From the NCBI GenBank assembly GCA_028023455.1, contig JAQFVV010000008.1, positions 1,922,001 to 1,986,000 of the forward strand: a DNA stretch of 64,000 nt. The letters run 5' to 3'. Source of the DNA: Epiperipatus broadwayi (lineage: Eukaryota; Animalia; Onychophora). The stretch's first letter is position 1, and each line of letters begins with the position of its first letter. The notes under the pieces were generated by a model. The model was not told the DNA's origin, did not search any database, and saw only the letters and a program-made list of their open reading frames with translations. Made by a program: the position numbers and the translations under genes. This document shows positions 1 through 64,000 of the stretch, one piece after another.

Positions 1-17
1 TGAAAAGATAAATAATC

Positions 18-61
18 ACCAATATACATATTTCATGCTAAACCAGAAATCATCAGTTGAT
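18..61 (-). ncRNA. Degenerate hammerhead, family C (inverted arm)
   Basis: Minus strand reads ATCAA CTGATGA TTTCTGGTTTAGCAT GAAA TATGTA TA TTGGT. Core intact, but helix II and the palindrome are mutated. Confidence 0.7.
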
Positions 62-436
62 CCAGATTATCATCTCTACACATATATGCAATAAGTGCTC
101 AGATGTATATTACGATAGCCAATCTTCATACTTTAATGGACAGGCTTCAATCCACTCCATGACTCACCACTATCCACTCTATCTCATAACACTGTATATG
201 TATTGAATGGATTATGTCCTGTACATGAGGGGTCAGATTGACTTTAGGTCAACATGGGTGTGACGAGAATCTCGGCCTCAGGGCGGCCTTCGAACATTTC
301 CACCATCAGATTTTCAATTGGATGGACAGTTGAAGAGTTGGAATGGATTGAAGCCTGTCCATTAAAATATGAAGATTGGCTATCTTAATATATGTCTGAG
401 CACTTATTGCATATATGTGTAGAGATGATAATCTGG

Positions 437-480
437 ACCAACTGATGATTGCTGGTTTAGCATGAAATACGTATATTGGT
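437..480 (+). ncRNA. Type-I hammerhead ribozyme, family C
   Basis: ACCAA-CTGATGA-T TGCT GGTTT AGCA T-GAAA-TACGTA-TA^TTGGT. Helix I ACCAA/TTGGT, extended by ATAATC/GATTAT past a TGG bulge. Helix II TGCT/AGCA. Palindromic helix III ATACGTAT. Predicted cleavage after 475 (AUA). Confidence 0.85.
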
Positions 481-716
481 GATTATTTATCTTTTCAACA
501 TATATGTGTTCCAGTGTATCGGTGTTATGAGATTGAGATAGAGTGGATAGTGATGGGTCGTGTGGAAGACTGTGCTCATATATCCTATATAAATATATAT
601 ATAAAAACTAATTATCCTTGCTCTTGTAAAAAAAAAAAAAAAAATTGAAGGACTCAGGAGGATTTGAATCAATCCTCATATATAAATATATCAAATGACT
701 ACTATCTGTTGCCTTT

Positions 717-860
717 GACAGAATAGCTCAGTTGATTAGAGCATTTTGCCTTAAATTCGATATTTAAGAATCTAAAGGTTGCGAGTTCAACTTCTATGCA
801 AATACTGCCACCATGCATATCAGGCCAGCAACACCTGAAGAAGAGTAGAGTATTACTAAT
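717..860 (+). mobile_element. tRNA-derived SINE (degenerate)
   Basis: A-box TAGCTCAGTTGA (724-735) and B-box-like GAGTTCAA (783-790) in a tRNA-like head that does not fold as an intact cloverleaf, followed by an unrelated body. Confidence 0.6.
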
Positions 861-869
861 TGTTTGTAT

Positions 870-985
870 TTGGAAAGTTTAAATAAAGTTTACATTCAGC
901 ATTCACCCATAGATGATGGAAATAGTCCAATATATCATATCTAATAATATATCATTATCACAAACCTTCAGGCAAATACCATACT
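870..985. repeat. Dispersed repeat fragment, second copy at ~27905-28030
   Basis: TAGATGATGGAAATAGT...CAAACCTTCAGG(C/A)AAA is shared between the two loci in the same orientation. Confidence 0.6.
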
Positions 986-2950
986 GTATGGTTTATTTTT
1001 TTTAAATAAAATGAATGGCATATAAAAGAAGTAGTGTATTCATATATTGTGGCTTCATTGTAATTACATATTCCTACAGGTAAATTAAAATTCATATCAT
1101 AAAAATATGCCAAAGACATTGTTAAACACATCAAGTAGCTAATGTAATACTGGGCAAACATAAAAACTATAAACACATTATTAGTGTTTTTTTTAGCTAA
1201 AAAATTACTGTATAAAAAAACCCGAACATTTTTGCACAGATTATGGATAACTTTAAATTCTTGATAAAAATGTGTTATGGATATCAATCTGATTATGGTA
1301 TTTTTTTAATATTTAATTTGATATTGAGATGGTAAATCTGAGTCAGATTTGCCGTTTCACAGTCTGACCCACCTAATTATTTATTTTACTAACGTTTGCT
1401 TTTTATTATTCTAAAAGGAAAACCTTTTTAACATTTTTTTTTAACTATCCTGAATAAATCCTAAAATTTATTTTGGATAGTGTTAATTATATATATATAA
1501 TTGTACTAATACACTAAATTATTCTATTTTTATTCTTAAAAAGAAAAAAAATTCAAGTAATAAATTTTGAATTTTTTTATATATTTTGTATATATGTATG
1601 TTTAAAATATCTTATTTTTTCAGTTTAAGAATTCAAGATGGTCTTTTCTGAAAGATTTGTACCTCGATAAGAAGTTTAAAATAAATGTTTAAATTAAAAA
1701 CAGAAATTACCAAAAATTCATTTACTTTGGAATTTCTATTTATTAACTAGTAGAGATCCTACATCATTATCTCAAAATAAAACTAACATAAAATTATATT
1801 GAAATCTATTGATCCTTATCGAGGTACAAACTTTCTAAAATTAGAATAAAAGCATAATTTCTATTGTTTCAAAAAGCAGATCACCTCAGGCAGCAGAGAA
1901 ATCGAAAGGTATAAATAGTGGTTCTTCTTAGACAGAAAAAAAGAAGACAAAGAGAAACAGAAAAAAAAAAAGAGTTTTAGAAGTCTCCACGCAATGACGA
2001 TCGAGTAGTAAAAAGGGTAAATCACTGCCCTTTCCTTACTGAGACCTGAAATCTTCCGTTATGCTGCTGTCAGCCTGCCTTCAAAGAAGCCATCTGCCAC
2101 CAACGTTCGCCTGCAGAAATCATCCCAGGGAACTTCAAGGTAAAATGCCGAAGAGCTTAAAATTTGTACTTTCGTCAAGAAGTTAGAAGAAACTATTATC
2201 GTAAGAATGTTAATGTAACTTCGTAAATCTTTAAAAAAAAATGTCAAAAGTTATTGTTTAGTAACTCTGTTAACTGATTCTTTAACCCTTTTCTTTTAAA
2301 TTGTAATGTTTCATAACTCAAGCTCACCATAATTTTTAATATTTTTGATTAATAGCTATGAATTTATTTATTTGTTTTTATATTAATTTTTAGCATGAGA
2401 TTTCATGCTTTAATTTTTTTTATTTTTTTTTCGACAAACTTCACTCGCGGGGACTTAAAGTTAGAGTAATTTGCTAAGAGAGCAAATTATGTTTACTAAG
2501 GGAAGGGAGTTTTAACAATGAACGATTTAATTTTAAAAATAAAATAAGTTAATCTATTTTTATATCGCAAGTGAAGTAATGTCGAATATATATATTTCAA
2601 AGATAAACTTACCGTAATTTTTAAATAAATTTATTATAGATTTCCCAGAATGGGATTCTATTATTTTATATTCCAGTAATTTAAAACAGAATAAAATATG
2701 CTATAGATTTTGACATTGTAACAGCGCCGCTGGATAGCGTCAGTTAATTATCATGCCTTTTTTTTTTTAAGTTAGGAAAGAGGGAAGGGGGGATTTATTC
2801 GAGAATTAAATTTCCTTATTTCTATATGTATGATTTTGCAGGTTAAATGTTTACATAAAGTAGTTGTTTACGCAGGTTGGTCTCTATGCAGTATTAGATC
2901 ATTTAAGGCTATTTAATTATAAGTCGTTCATATTTGATGATTATAATATC

Positions 2951-3279
2951 TCGGGTTAATAAAGAATGCTTGGAGTATTATGGACAGACCTAAAATGGTC
3001 ATTCATTTGGTGTTTTGGAGTTAGCTTCCGGTTTTGCATACGTCCGTGAATCAGATAGCATGGTTGAGATAGTGGGTTAGCTAGCGTGGTACCCATATAG
3101 GCGGGCATGGTTACTCTCCATAAGTCCTATCTCCTATCGGTATATGGCCACGACATGTGGACATATCGATTTCCCTTTTTATTCTTCATTGGAATAGACA
3201 TACAAGTGTCCATAATCCGGCCCGTATGTTCCTACCTACGTTTCTTCTCTCCTTTGCATTCGTATATTTATTAACCCGA
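2951..3279. repeat. GC/CpG-enriched block bounded by imperfect inverted repeats (MITE-like or foldback)
   Basis: TCGGGTTAATAAAGAATGC (2951-2969) pairs with GCATTC...TTTATTAACCCGA (3256-3279). ATTATGGAC (2977-2985) pairs with GTCCATAAT (3208-3216). Confidence 0.45.
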
Positions 3280-5230
3280 CATTGTTTTGTTTTTCTTTTG
3301 CCTATCTAATATGTAAGCCATAGGGAAGTGATTCTACTTAAGGATCTTCGATCTGAGTAATCAACTATCTTGTTTGTTTTCGTAATTAGTTAAAATCATT
3401 TGATTTTGGCTAATTCACGTTATAGTTCTTATAGGTATGATTTTAGTTGTAAGTCCAACTAAAGTGGCTTGTTTGCTTGATAATTAACTGATCTATTTTT
3501 TTTTGTTATAACCACTTGCAGTTTTAATCACTGTAAAGTTGGTTATAAGCTATTCCAGCAAGGTCCACTAATGTCATAAAACATTAGTTATATTGAAATC
3601 TAGATTATTATTTTCATAAAGAGAAATAAAATCAATTTTTTTGATATATGTTAGTGGAATAAGACGTCAAATTAGTCTTATTGGAATTGTTTATTTGATA
3701 TCCATTTTTAAATAAAATGTTTTTATTTAAAATCTTTTTTTGTAAAGAAGCAAACAGATATTTATTCCCTATATATCTCAGTCAGGCAAATGTTTATACC
3801 TGCTGCTGGATTATCAGCTTGTACTAAATGTGCAAGGATAATTTTAAAATCCGTGATCATTTAATGTTCAAATCATTTTTGTTTTATTTTAAAGGAAAAT
3901 AAATGTAAACAAACGTAGAAGTATATAAACTAAACAATGTAAAAGATAACCGCTAATATAAACTCATCATAAACTTATATAATTATAAAAGTTAATTTAA
4001 AGATTGTATTTTTTGTTTTCTGTTTTTAAAGAGCTTGAATTAAAATAGTAATGTAAAATGCTTAATGATTTTTAAATATATATATAACTAAAACTTCCAG
4101 TGTTCTTCGAATCATTTTTATTTATTTTATTTTAAATTATATTTTGATTTTAAATGTATCAATCAATCAATCACCCAAGTTCTCACTAAAATATATAATT
4201 AAAAATGAATCTCATGCTGGCACAGTGAAAGTAAAGGAATTCGATCGTATCGTCGAGAAAGGCTATTGATTATTAGATCTTTTACCTGGGGATATAGGTA
4301 AATAGGGCAGAATCCACGATGTACCTGACTTATATATCTTGTATATGGTCGGACTCGAGGTACTTTACCTGTGTTCAGGGGTTTGTTGGATTGATATGCG
4401 TTTTTTGACCGGTACAATATAAAAAGATTCCACTATGTAAAATGCACTTGCTTAATTTGTTATAGAAAATAAACTTTTAGGGGAAAATCAATCATTTCTT
4501 TTTGATTTTGAAAAATACTGCATAAAAAAGTTGTTGATTTTCATACAGCTTAAGTTAAACATCGCTGCTTTATAAAAATTTAAGTTTCATTTCCTATTAA
4601 AAATAAACTTCAGCTTAAAATTTTAATTTTATTGTTTCTGGATTATGCAAGCATTTGAGAAATTTGAATAATTTAAATTTTGTTTATTTTTTTTCTAAAA
4701 ATGTATCATGGATAGAAAACCGATCACATGGTCTTCCTTTTTTTACAATTGCTTTTTTTTTTTGTTTTCATTTTTTAATTAAATTAAAGAGAATAAATTT
4801 TTAATACAGAATTGAAAGTTTATTATTTTATGTTCATGTGCAATTGAGACTATATATGTATTACACCTTTCACTTAGCTTTTCATATTTTAGCCTGATTT
4901 TTAAATAATTCAACCTTTTCTTTACTGTATGCCCTGCAGAAATTGTAATCTGAATATATCGTTGCAATGCTATGTTAGCTGACTTAAGTATTATAAAAAA
5001 GGGTGCAAATTCAAGCAACTTGGATTAATGACAGTGTACCTATATCATTTTCTTAAAAAAGTAATTTTTGTAAAATTATAAAACATGTATATATTATTTG
5101 GTATATATTATAATAATTGTATTGATAAAAAATCAAGTCAGATGACCTAATTTTAATAAAGCTTGTATTTACTAATGTTATATATAGAGTAAATAAAAAA
5201 CAAACTCTTAACAAGCTTCAAAAACCCTCA

Positions 5231-5272
5231 ACCCCAGACCGCAGTTTCTGCATCTAACGTCATCAGTGAGGT
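5231..5272 (-). ncRNA. Hammerhead, family B (inverted arm, slightly decayed)
   Basis: Minus strand reads ACCTCA CTGATGA CGTTAGATGCA GAAA CTGCGG TC TGGGGT. Confidence 0.75.
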
Positions 5273-5806
5273 GTTAGGGATTAAAAACACTAAAACTAGT
5301 CTAGCATTTTATCAATGCCTAACTATTGAGAAGAAAATCTGAAACCTTCAGACATTTAAATGTCCAAAAATCCAGCTATCTAACTCAAATAGCTGTATGG
5401 GACTGAACCAAAATCGCCAAAGCCTTAATAGCAAAAAACTAAAATTAAATTGATAAAAAATCAAGTCAGATGACCTAATTTTAATAAAGCTCGTATTTAC
5501 TAATGTTATATATAGAGTAAGTAAAAAACAAACTCTTAACTCTTAACGAGCTTTATTAAAATTAGGTCATCTGACTTGATTTTTTATCAATTTAATTTTA
5601 GTTTTTTGCTATTAAGGCTTTGGCGATTTTATATTGCTAGAGCTATTAATATATGGTGTATCTGAATTTGGTTCAGTCCCATACAGCTATTTGAGTTAGA
5701 TAGCTGGATTTTTGGACATTTAAATGTCTGAAGGTTTCAGATTTTCTTCTCAATAGTTAGGCATTGATAAAATGCTAGACTAGTTCTAGTGTTTTTAATC
5801 CCTAAC

Positions 5807-5848
5807 ACCTCACTGATGACGCTAGATGCAGAAACCGCGGTCTGGGGT
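5807..5848 (+). ncRNA. Type-I hammerhead ribozyme, family B
   Basis: ACCTCA-CTGATGA-C GC TAGAT GC A-GAAA-CCGCGG-TC^TGGGGT. Helix I extended by CCCT/AGGG. Palindromic helix III ACCGCGGT. GUC cleavage after 5842. Helix II is only 2 bp. Confidence 0.8.
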
Positions 5849-6747
5849 TGAGGGTTTTTGAAGCTTGTTAAGAGTTTGTTTTTTTACTTACTCTATATAT
5901 AATATAATAATTGTAATATGCATTACTTGTCTTTTTTATGTAGAGTAATGATTAAAAAGATTAATTAAGAAAATAAAAAGTTTGCAAATTTATTTTATAA
6001 ACTATTAGAAATAAATTTTTTTTTTTAATATATATTAGATACTTTTATAGACTGTGCACTAAAAACAAAAAAGAAACAATTGTTTCTTCAACCACAATTG
6101 GAGTTTTTAGATTTAACTTGGAATAAAAGCATGGGGGGTATCAGAAATTAATTAAATCAATCCCTAAAATATCTCAAGTTAAATCTAAGAATGCCAATTG
6201 TGGCTGAAGAAACAATTATTTTTTTAGTGCATGGTCAATAAAAGCTTTAATATAAATTTTTTTTTAACCTCTATTATTTTTTAAGTTTTTAGTACTGGCA
6301 CAGGAAATCAAAATGTAAAACTATATTGTACTTTAAACTGATTGGACATTTATAGTTGATGCATATATTGTGCTGGATGCTCCGCAGAATGATTTTACTT
6401 ACACTGTAAATGTTTTGGCTGGTTTCAAACTTCTTTATAATACATTTATAATCTTATTTAATTATAAATGTTACGTGAACGAACTAGCATGTTCGAGCAA
6501 AATGGGAAAGATTATTGATAGCTTTAACTATCAACAATACCCATGATCAGATTGTGGCCCATCTCGGCTGCTAAATTCAAACCCCTACTATCCAAACACT
6601 TTATTTGTTTCGGAGTAAACCCCGGGCTCCAGCTAGTTTAAGACTAACGTATTCGGACAGTAGGCTCATAATCCAGCGCTCGAAACAATCCCAAAACTAG
6701 CCCAGTCTAATTTTAATCAATAATAAAATATAGTCTAATTAGTGGTG

Positions 6748-6816
6748 ATAGAATTGACCGACAAAATAAGGTTTAAATTGGTAAATAGAATTGACCGACA
6801 AAATAAGGTTTAAATT
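6748..6816. repeat. Short tandem duplication
   Basis: ATAGAATTGACCGACAAAATAAGGTTTAAATT occurs twice. Confidence 0.85.
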
Positions 6817-8528
6817 TAAAGACAATTTATTAACATTAATTATACTAATTTTAAACATTTTTTTAAAATCTAATATCACACACACACATTTTAATTTAAC
6901 ACACTATAATACATCTTATGAGAAAGCATAAATAATATTTGACGTTTATAAATCATATAGCATTCACAAACACGCACATCAATAGTTCATTTTATGCATG
7001 CTTATAGAGTTCAAATTAATTGTCTCTGGAGGCTTTACGAATTAATGCGGTGGCTACTATATATTAATGAGAATAAGAAAATGTTTTACCTAGGATTTTT
7101 GGAACGTGGATATTGCTTGCTGTTAGCTGCTTCTGATGAAGTGTATCTAACCAATTAGATTTGAAGTTCCTTGAGAAGATTTGAGGCTAATCCGCTGGTA
7201 TTATTCTTGGAGACAGTTGAACATTGACGGAGAATTTCTGTGCTGTTAAGTAGACATTATTTCATGGGCAGGTTTCGCTGTTTCATTGGACTAGGGCTAA
7301 AGTAAGAGCGTATGTTCCCAAAAGCTGCTCAGCACTGCATTTCTGTTTCTGGATATATAATATAAACTGCACTGTTATCTCTAGACTAGACTAGACTAAA
7401 AACTAGACTGAAACTGAACGTCCGATAAAAATCTGGCTATTTATCTATGCGAAGTGTTTTTGTTTTAATGACTGCCGGCAATATGTGTTGTCGAAATTCC
7501 TTTAGTAGCTAATCCTTTTTAATCTTGTTGTTGGGTATTTTAATTAGCAGTCATCACAAACGTGTTGTTTTATAATTTTGATTAGTAGCCACCGCTGTGT
7601 TTTTAAATATATTTCATTTTAATATTTATTTTCATGTTTTCCAATATGATTTTAACACGCATTTATTATATATTTTACTAACAAGCTTACATTTATGCAC
7701 ACGTATAATTTATTATAATAAGCTCGAATGAAAAGAGATTTATATTTTAACTTTTAATTTATAATAATAACAACTCTTTAACTTCTTTTATGAACTCTTA
7801 GTTTTTTCTGTAGGAAAACTCCCTCTCCCCTCTTTTAATTAATCAATTGTAAGTTTTATTTCAAGAAATCTTAAACTTTTAATTATTTATTTTAACGAAT
7901 ACTAATAAGAAAAAAACTCTTTACTCCTTTTATAAACTTTTATGTTTTCTTTTATGACAGACTTTTAGTTTAATAATTTTTTTAGATAAAATTATTATGT
8001 GCCAATTTCAATATTGGTACAATATATTCCTAGATATTTCTATAAGTTAAAATGTGTATTCTTTATGTATATGTCATATTTAGTATGTGTACATAATATG
8101 TTTATATAAGTGATTAAAAATATGAAATATTCTTTTAAGTGAAAATAGCTTACCAAAATTATATTGTAAATGAACTTCACTTAATACATATAATTTTACC
8201 TTAACTATCAAGCCGCCATATTGAATTTTTTAAAATACTGGCCTGAGACACAATTTTCACAATAACTTCAGTTTTAATTATGTTAGAGCAAAAACAATTA
8301 CATTGCTAGAAACTAGCAAAATTAAGGAAAACAATAAACATAAAATAAATAGTGACAACTATATAAAAAATAAGGTAAAAAAGAAATTTTCACATCTGAA
8401 ATAATTATTATTTTGTTTGTTCATAATTTGGAAATTAACATTAATTAAAATTCAAAATACATCTTCAGTGATAATTTCTTTCTATTCCGCACAAAATTAT
8501 CTTTCTAAACATGTATAACATGTCTTAC

Positions 8529-8624
8529 CTGAGATAATCCACAGCTTCACAATCTCCAAAAGAAGTCGGATATGACTTTTTCATTTTTATCTTGTACCCC
8601 AAATGTTCTACATGTCAAAGGCAT
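8529..8624 (-). other. Candidate internal exon of an unidentified minus-strand transcript
   Basis: Acceptor tttttgttttag| and donor CAG|gtaaga. No full-length open frame from this acceptor. Product not recognised. Confidence 0.3.
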
Positions 8625-8979
8625 CTAAAACAAAAAGATTCATCCTAATAAAAGATACAAAAGAAATCATCATTGCAATTGGCTTCTTGTCTATCTAAAA
8701 CTAGAAATTGTAGGCTACTGTCTATATCACTGATAAAATGAGTTTCATCTCTTCATTTTATATTTTTTTGTATATAACAGTGATGTTTATATTCTTTATG
8801 GTCACCAGTGATGTTTATATTCTTTATGCAAAGAAGTGATGCTATCTTGTTATATTTATTGAACCACATAGATATAATTTATTTGCATATAGTCCATTTG
8901 TTAGCTATAGACTTGAAAATAATGTTATGAAACATATAGCAAAACCAAAGCATGAACAAGAATAAACAAAAACATAAAC

Positions 8980-9400
8980 AAGAATCAGAATTTGATTATA
9001 TGTTTGTGTATGCAATATTTGTATACATTTGATTAGTTTTATAACTCATTACTTGTAAACCATATTATTTTTATAAAATAAGAATCAGAATTTGATTATA
9101 TGCCTGCGTATAATTATAAATTATTATACTTTTTGAAAATCATTATTTTTATAAAATAAAAATCAGAATTTGATTTTATGCCTGCGTATAATTATAAATT
9201 ATTATACTTTTTGAAAATCATTATTTTTATAAAAATAAGAGGATTAGTATAGATAGAACGTTAGAAAATTATGACAGATATGAATTCTATATGAGCATAA
9301 ATAAATATATAACTATAAACTAACACACTAATTTTTCGATAGATATGAATTCTATATGAGCATAAATAAATATATAACTACAAACTAACACAGACTAATT
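8980..9400. repeat. Cluster of local tandem duplications (~80-bp and ~55-bp units)
   Basis: AATCAGAATTTGATT(A/T)TATG occurs three times. ATAGATATGAATTCTATATGAGCATAAATAAATATATAACTA occurs twice. Confidence 0.8.
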
Positions 9401-9599
9401 ACAAACTAAAATCAATAAAAAAGATAATTTTTTCAAAAAATTAAAAAAAAAATTTAATTTTTTTTATACTTTACGAGTAATTACGTTGAAGCTCTATTGT
9501 AGGCCTTGATTGTGAATAACATGTGGAAAATGTTGAGTTGCATTCGGTAAACCATTTTTTTTCTTTTATCGCTTTGTGGTAATTACAAAAGATATCAAA

Positions 9600-9750
9600 A
9601 ACGGAAAAAAATTTAATACTGTGGTTGATTAAAACTATTGCAAAAAATCCAAATTTCAACGGATTTTTTTGAGGTGAAGTTCGTTTGAAAGCTAAGACAT
9701 AGAGCTATAAAATGGCCATATTTTGATTGACGTCATGCTTATACTTTTTA
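9600..9750. promoter_or_regulatory. CpG-retaining promoter-like region, possibly bidirectional
   Basis: Local CpG retention, YY1-like AAAATGGCC (~9709), CRE TGACGTCA (~9728), and splice donors facing outward on both strands (9864 on +, ~9472-9482 on -). Confidence 0.5.
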
Positions 9751-9863
9751 TGTCAGTAAAGAAAGAAAATGACACGTCATCAAATGAGCGCACGAAGAGT
9801 GCACGCGGTGCAACAAAGCGGAAAAAGTTAAATCAATTTCACACATCACTAGATATTTCTGCA
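9750..9863 (+). CDS. Probable first coding exon of an unidentified gene (MSVKKENDTSSNERTKSARGATKRKKLNQFHTSLDISA|)
   Basis: ATG-initiated open frame ending at the donor GCA|GTAAGA (phase 0), basic NLS-like KRKK, directly downstream of the promoter-like region. Confidence 0.5.
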
Positions 9864-10331
9864 GTAAGATATGTATTCTCTATGTTTAGTATGTGCACAT
9901 AATATATAAGAAAGCAGTAACGTTTCTATTTAAAATTGTTGACATTTTTTCAATTTTAAAATGTTATTAAATTGAAAGAAAAAAATATTTATACTGCCCT
10001 CTTGCGAGTCTTACTTAAAACAAGTTCTAAGAATAGTTTTTAACTCTTATCCATGAAATTATTGAATATTATTAATATTTTCCCATCTTCTGTTCCATAT
10101 CTAAGAAACTAGGTCATCTAGTAAAAAGTTGAATGTCTTATATGGATTAATCTGGTATTACTTAGTTATATACCAGATTTCAAAGATATTAAATCTCAAT
10201 TTTAAAATTTCATTCTAACTTGAAACAATCAAAACTTAACAAATTGATTTTTCAACTTCAATAAAAGTATTTAAAAAATATGTTTAATTTTTAAAAAAAA
10301 ATATTTAGAAGTTTAAAATCTATAAATATAC

Positions 10332-10583
10332 CTTAGTATCAGCTAATTTTAATTCTTCTAAAGTGTCTTTTTCCCACCAAGGTCTTCCAGTTGTAGATTT
10401 TATTCTACTGACAGCTAGTAGTTTATATGATGGCCTGACATGTGGTTCTTGAACTCCACCAGTAGAATCAACAAGATTTTTTAGTACTTGATTGCGTGCT
10501 CCATAACTATGTCTTAATCTTGAAGTGTGATATAAGATGGGCAAAGAAGATAGGAAAGAAAATCTGGACTTTAACTGAAACAT
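10332..10583 (-). CDS. mRpL30: Mitochondrial ribosomal protein L30, first coding exon
   Basis: KLLAVSRIKSTTGRPWWEKDTLEELKL matches the MRPL30 motif as recalled (human [27 protein letters not shown]). Presequence-like N-terminus. Donor AAG|gtatat. Downstream exon not found. Confidence 0.85.
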
Positions 10584-11479
10584 ATATAAAAAAAGTGAAT
10601 GTATATTGTAAAAAACATTAATATTAGCAATAAACTGAATATTCCATTAACAAATGATGAATGAACCATGTGCAGATGAAGATAGAACAATACATATTTA
10701 GTCTGAAAAGTTAACGTGTGAACAAACATTAGTGTTCATTAATATACTTTATAATAAAGAACTTAAGAGTTAAAATATAAATGTTAATGTTGGATTAATA
10801 TCTAATGAATATCTATGAATAAACTTGAGATTTGGCCAGTACTTTGTTTTTTTTGTTGTGTTTAACACTTTAAATCTGTTAAATTGGTAAAAATATTACA
10901 TACTTTGACTGTTAAATTTTAATTTTATTTTATTCATTAAAAATACTACAGATATAAAAATAATTTTTTAATTCACCTTTTACTTATAAAGATTGCCTTG
11001 TTAATAAATTGAAAATTTATGGTGTAAATAAGCTTGACTTGCTATCATGCGATTTACATTTGTGAACCATGTAACTTTGTGCAAAATCAGGTTTATTATC
11101 CAAATGAATAGTAGCGGTTAAAAATATTATTAATTTACTTTCAAAAAGAGATTATATTAGCCTGTTTAATGGGGGTTTATTTAAACTTTTAAAAATCTTA
11201 ATCTGTTGTGTCAACTTTCTTGTCAACATTAAGATCTTAAATTAAAGTGAAATCCATCTTTTACTTATAGAGGTTGCCTTGCTGACAGATTAAAGATTTA
11301 TGATATAATCTTGGGCTACTATCATGTAATACAATATTGTAAATGTGTACAAAAAACAGAGAAATTGATCAGAACTATCTTATTAATGATATGCATAATG
11401 TGTAATAGATTTAACAAGCTAAATTACAAATGTTCATAAAATAATTAATCAAAAAATCTCATAAAAAGCCATATATTTT

Positions 11480-12800
11480 GATAAGGACCTATTCAATATT
11501 GACCACAATAAGCTTGACTTTGAATAAACTAATTAAATAACAAGTAATGAAAATACTGATCAGTTAACAAATATTACTTACTTTCAATATCCAATCAAAT
11601 CAACTTTATGGTCTGCAATTCTCCTTGAGTACAGCATCTTCAATAATGAGTTATTTCTAAGGATATAAGCCTTTTGGATTTCAAATTACTTATAATATTG
11701 CATTTGAAATTAGTGACTCAAACTTTGTAGAGATAACAAAGACATCCTAGTCATTCTTCAACTTAATATGTGAATGATGGACACTGAATAGTTAGAAACT
11801 GTAATGCTAAACAATAAACCTTTTCAAATCATTCATGAAAAAAAATCATTTAGTTCTTGTGCTTGACATTTCTGAAACAAAGCTTATCATTCAAATAATA
11901 AAACAGTCCTCAATATCCATTTGTCCCAAAAGCTACTCTGTTCTTGTGTGTCATTCACCAAATAAATTTCTAACAAAGTAAGATTTTTCCTACCAATAAA
12001 ACAGAGTACAATTACCTTAGATAATCTTTGATATCTTCTAAATGGTCATTCAAAATTAGCTACAGCAATGGAAGAACTATTACTCCCTCTTAATTAAATT
12101 CTGTGTTATTTTACACATACATCCTTTTTAGCATTGCTCTCTCATTGCACATTCATGTGGTAATATAGGAGACTGCCATGCTCATAGATCATAACCTTTT
12201 CTCAATATCTCAATTAATGATTGCACTAGTAAAAATAAGTCCTGAATATTCTTTCATCACTTCAGGATTACCTCCAATTAAGCCAATTCATTTTATGACA
12301 AAATAAAAATTCCAACCTAAAATTCTCTTATCAATAATCTTACAAGAATGCTGATTATTTATGCAACCATGACAATGTTATTATTTTCAACCAAACCAAG
12401 AATGGTGCAATATTAATGCAATTTTGTTATAATAATTGTAAATAGCATCTTCTCATTACATATTAAATATTTCATAAATTAATTTTCTGATAAATGTAAC
12501 TCAAACAATTCTTTAATATGATATCTATACAAAAAATATCAAGATTATTTAGTACTCTGATTATCTAGGATTACTTCCAATTTTTTCTAAATTATTTTCT
12601 TACTACATTGGAGAACTTGGCATTTCAACTGCTGTCAAGATAATCACATTACAACACAACTCGTTACAATCATTCTTAAAATAATTAATACAACCTGGAA
12701 CTGATTCAACAATTCACAATGATCTTCAACTCCACTCTTTATGTTCAATGAAATCATCAAATTAAAAATTAAGCTCAGCCATTAAGTTCACTTTATACAC
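11480..12800 (-). mobile_element. Highly decayed RTE-like LINE remnant
   Basis: Broken RT and C-terminal-like motifs on the minus strand (e.g. KMLYSRRIADHKV). No ORF. Boundaries approximate. Confidence 0.45.
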
Positions 12801-13005
12801 AATCTTATTTAAAGTTATATTCTAATTTCATATCTTACTTGATTATATAAACCACTTTCATACAAATTTTATATTTCAATTTTTAATAAGCAAGAAGATG
12901 TGAAATACATTTCCACTAAGAGTGTATATGTATATTAAAATATTTGCTAAATCTTACTTATGATTTGTCCTATATTATTTTCTGGCTGTAAATGCAATTT
13001 CTAGC

Positions 13006-13514
13006 TGTTACACAGTCCTCCCTTCTCTCAGAAGTGGATTATTCCAGATGCCTCCTTATCTGATCGGATTAAGCATTGTTTGCCACAGGCCAATAGGCTG
13101 ATGTATAGATAAAAACATAGCCAATGATTATTACAGGCCAATAAGCAACGATGCTTGCTGAATCCGAAGGTTTTCAATAAGGTCAGGGATCTGGCTATAA
13201 ATAGTCAGCCTTTTGTGAGAATCAGGGAAGAACGTCTGTCTAACCTGAAAAGACTCTTTGCATTCTCCCAGGGAATCTCTGCTAACCTGAACAGCAGCAA
13301 GTATTCCCATTGATAGCACTACGCTATTTAGTCTACACAGCTAGGCAAGTGCTACAGAGACCGGACCCTGCTAAGACCACTCTAGGCTTGAGGCAAGCTG
13401 TCTTGTACAGCTGGAAGAGCCATACACTCTACCCATGAGGCAAGCCATCAGGTGTAGCTAGAAGCAGTAGGAAGAACCCAGAGTTTACGTTGAACTACAA
13501 TATTCAACATTGTA
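13006..13514 (+). repeat. 5' LTR (truncated at its 3' end)
   Basis: Begins TGTTA. Matches 15955-16455 at roughly mid-90s % by eye, then diverges after TTCAACATTGTA. Confidence 0.85.
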
Positions 13515-13895
13515 GTAGACACTCATAAGTTACAAATCTGTGATTACTAAATCACATTGAAACACTGTCCAAGTAAAATACGTATTTACTAAACAGTGAT
13601 TATTAAAAATCACTTATTTCTGGCAAAATAAAAAAGTAAAATACGTGAATAAGCAGACATTCGTTGTATTTACTAAACAGCCATTGTCAAAATCACTTAT
13701 TTCTGGGAGGAAATATAAAGTGATCATAAATGCGATTGGTGGTTCATAAACCAATCAAAATTGGCATTTTTAAAAAAAGACAGAAGCTTGCCCTAGCGGA
13801 GTAAAAAGTCTGTCAAAAATAATCGTATCGAGTAGTTACTTGCAAATATACAAAATAAATATTTTTCTCACATTACAACAGAGGAAAATAAAAAA

Positions 13896-14711
13896 ATGGC
13901 TAATATAATTGGCTCGATGGAAGCTTTTGACCCAGGGTTCCCTGAGAACTGGTCAAGCTACAAAGAGCACCTGATATTTTATATGCAGGCTAATCAAATA
14001 AAAAAGTCTGAAATAAAATTAGCGACGCTGATAACAATAATCGGGTCGCAGACTTATAATATTTTAAAATCGCAAATTGGGTCAGAAACACTGGCCGACT
14101 TGAATTTTGAAAAGGCGTTGGCGATTCTCACAGAATATTTTCCCCCCAAACCGCTAACAATAATGCAGAGATATTATTTCAATCTCTGTACCCAGACGGA
14201 GGGAGAAAAAACTAGAGAATTCACAAAGCGAATCCGGGCATTAGCACTTATGTGCGATTTTAAAGAGTTCTTAAATGAAGCACTACGCGATCGTTACATT
14301 TGTGGGATGAACGATCATAATTTAAGACCCAAACTATTAATAACGCCAGATATAGATTTTGAAAAGGCTGTAGCTCAAGCCACGCTGGCAGAATCTATAG
14401 CGTGTCAAGTAAAGCCATTACAAAAAATAAATTATACTGTTCAAAAAGTTGAACAGAAGGCTAAGTCTGACAAGCACTCAGTTAGCTCAACAACAATGAG
14501 TGTTAAGTGTTGTTATAGGTGCGATGAACCGATGCACGCGCAAACAGAATGTCCACACCTCCATACTGTGTTCTCATTTTGCAAGCGAGTCGGTCATATA
14601 AGAGCGGCATATCTAAACTTAAAAAGACAAACAGCCAATATGAGAATGGAAAAACCCATTCCAAAAACAACAAGGGCAACTATAAGAAAAATAAACAAGT
14701 TGCCAGTATAA
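13896..14711 (+). CDS. Gypsy Gag with degenerate twin zinc knuckles
   Basis: MANIIGSMEAFD..., LRDRYICG, CYRCDEPMHAQTEC...FCKRVGH. Confidence 0.85.
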   Translation: MANIIGSMEAFDPGFPENWSSYKEHLIFYMQANQIKKSEIKLATLITIIGSQTYNILKSQIGSETLADLNFEKALAILTEYFPPKPLTIMQRYYFNLCTQTEGEKTREFTKRIRALALMCDFKEFLNEALRDRYICGMNDHNLRPKLLITPDIDFEKAVAQATLAESIACQVKPLQKINYTVQKVEQKAKSDKHSVSSTTMSVKCCYRCDEPMHAQTECPHLHTVFSFCKRVGHIRAAYLNLKRQTANMRMEKPIPKTTRATIRKINKLPV

Positions 14712-14739
14712 ATCACATTAACGACAATCAGTCTGGATT

Positions 14740-15800
14740 TATACATAGTATTATAATTAATGATATGCCAGTGAAAATGGAACTGGACACAGGGTCTGCA
14801 GTGTCTATTGTTTCAAAAAAGACTTAATCTGCATACAACCTACTGGACCAAAAGGCTGGAGCTCACAATCGAAAAGGGATGTATTATCTGGGGATCCAGA
14901 GTCGTGATCCCCCTAGCTGGACGATCCCAAGTGCTCAACCTGTTGCATAATGGGCATCCAGGGATAGTCTGGATGAAGATGCTTGCAAGGGCATATGTAT
15001 GGTGGCCAACTTTGGACACAGAGATTAAGTCTAAAGACCACCACTGCTGGCATTGCAAAGTGAATCAAAACATGCCAGCAAAAGATAAAACAGTTCACTG
15101 GCCTTAACCTGAAGGTCCCTGGATGAGACTCCATGTGGACCATGCTGGCCCATGGAACGGCAAATTACTATTAGTAGTAGTTGATTCATATTCTAAGTGG
15201 CTGGACGTAATGGAAATTCCATCACTCCAGACCACTGCAACAATAGCTCTTAGAAGGCTATTTGCTACCCATGGCCTTCCTAGAATGATAGTCTCAGATA
15301 ATGGCACAGCATTCACTGCAGTAGCCTTTAAAAACTTATGTGACAATAATGGCATTGAGCTAGTCTTCAGCCCACCATTTCACCCTGAAAGCAATGGCCA
15401 AGCTGAGAGATTGGTGCAAGAAACCAAAAACTTGTTCACAAAAATCGACACAGGAAGCTGGAACACCCGTATTGCCAGAATGTTATTATCTCAGCACTCT
15501 ACACTGAGTACTGCAACCGGAAAACTCCAGCTGAACTACTGTGTAATAGAACTTTGCGAACCAACTTGTCAGCTCTGATACCCGAGCCAAATGATGAAAA
15601 ACAAGAAAAGGACAAGTCTACCAAATTATAAATAGGGACTAATGTTCTATGCAGAATGTATAGCGGATCTGTTAAATGGATCCCAGCAGTCGTAATCCAA
15701 CAAAAAGGACTCCACACCCTTTTAGTGGAAACAGCAGATGGATGTCAACATCATCACCATCAAGATCATCTGAGACTGGACTATACTGATGCAGCGACAA
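14740..15800 (+). pseudogene. Gypsy protease fused to a disrupted integrase
   Basis: MELDTGSAVSI (14777) is followed within ~60 nt by ELTIEKGCIIWGSRVV, HNGHPG..CWHC, HVDHAGP, SDNG and NGQAER. Contains stops and frameshifts. Confidence 0.85.
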
Positions 15801-15954
15801 GGAAGGACGCTCCAGAGACATGCAGTATAAGCAAGTAGGACCAACAAACTGAAGATGACAACAAACCAGAACCAGCACCGAAGTGCGTTAGCCACCATCC
15901 AACACACCTGCATAACTATGTCCTCTAGGGCTAAATTTTAGCCAGGGGGAGGGA

Positions 15955-16589
15955 TGTTACAGTCCTCCCTTCTCTCAGAAGTTGACTATTCCAGATGCCT
16001 CCTTATCTGATCGGATTAAGCATTGTTTGCCACAGGCCGATAGGCTGATGTATAGATAAAAACATAGCCAATGATTATTACAGGCCAATAAGCAATGATG
16101 CTTGCTGAATCCAAAGGTTTTCAATAAGGTCAGAGATCTGGCTATAAATAGTCAGTCTTTTGTGAGAATCAGGGAAGAATGTCTGTCTAACCTAAAAGAC
16201 TTTGCGTTCTCCCAGGGAATCTCTGCTAATCTGAACAGCAGCAAGTATTCCCATTGATAGCACTATGCTATTTAGTCTACGCAGCTAGGCAAGTCCCACA
16301 GAGTCCGGACACTAAGACCACTCTAGGCTCGGGGCAAGCTGTCTTGTATAGCTGGAAGAGCCATACCCCCTACCCATGAGGCAAGCCATCAGGTGTAGCT
16401 AGAAGCAGTAGGCAGAACCCAGAGTTTACGTTGAACTACAATATTCAACATTGTAAATATTCACTTGTATATATACTGTATATTGTATTATATATTGTAA
16501 ACATAATAAATGTATTAATTGTAATGCTGGTCTTAGTATTATTTACATTATTTTCTGTAGGTTGGATCTGTAATCCAGACCAAACATAA
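15955..16589 (+). repeat. 3' LTR
   Basis: Starts TGTTAC after the PPT, has AATAAA in the extra U5-like part, and ends ...CATAA before the TSD. Confidence 0.8.
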
Positions 16590-17039
16590 CACTAGCACAT
16601 AAAAAAAACATTACAACAAGCAAAATAATGAATATTTGTTAGTCATTATGCAAACAGACTTCCATTAAAGCCTTTGACAATGTTAATCATCTAATGTTAG
16701 CCTGACGTATCTGATCACCGCTTCTCAATCAATCTAGCTTGTGTCATTCTTAATTACCTCTCCAGATTTTAATAATTCTCTTCTTAAAATAATAAAATAA
16801 TTCTCAATTTATTTATGTCATAAATTGCCAATCATTTGTAATTCTTCAATAGTGTAGAATTGCATACTGCTATATAAAACATTGAACAATTACTTAATCT
16901 CATTGAATTACACCATTCCAGTTCCTACAAATATTAAATAACTTAAACTATTTAAATATGTTAATATTGACTTTATAAGTATAATTTCATTTTTAAAAAT
17001 AATAATTTGGATGTACAGATACATGTATATACACAAGAT

Positions 17040-19580
17040 TAATTTCTATGTACATAATACCAGTGATGATTGCAACCAATTCTGTAATTATATTTATTTA
17101 TTGCAAGAATTGATAAGAGCTATCTAATATCAAATGGGATATTACTGGACTTTATGAAGTTAGAAGAAAAGGTGAAAAGGCAATAGATTTAAAAAGTGGA
17201 CATATATTGTATTACAAAGTCAAACATTGGAAGTACAAGTGGAATAAGACTCATTATAAATAAAAACTGAAAGAACAACATTGTGAAGATCGATTATGTA
17301 TCAGAGTAGCAATATTAGTTATTCAATTTAATAGTAGATAATTCAGGTTTATGCTCTAATAAGTTCTCCTTGTGATGAAGATTTAGAGGATTTTTATATG
17401 GATGTAGAAAAGGCTTTTGATCAGACAAAACAACATTTAAAAATTGTTATGGAAACCTTTAATGCTAGAACTGATAAATAATTAAAAGATGAAAGTGCTA
17501 TAGGTAAATTCTCTACAGTGATAGAAATGAGAGGATATAGACTTGTGGAGTTTACAGAAAAACTTTACATTATGAATTCTTGAAAAATACTAATGGCAAT
17601 GGACATGAAAGCAGCAGAATTGGATAATATTATGACTGACAGAAAATATGTATTTCAAGATTATAATGTTCTTAATAAATTCAACACAGGCAATAATCAT
17701 TGATTAGTGAGATGTAAGATATATATTAATGCAAAACTAGAGATAAAAATTATTAAAAAAAACAGCTGATATTTTTGATCTTCAGAAACATTCTAGAACT
17801 TGCAAATCATTTTCAAATATTAACAAATTTTGAACATGATTTAGATTTGAATGAAATCAATAGGAAGATAATTGATAAACTTTGAAAACCTGCAACAAAG
17901 ATAGCTGCTACAAAAAACCAACAATTGACACATAAAATTTCTACTGAGACAAGTCAATTTTTGAAGAAAAAAAATATGAAAGTATATAAAAATGATGCAT
18001 AAAGAAGGATTGAAAATCTAGAATGCTGTAAAATGGTATGAAAAAGTTGATAATGATATAAGAAAGAATAATTATGAATTAGTAAATAAAGCTATAAAAG
18101 AGAATAAAAGTATCAAGAATATAAAACATTTTGGTACTGGTAAGAAACTTACTTCTGCAATAAAAAAAGATGGAACTATCACTAAAAAGAGGGATCCCAT
18201 CATAATGTGTAGAAGAGTTCTATCAAGAATTATATAGTAATAAAGAACAAAAAAAAATGTAATCAAATCTATGAAGAAGAAAAATGCTCTAGGTAATGAT
18301 GAAATTATAGTTGATATCTAAATAGAAGTAGATGAAGAAATGGAAATTTTTTTTTAACAAAATTATATACCGAATGTCTAAATGATAAAGATGTACCAGA
18401 TGATTGGAAGAATGCAGTATTAATATTAACATTTAAAAAAGATGATAATGATGTAAGAAATCGCAGACCTCTCAGTATTTTATCAGTTCTATATGAAATT
18501 TTTATCAAGATAATTACAACTCGTCTCTACAGCGAATTTTAACCAACCAAAAGAATAAACTAGATTTATTTTAATACAGTGAATTATATTAAAGTATTAA
18601 GAAAAGTTATAGAAAGGACCAATAAATATGAGTAGCTATTATGATTTGCATTTGTAGATTATGAAGAGAGATTTGATTCTATAAGCATTTCTTCAATGAT
18701 TAAAGTATTGGATCAAGATCATTTTTTCAATGATATGATGTGAGTTGCATTTTTATAAATATTCTTCAGAATATGACACAATACTTTTGCAAGAAGTATT
18801 TTGTGGATTAAAATAGGAAGCTAAGGAAATAAAAGTAAATTATTTGAGTCATCTAGATTTTGCAGATGATGTAATTGTTTTAACAAATAATGCTTTAGAG
18901 CTTCATAAAATATTGCAAGGGTTATCAGATAAAGTAAAAATGTAGAATTAAAGGGAAATGTTAAAAAGACTAAAGTAATGTTGGATGGATTTTCTTAAAA
19001 GAAAAAAATAAAGATTGATTATTACTACAGATCTAAACATAATGGATGAAATAAATCAAAATTAAACTTGGTTGGAGTGCTTTTGGTAGAAATAACTTAA
19101 TATTAAAAGGAAATTATCTATGTTTGAAAAGGTTTTTAATAAACTTGTTTTATCAGTTTTCTTACATATGGATCTGAGACTTGGACACTTAACAGAATAT
19201 CAATATAGAGACTACAGACCACTCAATAAAGTATGGAGAGATGCATGTTAGTAATAACAAGAAATCAAAAAGAAATACATGAGTGAGATAACAAATAGGT
19301 GTTACTGACCTCATTGAAAGAATATAAGACTGAAGTGGAGTTGGACTGGATGTATTTCTAGAATAGATGATAACAAATGGACAATTGAAACCTTAAAATG
19401 AATTCCAAGAGATTGTAAAAGATCTAGAAAGAGGACATGTGAGATGAATGGATGAAATAATAAGTATGCTAAGGGAATGTGAAGAAGAGGGACTAGAGAT
19501 TGGAAAAGATGGATTGAACTTGTCGAGACTTTCATCCTGCAATGAATTGATATAGTTGGAAATCATGATGATGATATATA
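17040..19580 (+). mobile_element. Decayed RTE-clade LINE (APE endonuclease + RT)
   Basis: NIKWDITGLYEVRRKGEK, IIQVYA, RPLSILSVLYEIFIKII, AFVDYEERFDSI, LDFADDV, TYGSETWTL, (GAT)n tail. Many stops. Confidence 0.9.
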
Positions 19581-21113
19581 TAGCAAATTCATTTTCATGT
19601 GTTTATCAAAAAAATATTATATTTATTATTTATTCATGTATTTTAATTTTAATCTATCACAATGCAAGCTATATACAAAATGTACTTTATATAAATGTCT
19701 GAATATAATTCAATTAATTACAGTAATTGAATCTTTTTTTACAAGTTGGAGAGTGACAGCCATACAGATTTCACTGCTGGAATTTCATTCAACATGTTGT
19801 TTTTGCATTGTATATTTTCAATTATTCAATTATTTCTTATGTCCAACTTATGCATTTTACCAGGACTCCAATAGAAAAATTATATTAATTTTCAGCCATG
19901 CTTAGAATATAAATGATACAAATGAGTTAAGAAGTCAATAATATTTTGCCATTGCAATGATAGAAATATTTTTTGCAAAAGATTTTGATGTTAACAAACT
20001 GCTACCAGAAAACTTAATGGGACATTCTAATACTACAACTCCAAAAATTAATTACTGCAACGATAATAGAATTAATAATGCTAATAACTCACACTTCCAC
20101 AACTAATAACAAAAGATTGAGAATTCTTAAACCACCGCTATTTTTCATAATCATATTTATTAATAAATTTTATTACAATCATAGACGTAAATATTCACAG
20201 CTACCAAGAATACAAAAATTTTGAAATTTCAACACATTTACAACTGATAAAGTAGGTTTATTAAGTTTTTTAAAATCTTTAATTATATTATAAATATTAA
20301 TTCAAAGGTTATCACAAACAATTCTTGAAATAAAGTGGAAATAATATGACTTTAGACCTTTACATACAATGATATTAAAAAAAAAAAAGATACTTGTTAA
20401 GTTGGTTATCACCTGACACAGTATGACTATCTGAGCATTTACATAATAGAAGTGAATCATTAGTAAAGAATCTGACAAGCATATTAATATTTCACACTTA
20501 ATATTATAAAGTAGTTCTTTAACATGCTATACACTGGGAGTACATCAAAACTGGTGACAAAAATGTTAATCATGATAAACAATATTTGCAATACTTGTAA
20601 ATCATAAATTACTGAATTTTAAAATTATCCATGTGTATGTATATATATATATATAGCTAATAATTGATTGCACAAGAAAATATATAAATCAGTACACATT
20701 TGGCTCTTTATTTTCAGTTAATATGTAAATGCAAGCAAAATATTACATTATTTCTAAAAAAAAATACTATAATATATAAAACAGAAATTTTGTTTTTTTG
20801 AGCAAATGTTGGCTTCCTAAAGACTTTGACATCTAAACAAAACATGCATTAGAATTAATTTATCAAATCTCAGAGTTCTCCTAACTTAGTTTTAACATCT
20901 GTTTTAAAAAAACACCAATCTATCTACCTTGATAAATCTACCTACATTATCTATGTAAGCATAAATTATCAGACACATCAAATACTGGACTAGTTTTTAA
21001 ATATTGGCCTTCATTAATCAAATTAATGACCTGAGAATTCCAATGTCCTAAAGTTTATGAACCCAAGTCATACATCGAATTGCTAGATCATTGATTCACT
21101 ATTAGAGTAACTT

Positions 21114-21908
21114 CACATGATCACTATTTCTTATGCTTGCTCTAAACTGTTATTAAAACAGGCAAAACTCTCTATACGTATTGCCACTCAGTGCAAGCCA
21201 GAGTAATCAATGGATGCCAGAAGGCTTGTGCATAAAATCCCCATAGACTACTCATCCAATATCCCCAGACTAGTTCCTGGCTTGTGGCCTTCGTCAGTGA
21301 GGAGCCTTGGATCTGACTGATGGTCACAAGCCAGAAACTAGTTTGGGGATATTGGATGAGTAGGCACTAGATGGGGATTTTATGCACAAGCCTTCCGGCA
21401 TCTAGGGATTACTCTGGCTTGCACTAATTGGCTATACGTAGAGAGTTTTGCCTGTTTTAATAACAGTTAAGAGCAAGCATAAGAAATAGTGATAATGTGA
21501 TGTTTATTGGCTTAAAACTAATCCTGCCTAATAGGATAGTGGTGGTTATGATTATTAAAGAACCAAAGACACCAAAATGTATAGGTACTTGAACTGAGTT
21601 CAGACCTATATGACTATATAAGCTGATGAGCTTGGATTGAAAATATAGTGTTTCAATTTAAGTCTCGTAGTTTTATAGTTAAGTAGAGATAAAAGATGGC
21701 TGATGGGGGGTTGCATTAGATCCTAAGATCTAGGTGCCTCACAGATCCAAGGCTCCTCACTGACAAAAGCCACAAGCCAGAAACTAGTCTGGGGATATTG
21801 GATGAGTAGGCACTAGATAGGGATTTAAAAGCACAAGCCTTCTGGCATCCATTGATTACTCTGGCTTGCACTGAGTGGCAATACGTATAGAGAGTTTTAC
21901 CTGTTTTA
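21114..21908. mobile_element. Family A hammerhead retroelement insertion (13-bp TSD)
   Basis: TSD ATTAGAGTAACTT at 21101-21113 and 21909-21921. Inverted arm 21114-21316, then ~1.3 monomers on +. Hammerhead motifs at 21262-21303 (-, GAAA>GGAA), ~21317-21348 (+, truncated) and 21754-21795 (+, CTGACAA). Confidence 0.92.
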
Positions 21909-22229
21909 ATTAGAGTAACTTAAGAAATTAAAGAATATATATATATCTTTCTAAACACAAACTCAAAAAGAGAATTCTTCTATATACAAAGACATTATTT
22001 ATAAATTGATAGCTCTATTTCTGCAGAAATTTAGTTTAATTAGAAATTCAATAAGCTTGATCATAAGTACTTTACATATACACATTCAAGGATGAATGAT
22101 TACTGCACAGACTAAGAGAAAAAAAAATCTATGTAGTACTTCAACAACTGTATTTTTGGAACATAAATTCCAAAGATAAAAAGACAACAAATAGTTCATT
22201 ATTATTAAATAACGCAATGATTAATCAGA

Positions 22230-24620
22230 ATATGATAATCATCAACATCACTGTCAACTATTATTGAGTCACAGAAGCATGAAAATCTCATAGTTTAATC
22301 CAGTTTCTCCAATTCACAGTGTCTCTTCTCTGCACAAACTTCCTTATTTCTTCCATTCATCTTACAACCTCTTTCTAGGGTTTTTATAATCTTTTGAGGT
22401 CCAGTTCAAAACTTCAAATTGATTATCAATTATTATCTCTTAGAAATATATTCAGCTCTATTCTAATGTTAGTCTCTTAAATATTTCAATAATGTTAGTA
22501 AAATCAGTTTCTTTTCATCCAAGTATTTAATTTTTGATCTCTTTTGTTGTTCCCATAATCATCTCTCTAAACTTGGTTGAATTATCTGAAGTCTCTGAAT
22601 TGCTTTTCTAATAAATGTTAAATCTTAGATCACACTAAATGGCAATAAATTGGAGAGCTGCTTTTGTCTTATTAGATAAGCTATGTGTTTTGGTGATAAG
22701 AATTGGTAACACATCTAATATAAAACTTTTTTTTCTCAAATGCCTGCACATCTTTTAATATTAAGTTATTTCTACCAAAAATGCCTCATCCAAGTTTAAT
22801 TTTATGATTAACTTCATCCATTATGTTTCCACAGTAAAGATAATTTCACCGAGATATCTGAATACCAATCTTATTCTGAGAAATTTCATTAGACATTACT
22901 TAGTTAAGATTTTAGTATTGATTTCTTACTTTTACTGGCTTTTATGTTTCCTGAAGATCTGAAGAAGTATTTGAATTCATCATTTGAAAAATTTAGATGA
23001 CTTAAGTAATCATATATTTTTATTTCCTCAGCCTCCTATTTTAATCTACAAATATTTTTTCTATAAGATAAAAAATTTTGGATGATATAAAATCAACATT
23101 TATCAATAGTAATCTTTTTAGTGTTACTATGTCATCTAATTATTGCTGCAGCATTTTAATATTTTTCAAAATATGACAATATCATGGACCTATATTTTGG
23201 TGTTTCAATGTTTTAAATTTACATTATAGAAATGCTTATAAAAGCAAATGCATTTTCATAATGTACAAATCTAAAGCATAATGACAATTCATATTCACTG
23301 ACACTTTCTATAACTTCTCTCAATAACTGGATAGGGTCCACTATGCTAAAAATAATTTTATATTTAACTTGTTCTTCGGTGTAATTTGAATCTAAATTTC
23401 ATGAAAGACAAATTATAATTATCTTAGTTAAGATCTTATATAAAATTGATAAAGAATGAAGATCTATAATTTCTAATATATTCTTTATCATCTTTCTTAA
23501 ATATCAATATTACTATTGCATTCTTTCAATTATCTGAAATCTTTATCGTTAGATATTTGCCAAATAGTTTTGCCAATAATTTTTCTATATCTTCACCTGC
23601 TTTTTAAAGATATCAATTATAATTCTATCATTTACTGGAGCTTAATTGCATGTCACTCTTTATTTAAAATGCTTGGCAATTCAGAAAAGGTTGAAACTTG
23701 AGTGATTATTTTATTTTTTGTTTATTATAATTGTCTGGAAAAGCCTTCATCCAATTCATGATCTTATCCCTCTTATTACTAGCAGTTCCATATTTTCTTC
23801 TTATTATTGAAATAACTTTCTTCCAATATAAAAATATTTTATATTTTTGAGACTTGTGTTCTTTTCTATAGCTTTCCTTGCCAATTCAAAGTTATATACT
23901 CTTATATCATTATCAACTTTTTTTTTAACATTCAGATATTCATCTTAATAAATTTTAAAATAATTTGATATTCTTTATTTTCTTCATAAATTCTCATCTT
24001 ATTTCAAAATTTACTCATTAATTACTGCTTTTTTGTATTAGCTGTCTTTGTGGCAATTCTTACTATAATATTAGTTATCTTATAAATTTCAATCAAATTT
24101 AACCACCTTCAAAGTCTGTCAATATTTTAAAATGTTTAGCAAGTCCTCATTTAAATTCATTGGAGTGTTTCTGAAGGTTTTAGAAATATAAATCATTGTC
24201 TCTCTAGTTTTGCATTAAACTTACATCACATTAATTTAAATACAATCCAACCTGCTGTATCTCCATTTGGATGCTTCTATGTTCATTTTTGTTTAACAAT
24301 TTTCTCAAAGAAAGAAATTTTTATGAATATGCAATATTTCTTTTTCTGCAAATCCCACAAAATCAGTATCCTCTCTCATTTCTATCATCATAATCAAATC
24401 TATCCACAGCACTTTCATCTTTTAATTATTTACCATTTCTAGCATTTAAAATCTCCCATAACAATTTTGAAATGTTTGGTGTGATAAAAATCCTCTATTT
24501 CTTCATCAGAAGAAGAAATTGTTGGACCCTCAATAAACCTGAAATATCTATATTTGGAATATCTTAATCTTCTAGTTTGGTGTATTATCAACCTCTACAA
24601 TGTGATAATAAGAATTTTTA
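22230..24620 (-). mobile_element. Decayed RTE-clade LINE, related to the 17-19.6 kb copy
   Basis: Minus strand FQVY, SSDEE, KIVMGDF and a GAT-like tail near 22240. Extensively disrupted. Confidence 0.8.
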
Positions 24621-25302
24621 TTTTTTTCCTTAAATAATTTATTAAAAACTTTTAATGTGTTATTTTAAAAAAGTATTTTTGAAAATAAAAGTAAAAAAAA
24701 AAATTAAGATAATCTGCATTGCACATAATCTTCAGTTACTTTCTTGTATAAACCACTCTACTGCTGAGTTTCCATGGGTTTGTGAAAATGAAAATTTCTT
24801 GAATTAAATGGACAAAAAAAAATGCATACTATTTTTACATATTAATAAGTCAAATTAGTTTGTTCAATAATTGAAGATAACTCAAGTATTTGACTACATT
24901 AAAAAGACAAAAAGCAACATTCCAATTAGAGATTACAAGTTATTAAAATTTTGATCATTAATCCTTACGCATGAATTTGTTATTAGTAATATTATTTAAT
25001 CTAAGACATCTAATTGTCGAATGAAAAGTTATCACACTATCTTCTAACCCTCTGTTTCTGTATATTCTGCAAGAAAAGTAGTTAATTTTATATACATTTT
25101 TTTAAGATTCGTATATAAATCTTCTCAATTAAATTAATAAGTACTGTATCTATATTTATAGACTCATAAATACAAATTTCTGTATTTGGAAGTCAAGCAT
25201 GTCTTTATCAGAGACAACCAAAGTTTTGGTTTTTGCTATCCATATGCCATTAAGAAAGCCACAAATATCACTGCTAAAAATAAACATGACAAATAAATGT
25301 TA

Positions 25303-27164
25303 CATCATCATTTCATATGCTTACATATGCTGTTAATAAGAGTATCCAACTCTCCATACCATAGTGCCACAAGAGCAAGCCTTCATAATTAATCAAGGAA
25401 TGCAGGAAGGTTTGTGGTTAAAATCCCTACCTAAGGGCTACTTATATAACACTTGCTGACTAGTTTCTAGCTTGTGGCTCTCAAATCAGGAGCCTTGAAT
25501 TTAAGAGTACTGCACTTAGATCTTAGGATCCAAGGCAGCCCTCCAGCAGCCATCTTTTACCCATTTGGTTAACTATAAAGCTTGGACCACAAGATGAAAA
25601 CACCATGTTTCAAACCCAAGCTCATTCGCTTGTATAATCATATAGATCTGAACTCAGTTCAGCATCGATACATTTTGGTATATTTAGTTTTTCAAAAACC
25701 ACAGTCTCCATTATCCTATGGACAGGATAGGTACAAAACCATCAAAACATCACGATAAACATTTCGTATGCTTACATATACTGTTAATAACTGTACTAAA
25801 CTCTCCATATAGTAGTGTCACAAGTGCAAGCCTTTGTAATCATTGATGCAAGAAGGTTTGTGCATAAAATTCCTATCTAGTGCTTGCTCATCCAACATTC
25901 CCAGACTAGTTTCTAGTTTGTGGCTTTCATCAGTGAGGAGCTTTTGATTTGTGAGCACTGCACATAGATCTCAGGACCCAATGCAACCCTCCCCAGCCAA
26001 CTTTTACTTATTTGGTTAACTATAAAGCTTGGATCCCAAGATAAAAACACCATGTTTCCAACCCAAGCTCATTCGCTTATATAATCATATAGATTTGAAC
26101 TCAATTCAACATCTATACATTTTGTGGTGTCTTTGGTTTTTCAAAAACCACAGTCATCATTATCCAATGGACAGGATAGATATAAAACCATCAAAACATC
26201 ATGATCAGAATTTCATATGCTTACATGTGTTGTTAATAGGAGCACCAAACTCTCCAAACAGTAATGACACAAATGCAAACCTTTGTAATCAATAGATGTA
26301 GGAAGGTTTGTGCATAAAATTCCTATCTAGTGCCTACTCATCCAACATCCCCAGACTAGTTTGTAGCTTTCATCAGTGAGGAGCCTTTGATTTGAGAGTA
26401 CTGCATCTAAATCTTATGATCCAATGCAACCCTCTAACAGCCAGCCACCTTTTACCTATTTGGTTAACTATAAAGCTAGGAGCCTGAGATGAAAATGCCA
26501 TAATGTTTCCAATCCAAGCTCATTCACTTGTATAGCCATATTGATCTGAACTCAGTTCAGCATCTATACATTTGGGTGTCTTTGGTTTTTCAAAAACTAG
26601 TCTGGAGATGTTGGATGAGTAGGCACTAGATAGGAATTTTATTCACAAAACTTCCTATCTCCACTGATTACAGACTTGCACTTGTGGTACTGCTGTATGG
26701 AGACTTTGGTACCCTTATTAACAGCATGTGTATCTATGAAATAGTGATGTTTGATGGTTTTATACCTATCCTGCCCATAGGATAATGATGACTGCGAGTT
26801 TTAAAAAACCAGAGAGATCAAAAATGTATAGATGCTGAACTGAGTTCATATCAATATGACTATATAAGTGAATGAGCTTGGGTTGGAAGCATTATGGTGT
26901 TTTTATCTTGGGCTCCTAGCATTATAGTTAACCAAATAGGTAAAGGTAGCTGTTGGAGGGTTGCATTGGACCCTAAGATCTAGGTGCAGTGCACTCAAAT
27001 CCAAGGCTCCTCACTGATGAAAGACATGAGCCAGAAACTAATTGGGGAATGTTGGATGAGTAGGCACTAAATAGGGATTTTATGCACAAACCTTCTTGCA
27101 TCCATTGATTACAAAGGTTTGTACTTATGGTCCTACTATATAGAGAGTTTGGTATTCTTATTCT
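25303..27164. mobile_element. Family A (diverged subfamily) insertion: ~3 tandem monomers (-) plus ~1.3 monomers (+)
   Basis: TSD CAAATAAA(T/C)GTTA at 25290-25302 and 27165-27177. Hammerhead motifs at ~25455-25492, 25898-25939 and 26348-26382 (-), and ~26592-26608 and 27008-27048 (+). Spacing 446, 450 and 441 bp. Confidence 0.9.
25898..25939 (-). ncRNA. Family A hammerhead, catalytic core intact
   Basis: TCCTCA CTGATGA AAGC CACAA ACT A GAAA CTAG TC TGGGAA. One mismatch each in helices I and II. Confidence 0.7.
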
Positions 27165-30100
27165 CAAATAAACGTTATTTTCAAAAAGTGTAAAAATCAA
27201 ATTATTTTAATTCAGTTATTTTTTTAAATTCTTTGAAATACATTTCAGTTTAAAGATTGGAAGGGGAATGGGAGATATTATGTTAAGAGTTGAGAGCAGG
27301 ATTAATATAATCTGATAAAAAGTAATATATTTGAAATTTATTCTCATTGATATTTCACCTAGATACTTCCAATTTTTTTAAAAATAATATATACTATTTT
27401 TTTTAAATATTTCAATATGTACAGTTTTAAATTAATTTGCTTATTTTCATTAATTATAGAGGATTTGAACTCAGACTTTGAAGCAACCTTCAACTATTCA
27501 AACTATCTCATACTATATTTACAATTAAGTTCCAGGTATAAGAATGCCTGTATTTAAAATCTTCAAAATACTAAATTATTTCTTTTTACATTTTTAAAAA
27601 AAAATCAAAACTTTATATTGCTTCATTTCACAATTTAATTAATTTTGATGCGTGTTTTATTTCAAACTACTTAAATGGGTCATATCTCTAAAATTAAGAG
27701 CCCAAGACAGCAAGATTACTTGAGAAAAATCATCACAGTAGTCACATGTGTAGTGTAGGTGCATCTATTATTAGAAAACTACATACTTATTTATATTGGA
27801 TTATTTTCATCATCTAATATAAGTATTGAATGTCTTTAGAAAAACTTTTATATAAATATTTCAAATGCATTCAACTGTTAGTAATAGCCCACAGGTTAGT
27901 TTAGAATATTTAAATAAAAGTTAAATTTTTCTAAGGACATTCAGTACTTATACTAGATGATGGAAATAGTTCAATATATAAATACAACTAAAATATCATC
28001 ATTACAAACCTTCAGGAAAACACTACAGAGTTATATATATATTTTAATTTTTTTTACAAATTTAATAAATTACACATTCCAGATTTTTTTTTATTTTTAT
28101 ATTGGCCAACTTTAGCAGCCTTTGTTAGCTTTTAAAAATATAAAATTAGGACTACTGGGATATTTATGTATACCAAAATGTGAACAGAACTTATATATTT
28201 CTTATGACATGATTTAATTTACAATTGTATGCTTGCAGATTAATTTGTGTTAAAATATGTTGGCCAAATAATGAAAGATGATGAAAAGATTTGAAAGAAG
28301 TGGGATCTGGGTTAACAAATGAAACTAGTCTACCAGAAATATATCTTTGGAGGTCATTTTTCCATTTCTAATGTATTTGTTCACTATGTTTAACAGTTTT
28401 CATATATATATAAGTATTCATATAAATACAATGAGAGACCAACCTTTTTTCATGTTGATCAAAAGAATGAAAACTGCAAAAATTCTAAATGCATATTCTA
28501 ACCTTAAATTTTTATCCAACTAGCTAAATAAATTCACTGATGCATCCTAATTTTAAATTAATTTAACTTAGTGGCAATAATTCATTTCTACCTAATAAAT
28601 AAATAACTATTATTTTGAGACTCTGATTAAACGAATATAGATTTATAAATGAAAACGCTACATAAATGAAAACGTGGACTATGCTCGGTGGTCGGTTAGT
28701 TATAAAAATTCAGCTGCAGAGATATGCAGTTAAGATAAAGAAAGAAATTAAAATCGTAAAATAAATTATCATCAGTAAATAAATATCTTGAGAAGAGAGA
28801 GAAACTGCAATCATTCCCTAATTAATAATTTAGAATAAAAATAACATTCTCTGAGCTATAAGTATTTGCACCTTTAAATAATAATGATAACTTCTCATGT
28901 TTTTGTTAAGGTTTTTTTTAAAAATATATCTTACAAGCAAATTATTTGACAATATAATCTGAAAATATCTTTCTTATAGCACAATTGAAAATTAAACTCT
29001 TTTATGCCACAACATAACTATAATATCAATAATAATCGATCACTTCTTAAATAAGGAATAATGATAATAATAATCTCAGGGTTTCTTTGTTTACTTTAGG
29101 AAAATACTCTACAGTACTGTGCTGTCACACATGACTGGCACTCTGGTAGGCTATAGGAAATATTCACTTCACTTAAAAGCTAATGTGTCCTCCCATATCA
29201 TAACAACTACTATAACCATTTAAAGGGGTGATAAATATGATCAATAATGATATAAATAATTACATAAAATTTTGAATAATACAGCCTTTTTATCCAGAAT
29301 CTCAGCCAAAATAATAGAAAGACAAGGGTACCTTTTGTATCCTTCCATCATCCATGACAACACAATAAATTAACTAAACTAATTAATTCAACAATTTAAC
29401 TAAATATAACTGGAATAATGTGCAGTCAGGATTAATAACTTAGAAATAAATTCATTTTCCTATTAAATAATGCTTAATCTGAAGTTTGCAATTCCCATAA
29501 AATAATTATCATAAAAATAAAATGTTCAGATCTGCATAAGTTTATTTATCTGGTATATTAATATTTCTAAAGTTTGAAATAATTTAGGACTCAAGAAAAA
29601 TGTTTTGCAAATATTTTGTAAACACACTTATACTTGGCATATAAAAAAATAAATAAATTGACAACGAATATTGAAAAAGACTACAATTTATTATCAACAC
29701 AGAATGAAACAAAATACACAAATTTATTAAATAATATAACATTGATACTACAAATACATTAAGCTGTCCTCTACTAGGATATAAATTAAAATAATAAATT
29801 CCTATATGTTTGGAATCCAGCTAGTATACTGGAGTAACTAGCTAAAATGTGCAGCTGATTTACCACTACACTGATTTATAATTTTTATAAACTTTCTATA
29901 AAATAAATCTCTAACTTTTAATTATATGGCTAACTAATTTTTTTTATTTTTTATTACTATTACGATATGAAATACATAAAAGTAATTGCATATTATTTGT
30001 GTAACCTAATAAACTGGGTTCAAATACAATTCTTTTAAAATATTAAATTTATTACTAATAAAGTTAACCAAGTTACGGTTTATAATTAGACAAATTATGA

Positions 30101-33100
30101 CTAAGTATGGGTCATTTATCAGAAGTGCCACTCACCATTTCACACTTAACTTAATGTCCACATAAATTATGATAAATATTTTAATTATGAATGACTTAAT
30201 TCAAGCTAATAATATTTCTTCACTATTAATAACACTAAAATATTGTGTTTGATTATTCCCTTAATACATAAGCGTTTTAATACGCAATTTTAGATTAATT
30301 TTATTCCATTGGTTTGCTTGTGAATTACCAGCAAGGCTCAGTAGCACAATACAGATATTGATCCCAATTACTAAGGCACTACTGATAATAAAGTGCCCCT
30401 TTAGGAACTAACACCTCAAATCCAACATTTATCCTTGCCATAACTTTTAAACAGAGCACAATAATCTACACTTTCTATGGTGGAAAGATATATTTAATTT
30501 CACATGAGGAATGCAAAAATAACAACTAATGTCTTTAGAGTAAAATACGACACAAGCATTTGGTGGTTTCTAGCCTATTTCTTAGGCATAAAAATGTATA
30601 GGTGTGGACTCTATCTCACCACCTAAAGAAAAGAACACACACCAAAGATAATCCTCTCTTGGGATTAAATTACATTAAGTATACTAAATATTATATATAC
30701 TCTGGATCGTCCTCTTCATGAGACTCGATCACATTGACTACCAAACATACCATAACACTATAGCAAAACTAATCCTCTCATGGAAAATAAAGTATTTTGG
30801 GGAGATCATCTCCATCCCACAAAACAAAATACATTATAAATATTAAAATATGTTGATATCAAACATATACCAACTCTACACTTAGGCAAGATAGCAAAAC
30901 ATACTAACAATAATAAACGTATATTAAAATGTATACTTCAATCAATATCTGAAACCAATGAATTAAAATACACGTTTCAGCCCCGTGCGACTGTACATAA
31001 CATGCAGAAAAGTATAATAAATTTAATTCTAATGAAGGAATATTCGACAGCAATGTATAGCATACAAGCTTAAATTAAAATAAAGTGAACGTACTATTAA
31101 AGAATAACTGTTACTAAATTACCTAATTAATACAATATAAATTCTGTTGACTTTAAACAAGAAATATTTTGTTATAGCATTATTTTTTTCTAATGAAATA
31201 GAAGCAGATTATATAAAAAATAAATGAATTGAGTATTTATTGGTCATTCTCTTAACCCCAGCGACCTCTACCAAAAAAAAATCATTTGATTACAACATAA
31301 ACAAAAAAAAAAAGATTGTATAACTTATTAGAATCATGTCGTTTTCAATATTATTTAAAATGTATTACAAAACAGTTTAATAAATGAAAATAATAAATAC
31401 ATTCAAACCAACAATAATTATCTGTGATTATAATTACACATGAAATTATTTTCTTCAAAATAAATTCATCAAAAGTTTTTTTTAAAAACAATACTAACTT
31501 AAAATTTACTTAATTGACATTTATGGTTTTTTGTTTATATAACCATTTTAGAACTAAATACAGTTTATTACATCTGTTTTAAATTACATTAACTTGCTCT
31601 TATACCAATATCTTACTTAGATTATTCTGTCATTTGAAAAACATGATATTGCATTGGGGAACATATTGTTTATTCACACAAATCATGTTTAGGTAAAAGG
31701 GATAGCATACTTTATTACCAAATATTATTTCTTTTATTTTATTTTTTATTTTTCTAAAGAATAACATCAATTTCATGCATAAATAATGTTAAATGAAACC
31801 AAGTGCCAAAAGCACTGGGTTACAATATATAAAAGATGGATAATCATATTTATTGTCAAATAAAAATATACATGACTGAGCAAATGGCATGATTCAGCAA
31901 ATAGCTAACCAATAAATTAATAAAATGATAATTTTTTTAAGATAAGAAAAAAACTGTTATCTGTCAATGTTTCATTATTCTTTTTAATATAGACATTTTA
32001 AAAATTACACTCATAAATAACATTTCATTTATATAAATATTAAACAAAACAAGAGTTTGCAAAGATTTATTTAGTTCCAAGATATATTTTCTAATAGTCA
32101 TCTCTCCTATCAATTAATTAAAAATATCCCAGTTCAACTATTAAAAGTTTTCCTCAAGATCAATAAAATAAATATTAACTTCTTTTTGACTTTCTGTGTA
32201 TTCATCATCTACTGCATATTGTTTCTTTAGCTTTTCTAAAATCAAATTGTGTCCTTCTTACTACAAATATATTGTAAATATATTTACTCACATTTTTAAT
32301 AACTTAATATTGTTTATTTACTAGTGCAGTAGTCATATACGTAACTTTAATGATGGGATTTACACCCTATGCACATGTGCTATGATGTTGCTTTAATATC
32401 TCAATGATGTTTTGTTGAATATGGAGGATATTCTCAAACCAAAGCCTAAGATAAAGACTTAGAAAAGAATGGCCTTCACAGCTTTTGTACCTAAATTCAA
32501 TTATATAGGCCAATCTAAAGTGTCTTCTTAATTAAATGAGAGATTAAATTAATTTTTCTAAAATTCCCACATTTGACTTATTTAAATTTCTCTTTAAAAG
32601 AATATAAGTACTGAAAGTCTGTTGCGACTTTTTACATGTCAAAAAGTACATTACTAATATTGTTTCTCTCATATAGCTATCTAAAATTAAAAAAAAAAAA
32701 AGACTGGAATTTTATCAAATCCCTGATTTTTGTAACAATCATCCTGTTATTCTTGCATAGTTTCTATCTAAAATTGTCAATCTCCCAATAGCTTTCATAA
32801 CTGCCTTCAATTTCTAACCAACTTTTTTTGTTCCTATTTATCTTATTTCTTTGTCATGATTTAAAATAATTTAGGATAAAAAAATTCTAATCTAACTCAC
32901 TGTTCATAGTAAAAATTTATCAATGTAAGTAAAATATTTAATAAAAGCCATTGAACATATATTAAAATTTTAAATATATCTATCTATTCATTCAATGTTA
33001 GCATCTCATATAAGCATGAAACAATTAAATAAAAATAACCACAATAACAAAATAAAACCCTTATTTAAAAGATAAACAATACTTGTTGACATTACTTTTA

Positions 33101-35008
33101 AAGATTTAATGCTATAGGAAAGACAAGAAATACTCCAATAAAAAAAAATCACTATCAAATAGGTTCCCTCCCCCAATAAAGCACACACATACACAAAGAA
33201 AACTAAAATAAGGCAATATGAACTGAAAAAAAAAAGTATAAGAAAAGCAAAACAAACCAAAAAAAGAATGCAGACATGTTGAGAAGTCAAGTAAGGCAGA
33301 AAAAAATTAATAAACAAAATTAAAGAGTATTAGTCTTGATACCAGCTAGAATGATGTGAAAAAGAATCAAGGAAATATGAATTAGGTCATTTATTAGCTA
33401 AACAATGGATTATGTAAAAAAATCTAATAATGAAAAGTAGATTTAGACATTTCATTTCAAATATAATTAGAAAATTAGAACAATATCCAATAAAAAAAAA
33501 AAGGAATTTGGCTTCATACAAAATAATAATAGAATAGAAATTGTCCTTAGATTGAAAATCAAGTTTCTAAAAAACAATTGTGGCAATATAAGAAATATTA
33601 CCATGTTAAAAAGGATCAATGAAAAAATTAAGATTTAAAAAAATTTTAATCAAAAATTAATTTTAAAATCGTTTCAACAATCTTTTTAGAAATGAAAGTT
33701 TGATTTTTAAAAAGTTAAATTTAACTATTAAGTTAATATTATACTGTATTATTGAATATTTTTCTGAAAATGTCAATAGTTGCTGAAGTAACTAAAAAGA
33801 AATTTTGCCAATAAACAGATATTAGAAAATAATTGGAATGTATAAATCAGTAAAACAGTAAACTGATTTATATATAATAAAGAATTGATGTATATTACAG
33901 AAAAAAAAAGAGAAAAATAGGAAAAAAAAATCCAGAGATTAATAGAAAAGATATTAGATAAAACAACATTCCACTTAACTTGACAACAGTCAATTTGGGG
34001 GGTGGGATAGTAATCATTTATAAAATTTTGGTAAAAGATCAAAACTATATTAAAGAAAACACATCAAGAAATGCATTATGGTAATTGATCAAAAGCCTTA
34101 CAAATAACAAAATCACAAACTTTTTGATAGACAAACTCCTTAAATTATTTAGATAAAAGATCACCAGTAAAGAAATTATTTAAAAACAAAACATACAATT
34201 TATTATTTAATAGACATAATTTGTTTTCTAAACAAGGGAAAGAAATATAAGAGCAATAGAAGGATATTTAAAGAAAAAACACATTACAATGTGTAATTCA
34301 GAAAATTTATAATTTCTAAAAAAAAAAAAAAAAAGCTTAAAAAGTCAGCAAAAAATTCAGGTTATTGAGTTAAACATTTATTTTTAGCGCTGTCAGCGTC
34401 ATTCATTCAGATATCGTAAACAGTAGTTTAAAGTGAGTAGTCTATCCTCACACTTTCACTTACAGTACTTAAGATTTGCCCATATATAAGCATTTGGGTT
34501 GGATTGAATAAGTGGATTCATTTTATTCTTTCCTAAATACTATATCTTGTGTTGGAAGTGGAAGTACTCATTTATTATTTAACACTCGTGAAAAAGCGCA
34601 GAATAGCTTAAATGGCTGATTAAATTTGTTACTGAGTTAAGTAATAATCAATATGCTAAACAATTATTTCCTTAATGAAATAAAAAAAAATGTTGCAAAC
34701 TATGATTATTTGCAGCAAGAATTCTGAAATCACTTCAAAAATTCGAAAGCTGGATTCTGCAGCCTGATGGATAAATATGGAACAGCTAATTTTAGGATAC
34801 CAAAAGTTGTATTAACCAGATATCTATCACACAGATGCTAGAATTATAACAACTTTTTTGGCCTCAGAAAAATCTGATTCCCAAAGCTCCAGTCATAAAC
34901 GTTTTCTGGAAAAACAGAATATATAAATGATGAACAACAAACTGAAGAGGTCCATAGCATATCCCAGAGAAAAAGTGACTCATTCTCTCTCCAACCAGTC
35001 TGTAGTAT

Positions 35009-35599
35009 TGGTGTTAAACCACTAAACATCACATGATCACCATCTCATGCTAGCACATAACTGTTAGTAAACAGGCAAAAATTCTCCATATAGTAGTGCC
35101 CCCTTGTGCTAAACAGAGTAATCAATGGATGCCAGAAGGCTTGTGCATAAAATCTCTATCTAGCATGAGATGATCTTGTGATGTTTAGTAGTTTAACACC
35201 AATCCTGCCTAATAGGATAATGGTGTCTATGGTTGTTAAAGAGCCAAAGTCACCAAAATGTATGGGTGCTGAATTGAGTTCAGACCCATATGACTATATA
35301 AGCTATTGAGCTTAGATTGAAAATATTATTGTGTTTTCAATTTCATTCTCATAGTTTTGTAGTAAAGTAGAGATAAAAGGTGGCTGCTGGAGGGTTGCAT
35401 TAGATCCTAAGATCTAGGTGCAATGCTCTCAGATCTAAGGCTCCTCACTGATGAAGGCCACAAGCCAGAAACTAGTCTTGGGATATTGGATGAGTAGGCA
35501 CTAGATAGGAATTTTAAGCACAAGCCTTCTGGCATCATTGATTACTCTGGTTAGCAGAAGGTGGCACTATTATATGGAGAGTTTTTGCCTGTTTATTTA
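35009..35599. mobile_element. Family A insertion (13-bp TSD)
   Basis: TSD CAGTCTGTAGTAT at 34996-35008 and 35600-35612. Inverted arm to ~35165, then about one monomer on +. Confidence 0.92.
35442..35483 (+). ncRNA. Family A hammerhead, catalytic core intact
   Basis: TCCTCA CTGATGA AGGC CACAA GCC A GAAA CTAG TC^TTGGGA. One helix I mismatch. Confidence 0.78.
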
Positions 35600-37646
35600 C
35601 AGTCTGTAGTATGTTATATAATAATATAATTTAGCTACTCATCACAAAAATTTTAAGATGCTAGCCTGTTGGATTAAGGGTTATGACATGGAATGAGATC
35701 TACATTTTATAACAAATTCCTACTGAAATATGTGAAATGATTCCAACTGTGTATGGCAATGGAGCCATTAGCTGCAAGCATGTTTTCAAATAACTTGCAA
35801 GATTTTCGTGAAGGCAGGGAAGGCATTGATGATGCACTACAAAGATACGAAACATATCTCATTTCATATAATTCGTGATCTAGATACGATAGCACTTTAA
35901 AATTTTTAGAGTGAGAATAGCTAAACTATGACTTAATGTAATATATATTTATTGATTTAGAGATAGGGGTTTCTGGCAGCTTAGAAAAAAAATCCAGACT
36001 TCTTTTCTCTGGGACACTCTTTGTGCATAAAAAAGCAAATGTCATAAACAACATATAAAAAGTATAATCATAACTATTCAATATCAAGCTAATATAATGA
36101 TTAATTAATTAATGAACATAATGATACATAGAATTTATTTAAATATTACTACATTCAAACTTCTAAAAGCTACTGCTATGTGCTTCTTGTCAACCAGATG
36201 AATAGTTTTATCCAATAAAACAAAGTATCCAACCAAATTATCAAATTTAACATTCTATATCTAGATTATAATTAAAAATGTTTCTGAAAAAAACAATCCA
36301 TTGCCTCAGTTAACATCTATTTACCGACATGTCAGCTAAAAAACTATAGAAAGAATATATTGTGATCTCAATAATTTTCTAATTCTACTACCATAAATAT
36401 CGATATAATAGCATGGAAAAACAAAAATGTCAATACTGACACTTTATCATTATTATTAAATTTTCACTGCCTATTAGAATAAATATCTGCTTTGAACTTT
36501 CTTTTTATTTGAATTATTTAAAAAATGGTTGGCATAACAACTAATTCAAAAAAGATCAACAAAACTGAATACAATACCAACCCTATGTTTAGGGATATCT
36601 TTACTGGTACAAGTTTACATGCAGCCTATTTTAGCTGCCGACATTTTATAACACATTTCACATTAATAACTTTACTGGAATGTGAATAAAGAGATATCGA
36701 GTGTAACCTCAAGCATGTCATTCGCAATGGGTTGACTTGGAAGCACGAGTAAGAGAGTTGAGGTTTGATCAGACATAGGGTATTACTATCCTGACTTGGT
36801 CAGCTTTTGGTATCTGGCTCGGACTCTCGGTCTATTGAGCAAGCAAAGTATGTGGTGCACAATAACCAAAATTTATAAATGATATGGCCACAAAGATTTA
36901 CATTTACAGTAGAAAAATAATTTGAATTAAAGTTTTAATTATGATACATAATTCTTGACAAATGGTGCTTTTGACTTTAAATTGATCAAATTTGTAATAA
37001 ATACATAATTGTATCAAAATTATTTATTTCTCTTCAAAAAATCATTTGAGTTTTTAATGAGGGAATATTTAATATTTCACCATAAACATTTACTGCCATT
37101 CTTTGATTTTGTTTGACGGCACTCATAGTGAATTTATTTCCTTATTTTCAGAAATTTTTGTTTCATCTTCACATATAACTAACTGATTATTTTAAAAAAA
37201 TTATAATGCTTTGACAATTTATTAACTTATTTTTTTGGTATCAACAGTCTTTTCTAATTTTTACCCATAGTTGAGGGCGAAAAAATCATTAATTAGTTTT
37301 GTGAGTATAATTCCAAAATAGACAAAATATGCAAATACATTATTTAAAAATGAATAAATAAGGTATTTTTTTCAATCAAGTAAAAGAAGAGTCAAATATT
37401 TTCTTGATAAACCACAAACTGTTAAACATATTCAGTTTTCTGAAACAATGCTATTTTTTAACTGTATTTTGTATAGACTATAATAAATGATTTTTTCATT
37501 TTTATAGAATAAATTATATCATTATAATTGCAGATTTTTTTAACAATTAAAAATCAGTTTCATCTCATGATCCCAAAACTACTTCAGGACATTATTTTTC
37601 TTCATGATCATGTTCTAATTCATACAGCATTATTATGTGTATTTAA

Positions 37647-37850
37647 GTAATTTAGCTTGCGCTTTACGCAAAAAAGTGAAGCTTGTCTCAATCTTCTTAC
37701 AAGTTATATGGCTAAGTGCTTTCAGAGACCTTGGGTCTCCATAATCATAGCCTATATAACTTGTAAGAAGATTGAGACAAGCTTCACTTTTTTGCATAAA
37801 GCGCAAGCTAAATTACTTACTATTTAAAGGTGAAGTAGAAAACTAGTATT
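37647..37850. mobile_element. Short foldback insertion (element D) with 14-bp TSD
   Basis: TSD TTATGTGTATTTAA at 37633-37646 and 37851-37864. Near-perfect ~68-bp inverted arms plus an unpaired ~34-nt right tail. Confidence 0.8.
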
Positions 37851-37929
37851 TTATGTGTATTTAAATATATACACTCTGAACGAACCGAAACCAAGTCCAG
37901 GGACTTAACAGGTTGTATAAATCATTTAT

Positions 37930-38118
37930 TATTTCTGTATGCCTACAGGTCAATATATAGATTGTTAAATTGTATATCTGTTAATTAATAATATAAACCT
38001 CTGATATAGATATATTAAATACTAAATTTTAATCATATTAGTTGTAGTTTTTACTAGGAGATAAATTTAGATCTCATGCAATATGAAGAGCTAGAATTAT
38101 GCTCCCAGACATAGCAAT
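37930..38118 (+). repeat. Diverged direct repeat (partner ~45203-45380), possible LTR remnant of the old gypsy element
   Basis: TATTTCTGTATGCCTA...CAGACA(T/A)AGCAA is shared by both copies. The first copy is followed by a PBS-like TTGGCA. Termini and TSD not resolved. Confidence 0.45.
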
Positions 38119-40629
38119 TGGCACAGTCCTGATTTAAACCTGCTTTAACAGCCAGATTTATGTGTATAGAACAATCGGCTAAAATGCAATTGTCAATCGA
38201 AGAGTTCAATGTCAGTGAGGCAGGTAGTTGGCCCCTGTATGCCCAACATGTCAAAAAATCTCTTCATTACGAGAGTTGAAGAGGACAAGATTAAAATAGC
38301 AACAGTATTACGTTTTGCTGGTAAAGAAGATATAGAGATAGCAAACAGGCTCTCAGAACCCTGAAGATTTTTCATATGATCAAATTAAAGATTGATTACT
38401 AAATTATTTTAATCCCCATCCCTCTAGGCATATTGCCAGACTTCATTTCCATGACTGATATCAGAACAGAAATAAAAAAAGGTAAAAGATTACAATATTG
38501 CTCATCATAACTTGGCAAAAAATTGTGTCTACGGATCTTTCCTCAATGAGGTCCTTCTAGAGCAATTTCTAAGGGATATAATTAGTGATAATTTAAGGCA
38601 ACACATTGGCAGATAGCAATTTAAAATTATAATGAAGCTATAAAACATGGGATAGCTTATGAATTAGTTCTCGAGCAATCTTGTAAGTTTGCTGAGAACA
38701 GTAATGCACAACATTTGTAAAATGCATAAACTGATTAAAAAAAAAAATGGCCATAAGGTCAGAAATTATTTCCATAAGAGTGAATATTGCAAAATTTGTA
38801 AAACAACAAAAAAAAAAGGTCGCATTGAAACAATGTGTAAAAATAAAAATAATAAACCTGGCAAAGAAAGAAATAGCTGTATGGGTACATTCAATAGACA
38901 GGGAAATCAATTAGCCAATACAAAAAATACATCGACCACTGAAGTGACAAAATAATGCTAAAATTAAAAATGTGTGACCAACTCATATCTATGGAGGTCG
39001 ATAGTGATGATAGCGATGTATCTCTAATCTCAGTCTGGGAATGGTTTTCTGTAACTTCAAATTATATTAAAACCATGGCAATAGAGAAAACAGACCTAAA
39101 AGCCTTGGATGTAAATGGAAATGCTATCAAAATTAAACAAAAAAGTCTTTGTGAGTAGAATAGAGGGAAAAGAAGTCAAGTTACCTCTATACATAGTGTA
39201 TGCTCCGATTAATCCATTGATAGGCTGGAATTGGTGCAAAAAATTGGGAATAAAACTCATCTTTGTTAAAAAGATTGAAATTGAAAAGTAAGCAAGACAA
39301 ATTTCCTAGGTTGTTTAATGGAGAACCAGGTAAATTAAAATGACTTGTTTCATTAGAAGTAATCCCCGAGGTGATACCTATAATTTGCAAACTGCATAAG
39401 GTTCTGTTTGCTCAGAAAAAAAAAGTAGAAAAGGAAATTAAAGAATTAGTTAAGAGAGGCATGTCAGAACCCACAGAAAAATCTGATTGCACAATGCCAT
39501 TAGTAAATATTACTAAACCCAATGAAAAAATTAGTTTGTGTGCTGACTATTAAGTATCAGTAAAGCTATTAGTAAAAACACATACCCTGTTCCTAAATTC
39601 TAGAGAAATAATAGTGTCTCTGCAGAAATCACATACTGATCACTGAGAAAGCCACAGAAATATTAACATTAATCACATATATAGGGTTATTTAAATGCAA
39701 CAGGCTTCCATTTGGGATAATTTCTGCCCCCCGGCAGCTTTCAGTCAAAAATTGAAATGCTCCTTAGTGAAGTTGAAGGTGTGTCATTCTATTTTTTGAC
39801 AACATTCTTGTTACCACTACTTTGTTTACATAAAGTATGCAAAAAATTATGAATTCGATGCAAAGCTTAATAACCAAAAATGTATCTGGAAAACTAATTT
39901 TATACCATATCATTTCTAAAAACAGCACACCTCCTGCCCCAGAAAAGGCTAAACCTGTAGCAGAACTAATAACATTAAACAATTTCAAGTTTTTTCTGGA
40001 ATCCGTAAACTATTTTGAAAATTTTTTGGATGGGAAAGCTAATATTGCCAGACTTTATATGATTTTCTTAAAAAGAACCAAAAATCGAAAGGAAAAGCTA
40101 ATCAAGAGAAAGCATTTTTACATACAAATTCATTGTTAACTTCAAATAAATTATTAGTGCAATATAATAGCAACTTGGAAGTTACTTTTACTACTGATGC
40201 ATCTGATTTCAGAGTTGGAGCAGTGCTATGGCACTGCACAGTCAGGTAAATGACTCATTGCCTATGTTCACAAACCTTGCCCAAAGAGGAGAAAAATTAT
40301 AGTCAGCCGGTCAAGGAAGCTCTTGCAATAATATTTGGCATCAGAAAATTTCATCAATACACTGCACAGTCAAGTGAATGATCCATTGCCTATGTTCACA
40401 CACCTTATCCAAAGTGGAGAAAAATTATAGTCAGCTGTTCAAGGAAGCTCTTGCAATACTATTTGGCATCAGAAAATTTCATCAATACTTGTACAGATGT
40501 AGATTTACTATAATAACTGATCAGAAACCCTTACTTGGTATTTTAGAGCAAACATGTTCCTGAATATCTTAGCTCCTGCATGATAAGATGGCTCAATATT
40601 CTGTCAGGATATGACTATATATATTCTAG

Positions 40630-40808
40630 AAATTAAAACAGGCAAAACTCTCCATACAGTATTGCTACTCAGTGCAAGCCAGAGTAATCAATGGATGCCA
40701 GAAGACTTGTGTATAAAATCCCCATCTAGTGCCTACTCATCCAATATTCCCAGACTAGTTTCTGGCTTGTGGCCTTTGTCAGTGAGGGGCCTTAATGATC
40801 GTGATGTT
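40630..40808 (-). mobile_element. Short family A insertion inside gypsy RNase H/integrase linker (8-bp TSD)
   Basis: TSD TATTCTAG at 40622-40629 and 40809-40816. Hammerhead 40747-40788 (-, CTGACAA). Short inverted tag at the 5' end. Confidence 0.9.
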
Positions 40809-41600
40809 TATTCTAGGGAAAGCAAATAGGGCATGCTGTCAATCTATCTCATATACCTTACCAGTCAGAGACCGATAAAAGGGAAATAGAAATTAACTAT
40901 ATCTATGTACTAAAAAATTAAACCCCTCAATAGAACAATAGTAGCTGCATGATCAGAAGATGACATCTACCAATGGATTATAAATCAAATTAGTATAGAT
41001 TGGCCTAAGTAATATCTAACTATGGAATGCTCATGAGCAGTTGTCCATCTGCAAAAGCTGCATTCTGAAGGGCAATTGTTTGCAAATCACAGTTAAGGGG
41101 AGAAATCATATTCTTAAGTTATTGCATCAAGATCATCTGGGCACTGTTAGGGCAAAGGCTTTAGCCTGTACTTATGTCTGGTGGCCAAACATTAACACTG
41201 ATATTGAAAAATATATATCTAAAAAAATGTGGTAACTGTCAATCATGCACTAAAGTGCTGCCATCAAAGTTTGAAGAATAGACAAAAGCTAGAGATCATG
41301 GCAAGCGTATCCACATTGATCACTGTGGCCCAATAGAGGAACATTTATTTTTAGTAGTCATAAATGCATATTCAGGGTGGTCCAAATATAATATTAGTTC
41401 AGACAAAATCCTTGATAAATTATAGAAATTTTTTTCAGACCATGGTCTCCATGAAACTTTAGTTTCAGATAATTGAACTGGCTTCACATCCGAGAAATTT
41501 GAGGAGTCTATACAAATAATGGGAGATAAAACATTTACACATGCCCCCTTACCACTCTCAATCTAATGGGATTGGTTGAAAAAGCCATGCAAACAAGTAT

Positions 41601-42921
41601 GGACCACCATTTCTAATGCTTTCTCGTAACTTATTAAAACAGGCAAAACTCTCCATACAGTAGTGCCACTCAGTGCTAGCCAGAGTAATCAATGGATGCC
41701 AGAAGACTTGTGCATAAAATCCCTATTTAGTACCTACTCATCCAATATCCCCAGACTAGTTTCTAGCATGTGGCTTTCGTCAGTGAGGAACTTTGGATCT
41801 GAGAGCACTGCACCTAGATCTTAGGATTTAATGCAACCCTCCAGCAGACACCTTTTATCTCTACTGAACTACAAAACTATGAAAATAATATTGATAACAC
41901 AATATTTTCAATCCAAGCTCATTAGCTTATATAGTCATATAGGTCTGAACTCAGTTCAGTACCCATATATTTTGATGTCTTTGGTTCTTTAATAATCATA
42001 GACACCACCATTCTATTAGGCAGGATTGGTATTAAACCACTAAACATTGCATGACCACCATTCCTTATGCTTGCTCATTAAAACAGGCAAAACTCTCCAT
42101 ACAGTAGTGCCACTCAGCGCAAGCCAGAGTAATCAATGGATACTAGGTTTGTGCATAAAATCCCTATCTAGTGCCTATTTATCCAATATCCCCAGACTAG
42201 TTTCTAGCTTGTGGCTTTTGTCAGTGAGGAGCCTTGAATCTGGGAGCACTGCACCTTGATCTTAGGATCTAATGCAACCCTCCAGCAGCCATCTTTTATC
42301 TCTACAAAACTCCTCACTGACGAAATCCACAAGCTACAAACTAGTCTGGGGACATTGGACGAGTAGGCACTACATAGGGATTTTATGCACAAGCTTTCTG
42401 GCATTCATTGATTACTCTGGCTTGCACTGAGTGGCACTATTGTATGGAGAGTTTTGCCTGTTTTAATAACAGTTATGAGCAAGCATAAGAAATGGTGGTC
42501 ATGTGATGTTTAGTGGTTTAATACCAATCCTGCCTAATAGGATAGTGGTGGCTATAGTTATTAAAGAACCAAAGACATCAAAATGTATGGGTACTGAATT
42601 GAGTTTAGACCTATATGACTATATAAGCTGGATTGAAAATATTATTGTGTTTTCAATTTTATCCTCATAGTTTTGTAGTAAAAGGTGGCTTCTGGAGGGT
42701 TGCATTAGATCCTAAGATCTAGGTGCAGTGCTCTCAGATCCAAGACTCCTCATTAACAAAAGCCACAAGCTAGAAACTAATCTGAAGATATTGGATGAGT
42801 AGGCATTAGATAGGGATTTTATGCACAAGCCTTCTCGCACCCATTAATTATTCTGGCTTGAGGTGGTGTCTTGCACTGAGTGGCACTACTGTATGGAGAG
42901 TTTTGCCTGTTTTAATAATTT
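41601..42921. mobile_element. Family A insertion inside gypsy integrase: tandem (-) plus tandem (+)
   Basis: Probable TSD AAGTAT (41595-41600 / 42922-42927). Hammerheads at 41748-41789 and 42189-42230 (-), and 42311-42352 and 42747-42788 (+). Spacing 441 and 436 bp. Host integrase resumes after 42921. Confidence 0.92.
41748..41789 (-). ncRNA. Family A type-I hammerhead, best-preserved copy
   Basis: TCCTCA-CTGACGA-A AGC CACAT GCT A-GAAA-CTAG-TC^TGGGGA. Helix I extends via ATCCAA/TTGGAT, CTC/GAG and GTGC/GCAC. Confidence 0.88.
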
Positions 42922-43329
42922 AAGTATTCCATTAACAAGGAAGCAATATTTACTGCACTGCTTTATCTGCATTCGACTCCGGCTGCTAGATCACCTGCTG
43001 AAATATATTTAAGTCGAAAGCTGCAGACAAATGATCAAACATTGTACCGACAGCGGATCATAAAGATCATTTATATGTTTACATCTGAGGAAAGAGTGTG
43101 GGTTAAAAATAAACAAATTCAGGTTGCATACTATAATTATACATCAACTATTAACTCATTAGGTGCCGAATTTTTTTGGGAAAACAGGGAATTAATTTTA
43201 TTGGTCAATTACCTAAAAATCTGAAGTAATGCTATTCATCAATTTTTTGTTTAGAGTACGCTTCTATTCAAAAAATTACAACCTTCAATAAACAGAACTG
43301 TTTTAATTTAGCTTATAAAAATAAAGTTA

Positions 43330-43700
43330 TTTCACATTCAAATTGGTAAAATGTAATGAAAAATTTAAAATAATGTGAATAACTGAAGAAAAATATAAGA
43401 AAACATTTAAAAAGAACTTCCAGTATAACAAAAGAATTCTATTTCAACCAATCATTATGTGACATGACCGGTGATTTTTTTTTGTCCTAGAGTCATTTTT
43501 TTTCTCTTAGAAATAACGAACTCTGATTATTTAGCTTCTAAAAATTTGAATTATTTCACACTGAAATTGGTAAAATGTAATGAAAAATTAAAAATAATGC
43601 TCATAACTAAAGAAAAATAGAAAAAAAACATTTGAAAAATAGCCAGTGGTAAAACAAAAGAATTATATTTTAACCGATCATTACGTGACAACACTGGTGG
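43330..43700. repeat. Diverged ~145-bp direct duplication, period ~225 bp
   Basis: TTTCACA..AAATTGGTAAAATGTAATGAAAAATT...CAAAAGAATT..GTGACA occurs twice. Confidence 0.75.
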
Positions 43701-45517
43701 GTTTTTTTTTTACTTATAAATTATGATCTCTGAATATTCATTTTTGTCATTTCTTCTTCTTCTAAAATTTAATATTTTAAATAAAAATCTAAATCTACAC
43801 ATATTATAAGTCTATATATACACTTTATTGGACCATACAATGGAAAAACTAGTCATAAAATACTTAAATATTTATGAAAAATAGTTACACTTTTCTAAAA
43901 CATTGAATCTCATTGATATGCAAATAGTGGATTCTTGTCTTGAATAGCACGGTCAAAAGTTATCCTCTTTCCCTTGATTATTTTTCTTGTAAAATTTAAA
44001 AATTTTCAAATCAAAGTTCATATTCAAGTAAAGTAATGTAAAAACTTAATTATCAATGTAAAAAATTACTAGAAATATATTTATTTACATTCAAAATCTA
44101 TTATGAAACATAAAATATTCACAAAACATTTTGGTTTGATTTCTGACATTGACACTTAGACACGCCTAATGGACAATGGCCTAAGCTCAGTCAGTGCTTA
44201 GCGGCATCTTATAAGGGTAAAAAGACTACTATATAACAATAAACAGCAAGGAAAAATCAATTTTTTTCAAAAATTACTGCCAAATGAGGATTTTTTTTGG
44301 AACTAATATTATAAATATGCGATTTTCTATAAAATAAGCATAAAATGATGATTTTGTGACCAAAAATGTCCAAGACATGGCGCAAGGATAATTCCTAGGC
44401 ATAATAATCAGTTAAAGCAGGTGGCGACTATTCGTATGAATGACAGAATATTATGCAAGCATGTCAATGAACTGCGTAAAAATGAAAGCGTGGATGTAAT
44501 ACACAAGTTATTCAAGAGAAATAGTACTAAATGAAGATACTAAACCGGAAACAGAGTTTGCTCACAGTGATGAAGATCAATTATGTGTACCAGAGGGTAA
44601 TATAATAAGTGAAGCTGTGATAAATCTGCCTCAATGCATAAAAAGGAAAAAGGATTCCGAATTACTCTGTGATTTCATTTTAACATGGGGAGGTGTGTGA
44701 TGTATGGGTGTGTATGTTTGTAATAGGATGATACTTAAATAATTAAAATGGTATTACATGATCAGAGAAGTTTAATTTCTGAGTAGATGAAAAGATCAAT
44801 TAGTTAAAATCTCTGGAGATAAGTAATGAAATTCTTTCAATAAAAATATATGTTCTTAACAATTAAAATATTGTGAGTTTCTGAACCATTCACTGATGAC
44901 AACTCTAGAAATCAATAAATAACTTTTTAATAGAACTTAATAGAAATAAAATCTTCCAATCCAGGATATATCTAATAAATGAAATAATTACCTTATTGGC
45001 AGGATCTGAAAGAAGAGCCAATCAAAAGAATAATTGCACAATCGATAGAAGAAAAGTGAGACAAAAAAATGAACATGAATTGTTAAAAACTCCTGGTGTA
45101 CAGGTGGACATTTAACCTGGGTACTGGATGGCATTGTATATATCTTAAGCTTCCAGTGTGGAGAAACTTGCTTCCGAATGTGGTAATATAGGTCTTCATT
45201 ATTATTTCTGTATGCCTAAGAGTCTATATATAGGTTTTAAATTGTACATCTGTTAATTAATAATGTAAACCTCTGATAGATATAATAAATTTAAACTGTT
45301 ATTAGTTGTGGCATTTACCAGGGAATAAATTTAATCTCATGCAGTCTGACAAGAAAGAGTTATGCTTTCAGACAAAGCAAACACCTATACAGTTAAATAT
45401 TGTTTTGAGAAATATAATAATAATATTGTATTTCCCTTAACCCTTTCATCACCTTATTTTTAAGAACAGACAGTTGCTGATAGAATAATGGAACATAATT
45501 TCAAATATAATTATTAA

Positions 45518-45660
45518 ACGTGAATTCGGTCACAAATAATAGTAACTGATGATAATTCTTAAACGTGAATTCGGTCACAAATAATAGTAACTGATGACAA
45601 CTTAACTATTATTATTCGGTCATAAATAGTAACAACTGATGACAACTTATCTATTATTAA
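45518..45660. repeat. Short tandem duplications (~45 bp)
   Basis: AAACGTGAATTCGGTCACAAATAATAGTAACTGATGA occurs twice, plus a partial third copy. Confidence 0.8.
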
Positions 45661-45944
45661 AATTTTTTTGAATCCCATAAGTACATATTTTAATTTTTTA
45701 CACAACCGTGTAGAATTCAATACAGCAGTTATCTTTATTGTAATGTCTTACGATCCGTGATGATTTTTCTATCATGACGTCATTCAAGGAATGACTGCGG
45801 AACTAGACTATTATTGTCTGCGGTATGAATGGTAACCGTAACTAGTAAACAAATACTATTTTGATAGCGCTAATTCGTTCTTAAAAATGATAACAAGTTT
45901 TTGGCTGGTTTGTTATTCTAGAGACTAAAACACTACACCAGTTT

Positions 45945-45962
45945 TGGCGACGAGGATGGGAT
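45945..45962 (+). promoter_or_regulatory. Primer-binding site complementary to tRNA-Ser(GCU) 3' end
   Basis: TGGCGACGAGGATGGGAT is the complement of the recalled tRNA-Ser(GCU) end ATCCCATCCTCGTCG-CCA. Confidence 0.8.
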
Positions 45963-46088
45963 ACGCGAGATACTAAAAATATATATTATATTTTAATTCA
46001 ACAGTGTTCTTTATAATATTATTCTTAATCGTACGTAGGACGCCGAATTTTTTTTTTTACTCAAACTTTGTTTTCTATTGGATTTATA

Positions 46089-48662
46089 ATGGCAACTATT
46101 GGTTCTATAGCACCTTTCGACGCTGACTCACCGCAAATGTGGGATACATACGCGTCACAGGTAAATTTCTTTTGTGAAGCTAATAATATTATTGCTGACG
46201 AAAAGAAACGTGCAACACTCCTCGCTGTCTGCGGACTACGAACATTAAGTATTCTTCGTTCTCTTATATCACCTGCATTGCCTCATGACAAGTCATATCA
46301 AGAAATAGTAAATATATTAAAACAGTATTTTAATCCACAACCTTCCGTTATTTACCAACGTTTTCAATTTCACCGTCGTTGGCAACGAGAAGAAGAAAAT
46401 GTGAGTGCATTTTTAGCCGACCTTCGACGTTTGGCAGAGAGCTGCGATTTTGGTCTTTCACTAACAGAGCGTCTTCGAGATCAATTTGTCTGTGGACTTC
46501 GTGATGAAACTACACAGCGCAAATTATTAACAGAAGAATCTTTAACATTAGAGATATCTATACAGCGTAGTTTAGCTGCTGAATCTGCATTGGTGCAGGT
46601 GCGTGAAATCCGTGCCACAAACACTCCCATGTCGACTGTTGATCTTATTCAGCGAAACAGATCAACCTTACCTCGCAAAAATGTTTCTAGGTTTTCACTG
46701 TCTTCACAAACATCCCCTACACACAAAAGGAACATTGGTGCATCTCAATCGGGATCTCCACTTTGCTATGGTTGTGGCAGTCAACACAATCGAGTGGAAT
46801 GCCCTTTCAAGAAAACCAAATGCCATTTCTGCCAGAAAATAGGTCATCTACAGCGTGTATGCCGAGCAAAACAACGCACTATTCCTGGATCTGCAAACCA
46901 CTGCATGGCAGTAATGGAGACGGATGATGATGTAAGCCATATCCATGAAATACGCCGTGATGCTTCAACACCTAAATCCTCCGCACATGTGTACATTAAT
47001 GGCAAGGAATGTAAAATGGAAATTGACTCAGGATCAGAATATTCTATTGTATCTTCTGACACACTATCTGAATTGTGCAATGGAAAAATACCTGAACTAC
47101 ATCCAGTAACAATTACATTACGGGATTTCCAGCACCACTCAATATTATTCAAGGGATATTGTGTTGTACATGTTCAGTATGGTGTATATTCATGCCATCT
47201 ACGTTTATTAATAACAGAGAGTCCCTGTACAAACCTGTTAGGACGTGAATGGTTCACACCTCTAGGTATTTCATTAACTGGAGTCCATCTAATTACCGAA
47301 CCATCTATTCAAGATATCATTAATGAATTTCCACAAGTTTTCAGCTCATCTATAGGAACTTATAAGGGTCCAGCTGTATCATTGCCAGTTGATCCTAAAT
47401 TTCCCCCAATCAGACTACGAGCCCGGCCACTACCACTTGCTATGAAACCTAAGGTGGATGTTGCTTTAGATACTCTGCTCCGCGATGGGATCATTGAACC
47501 AGTGGAAAACCCTGTATGGACAACACCAGTAGTACCGATTCTTAAACCAACAGGAGAGGTGAGATTATGCGGTGACTACAAAGTGACAGTCAACAGAGCT
47601 CTTCAGAATCACCCATACCCTATACCTGCGGTACATCATCTTCTGACATCTCTTCCTCCTAGCTCTATCTTTGCAAAAATTGATTTAGCTAAGGCCTACC
47701 TACAACTTCCAGTTGATGATATGTCTGCAAACATACAGACAATCATCACTCATCGAGGAGCCTTCCGCGTAAAACGTCTACAGTTCGGAATCTGTGTTGC
47801 ACCCGGAATGTTTCAATGTATTATAGACAATTTACTTGGAAACATTTCTGGAGTTTTTCCATATTTCGATGACATATTAATTTGTGCGTCTTCAACAATT
47901 GATCTATGTTCAAAATTACGTACTGTGTTTAAAAGGTTAGCACACAGTGGATTGCGGGCCAATAAAGAAAAATGTGTATTTGGAGTAGATTCTGTGGAAT
48001 TTCTGGGTTATACAATCGACTGTAAAGGCCTGCATCCATCTCCAAGTAAAACAACTGCAATTCAAAATGCTTGCTCTCCTAGGAACAAAATAGAACTGAA
48101 AGCATTCTTAGGTCTTATAAATTTTTATAACAATTTCCTTCCAGATCGTGCAACAGTAGCTGAACCTTTACATCGTTTATTACAGACAAATGCTACATGG
48201 ACTTGGACACCACAACATGAAAAAGCCTTTCTTAAACTTAAAGAGGCATTGATGTCCAATAATGTTCTAGTTCCATTTGACCCTCACCAAAGTGTTCTAC
48301 TTACATGTGATGCTTCGCCTTATGGAGTAGGTGCAGTACTAAGTATGCAATATCCTGATGGATCATCCGCTCCAGTTGCTTTTGCTTCACGGACATTGTC
48401 TAAGGCTGAACGAAACTATGCACAAATTGATAAAGAAGCTTTGGCAATAGTATTTGGCGTGAAACGTTTTCATCATTTCCTATTCGGAATTAAATTTAAC
48501 ATTTGTACTGATCATCGTCCGCTGCTTGGCATTTTTACCTCGGATAAACCAACACCAATAATTTTATCACCCCGAATGCAAAGATGGACACACATCCTCA
48601 ATGCATATTCTTTCAAACTGGAATATAAACCAGGAAAAAAGTTGCAAATGCAGACGCGTTGA
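46089..48662 (+). CDS. Gag-protease-RT-RNase H polyprotein
   Basis: First ATG at 46089 (MATIGSIAPFD). Twin CCHC knuckles, MEIDSGS, YFDDILI, CDASPYGVGAVL, TDHRPL. Frameshift at the A-run 48635-48640. Confidence 0.95.
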   Translation: MATIGSIAPFDADSPQMWDTYASQVNFFCEANNIIADEKKRATLLAVCGLRTLSILRSLISPALPHDKSYQEIVNILKQYFNPQPSVIYQRFQFHRRWQREEENVSAFLADLRRLAESCDFGLSLTERLRDQFVCGLRDETTQRKLLTEESLTLEISIQRSLAAESALVQVREIRATNTPMSTVDLIQRNRSTLPRKNVSRFSLSSQTSPTHKRNIGASQSGSPLCYGCGSQHNRVECPFKKTKCHFCQKIGHLQRVCRAKQRTIPGSANHCMAVMETDDDVSHIHEIRRDASTPKSSAHVYINGKECKMEIDSGSEYSIVSSDTLSELCNGKIPELHPVTITLRDFQHHSILFKGYCVVHVQYGVYSCHLRLLITESPCTNLLGREWFTPLGISLTGVHLITEPSIQDIINEFPQVFSSSIGTYKGPAVSLPVDPKFPPIRLRARPLPLAMKPKVDVALDTLLRDGIIEPVENPVWTTPVVPILKPTGEVRLCGDYKVTVNRALQNHPYPIPAVHHLLTSLPPSSIFAKIDLAKAYLQLPVDDMSANIQTIITHRGAFRVKRLQFGICVAPGMFQCIIDNLLGNISGVFPYFDDILICASSTIDLCSKLRTVFKRLAHSGLRANKEKCVFGVDSVEFLGYTIDCKGLHPSPSKTTAIQNACSPRNKIELKAFLGLINFYNNFLPDRATVAEPLHRLLQTNATWTWTPQHEKAFLKLKEALMSNNVLVPFDPHQSVLLTCDASPYGVGAVLSMQYPDGSSAPVAFASRTLSKAERNYAQIDKEALAIVFGVKRFHHFLFGIKFNICTDHRPLLGIFTSDKPTPIILSPRMQRWTHILNAYSFKLEYKPGKKLQMQTR

Positions 48663-50056
48663 GCAGATTTCCACTTCCATCAACCGAATGCGACAATCCA
48701 AACATGAATGGTGTCTTTTTCTTGGAGGAATTGGAAGATCCTCCTGTAACTGCTGAACAAGTTGCACATGCAACACGAAAAGACTTTTTGTTATCAAGAG
48801 TAAAAAACTATATTTTCACTGCCTGGCCAAGCAGAACCACAGACACTAAACTTCAACCTTTTCTTATAAGACGCAATGAGTTATCAACACACAAAAACTG
48901 TTTGCTTTGGGGGTCACGCGTAATTATTCCTTATTCTCTACAGAGAATTGTTCTTAACGAACTTCATTTGGGTCATTCTGGCATCGTGAGAACCAAAGCA
49001 TTAGCAAGATCATACGTATGGTGGCCATCAATGGATAGGGATATTGAGAATCTTGTGGGCAAATGCAAAAATTGTCAAGTCATAAGACATGCTTGCCCCC
49101 GTGCTCCAATTCACCCTTGGGAACCACCATCCACACCATGGTCACGACTGCACGTAGATTTTGCAGGCCCAATCGATGGGCAAATGCTTTTTGTTGTTGT
49201 TGACGCCTATTCAAAATGGGTAGAAGTGCGCAGAATGCCTAAAACAACCTCAGTTGCAACAGTCACAGTACTACGAGAACTATTTTGTACCCATGGAATA
49301 CCAGAGTGTGTAGTTTCGGACAATGGACCCCAGTTTGTTTCTTCAGAGTTTTCTACTTTTCTTGCTAGTAATGGAATTCGCCATGCACGAATCGCACCTT
49401 ACCACCCATCAAGTAATGGTCTTGCGGAGAGGGCTGTCCAGTCTGTGAAGGAGAGCCTAAAGCGTATTACTCATGGAAATTGGGAGCAACGTATTGCCCA
49501 ATACCTTTTGGCTCAGCACATAACTCCATCTACAACTACAGGTTTGAGTCCAGCCGAAATGCTCTTTCATCGACGCCTTCGTACATGCCTGGACTTCCTT
49601 CATCCGGATAGAGCCCCAAAGTCAGCACCATACAAACATCATCGGTTACGTGAATTCCAACCAGATGACACAGTATTTACACGAGCAGCAGGAAGGGGTT
49701 CTCCATGGATTCCTGCTATGGTAGAACAGCGTACAGGCCCTCTGTCATATGAAGTACGAACTGATCTGGGTTTACAACATAAGCACATTGATCAGTTGCG
49801 CTCAAGAACAGTGGACACTTTTCCAACTGTCTCATCTCCTGCTGAGGAAACACCACTTGCCCAAAATTCTCTACCCAGTGTGACACTGGAAAACACAAAT
49901 AACCCGAGCTCAACACATTTCCATCCTACTCAACACATTTCCATCCTACATCTTCAATTCAAACTCCAAAGGCTTACAGAGAACACCCTCAACGTCAACG
50001 CCGTCCACCAGTGCATTTCAAGGATTATGTTACATACTAAGGGGGAAGGAGTGTAA
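48659..50056 (+). CDS. Integrase (frameshifted continuation of pol)
   Basis: HLGHSG..CKNC zinc finger, HVDFAGP, SDNGPQF, NGLAERAVQ. C-terminus shifted by a 20-bp duplication at 49909-49948. Confidence 0.93.
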   Translation: MSRFPLPSTECDNPNMNGVFFLEELEDPPVTAEQVAHATRKDFLLSRVKNYIFTAWPSRTTDTKLQPFLIRRNELSTHKNCLLWGSRVIIPYSLQRIVLNELHLGHSGIVRTKALARSYVWWPSMDRDIENLVGKCKNCQVIRHACPRAPIHPWEPPSTPWSRLHVDFAGPIDGQMLFVVVDAYSKWVEVRRMPKTTSVATVTVLRELFCTHGIPECVVSDNGPQFVSSEFSTFLASNGIRHARIAPYHPSSNGLAERAVQSVKESLKRITHGNWEQRIAQYLLAQHITPSTTTGLSPAEMLFHRRLRTCLDFLHPDRAPKSAPYKHHRLREFQPDDTVFTRAAGRGSPWIPAMVEQRTGPLSYEVRTDLGLQHKHIDQLRSRTVDTFPTVSSPAEETPLAQNSLPSVTLENTNNPSSTHFHPTQHISILHLQFKLQRLTENTLNVNAVHQCISRIMLHTKGEGV

Positions 50057-51163
50057 TGTCTTACGATCCGTGATGATTTTTCTATCATGACGTCATTCAA
50101 GGAATGACTGCGGAACTAGACTATTATTGTCTGCGGTATGAATGGTAACCGTAACTAGTAAACAAATACTATTTTGATAGCGCTAATTCTTAAAAATGAT
50201 AACAAGTTTTTGGCTGGTTTGTTATTCTAGAGACTAAAACACTACATTTATCATCAAAAGGGTAGATAAATATTTTATTTTATTAAATCATGTATCGTGT
50301 GTTCACATACGACTTCCTTGACTTAAATAATATCCAAATTTCTCTCTTTTTTAGAACTATCTGTATAAATAAAAAATCTTATAAAAGATGTTACTAATAA
50401 ACTAAGCATATCCAATTAATCATTTTCTCCTAATCCCTATTTAAATCTAATATCTTAAATTTCCAATGACTTGAAACAATTTAACAACAGAATAGCAAAA
50501 AATGATCGTCTTTTCTATTAAAAGCGTCTCCAGCTACAAAATATAGCTGCAAGTACAGCATACCAAAGAAATGATAGATGAGATTGTGCTACAATAATAA
50601 TAAGCAATTCAAATGTATAACTATCACGAATCTCCAAAGTTAACATCAAGCTCCCAACAAATGCCTCTAAAGTAAATAAAATGGATTACTTTTTCTAATG
50701 TTTAGTTGTCTAACTTAACTTTAAATATTTTATACTATAGTCATTAATTTTCTCCTAGCACACTTTTCAATTGTAAATGTCTTGCTGTTTTATTAGAATA
50801 TTTTCAAACCAAGTATCAAAATCGCCCGGGGATGAGATGTCCCAAAGAAGCTTTAATAATGATTTTTTAAAAAATCTGTCATTATTCACATTAGCACTAC
50901 GAAAAAAAAAAACAGTATAGACTAAACATATTTTGAATTTCTAATTACATAATAGCATAAATAAAATAAAATTAAAAGCGTGTGAAGCGCTTGAAAGAGA
51001 AGCTATAAAGAGTACAAAAATATTAAACGCTTAGCGCTTTCGAGGCGGGTTGCCTCATATTCATAGCAATACTGAACAGTGCATAAACAAAACAAAAAAA
51101 AAACATGTATTATGGGATCAATAGTTTCACGTATCATACATTTAAATTATTTTTGAAACTTAC

Positions 51164-51199
51164 TAGGTTTGAAGATAGAATATTCGCAACAAGCGCCAT
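51164..51199 (-). CDS. Probable first coding exon of an unidentified gene (MALVANILSSNL|)
   Basis: AAAATGGCG (YY1 motif over the start codon), 12 open codons, strong donor CTA|GTAAGT. Confidence 0.55.
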
Positions 51200-51652
51200 T
51201 TTATTTTTATTATTGTCTCTACGCCACCTATTGAAAGTTAAAGTTAAATTAAATTCAAAAATTTTCCATTAGATGTCGTTACACTTCGAATACATTTACT
51301 TGAAGTAAAAAAAGATCTTCTAAAAGTTGAATTGTTGAAGCAAACTATAACATATTTTTAATTCATTGAATAATAAAAAAAAAATTTGCCGGCGTAATTA
51401 CGAAACTGTGTCTATTTTTTAAATATTTCTGTTTTTATAGCACACTGCAAGATTTATAAAATCACGTGATTTAGTTATTATGAGTATAGCCCTTTCTATC
51501 AAGTTATTTAAATATAAACATTTTTCTAACTTTTTACAAATTATTAAGATAATTGGAAGAATTATTGTCAACGTAGTGCATCACTTTCGTTTCCCAAATT
51601 TCACCTGGGATTTAAAAAATATAAAAGTTCACGTTAACAGTTAACGTGCAAT
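51200..51652. promoter_or_regulatory. Putative bidirectional promoter
   Basis: CpG-retaining segment with E-box ATCACGTGAT between divergent start codons 453 bp apart. Confidence 0.55.
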
Positions 51653-53218
51653 ATGAAAATGTCTAGATCCATTGAGGATATAAATAAAGCAGTTGATAAT
51701 TTAAATTTACGAATTAATTTTTGGATTAAGAATATTTTATATAATGAAGATATTAACATCGAAAATGAATTAAAAATTTTAAATTATATTCCGGAATTAG
51801 AAAAATTACTTCCCGATTTACTTGAAATATTAAATGAGTATGGGGAGATCGATCGCGTTACTGAAGATTTACCAAATGTTGGAGAATTCTTGAATCGTCT
51901 AACTTCTTGCCATCTTATTTTACTCCATAGGGTATCATTTCAGTATGTGTGTCAATGTATCTCATGGTTTTATAATTTTCAACCGACAAATCTTATACAG
52001 ATTAAATCCAGAACTTGGGCTGTGGCCCAAATGAGAAATATTCTTAAATATACCGACAGTAATTTGTTTGATGGAACAAATAATAAGTGGAATTATGTGT
52101 TATCAGATATTAACTTGTTGTCTATTAAAGAAATTAAAAATTTCTATATTACTCAGTTGAACTCACTTAAAGAAACAGATTTTAATAATGATATAGTGTC
52201 TTATTTATGCTTGCTGGTTTTCATCAGTTCACATATTCCAGATGCGGTTGAATTAGGAGAAACATGTATATGTAAACTGACAGAAGCTCCTGAAAAATTT
52301 CAGTCATATATTTGCACTTTATTACAACAGCTACTGAGTTACCTAAAGCATAATGAAGATCCATCAATTGAATTTTTAATAAATCAGATGAAAATATTTT
52401 TATGGCAAAATACTTTTCTTGAAGAGGAAGTGTTGAAATTAATTGAAACTGTTATTTCTAATCCATTAGGAATTTGTTACCAGACCTTACATTCATCAAA
52501 TTTAATAAAAATTTGTGTAACTACCCCCAAATTTTATACCACAATTAATTCTATGTTATTTAGTTTTTATGAATTATGTGGTTATAGCCCTCGAATATGT
52601 TCCTTGATAATAGCATTCAGTAATATTTGTCAAAAGTTATTTATTGAAAAAGATTTTGATATTTTAAAATTGTATGACCCTGTACTATGGCCTTTGATAA
52701 ATTTACTTCTAGTATGTCCTATTTCTCTTGAAATTGAAGATTGCCATTTGCATCTAGAGAATATTAAATCTTGTTTGGATAATCTCCAAAAATTCAAAGA
52801 ACTTTATTCTGTAATATGTTCTCTGTGGTTGCAATTTGGATCATGGCATTGGATGCTTATTGATGTAATTTTTAATGGAAAGGAACATTGGTTAGAAAAT
52901 ATGTTTGCTATCTTAGAATGGTTGTATAATGATTCCTTAAAAGATCTTCAGCATTTGATTCTGGCTTTCAGAAAAAACTTAAAACATTTGGATTCTTTAA
53001 TTTTAGAATTGGATCGGCTTGATATGAATAATAAAGTGAAATTATTATTTCATCACTGTCTATGTATATATTATATTTTAAAAGGGAATATAAAGGCAAT
53101 GAAGGGAAAAATTACTGATCTTACTCAATATATTAAATGCTACTATGAAGATATTCAGTATTTTCCATCTGTATGTAATGTAAAACAAATGGAAATTGAA
53201 GATGTAAAATTTTTATAG
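51653..53218 (+). CDS. FANCC: Fanconi anemia group C protein-like, single exon, 521 aa
   Basis: Colinear matches to human FANCC as recalled from memory: INFWIK~YQFWMQ, EDLPNVGEFLNRL~ERFPTIGQLLAKA, KSRTWAVAQMRNIL~KLNSWIQGVLSHIL, HSSNL..PKFYTTINSML~KDSSL..PAIFRVVDEMF, LWLQFGSWHWML~LFIHFGGWAEMV. Uninterrupted ORF followed by AATAAA. Not database-verified. Confidence 0.78.
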   Translation: MKMSRSIEDINKAVDNLNLRINFWIKNILYNEDINIENELKILNYIPELEKLLPDLLEILNEYGEIDRVTEDLPNVGEFLNRLTSCHLILLHRVSFQYVCQCISWFYNFQPTNLIQIKSRTWAVAQMRNILKYTDSNLFDGTNNKWNYVLSDINLLSIKEIKNFYITQLNSLKETDFNNDIVSYLCLLVFISSHIPDAVELGETCICKLTEAPEKFQSYICTLLQQLLSYLKHNEDPSIEFLINQMKIFLWQNTFLEEEVLKLIETVISNPLGICYQTLHSSNLIKICVTTPKFYTTINSMLFSFYELCGYSPRICSLIIAFSNICQKLFIEKDFDILKLYDPVLWPLINLLLVCPISLEIEDCHLHLENIKSCLDNLQKFKELYSVICSLWLQFGSWHWMLIDVIFNGKEHWLENMFAILEWLYNDSLKDLQHLILAFRKNLKHLDSLILELDRLDMNNKVKLLFHHCLCIYYILKGNIKAMKGKITDLTQYIKCYYEDIQYFPSVCNVKQMEIEDVKFL

Positions 53219-53739
53219 ATTTTATTATTTTTAAATTATTAAAGCCACTGTTATGTTTTTTATTTAATAAAAGTATTTTTTGCATATATACAATACAGTA
53301 TTGATAATTATATATTGGATTATTTCCATTATCTAGTTAAATTTAATATTTATTTAAACGTTTCAAATACATTCAATTGTTATTAATAACTTGCAGGTTA
53401 GTATATAAAATATTATTTTGAATAGGATTTATTTTTCTCTTCAGATATTAGTAGCCTGACCATAATAATACTAGCAAGGGAATTAAAACAATTCATTTTT
53501 AGATTTGTGAGTACTGAATTTAAGATAATGTTCTAACTAACTAGGCTATTCTGTCAAAAGTAATATCACTTGAAACATTATGATCTGGAATTTGGTTTTT
53601 CATCAAATTATTTTATTTATTTATTTAATTTGGGAAATTTTTTTTTTTTTTTGTTTCATATTAAATTAGGAATAATAATGCCTTGATAATATATAAAAAG
53701 TTTTTAGTATTTATTTGACAAAAAAAATAGATCTTTTTT

Positions 53740-53852
53740 TCAAGTTTTTTTGGTTTTAGTTTTAATTTTCAAATATTCATAAGGTAGTTTACGATTAGGT
53801 GTACTGTGGCCGCTAGGTGATGCTGCAGTAACATCAAGAACACCTAAGAAAC
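53740..53852 (-). CDS. Candidate terminal exon of a convergent minus-strand gene (GFLGVLDVTAASPSGHSTPNRKLPYEYL...)
   Basis: Acceptor tttatcacttgcag|G, GC-richer coding-like composition, and a stop codon. Product not recognised. Confidence 0.3.
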
Positions 53853-53864
53853 CTGCAAGTGATA

Positions 53865-54350
53865 AATTTCTATCCAAAAATCGCTGAAATCGACAAATTA
53901 AAATGCCTAAGGCAAAGTAAATTGAACAAATCCTAAAATACAAATAAAATAAAAAAACGCTATAAAATTTGAATTACAAAAACAAATCGGTGAAAATATA
54001 TCAAACAAAATACCCCCCTTTCCAGAATGAAGAATTCTATCCAAAAATCGCTGAAATCCACAAATTCAAATGCCTAAGGCAAAGTAAATTGAACAAGTTC
54101 TAAAATACAAATTAAAAAAAAAATTGGAAGAAAACGCTCTAAAATTCAAATTACAAAAACAGAAATTGTGTCAAACGGAACACCCCTCTCCCAGAATGAA
54201 GAATTCTATCCAAAAATCGCTGAAATCGACAAATTAAAACACCTAAGGCAAAGTAAGTCGAACAAATTCTTCTAAAATACAAATTAAAAAAAATTGGAAG
54301 AAAACGCTATAAAATTCGAATTACAAAACCCAAAAACTATAATACTAAAT
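53865..54350. repeat. ~165-170-bp tandem repeat (about 3 units), with a partial copy at ~54940-55050
   Basis: TTCTATCCAAAAATCGCTGAAATC..CCTAAGGCAAAGTAA..AAACGCT(A/C)TAAAATT recurs. Confidence 0.85.
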
Positions 54351-55237
54351 GTCAAAAAAATTAACGAAACTTCATTAATGGTGGGAATGCATAACATTTT
54401 AAAAAAAAATTCCTATGACTTTCAGAACTATTACGTGGCGTGTAATAATTCACAACCTTAATAACGGATTAATACTTATTAAGTAATTAAACATAGATAA
54501 CAACGAGCTCATAGCTATTTAAAAAATGAAAGCTATAAATTACAAAAACAGAATTTGGTCTAATATATAAGACATACCCCCCCCCCACATGATCAAAAAT
54601 AAGTACTTTTCAAAAATATATTAAATTTCATCAATATTTAAAAAATAAAAGACTTCCAATATTTGCAAATATGCCTGGGCGATCAGATTTCAAAGCAGCG
54701 ATTTATATAAGCTAAAAAGCAATAAGAACATTACACTGGAGAGCTTCTAATTGTCTTTCCCAAAAAATTATCAAATTAATTATTCTCTGCTTTGAAATTA
54801 TGGCATATCATTTAGATATTATAAGTTTTTAAACTAGATTTATAGAGATCAGTAGTAAAAAAATAATATTACCAATTTTCTTCCAGGCATTTGTAGTACA
54901 CACTTGATGTTTGCAGCATAAAAATACATTAAAAACAAATCCTTCTAAAATACAAATTAAAAAAAAAAATCTGAAGAAAACGCTATAAAATTTGAATTAC
55001 AAAAACTATAATACTAAATGTCAAAAAATTAATAAAGCTCCATTAATGGCGGATGGTGCTTCATTAACTTTACAACAGGTTGAACCAAATTATTTTGTCT
55101 TTTAAGCTAATTTGCCCCTAGTGAATTTTTTTTAAAGTATTTTACGTTAAAATGCATGTAAAACGGTTTATTTTAGTATAATTTTTTTCTGAAAATTCTG
55201 TGCTAAAAGGCAGGAAATTCAAAATTCCCACTCTTAC

Positions 55238-55288
55238 AATAGATATAAGCTCCGCTCTGACATGTTCAGCCAATGTCTTTTGCCAGGG
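55238..55288 (-). CDS. Candidate 51-nt phase 0-0 exon (PWQKTLAEHVRAELISI)
   Basis: ttttatag| acceptor, |gtaaga donor, open frame. Protein not recognised. Confidence 0.35.
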
Positions 55289-58200
55289 CTATAAAATGTT
55301 CAGCATTTTACGACATTGTAGTTTCCAGTGATGCAAAAACATGTTTATTTGCAAATTTAGCATGGTTTTAAATATTTTTTAAAAAATAATTTGCACTATA
55401 TTTATTAGATATCAAGAAATATAAATTATTAATAACTTATTTTGACTTGAAATACTTTATTTGCTAAAATATAATGTTATATTAGCAGCTAACATAAATA
55501 TGGCCTCAAGCAAATTAAAAAATTCTAGCTTTGACAGTAAACAATACGCTATATTTACAGTAAGAAAATATCATAATTTAGCAATAAATGTTCAAAAAAT
55601 TTAAACTTTTAAAGCATAATTCGTTAGATGTAAGAGAAATAAATAAATATTCGTTCACGTTTTTAAAAATAATGAGAAACAAGAAATATTTCATTGATTT
55701 TATAAACTGAAAATAATCTTTCTAGAAACGATGACATGTAAAGCCTTTGTTTTGATTACATCCTCATTTTTTTAATATTTACAGAAACAAAATGTGAACA
55801 TTTAAAATATATTTTCAGTAGTAGACAAAAATATCTATCAAATGAAATCAAATTTATTATTTTCTGTAAAGAAATAATCATTTTATCATATATTTTACGT
55901 TGATGTGTGAGACAAAGAAAAACATCATAAATGCTGAAATGTAAGAGGCGTGTTGCTGCAATTTGGAACAGTTGATGGTGGGAATGTCTTAGATAATTAA
56001 ATTTATTCATTTTCTCTCTTGGTTATTCTCATATAATCCTTTCAACATATTATTCATAATTTCTTGATTTCTAAATATACAATTCATTTTCCAATTCATA
56101 TTTTTCTTAATTATTTCTCAAAATTTGCTCTATATTTTGAATCATTAAAAAAAAAAAATTTGGTTACTGTTTCAGATTTAATTTGCAAACAGCTGTACAC
56201 AGTTATATATAACATATATTTACAAAAAAAAAAATTAGTATTTATGTTCATATAAATGCGAAATAAGAAAAGTAGTCATATTAATTTATTTTATTCGCTG
56301 AGTTTGCTTTCGAGTTGAGCACTATGAATATGACTGATTAAGTTGAAAGCATATTCATCGAATAATATAAATTAATATAACCATATGCTTATTATGTGAA
56401 CATAAATATTACAGTTAGCACAGGAAAAGAGTTAATTTTTAGAATTAAAAAAAAAACCGGTAATAATACTGCAATTATTATATGAAATTTTTTAAAAATT
56501 AAAGCTTATCTATAATTAAGTAAAGGATTGATACAATATTTTTTTATAATTAATCTTTAAAACAAATCTAAAGTAAAAGTTGAAAAATTAAATTTCGAGA
56601 CTGCACAAATTAGTGCAGTTGTTAAATTAGTGGATTGGAGAGATTTTAAATCAATTCCTTGTTGGAAAAAATAACTCCATGAGATTACTTATCACTTTGG
56701 TAATGGAATTTTATTAAATTTCCTGAGCATTTGATCAATTTTTTTTTTTTTTAAATTGATACCAATCTAATATTTCTTCATTTGCAATTAGTTTAAAAAA
56801 AAAAAATTATTTTAAAAAAGTTAATAAATAATTTAGATATATTACACATATGGATTTAAACATAATGAATAAAAATAATCACAGAATTAAACTTGGATGT
56901 AAGATGATTGAAAAGACAAAAAAAGGTTTTCAAATAAATCATTTATGCCAATACAGTATTTTCTTTTATATCTATAACATAGATTACACATTCTACAAGA
57001 ATCTCTCTAAATAGAATTTAAATATGCCCTAAATACTTTATAGAGGAGTAATCCAAATTGTAAGTGCATTTGATTACTGAAAGGCATCAATTAAAAAATA
57101 AAAAAATCATGCATGTTAATGAGATAAAGAAAATTCAAATTAAATATTTTTCCATTAAAAAAATTTAATATAGTTTTATTGTGGAACAAATTCAATTTAA
57201 TTATCAAATAAATAATTGCACACAAATTATCATGACTAATTATATAACATAAATAGTAGTAATTAAAATTTTTATTTAATTACATTTTTTTTACTCAAGT
57301 ATTTAAAAAAAAAAAACAACCTATGCAGTAACAAATAAATAATAAACTTCAATTGTTACTCAAATATTAGTAATAGATATTGTACCCTGCCAATAGAGAG
57401 GAAGAACCCTAGAAGGTATGGCAAGTCCCTAGCTTTAGGCTCTACTAGGACTCTGTCTAGTAACATTTAATAGACTTACATTTGTGAACCATATTTAATC
57501 AATTATAACATTTGTGATTAGGTAATACAGTTATTCTATCTGGGTCCATTTAACCCTTAAATATTTCTAAATAAGGTATAACTAGCTATAACAATTGTGA
57601 GACTCATCCTATTAACAGATTACATCCCCTTAATATTAAACAAATACAAAAGTATTTATCCAATGGCATGAGAATATCTAGACACTCCCCCTCATTCAGT
57701 ATCTACATACTCTCATGATTAAATGAATATAACAAAACATCTATAATTATTGACTTTCAATTAACTATTAAAGACCTTGTACTATTATGTTATTGTATGT
57801 TGAATGTGTTTTTCTATTGGATTGTAATTAGCAATAATCCTAATAATAATTTTAAACTAAGATCTCAGGATAATCATTGGTTTTAATTAATTCTTCATAC
57901 TACCTACGAAATATCAAGAGGGATTTTACTGAACTTTATGGGTAGTGCATCAATCAATAAAAGACTTATAACCTGAATTTATAATCAAAATTATACTACT
58001 ATTTTATATTTATATTTCCTAATATTTACTATTAAACGAATATTGTTATTTAAATTGTAGTTAGATTTGATACTTTCAATAATAAATAATTCATATTTCA
58101 ATTCCTCATAAATAAGCATACTTTAATAATGTATAATATTATCAATGACTTATATGATCAAGGCAGATTACAGTAAGTTAAAATCTCTTTTAAGAAGTAT

Positions 58201-59373
58201 GTTCTGAACTAATGGTTATATTAGTCTATGCTGGATTCATTTCTTATTGCAATCTCAAGCGGTACACTTTGAGTTCATGTGATGCAGTGACAATGACTCT
58301 CACAAAAGAAATGCAACATTTAATACTTAAGTAACTGTCAAAACAACAACTTTAATCTTATTATTTACAAAATATAATAAACAATTTGAAATAATAATAG
58401 TAATGAGGTTATATACCCGCATAATGTAGTAACATAAACAATTACAAACTAATTAATAATTTGGTTATTTACATTAAACAAAAAATAATAATACTTTTCC
58501 CTAGAATAGGGTGCTATTGTGATATTTATCTTTGTTCTAGATATCATAATTCATGTATTTCCCTTAGATAATCATTTCTTCTTTGTTTCTTTCCCTTTAC
58601 AGTTATTAACCTCTTATAAGTCAGATTTTCAATTATAAAGACAAAATGGAAAATTAATTATTATATTCTGGCTTTGATACAATACTCATTATAATATGAT
58701 GAAATGTCACCTTTTGTTTTTTTCTTTTTTTTAGATTCCATGATATTCATCCTTTGATTTTTATTTATTTCTTTTTTTTCAAAAAATATTATTATAATAA
58801 CTATAAAATCATTAATTAGTTTTCGATCTCAAACTCCATCTTTCTATAATTTTATTCTCAACCTATATACTAAATTCAACCAATTAGAGTTTTATGCTGT
58901 GGATTGTTAAGTCTGAACCTTTATATCTTTCTACAATAATTTTCATCCACAATTTACGAGTTCCATCTAAATGTTAATAGACCATCCTTTGGTGTATTTT
59001 AAATACAAAACTTACCTTTGCTTTAGCCAACAACTTAATTATTACCTTCATATTTCTAATTTATATATATATTTAAGTGCATAATTTTATTTATCCAAAA
59101 AGAGAAAAATACTTTTATTATGTACATTTTTTTTTTTTTTAAATTACCTTTATGTCTATATAATATTCAACAAAATTTACAATGTTTTTAAACTAAGGAA
59201 GCTATAGTGAACTGTATAATATTCATTCTGAAACTTCCATCAATTTCTTTTTTTTAAAGAACTCTTTCAATGATCAAAATATGAGAATTGTATAATAAAA
59301 CAAATAATTCTGTAAAACCATTTTTTAAAAAATATTAAATTTGGAATTAAAACTAATGAGATAAAAAATATAT

Positions 59374-59959
59374 TTAGTCGTCATCATCTTCCTCCTCCTC
59401 TTCATCTTCCTCTTCAACTTCCTCTTCTTCACCTTCTTCTTCTTCAGACTCTTCTCTTTTCACTTTCTTATGTGACTTTTCACTGCCAGATGGACCTTGC
59501 TTTGCATCTTTAAACGCTCTTGCTTCTTTTTCGTAACGTTGCTTATCCTTAGCAGCCATTGATTCATATTTTGATTTAACTTCTTTTGAAACATCTCTCC
59601 ACTGCTTTCCCAACTCTTTAGAAATATCACCAACTGTGAAATTAGGATACTCAGCTCTCACTTTAGGGCGTTCGTCATGACAAAAATAAAAAAAATGCTG
59701 TGACAGCATGCCTAGGAGCTCCTGTATCTTTCTTTTTACGTTTCTTACCTAAGTCTATAGGATCAAAATTAGCTACTTCACTTTCATATCGAACTTTGTC
59801 AGTCATAGTTTTCCATCGTTCTGCACATTTTTTAGAGAATTCTGCAAAAATAATCTTTTCATTAGGATGTTTGACTTCGTGTTCTTCTCTGCAAGCTTGA
59901 ACAAAAAAAGCATATGATGTCATCTCCCCTCTAGTCTTACTACTATTTTTCTTCCCCAT
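59374..59959 (-). pseudogene. HMGB/DSP1-like processed copy with in-frame deletion and +1 frameshift
   Basis: Two HMG boxes plus acidic tail, no introns. About 13 aa missing at MTDK^VRYE. One extra T in the T-runs at 59682-59695 splits the two ORFs. Confidence 0.85.
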
Positions 59960-60599
59960 GATATGTATCGAAACTTCGACAACACAAAATGATAAGAGTT
60001 CTTATAGGAAAAAAACTTTTTGAAGATAAATTTATATTTGTTTACTGTCTTTCTTATGACTATTTTCTTATACAAATTTCAAAATAAAATTACTTATAAT
60101 TTCGTATAACTATATTAAATTGTTCTTTGTAAAATATAAGATCAAATTTAAAATATCATCGTTTCTTATTTTTAATATTATATGTTTAAACACAAACCTT
60201 TTCCTTATTCTATTTTTATGATATATTTTGTTAACTATAACATCAATCATGTTTATTTATTTTAATTCTCTAACAATATTTGTTAACAAAAAAAACATAC
60301 TTTTTAAAATAATTAATGACCTAAATAATGAAATTAAATTCATTATTAATCCCATTATCTACGGGTCTACTCCCCCCCCCCCCCCATTGTAATAACAACT
60401 ATGCTTAACATAAGTATTTTTTTAACAACTATGCTTAACATAAGTATTTTTTTTTCTAAAATACATATTCCTAAAAACAAAACTTGAACTTTTACTCCCT
60501 TTTGTTCTCTTCAGAAGATTATTACAGTTATAAAATTTATAAGGCATTATGATTGACAATGTAGCAATTCTTTTTTCTTTCTTTTCTTTAGTAATTAAA

Positions 60600-61760
60600 G
60601 ATGATCTGTGGCTTGACTTATCCCTTCGGTTTAAAATGCTCTCTGCATTAGTAATAATTTAGCATTCGACTGATTCCTTGCAAAATTTTGGCTAATATTA
60701 TTATTAAGAAAAGCATTCCCATTTTTTCATAATAATATCTTCCACACACCTTTTGTACTTCTCAATGTATCAATGTTTATTCCATCTTTCCTTTAACAAT
60801 TGATTCTCCATATAGATTTATCTTTTATTAAATATTTTTTAAGATGGTTTTACTTTTGTACATTTTCTCCATTCCAGATGATAGATACTTTCATCTATGC
60901 TAGCAGACCGCTATTGTTCTGTACATGTATGCTTATAATTTTCATCTAACACATATATCACTCAGTATAATTTTCTTTTCAAACTCTACATAAAAGTGAT
61001 ATTCAAATTAGTACTGTTCTGTGTTAATTATTTCTCCAGTCAAAACTTCATTCAATCAGGCATTTAGATTTATCTTTAATTACAATATATACTTTTCCAT
61101 TCACACTCCGTTTTATTCTTAGCTATTACTAATTTAATTGTATAAATTTTTTAAAATGCATACTTAGCTCTGCCAAAGAAATTTACATTTTTTTTTATTT
61201 GTCCTTAGCTGATAATTTAACCATGTTCCCTTATTTTGATGAATCTGAAGCATGATTACTTCATTTAGTTTATCTATTAAATCCAATCTAAATACAGCAC
61301 TACCAAAGTTTTTCTCCAGTGAGTATATTCCACTATAACACTTTGGTATGCATGTAGGATTCATTTTATATTATTTTCTCAATATAATGATTTCAAGAGA
61401 TTTTCAAGAACCATTAATTGCTGATTTGCCTGTAGAGATCAATTCAAATTATCTGATCATTTTAACAACAAATTTACAATATATATCCTTTAATTCATCA
61501 CAGAGTTAAAATCCATTATTTTTATTGTTGAAAATAATACTATTTCAGGACTTTTGAGCAAACTTTTAAGATAATAAAAATCAAAATTAGTTACTTGTCT
61601 TTATGATCTGCTCTCCTCAATTCATTCTCCCTCCAATTTTATTGAAACAATTGTCGGCGTACAGTTTATTGGTTAATTCTCCCTTTTTGCTTTCAAAACA
61701 TTTACTTAGTTGCAAGTTTTTGATTTATTTTTAAAATGAAAATTTTCCGTTTTGAAATAT
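60600..61760 (-). mobile_element. Very decayed LINE RT remnant
   Basis: Faint KG..P.N..P.IVS-like RT motif near 61650-61690. No ORF. Confidence 0.35.
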
Positions 61761-63140
61761 TTTTCAATAAAGATAATATTTTTTGGGAACTGAATAAAAT
61801 ACAATTTACTTTTTTGATTTAGATCATTTTGGTTTTATTTTTATATAAATAAATTCAATATTACTTTTTATGATTTTTAATCATGAAATTTGTGGAATAA
61901 ATTTTAATTATTCATTTTTAAACATGATTTAATATTTAACTAGAAACAAGAATTGCTTTTTATAATATTAAATGCGCACAGACAATCATTATCTATCTAC
62001 ATAATGCATATTTGTTTAGAAGATTAAATTTGAACATTACTATATTTTTAAATGACATCAACTGTTTACTTATTTGTAGCTATAATAAATTTATAATCTT
62101 TTATATACATTTGTAACCAACTAGTTTACCCAGCATTTATATCTATTATATAACTTGAAATTGACTAAACCTGAGTTCAAACCTTATGATAACTAAAATG
62201 ACAATTACTTGTTCCTAGTAAGTACCTATCTTTTTGATTTAATAAAATTTAAAATTATATATATAATTTTTATTTCCAATTTTTTATGATGGGATGTACC
62301 AATAAAAAGTGTACAATATATACAATATAAATGTAAAGATAAATAATATTTCATTATTGAATATATATGAAATTTGATGTTTGATATAGAATAGAAATTA
62401 AGAGATATCCATGTAAACAGAGATAACTTTAGCTTATGGTGTTGCCAGGAAACCATCAATTACTACTAATTGACAATCTTCCTAAGGCTAATCAAGTTTG
62501 CTCCATTATCCATTAACCTATAATAGCTCTTTTGTTGGGGATTTTAATTTATTTTTGGTAATAAATAATTGCACAGTCTAATATTTAATTTATTTAGTTT
62601 GATAAAGAATAGGTGATAGCCTCACATTATTAATGGATATATGGATATAGAGTAAAAAATGAATATATATTTTCATTTTTTATTTCTGTGGTATTTATGA
62701 AAAATGTTTTAAAATGTCACTTTTAAAAATCATTTATCGAAATTCACAGTTTGTGTATAAATATAAAATTAATAATTTTAAAAATACTTACATTATAACA
62801 CTTTCTCAGCTTTATTGTTTTTATAATATGTTAAACATTATAACAATATATATTTTTTATTTTTGCATTATAAAAACTGAACTACTGTTAAAATTGTACT
62901 TGAAGTAAAAAAAAAAAAATTGCAAAATAGTGGCATACTTAATTTAAATATTGCCGCATTATTGCAAATTGCCATTTAGCAAGAAACCATTATTGCAAGA
63001 TGCTATATTGTATGAAGTTAAATTGTTATTAAAAGTGTAGCAAATTTTGAAAATACTATATTAAAAATATATATATATTTATTTACGTAAATCATTAATA
63101 AAGGAAAATAATATTTGTCTAAATCGCATGTTATTATTAA

Positions 63141-63554
63141 ATTAGTAATAAATTGAAAGGTTGTTAGTCTTTCACATGCACCTACTGTTGTTTCTCAGAT
63201 AGCCAATCAGCTGTTAAACAGGGGTCTGAAGAGCGATCAGGCCTTGACACATGACAGAAATTTTGATAAGAAAAGGATGATACCACCCCAGAGCCTACAG
63301 TTGTTTCTCAGACAGCCAATCAGCTGTTAAACAGCAGTCTGAAAAGCGATCAGGCCTTGACACATGACAGAGATTTTGATAAGAAAAGAATGATACCACA
63401 CCAGAGATTTTGATAAGAAAAGGATGATACCACCCCAGAGGGTGGTATCTGTCATGTGTCAAGGCCTGATTGCTCTTCAGACCACTGTTTAACAGCTGAT
63501 TGGCTGTCTGAGAAACAACAGTAGGCACATGTGAAAGACTAACAACCTTTCAAT
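63141..63554. mobile_element. Tandem-plus-inverted insertion (element E)
   Basis: The ~115-bp segment ~63180-63294 is repeated at 63295-63440, followed by an inverted copy (63441-63560). Possible low-complexity TSD TTATTATTAA (63131-63140 / 63555-63564). Confidence 0.75.
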
Positions 63555-64000
63555 TTATTATTAATAATGGAAAAAAAAATCTATAATTTAAAAAAGTGAT
63601 TGATAGTAATAAAAATTATTTCATAATCAATAGCAAAATATTTTGCTATTGTTTCCATTGGAATTCATTTTAAATAAACTTTGCTTTTGTTTCTATTAAT
63701 AAATATTTGTTTCCAGATTGATGAGAGTAGGAAGTTTTCTCATAATCATCTTTATAATATTATAACACTTGTATTATTCTGATTCATGTTGTTTTCTAGA
63801 TGATAACTGTTTCTTTTCAAATTGGATCACTAAGAATCTAAAAGTTCAGAAGTTTTAAAATCAGCATTTGATATATAAAAAGTCATAGTAATTAAAAAGT
63901 TTATTGCTTGAAAATTCATAAGAAATTCAAGCATTGGAAGTCATTGATGAAGCTATGATTTTATTTCTGACAATACTGATATAAAGTATTAGTAAATTTG

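Follow-up and report, generated by a model that had tools for sequence, protein, structure and literature searches.

Foldback insertions of non-coding hammerhead repeats resemble products of Penelope-like retrotransposition

The mechanism of Penelope-like elements (PLEs) is the least understood among eukaryotic retrotransposons. For L1, Ostertag and Kazazian are said to have described twin priming in 2001, in which synthesis from the second nick reportedly begins inside the same RNA, so that an inverted 5′ segment is joined to a direct 3′ segment within one duplication. The internal priming site of L1 is essentially random and microhomology-dependent, and inversions are a minority outcome. Insertions of PLEs are partial tandems with an adjacent inverted, 5′-truncated copy, a tail of 30–40 bp at one end and short target duplications (PMC8557442; PMC3846280), and the pLTR sequences of PLEs alone suffice for mobilisation in trans (PMC3846280). 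A purified PLE protein (PAc from Anolis) cleaves and extends both strands in vitro (Frangieh et al. 2024, PMC11167929). Reverse transcription by this protein begins inside the RNA, at a pair of adjacent sites some 85–92 nt past the hammerhead cut, and without any target homology; the tail corresponds to the sequence that separates the two starts, ribozyme cleavage is unnecessary, and no start-site difference between strands was reported (PMC11167929). Metazoan non-LTR retrozymes consist of tandem, non-coding monomers that are AT-rich and carry a type I hammerhead; they have duplications of >4 bp and very high copy number (PMC7229834; PMC7761336; 10.64898/2026.07.22.740005). Mobilisation by Penelope-like elements, with multimeric cDNA as intermediate, has been proposed for them (Cervera and de la Pena 2020; De la Pena 2020; Li et al. 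2026 preprint), and a model in which circular retrozyme RNA is reverse-transcribed into multimeric cDNA is published (PMC7761336).

The stretch of Epiperipatus broadwayi DNA analysed here (64,000 nt, hereafter the window) carries seven foldback insertions from three families (A, B and D) of non-coding, hammerhead-bearing repeats that are retrozyme-like or pLTR-like. Their monomers (449 nt in family A, 330 nt in family B) lack ORFs and contain one hammerhead each; the family A monomer slightly exceeds the usual retrozyme range of about 170–400 nt. When a natural family A monomer (window:42468-42916) was used as BLAST query, exactly five loci were found in the window: 21114-21910, 25303-27164, 35009-35599, 40630-40808 (sense on the minus strand) and ~41600-42918, referred to below as 21k, 25k, 35k, 40k and 41k (direct arm, 42k). 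The predicted ribozyme of family A is a minimal type I hammerhead, the core, helices I and II and GUC site of which were identified by a motif scan and by alignment of 12 monomer copies. In this alignment CUGAYGA, a short helix II, GAAAC, UAG and GUC precede the cut, an A-U pair of helix II is changed to G-C at 10.2/11.2, and the motif is intact in most copies and mutated in several. With Rfam models, at gathering as well as permissive thresholds, no hammerhead was detected. Family A words also occur in contigs of RNA-labelled runs, where the element-to-flank depth ratio is below that of DNA runs; such contigs cannot reveal circles, and carry-over of DNA is possible.

Every family A insertion consists of an inverted and a direct arm. 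In the 21k insertion the inverted arm (21114-21316, minus strand) runs from monomer position 267 to 449 and on to +38, its tail occupying 21114-21151, and the direct arm (21317-21910, plus strand; 1.3 monomers) crosses the monomer junction at 21461/21462 and ends with GTTTTAAT, 121 nt past the GUC at 21789. The 25k insertion, of a diverged subfamily, has an inverted arm of 2.9 tandem monomers (25303-26593, minus strand), the outer end of which is equivalent to monomer position 41, and a direct arm (26594-27164, plus strand) that reaches the homologous CTTATT position and then carries two additional nucleotides. At 35k, the inverted arm (35009-35165, minus strand) covers monomer positions 340 to 449 and continues to +57/59, thereby including a monomer junction missing from the direct arm (35166-35599, plus strand); the latter is about one monomer long and has a canonical CUGAUGA hammerhead with the predicted cut after 35477, ∼121 nt before the end. 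The direct arm at 40k (40632-40793, minus strand; monomer 275-449) likewise ends 121 nt past the cut site, set off from the duplication by two extra nucleotides (40630-40631), and the inverted arm is only ∼15 nt long (40794-40808, plus strand; monomer ∼27-43) and represents tail sequence missing from the direct arm. Finally, the 41k inverted arm (41601-42304, minus strand; 1.6 monomers) has its outer end at about monomer position 35, with a left boundary uncertain by a few nucleotides, and is followed by the 42k direct arm of 1.4 monomers (42305-42918, plus strand), which ends with GTTTTAAT(+AA). The inverted arms reported in the first-pass annotation are real, with lengths of 15 (40k), 157 (35k), 203 (21k), ∼704 (41k) and ∼1291 nt (25k); direct arms comprise 1.0–1.4 monomers, inverted arms up to 2.9, and the monomer junction is crossed.

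The inner junction between the arms is different at every locus, which indicates that each foldback was formed anew rather than from a master foldback. The two arms of one insertion have private variants in common (35k and 21k are examples), which assigns both to a single event. Since the inverted arms at 35k and 40k hold tail or junction sequence absent from the direct arms, their template was RNA rather than the opposite arm.

Target-site duplications were assessed against 5,000 random position pairs. Of the four 13-bp repeats claimed in the first-pass annotation, three are exact, with P ≤ 0.0004 each: TATAATAATTGTA at 5109-5121 and 5903-5915 (13/13, P = 0.0004), which flanks the family B rather than a family A insertion; ATTAGAGTAACTT at 21101-21113 and 21909-21921 (13/13, P = 0.0004), the first 2 nt of the right copy overlapping the element end; and CAGTCTGTAGTAT at 34996-35008 and 35600-35612 (13/13, P = 0.0002), where CAGT, the first 4 nt of the right copy, is likewise present in the template immediately beyond start site 1 (see below). 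The fourth, CAAATAAATGTTA at 25290-25302 and 27165-27177, matches at 12 of 13 positions by reading. The two shorter repeats claimed fared differently: the one of 8 bp adjoining start site 1 at 40k (TATTCTAG, 40622-40629 and 40809-40816; 8/8) withstood the comparison (P = 0.036), whereas the one of 6 bp at 41595/42922 did not (P = 0.26; 5 nt off the element end) and is therefore regarded as unsupported. Nor could it be verified via the integrase frame of the host Ty3/gypsy remnant, because protein homology ends at 41576 and does not resume past the insertion. At five of the seven insertions (three with an exact 13-bp repeat, one with 8 bp, and 25k with 12/13 by reading), the whole foldback is bracketed by a duplication; that of family D (see below) was likewise found by reading, and the P values cover the three exact 13-bp repeats and those of 8 and 6 bp. 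Duplication length is not constant across insertions (8–14 bp). No clean empty-site joint was found in the contig layout; the only DNA sample with the unique flanks is probably the source of the assembly.

One arm of all five family A insertions ends at GTTTTAAT or its diverged equivalent (start site 1), with a precision of 0 to +2 nt plus 0–5 extra bases. In public contig collections, the 21-nt end motif turned up only as a chance match in a bacterial metagenome contig, and viral contigs contained none. The fixed 3′ end postulated earlier for this family is thus borne out, as is its internal position: it lies 121 nt 3′ of the predicted GUC cut site at 21k, 35k and 40k, and 133 nt past that site in the 42k copy, where there is a 13-nt insertion. 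What had been taken for a variable or simply truncated 5′ end is, in contrast, also fixed. The outer ends of the inverted arms fall 35–59 nt further along the monomer, at positions 38 (21k), 41 (25k), 59 (35k), 43 (40k) and ∼35 (41k), and only the inner junction varies. By our own calculation, five ends placed at random on a 449-nt unit would share a 25-nt window with a probability of ∼5 × 10⁻⁵. The inverted arm, too, stops outward at a set position (start site 2), which yields the classical Penelope tail (PMC8557442; PMC3846280); each insertion therefore has two fixed starts, and only the junction between its arms varies. The tail between the two sites is confined to one arm (35–59 nt in family A, 58 nt in family B and 34 nt in family D), and one site is found at each end in seven of seven insertions (P about 0.008 under equal use, likewise our own calculation and from a small sample). 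Homology of target to template as the cause of the fixed end was not significant at any of five sites. A conserved hairpin is only faintly hinted at by a single 6-bp stem spanning the start site, for which seven sequences show two compensatory changes. A GGTCATSTGA box ∼30 nt past site 1 is common to families A and B, which may be chance; overall similarity between the 3′ modules of the two families was not significant.

The same layout recurs in families B and D despite their unrelated sequences, with duplications of 13–14 bp and a tail of 58 nt in B and 34 nt in D. The family B inverted arm (5122-5540, minus strand) amounts to ∼1.3 of the 330-nt monomers, the tail beyond start site 1 making up its outer 58 nt (5122-5179), and meets the direct arm (5541-5902, plus strand), which carries the hammerhead at 5813-5842 and ends 58–60 nt past the cut site, at a palindromic AAGCTT. 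The foldback has 221-nt arms that are 98% complementary. This single locus is a young insertion, with a 35-nt indel between arms otherwise 98.7% identical. The family D foldback (37633-37864, minus strand; element 37647-37850), absent from the first-pass annotation, is flanked by the 14-bp duplication TTATGTGTATTTAA (37633-37646 and 37851-37864) and contains a hammerhead-like motif with an A3-U8 core (37748-37714) and a 34-nt tail (37817-37850).

In the most likely reading, to which we assign a probability of roughly 0.75, PLEs supplied the reverse transcriptase and the GIY-YIG endonuclease that inserted these foldbacks in trans, with priming at two sites. We infer the enzyme and the priming on both strands as follows. 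The enzyme would nick the target twice, usually 13–14 bp apart, which would give rise to the target duplication, and each exposed 3′-OH end would then serve as a primer on the element RNA, reverse transcription beginning at an internal site defined by sequence. Synthesis from one nick would begin at site 1, which in family A is the GTTTTAAT position and lies 121 nt downstream of the hammerhead cut; from the other nick it would begin at site 2, 35–59 nt further 3′, thereby generating the one-sided tail. Both cDNAs would extend toward the RNA 5′ end over variable distances and meet head to head, the place of this inner junction varying and in some cases coinciding with a short palindrome. Because the copied sequence is continuous across the cut site and the monomer junction, the template was probably uncleaved multimeric or religated circular RNA. 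The 41k insertion, which is without a convincing target duplication, counts against a PLE origin, as does the result that no Penelope reverse transcriptase or GIY-YIG gene was found within the window. A further point against it is that seven of seven insertions use one site per end, which simple independent choice of sites does not predict, whereas in vitro the strands were not reported to differ in their choice. This one-of-each usage, together with the 13- to 14-bp stagger across at least three sequence-unrelated non-coding families, tentatively suggests a narrower version, possible though rather doubtful, in which a PLE enzyme, acting as a dimer, would prime the two strands together in a concerted but asymmetric manner instead of choosing twice independently, and the elements would define a minimal cis-module, consisting of the hammerhead and ≤ ∼180 nt downstream, possibly with the GGTCATSTGA box of the tail.

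The first-pass annotation had proposed rolling-circle target-primed reverse transcription, in which a monomeric circle produced by hammerhead cleavage and ligation is copied from a fixed start for more than one lap, so that arms exceed one monomer. The internal start and the template unbroken across junction and cut site hold, but these data do not tell a circle from a multimeric transcript made by read-through at a tandem locus. Arms of 1.3–2.9 monomers spanning the junction and the cut site conform to a circle; moreover, they are without flanking or foreign sequence, which read-through transcripts might carry, and circular retrozyme RNAs and a corresponding model have been published (PMC7229834; PMC7761336). 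The divergence of 6–20% among monomers of one insertion would fit an identical start followed by decay, given the well-kept duplications, although divergence within an insertion and decay of its duplication fit the circle and the multimer model alike. The in vitro study, on the other hand, favours a linear multimer, ribozyme-dead templates having been inserted equally well (PMC11167929), and the 35-nt indel between the family B arms is easier to explain with two different monomer templates. Copying of a circle is regarded as rather unlikely.

More improbable still is self-priming, the snap-back model proposed for Penelope elements in 2013 (PMC3846280), in which a single cDNA or antisense template folds back and copies its own sequence into the inverted arm. 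Despite the fact that the head-to-head geometry and the palindromic inner junctions of some copies (AAGCTT in family B, helix I in family D) would suit such a process, the 35k and 40k inverted arms carry a monomer junction plus tail missing from the direct arms, and all inverted arms end at a defined site 35–59 nt past the direct-arm end, which copying of the direct arm cannot yield. An origin at the DNA level, either as a foldback/MITE DNA transposon or as two nested independent insertions in opposite orientation, has very little to commend it: inverted arms within duplications only superficially resemble terminal inverted repeats, the tail makes the ends asymmetric, and arm lengths and inner junctions vary by locus. 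For a foldback/MITE transposon, symmetric terminal inverted repeats and a duplication of fixed length are expected, rather than asymmetric ends and 8–14 bp, and two separate insertions are ruled out because a single duplication brackets both arms and because the arms share private variants.

Insertion by the PLE machinery, as had been suspected earlier for these loci, agrees with the published footprint, of which the insertions are a clean example; they represent no new kind of element or mechanism. The first biochemical data on two-site internal initiation date from 2024 and concern one lizard element, and natural footprints in an AT-rich, invertebrate-like genome that show the same two start sites lend in vivo support to the in vitro model. 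In addition, short and very abundant hammerhead repeats point to a compact RNA module.

Compared with L1 twin priming, the second start is fixed here and the foldback is the rule. Retrozymes have tandem hammerhead monomers, duplications and very high copy number in common with the elements described here, whereas a fixed internal end, a tail and foldback geometry are not described in the consulted passages of PMC7229834, PMC7761336 and 10.64898/2026.07.22.740005, and the predicted hammerhead is the minimal dimer-type Penelope variant with a 2-bp helix III and not a classical type I motif. With PLEs (2013, PMC3846280; Craig et al. 2021, PMC8557442) the likeness extends to partial tandems, a head-to-head inverted copy within one duplication (seven insertions of three families, the duplication at 41k being unsupported), a tail at one end and, within the repeated portion, a putative minimal hammerhead, as judged from the sequence. 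In contrast to PLEs, however, the elements have no reverse transcriptase/endonuclease ORF between the repeats and consist of non-coding 330- to 449-nt monomers, their tails are somewhat longer (34–59 nt compared with 30–40 bp), and the modal duplication is 13–14 bp, compared with 8–10 bp in the rotifer Adineta vaga. The comparison with PAc is between an autonomous element studied in vitro, which starts inside its ORF, and genomic footprints of non-coding elements, in which each end uses one site (7/7), whereas no strand difference was reported for PAc. Both probably have in common the extension of both DNA strands and a template that can do without ribozyme cleavage. They also share internal, sequence-defined starts without target homology, at two adjacent sites the spacing of which equals the tail, and roughly 60–120 nt past the cut site.

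In a BLAST search of the window with the 449-nt natural monomer of the non-coding hammerhead repeat family A (window 42468–42916, the ruler for all family A positions, position 1 being the base following GTTTTAAT), exactly five loci were found (at 21, 25, 35, 40, and 41–42 kb). The first-pass annotation had listed six loci with target-site duplications; five belong to this family, and the one at 5.1–5.9 kb is a separate family B, with a monomer of 330 nt and a hammerhead of its own. Duplications were first read directly and then set against 5,000 random position pairs of the same spacing. They matched at 13/13 positions for family B (5109/5903; P = 0.0004) and for family A at 21101/21909 (P = 0.0004) and 34996/35600 (P = 0.0002), at 12/13 (one mismatch) at 25290/27165, and at 8/8 at 40622/40809 (P = 0.036). 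The 6-bp candidate at 41595/42922 is unsupported (P = 0.26) and sits 5 nt off the element end. This last insertion (41.6–42.9 kb) interrupts a decayed integrase. Two family A copies, one at 40.6 kb and the other at 41.6–42.9 kb, inserted separately into a decayed Ty3/gypsy-like pol remnant (window 39950–41580; RNase H and integrase disrupted by stops and frameshifts).

Both outward ends of each insertion are defined, one arm ending at site 1 and the other, in inverted orientation, at site 2. In 5/5 family A insertions, one arm stops at GTTTTAAT or its diverged equivalent (site 1; 0 to +2 nt, with 0–5 extra bases), 121 nt beyond the hammerhead cut site in three copies and 133 nt past it in the copy bearing a 13-nt insertion, in agreement with the proposed fixed 3′ end downstream of the cut. 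Inverted arms were also found as described, with lengths of 15, 157, 203, ∼704, and ∼1,291 nt. Their outer end, however, had been taken to be variable and is actually fixed; at the five loci it lies at monomer positions 38, 41, 59, 43, and ∼35 (site 2), which is 35–59 nt further along the monomer than site 1. By our own calculation, the chance of five random ends falling within one 25-nt window of the 449-nt unit is ∼5 × 10−5. The sole variable point is the head-to-head inner junction, where the inverted and direct arms end at monomer positions 267 and 297 (21 kb), 88 and 307 (25 kb), 340 and 15 (35 kb), 27 and 275 (40 kb), and 202 and 274 (41–42 kb), respectively. Five of these 10 inner ends lie at 267–307, within or just 5′ of the hammerhead (cut at 316/317; window 21267–21325, 26594, 40793, and 42305), where ∼1 would be expected by chance in this interval, itself picked post hoc from a small sample. 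cDNA synthesis may tend to halt or switch in the ribozyme region.

In several public runs, loose ends, heterogeneous and AT-rich, were present among the best-supported rows both behind monomer positions 30–56 and at the site of GTTTTAAT; many other copies ending at both sites would give this pattern. On contigs from a DNA run (40.5–43.1 kb), the summed word depth, which is not an exact copy number, was 10^6–10^7 on family A versus ∼10^2–10^3 on the flanks, and family A therefore exists in very many copies. Family A words also occurred in RNA-labelled runs, where DNA carry-over is possible. Its 31-mers (40500–43100) were found in DNA and RNA-labelled runs under more than 10 coded organism labels; either family A is nearly identical across related taxa, or the samples share material.

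Every family A monomer contains one minimal type I hammerhead with a predicted cut after GUC, composed of helix I (CCUCA/UGGGG), the core CUGAYGA, a 3-bp helix II, GAAAC, and a helix III of 2 bp with a palindromic ACUAGU. Across 12 aligned monomer copies, the motif was intact in most and mutated in several; one helix II pair is A-U in one subfamily and G-C in another. Rfam models gave no match to this hammerhead. It is the dimer-type variant found in Penelope-like elements (PLEs; PMC7761336). The 10.1/11.1 pair, usually G-C, is non-Watson-Crick in both families, A·A in family A (window 21749–21812, 35436–35500, 41733–41794, and others) and C·A in family B; the adjoining family A pair covaries (A-U to G-C).

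The layout of family B and of family D, a foldback at 37647–37850 (204 nt; 37633–37864 with its 14-bp duplication) absent from the list in the first-pass annotation, follows the same plan. In family B, site 1 is 58–60 nt past the cut, and the tail, that is, the stretch between both sites, measures 58 nt. Family D has a 34-nt one-sided tail and a central hammerhead-like motif (AUGAUUA…GAAA) with A3-U8 instead of C3-G8 in the core; its inner junction cannot be placed because the foldback is centred on helix I. The apparent start of its tail-bearing arm is the first base past the predicted cut. The tails of families A and B, otherwise unrelated in sequence, contain a GGTCATSTGA box ∼30 nt beyond site 1 (window 42497–42506, 21113–21122, and 35029–35038 in A; 5138–5147, 5466–5475, and 5565–5574 in B), which could be a common recognition element or due to chance (rough estimate 1–7%).

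Because the inner junctions are unlike at every locus, each foldback arose in the course of its insertion, and a master copy already in foldback form is not their source. Private variants are common to both arms at 35 kb (TTAGCA and an additional T in a TTTT run) and at 21 kb (a deletion of ATACGTA), which, together with the single duplication bracketing both arms, indicates one event and rules out two nested insertions. Snap-back self-priming, in which the inverted arm would be a copy of the direct one, is spoken against by two loci: the 35-kb inverted arm holds a monomer junction missing from the direct arm, and at 40.8 kb the inverted arm, 15 nt in length, consists of tail sequence only, of which the direct arm has none. 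These arms were therefore copied from RNA, not from the other arm. Reverse transcription would be primed at a fixed internal site of the element RNA; similarity between target and template around site 1 was not significant, with microhomology of 2–4 nt in some cases only. All site-1 arms traverse the hammerhead cut site and thus the template was uncleaved or religated. It may have been circular or multimeric: repeats within a single insertion are 80–99% identical, which, given the preservation of the duplications, fits identical monomers that subsequently decayed and, equally, a heterogeneous template. The family B insertion is young; its arms are 98.7% identical except for a 35-nt indel, a finding slightly in favour of two distinct monomers having served as template.

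The window is AT-rich (G+C ∼27–30%) and has the aspect of animal DNA; among its coding sequences are pol genes of the Ty3/gypsy type and one ORF resembling Fanconi C. A Ty3/gypsy-type LTR retrotransposon (45739–50189) has two extended pol reading frames, one of 864 aa that includes RT and RNase H and one of 465 aa that includes integrase, and looks young because its flanking 138-nt direct repeats are 100% identical. The 521-aa ORF at 51653–53218, with a weak match to Fanconi anaemia group C (Pfam E = 3.7e-9), probably represents a host gene or else one large exon. Two further elements with inverted arms are family C (window 1–590; inverted arms 1–159 and 339–497, 95% complementary), truncated by the window start, and family E (63141–63565), in which 113-nt tandem monomers meet an inverted copy head to head, the two 118-nt arms being 95% complementary. 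The latter carries a CUGAAGAG-type motif, and its duplication is short or ambiguous (about ATTATTAA).

The layout of families A, B, and D equals the published footprint of endonuclease-containing PLEs: partial tandems (pseudo-LTRs, pLTRs), an adjacent inverted 5′-truncated copy, a 30–40-bp tail at one end, and short target duplications (PMC8557442). In one PLE example, an inverted pLTR is accompanied by a 31-bp tail and a duplication of 9 bp, and that work also shows trans-mobilisation of pLTR sequences by themselves (PMC3846280). With purified protein of an Anolis PLE, both DNA strands were cut and extended in vitro (2024; PMC11167929); reverse transcription began at two adjacent internal sites without target homology (85–92 nt past the hammerhead cut, as worked out from that study's numbers), the tail being the stretch separating both starts, and ribozyme-dead templates inserted as well as others (PMC11167929). 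The fixed internal priming proposed in the first-pass annotation matches this work and is not a new mechanism. PLE-driven mobilisation of non-coding hammerhead repeats has been proposed, as has the copying of circular RNA from such repeats into multimers by reverse transcription (PMC7229834, PMC7761336, and the preprint 10.64898/2026.07.22.740005). One start site per end was used in 7/7 insertions, which is the one point going slightly beyond the cited literature and, in this small sample (n = 7), hints at coupled asymmetric priming. The earlier observation is confirmed with corrections, its interpretation is borne out in part, and the insertions are a clean further example of the known PLE-type footprint.

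Follow-up and report, generated by a model that had tools for sequence, protein, structure and literature searches.

The 64,000-nt window of Epiperipatus broadwayi DNA analyzed here carries five insertions of a repeat, Family A, which probably belongs, as a non-coding and non-autonomous retroelement of high copy number, to the animal "non-LTR retrozyme" or Penelope-like element (PLE) derivative class. A BLAST search with the 42-nt motif found 14 full or partial hammerhead-like motifs spread over the five insertions, at the same places as in the initial annotation, whose outer limits, 21114 and 42921, are the exact first and last insertion boundaries as given by target-site duplications. When at most 3 mismatches were allowed, the 24-nt core pattern matched 10 times in the window against 0.00 expected (100 shuffles).

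Units and insertions of Family A

The repeat unit of ~445 to 457 bp is non-coding and bears one hammerhead motif. Elsewhere in the genome units are typically ~453 bp, longer than in the window because the window's reference copy carries a 9-bp deletion. The earlier statement that no ORF is conserved across monomers agrees with our finding of no conserved ORF in 45 units read as dimers (longest ORF, median of 42 amino acids [aa]). The 5.6-Gb animal assembly contains at least 6,476 first-look candidate copies, the best of which are 88 to 91% identical to the window copy.

Insertion 1 (21114..21908) has a left arm on the minus strand (21114-21316) and a right arm on the plus strand (21325-21908; strands in hammerhead sense) between copies of a 13-bp target-site duplication, ATTAGAGTAACTT, at 21101-21113 and 21909-21921. 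Its motifs are found at 21262-21303 (−), with GAAA changed to GGAA, at 21325-21349 (+), where a partial motif is cut off at the inversion junction, and at 21754-21795 (+), which reads CTGACAA (G8A). Insertion 2 (25298..27164) belongs to an older subfamily, 18 to 21% diverged from the Family A majority, and comprises ~2.9 head-to-tail units in its left arm (−, 25298-26596) and ~1.3 units in its right arm (+, 26594-27164), with the duplication CAAATAAA at 25290-25297 and 27165-27172. Each of its five motifs shows damage, be it to stem II, the core, or the cleavage site: 25458-25478 (−), 25900-25939 (−; core kept, stem II broken), 26348-26382 (−; 7-nt deletion), 26594-26605 (+; partial), and 27008-27040 (+). 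Insertion 3 (35009..35599), flanked by CAGTCTGTAGTAT at 34996-35008 and 35600-35612, has a short inverted left arm (−, 35009-35163) bearing a ~55-nt "tail" and a right arm (+, 35181-35599) of almost one full unit, with a motif at 35442-35483 (+) in which the core is intact, stem II is of the G-C type, and helix I has 5/6 pairs.

Insertion 4 (40630..40808) is small yet complete, with the 3' 142 nt of the unit as its left arm (−), ~20 nt of tail sequence as its right arm, and TATTCTAG at 40622-40629 and 40809-40816; its motif at 40749-40787 (−) also reads CTGACAA (G8A) and is predicted to be dead. Insertion 5 (41601..42921) consists of a left arm (−, 41601-42311) of 1.5 units plus tail and a right arm (+, 42305-42921) of 1.3 units, bracketed by a probable 6-bp duplication, AAGTAT, at 41595-41600 and 42922-42927. 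Its motif at 41748-41789 (−) is the best preserved in the window; those at 42189-42230 (−; G8A), 42311-42352 (+; G12C and a stem II mismatch), and 42762-42784 (+; degenerate) are not intact. All invariant core bases and helices are retained in only 2 of the 14 window motifs, 35442-35483 and 41748-41789; genome-wide, 31 of 62 copies have an intact hammerhead core.

Insertion anatomy and the reverse transcription template

The most informative feature of the arrays, which goes unmentioned in the initial annotation, is their inverted, head-to-head organization (<- <- -> -> in hammerhead sense). Each insertion is a single event, composed of two 5'-truncated arms that point outwards within one target-site duplication; each of the five window insertions lies as a whole between duplications of 6 to 13 bp (that of insertion 5 being probable), and such duplications are visible at many further loci (e.g., L008, L010, and L011). 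Diverging arms, variable inner truncation, and seamless head-to-tail units recur in nearly every insertion, both in the window and at 31 other loci. The tandem units are detected by TRF (449-bp period, 2.9 copies, at 25310-26597), and this is the point in favor of satellite-like DNA generated by unequal crossing-over or replication slippage without retrotransposition. However, such an origin is scarcely credible, since it is already contradicted by the target-site duplications: every array has its own, together with defined termini and inverted arms, and arrays hold at most ~3 units and are scattered over many contigs.

The outer ends of 26 insertions are bimodal, lying +109 to +129 nt (mode, 120 to 123) or +164 to +182 nt (mode, 172 to 176) downstream of the predicted cut site, with one end of each class in 24 of the 26. 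Both preferred start sites, ~120 and ~175 nt downstream of the hammerhead, end in (G/T)TTTAAT. Among roughly 70 inner 5' ends, a single one falls at the predicted cleavage site, a count that leaves aside ~20 ends at the first positions of the ruler, which are mostly artefacts of the single-unit query. Known PLE insertions likewise include partial tandems, an inverted 5'-truncated copy, and a tail of 30 to 40 bp at one end (PMC8557442). Purified PLE protein cleaves both strands and extends them, favoring AT-rich DNA, and in the PLE studied reverse transcription (RT) starts at two adjacent internal sites ~85 to 92 nt downstream of the hammerhead cut site, the sequence between which forms the tail (PMC11167929). 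The priming of both strands, the two internal RT starts, and the tail of Family A are a Penelope-like signature. From this signature, the use of a borrowed reverse transcriptase, specifically a Penelope-type RT/endonuclease, is well supported; the initial annotation had proposed reinsertion by a borrowed RT, and the target-site duplications at every insertion and the PLE-specific architecture bear this out.

As the outer ends are ~120 and ~175 nt away from the predicted cut site, where inner ends are rarely found, cleaved linear monomers are not the usual template. The same observation tells against the retrozyme cycle initially proposed, in which multimers self-cleave into ~453-nt monomers that circularize and are copied round and round by the borrowed RT; we regard this cycle as a possible but not the favored route. 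It differs from our preferred explanation only in its template (a circle instead of an uncleaved linear multimer) and in its need for cleavage. Arms longer than one unit with seamless junctions fit a circle, but they are explained equally by genomic tandem arrays transcribed as multimers. A dimer-type hammerhead would cut multimers and spare monomeric circles (PMC4209133), and the unit RNA is unusually self-paired in hammerhead sense (z = −3.81, 0/100 shuffles; antisense, z = −1.71), as are published retrozyme circles (PMC7229834). On the other hand, for one PLE, unprocessed RNA was the dominant template in vitro, hammerhead mutants inserted normally, cleavage being not required, and the cleavage site was not the end point of any RNA-seq read (PMC11167929).

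Structure and conservation of the hammerhead

Judged by its sequence, the Family A motif is a type-I hammerhead of the dimer type, with the 6-nt palindrome ACUAGU as helix III; the initial call of one type-I motif per unit, of the minimal, dimeric kind found in PLEs, is supported. In the copy at 41748-41789, helix I pairs UCCUCA with UGGGGA (6/6), the core reads CUGACGA, stem II is of the A-U type (A|AGC-CACAU-GCU|A, followed by GAA), helix III/loop is ACUAGU, and cleavage is predicted after GUC. When two 50-nt segments were cofolded, the minimum-energy structure was a double hammerhead joined by an intermolecular helix III of 6 bp (−23.8 kcal/mol for the dimer versus 2 × −10.4 kcal/mol for single segments), and folding also recovered the previously noted extension of helix I beyond the minimal motif, as an extended helix I/rod. 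The covariation described for helix II was seen at one stem II pair across 62 copies (A-U, 36; G-C, 16; G·U, 5; A·C, 3), and the two alleles (places 41765 and 41775) covary in frequency over four sequencing runs (contigs, the kind of which is guessed).

The hammerhead might instead be a non-functional relic or a chance look-alike within a SINE-like element that spreads through its RT-recognition module only. The motif is indeed atypical, in that an unpaired or mismatched A/A, in place of the canonical G10.1-C11.1, flanks a stem II of just 3 pairs, and Rfam's hammerhead models, suggested earlier as a check, gave zero matches even at an E value of ≤10. Further points in this direction are the broken core in half of the copies, the poor cleavage of minimal PLE hammerheads in vitro (PMC4209133), and the dispensability of cleavage for insertion in vitro (PMC11167929). 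Nevertheless, the family majority keeps 11/11 invariant core bases, helix I pairing, the palindromic helix III, and the compensatory stem II change, and these features persist in the 18 to 21% diverged subfamily and, at majority level, in contigs from four organisms (sequencing-run contigs, kind guessed); the motif count, moreover, is not given by chance. We therefore consider a relic or look-alike rather unlikely. The 116-nt hammerhead region by itself does not surpass shuffles in stability (z = −0.06), RNAalifold over 45 units returned almost no covariation, and the hammerhead is not better conserved among copies than the rest of the unit (7.6% versus ~6.5%); this lack of extra conservation is expected for dead copies and yet gives no positive support.

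Relationship to PLEs and known retrozymes

The same genome holds >10,000 GIY-YIG candidates, including intact PLE ORFs of 800 to 901 aa. Family A could be the pseudo-LTR or 3' end of an autonomous PLE that is known only from heavily 5'-truncated copies: pseudo-LTRs are where PLE hammerheads reside and strong 5' truncation affects most PLE copies in genomes (PMC4209133, PMC8557442), Xenopus retrozyme consensus sequences match PLE termini, and PLEs are plentiful here. However, no autonomous PLE with a Family A-like terminal region was found among 18 PLE loci covering several endonuclease subtypes, where the only unit homology beside the ORFs came from independent Family A insertions; the initial annotation had itself raised the possibility of a known element's terminal repeat. 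The sampled PLEs have different hammerhead variants or none recognizable, and where one was seen, it directly follows the endonuclease stop codon (ATGAATA in L027), whereas the Family A hammerhead is preceded by the previous unit. Across ~36 insertions, arms longer than one unit run into another Family A unit and never into RT/EN coding sequence, and the short ORFs noted above also speak against an autonomous parent of this kind, which we hold to be improbable.

Under our preferred explanation, the unit would be a module of a dimer-type type-I hammerhead followed by two RT start sites ~120 and ~175 nt downstream, and the template would be RNA longer than one unit, in the form of a multimeric transcript or perhaps a circle. 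A PLE RT/GIY-YIG protein would bind this RNA in trans and cut both strands of an AT-rich target with a 6- to 13-bp stagger, and each 3'-OH would act as a primer, with cDNA starting at one of the two internal sites. Both cDNAs would converge, halt at variable points, and become joined, leaving outward-pointing 5'-truncated arms, seamless tandem units, a one-sided ~55-nt tail, and a target-site duplication. Inserted copies would then decay neutrally, while the hammerhead would be preserved in source copies and become active only through pairing of two motifs at the ACUAGU palindrome; it may serve to turn multimers into unit-length or circular RNA or to aid protein-assisted folding.

Family A resembles the animal non-LTR retrozymes (Cervera & de la Pena 2020, NAR, PMC7229834) in several ways: both are short, non-coding repeats that are species specific, each unit has one type-I hammerhead, units are joined head to tail, copies run to thousands, the unit RNA is highly self-paired, and PLEs coexist in the genome. 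It differs in its larger unit (~445 to 457 nt versus 170 to 400 nt), its very short arrays (1 to 3 units), usually in two inverted arms, and a hammerhead with an atypically closed stem II and no loop 1/loop 2 contacts; expression and circles are known for those retrozymes, whereas Family A is known here from genomic sequence. With PLE insertions (PMC8557442, PMC11167929) it shares 5' truncation, partial tandems, an inverted 5'-truncated copy, a one-end tail, AT-rich targets, and two internal RT starts ~100 nt downstream of the hammerhead, and with minimal PLE hammerheads (PMC4209133) a short palindromic helix III that needs dimerization and an extra unpaired base after A9. In contrast to PLEs, it has no RT/GIY-YIG ORF, a longer tail (~55 versus 30 to 40 nt), start sites at +120 and +175 instead of ~+85 to +92, and a second unpaired A before G12. 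Plant LTR retrozymes (PMC4918200) are also non-autonomous and hammerhead bearing, with a proposed circular RNA stage, but have type-III hammerheads in true LTRs, PBS/PPT, 4-bp target-site duplications, and Gypsy mobilization.

Among non-autonomous PLE derivatives, the MRC1/Chlamys elements are similar to an autonomous family (PMC8557442) and the Xenopus retrozyme families are sister to PLE pseudo-LTRs (bioRxiv 10.64898/2026.07.22.740005), whereas an autonomous relative of Family A was not found in the 18 PLE loci examined. Overall, the observation in the initial annotation is confirmed and its interpretation is partly supported; its suggestion that the family may be undescribed holds for this particular family but not for the class, as publications already cover animal non-LTR retrozymes (PMC7229834) and trace their origin to PLEs (bioRxiv 10.64898/2026.07.22.740005). 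Since this kind of element has been described, Family A represents a well-documented new family rather than a new principle.

The Family A repeat and its hammerhead

Family A is a noncoding repeat of ~445 to 457 bp with one hammerhead motif per unit, and the initial annotation had placed five insertions and 14 motifs in the window. Its account of a recurring, hammerhead-bearing repeat is borne out: a 24-nt version of the proposed consensus (≤3 mismatches, both strands) matched 10 times in the window, where 100 dinucleotide-preserving shuffles predict 0, a BLAST search with the 42-nt sequence recovered the 14 motifs, complete or partial, at the annotated positions, and Tandem Repeats Finder reported a 449-bp period with 2.9 copies at 25310-26597. 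BLAST with one unit resolved five clusters, at 21.1 to 21.9, 25.3 to 27.2, 35.0 to 35.6, 40.6 to 40.8, and 41.6 to 42.9 kb. Across the 5.6-Gb, 18,588-contig assembly, a first-look search with one unit gave at least 6,476 candidate matches, and the best-scored copies were 88 to 91% identical to the query. Large contigs restart near C1, C6198, and C12393 in the numbering of the assembly, which may comprise three contig sets (haplotypes or subassemblies); if so, the Family A copy number would be inflated about threefold for a haploid genome.

A typical unit measures ~453 bp, longer than the reference copy in the window because the latter has a 9-bp deletion. Tandem units join seamlessly, head to tail, in arrays of up to ~3 units. 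Divergence from the family majority is 3 to 8% in sampled copies and 18 to 21% in the three units that make up the 25.3- to 27.2-kb insertion, which therefore represent an older subfamily. Family A copies decay neutrally after insertion, and as expected under such decay, the hammerhead is no better preserved than the rest of the unit (7.6% divergence among copies versus ~6.5%). The longest ATG-initiated open reading frame (ORF) in head-to-tail dimers of 45 units has a median length of 42 aa, in agreement with the earlier statement that no ORF is conserved. Parts of the unit were also present in 14 public sequencing runs, as assembled contigs whose RNA label was guessed. The four runs that were aligned, from four organisms and four studies, contained thousands of short Family A contigs, which covered the hammerhead and 3′ half about ten times as deeply as the 5′ half, a skew explicable by 5′ truncation or by stronger conservation of the hammerhead/3′ module.

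The invariant core of a hammerhead consists of C3 U4 G5 A6 N7 G8 A9, G12 A13 A14, an A15.1-U16.1 pair, and, at the cleavage site, H17. In the hammerhead sense, the Family A motif comprises helix I (UCCUCA/UGGGGA), the core CUGA(U/C)GA, stem II as (G/A)GC-CACAA-GC(C/U) with an A on either side, GAA, ACUAGU, and the C that precedes the predicted cut. As the family majority, CUGA(U/C)GA ... GAA A ... U C, fills every invariant core position and the 6-bp helix I is open, the motif is a type I hammerhead. Of 62 copies taken from the window and 31 additional loci, 31 retain an intact core, and the commonest lesion, CTGACAA (12 copies), is the CpG-decay product of CTGACGA; of the 14 window motifs, only those at 35442-35483(+) and 41748-41789(-) are preserved in full. 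Stem II is 3 bp long, and its first pair is A-U in 36 copies, G-C in 16, G·U in 5, and A·C in 3 (n = 62). This alternation upholds the reported covariation of stem II and represents a compensatory change between subfamilies. Both stem II alleles shift in frequency together at 41765 and 41775 among the contigs of four sequencing runs.

Helix III is formed by an A-U and a C-G pair around a 2-nt loop inside a perfect 6-nt palindrome, ACUAGU, and the loop CUAG within it is present in 48 of the 62 copies. When two 50-nt segments of a natural copy were cofolded, the minimum free energy (MFE) structure was a double hammerhead at −23.8 kcal/mol, versus 2 × −10.4 kcal/mol as monomers. Most hammerheads of metazoans and of Penelope-like elements (PLEs) share a short palindromic design and cleave only as paired copies (PMC4209133), and the predicted structure of the Family A motif, with a helix III of 1 to 2 bp and a small palindromic loop, fits this minimal/dimeric design.

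Atypical features of the Family A hammerhead are the A/A flanks of stem II, the 3-bp length of that stem, and the lack of an Rfam match. The core of canonical hammerheads is adjoined by a G10.1-C11.1 pair; at this position, 58 of 62 Family A copies carry an A both 5′ and 3′ of stem II, which could be read either as an A·A mismatch at 10.1/11.1 or as two unpaired bases flanking the G-C/A-U pair. Published precedent covers only an extra base 5′ of stem II (PMC4209133), and the 3′ A is without one. The Rfam check suggested in the initial annotation failed as a detector of the motif: the hammerhead models (Hammerhead_1 and relatives) had no match at gathering score in the whole window and none at E ≤ 10 with permissive filters over 20500-43500. 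Minimal PLE-type hammerheads need relaxed descriptors for detection (PMC4209133), and the standard Rfam models miss the Family A variant.

Folding was evaluated on a 457-nt monomer from another locus of the genome (L004:1372-1828, cut site to cut site). Its MFE of −136.8 kcal/mol was reached by 0 of 100 shuffles (z = −3.81), and the antisense strand gave a z of −1.71; the 116-nt hammerhead region alone was not more stable than its shuffles (z = −0.06). The circular fold is 69% paired, and helix I runs on in predicted folds into a long interrupted rod, which confirms the extended helix I of the earlier description. An RNAalifold consensus of 45 units did not reproduce the hammerhead and contained almost no covariation, and such a consensus is uninformative for neutrally decaying copies. 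The unit RNA is predicted to be highly self-paired, as is the case for animal non-LTR retrozymes.

Insertion anatomy

Nearly all insertions, in the window and at 31 independent loci, follow one plan, in which two arms point outward with their hammerhead-sense strands (<- <- -> ->). Each arm is 5′ truncated at a variable inner point, some arms span more than one seamless unit, and a target-site duplication of 6 to 13 bp brackets the whole complex. The window complexes lie at 21114-21908 (duplication ATTAGAGTAACTT), 25298-27164 (CAAATAAA), 35009-35599 (CAGTCTGTAGTAT), 40630-40808 (TATTCTAG), and 41601-42921 (AAGTAT), so that the outer limits first assigned to the family, 21114 and 42921, coincide exactly with duplication boundaries. 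Duplications of 8 to 13 bp likewise bracket insertions at other loci, e.g., L008, L010, L011, L039, and L047. Given these duplications, Family A moved by retrotransposition and each complex is the product of a single retrotransposition event, and because the arms point outward, both target strands were primed. Subthreshold Rfam matches to mir-2300, MIR821, and MIR7533 at 21257-21354 and 26307-26907 were rejected as miRNA genes; they are long hairpins formed by inverted Family A arms.

The outer ends of 26 insertions fall into two classes. One terminates in ...CCTGTTTTAAT, 109 to 129 nt (mode, 120 to 123) downstream of the predicted cut site, and the other terminates in ...GTGGTTTAAT, 164 to 182 nt (mode, 172 to 176) downstream of it. 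One short (+120) end is paired with one long (+175) end in 24 of 26 insertions, and the difference in class leaves a tail of ~55 nt on one side. Family A uses two preferred internal start sites, and its templates are longer than one unit. Inner 5′ ends are spread over the final ~200 nt of each unit, with a single one at the cleavage site.

A fragment of ~40 nt recurs at the inner junctions of many insertions (for example, L008:1954-1995, L008:2093-2134, L012:2099-2140, and L039:1937-1978). It corresponds to the last 40 nt before the first reverse transcription start site, at 401-413 when unit positions are counted on a majority ruler of aligned units, and four arm starts share exactly one position at this fragment. 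The fragment may mark a preferred template-switch point.

Candidate partners and neighboring elements

A Pfam GIY-YIG search of the genome returned 10,241 candidates, including intact reverse transcriptase (RT)/endonuclease ORFs of 800 to 901 aa. Among 18 sampled PLE loci (eight with 10-kb context and ORFs of 580 to 901 aa), no autonomous partner was found: no terminal sequence was common with Family A, and strict and relaxed CUGANGA scans detected no Family A-type hammerhead. What these loci contain of Family A is limited to independent insertions and one old degenerate relative (L029, 2139-2308). In about 36 Family A insertions, the units neither enclosed nor adjoined an ORF, and across these insertions and the 18 PLE loci, Family A was not located in a pseudo-LTR of an element with RT and GIY-YIG domains. 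An 800-aa PLE ORF at L027:3779-6178(-) has ATGAATA directly behind its stop codon, where CUGANGA would stand. The commonest intact PLE family (L023, L025, and L026; 871 to 901 aa), which is tandem with a 3,135-bp period in L023, has no recognizable hammerhead in its 432-bp spacer. Box A/B-like strings seen by eye suggested a tRNA-like Pol III head, a reading that was rejected after ARAGORN found nothing in the 18 loci or the window.

Two other hammerhead families had been flagged in the window. Family C, at 1-590, has two copies on opposite strands, with motifs at 31-56(-) and 436-481(+) that comprise GACCAA, CUGAUGA, a 5-bp stem II, GAAA, and a palindromic loop, UACGUA; a near-identical motif is present at another locus (L019:1163-1208(+)), ~300 bp from a GIY-YIG coding fragment on the opposite strand. 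Family B, at 5260-5302 and 5777-5819, contains CCTCACTGATGA and AAACTAGTCT pieces in mirror image, ~520 bp apart, and has the outward-arm plan and CUAG-loop hammerhead type of Family A.

At 46068-50056(+), two long neighboring frames (864 and 465 aa) contain RVT_1, RNase H-like, and integrase (zinc-binding and core) domains and form the pol region, still open, of a Gypsy-type LTR retrotransposon; an additional integrase fragment lies at 15123-15578. Further downstream, an unbroken 521-aa ORF at 51653-53218(+) matches Pfam Fanconi_C over most of its length (E = 3.7e-9) and is apparently an intronless FANCC-like gene or retrogene adjoining the retroelement cluster.

Relationship to retrozymes and Penelope-like elements

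Animal noncoding tandem repeats with type I hammerheads have been published as non-LTR retrozymes (PMC7229834). Family A resembles them in being a short, noncoding, head-to-tail repeat with one type I hammerhead per unit, although its unit (~450 nt) exceeds their published range of 170 to 400 nt. A 2026 preprint argues that non-LTR retrozymes are nonautonomous PLE derivatives (10.64898/2026.07.22.740005). Since both the retrozymes and their proposed derivation from PLEs have already been published, Family A is a new family and not a new kind of element.

PLE insertions are partial tandems, often with an inverted 5′-truncated copy and a 30- to 40-bp tail at one end (PMC8557442), and Family A resembles this insertion mode in its partial tandems, inverted 5′-truncated copy, one-sided tail, and target-site duplication. 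Purified PLE protein cuts and extends both DNA strands, prefers AT-rich DNA, begins cDNA synthesis at a pair of adjacent internal RNA sites ~85 to 92 nt downstream of the hammerhead cut, with the tail being the sequence between these sites, and does not need hammerhead cleavage (PMC11167929). Family A repeats the geometry of the products of this protein without any ORF. Unlike PLEs, it encodes neither a telomerase-like RT nor a GIY-YIG endonuclease, and its tail length, the distance of its start sites, and the closure of its stem II also set it apart from its known kin.

On the basis of the insertion signature, the enzyme that moves Family A would, with high confidence, be a PLE RT/endonuclease acting in trans. 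Being noncoding, Family A must rely on PLE enzymes for its movement, and these abound in this genome. The interpretation in the initial annotation is upheld in part: its borrowed RT is well supported, specifically as the PLE type. With moderate confidence, we suggest that source copies retain the hammerhead under maintenance and that it acts there as a dimer. The template would be an uncleaved multimer or a circle, the latter copied by rolling circle; breakpoints do not cluster where the hammerhead would cut, and this, together with the in vitro results in the literature, leads us to lean towards uncleaved RNA, and the insertion data do not require hammerhead cleavage or circularization.

A more far-reaching reading, which we put forward only tentatively and consider somewhat doubtful, is that the hammerhead and ~180 nt downstream of it would constitute a portable recognition-and-start module for Penelope-type RTs. 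Family A would then offer these RTs a minimal substrate of natural origin, and its thousands of insertions would document, to the nucleotide, a rule by which the two DNA strands are primed at different internal RNA sites separated by 55 nt (as in 24 of 26 insertions), a strand asymmetry not seen in the published in vitro system; its A-flanked, Rfam-invisible hammerhead may cleave as a dimer and may yield circles of ~453 nt.

The prior case for the dependence of animal retrozymes on PLEs has been mainly their co-occurrence and their sequence relatedness to PLE terminal repeats. To this, Family A adds direct structural evidence from insertions, in the form of target-site duplications, twin inverted arms, and two fixed internal starts downstream of the hammerhead, and these features match the in vitro action of purified PLE protein. 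With ~450 nt and no ORF, Family A is a compact natural template for asking what the PLE RT recognizes and whether the dimer-type hammerhead plays a part in the cycle.
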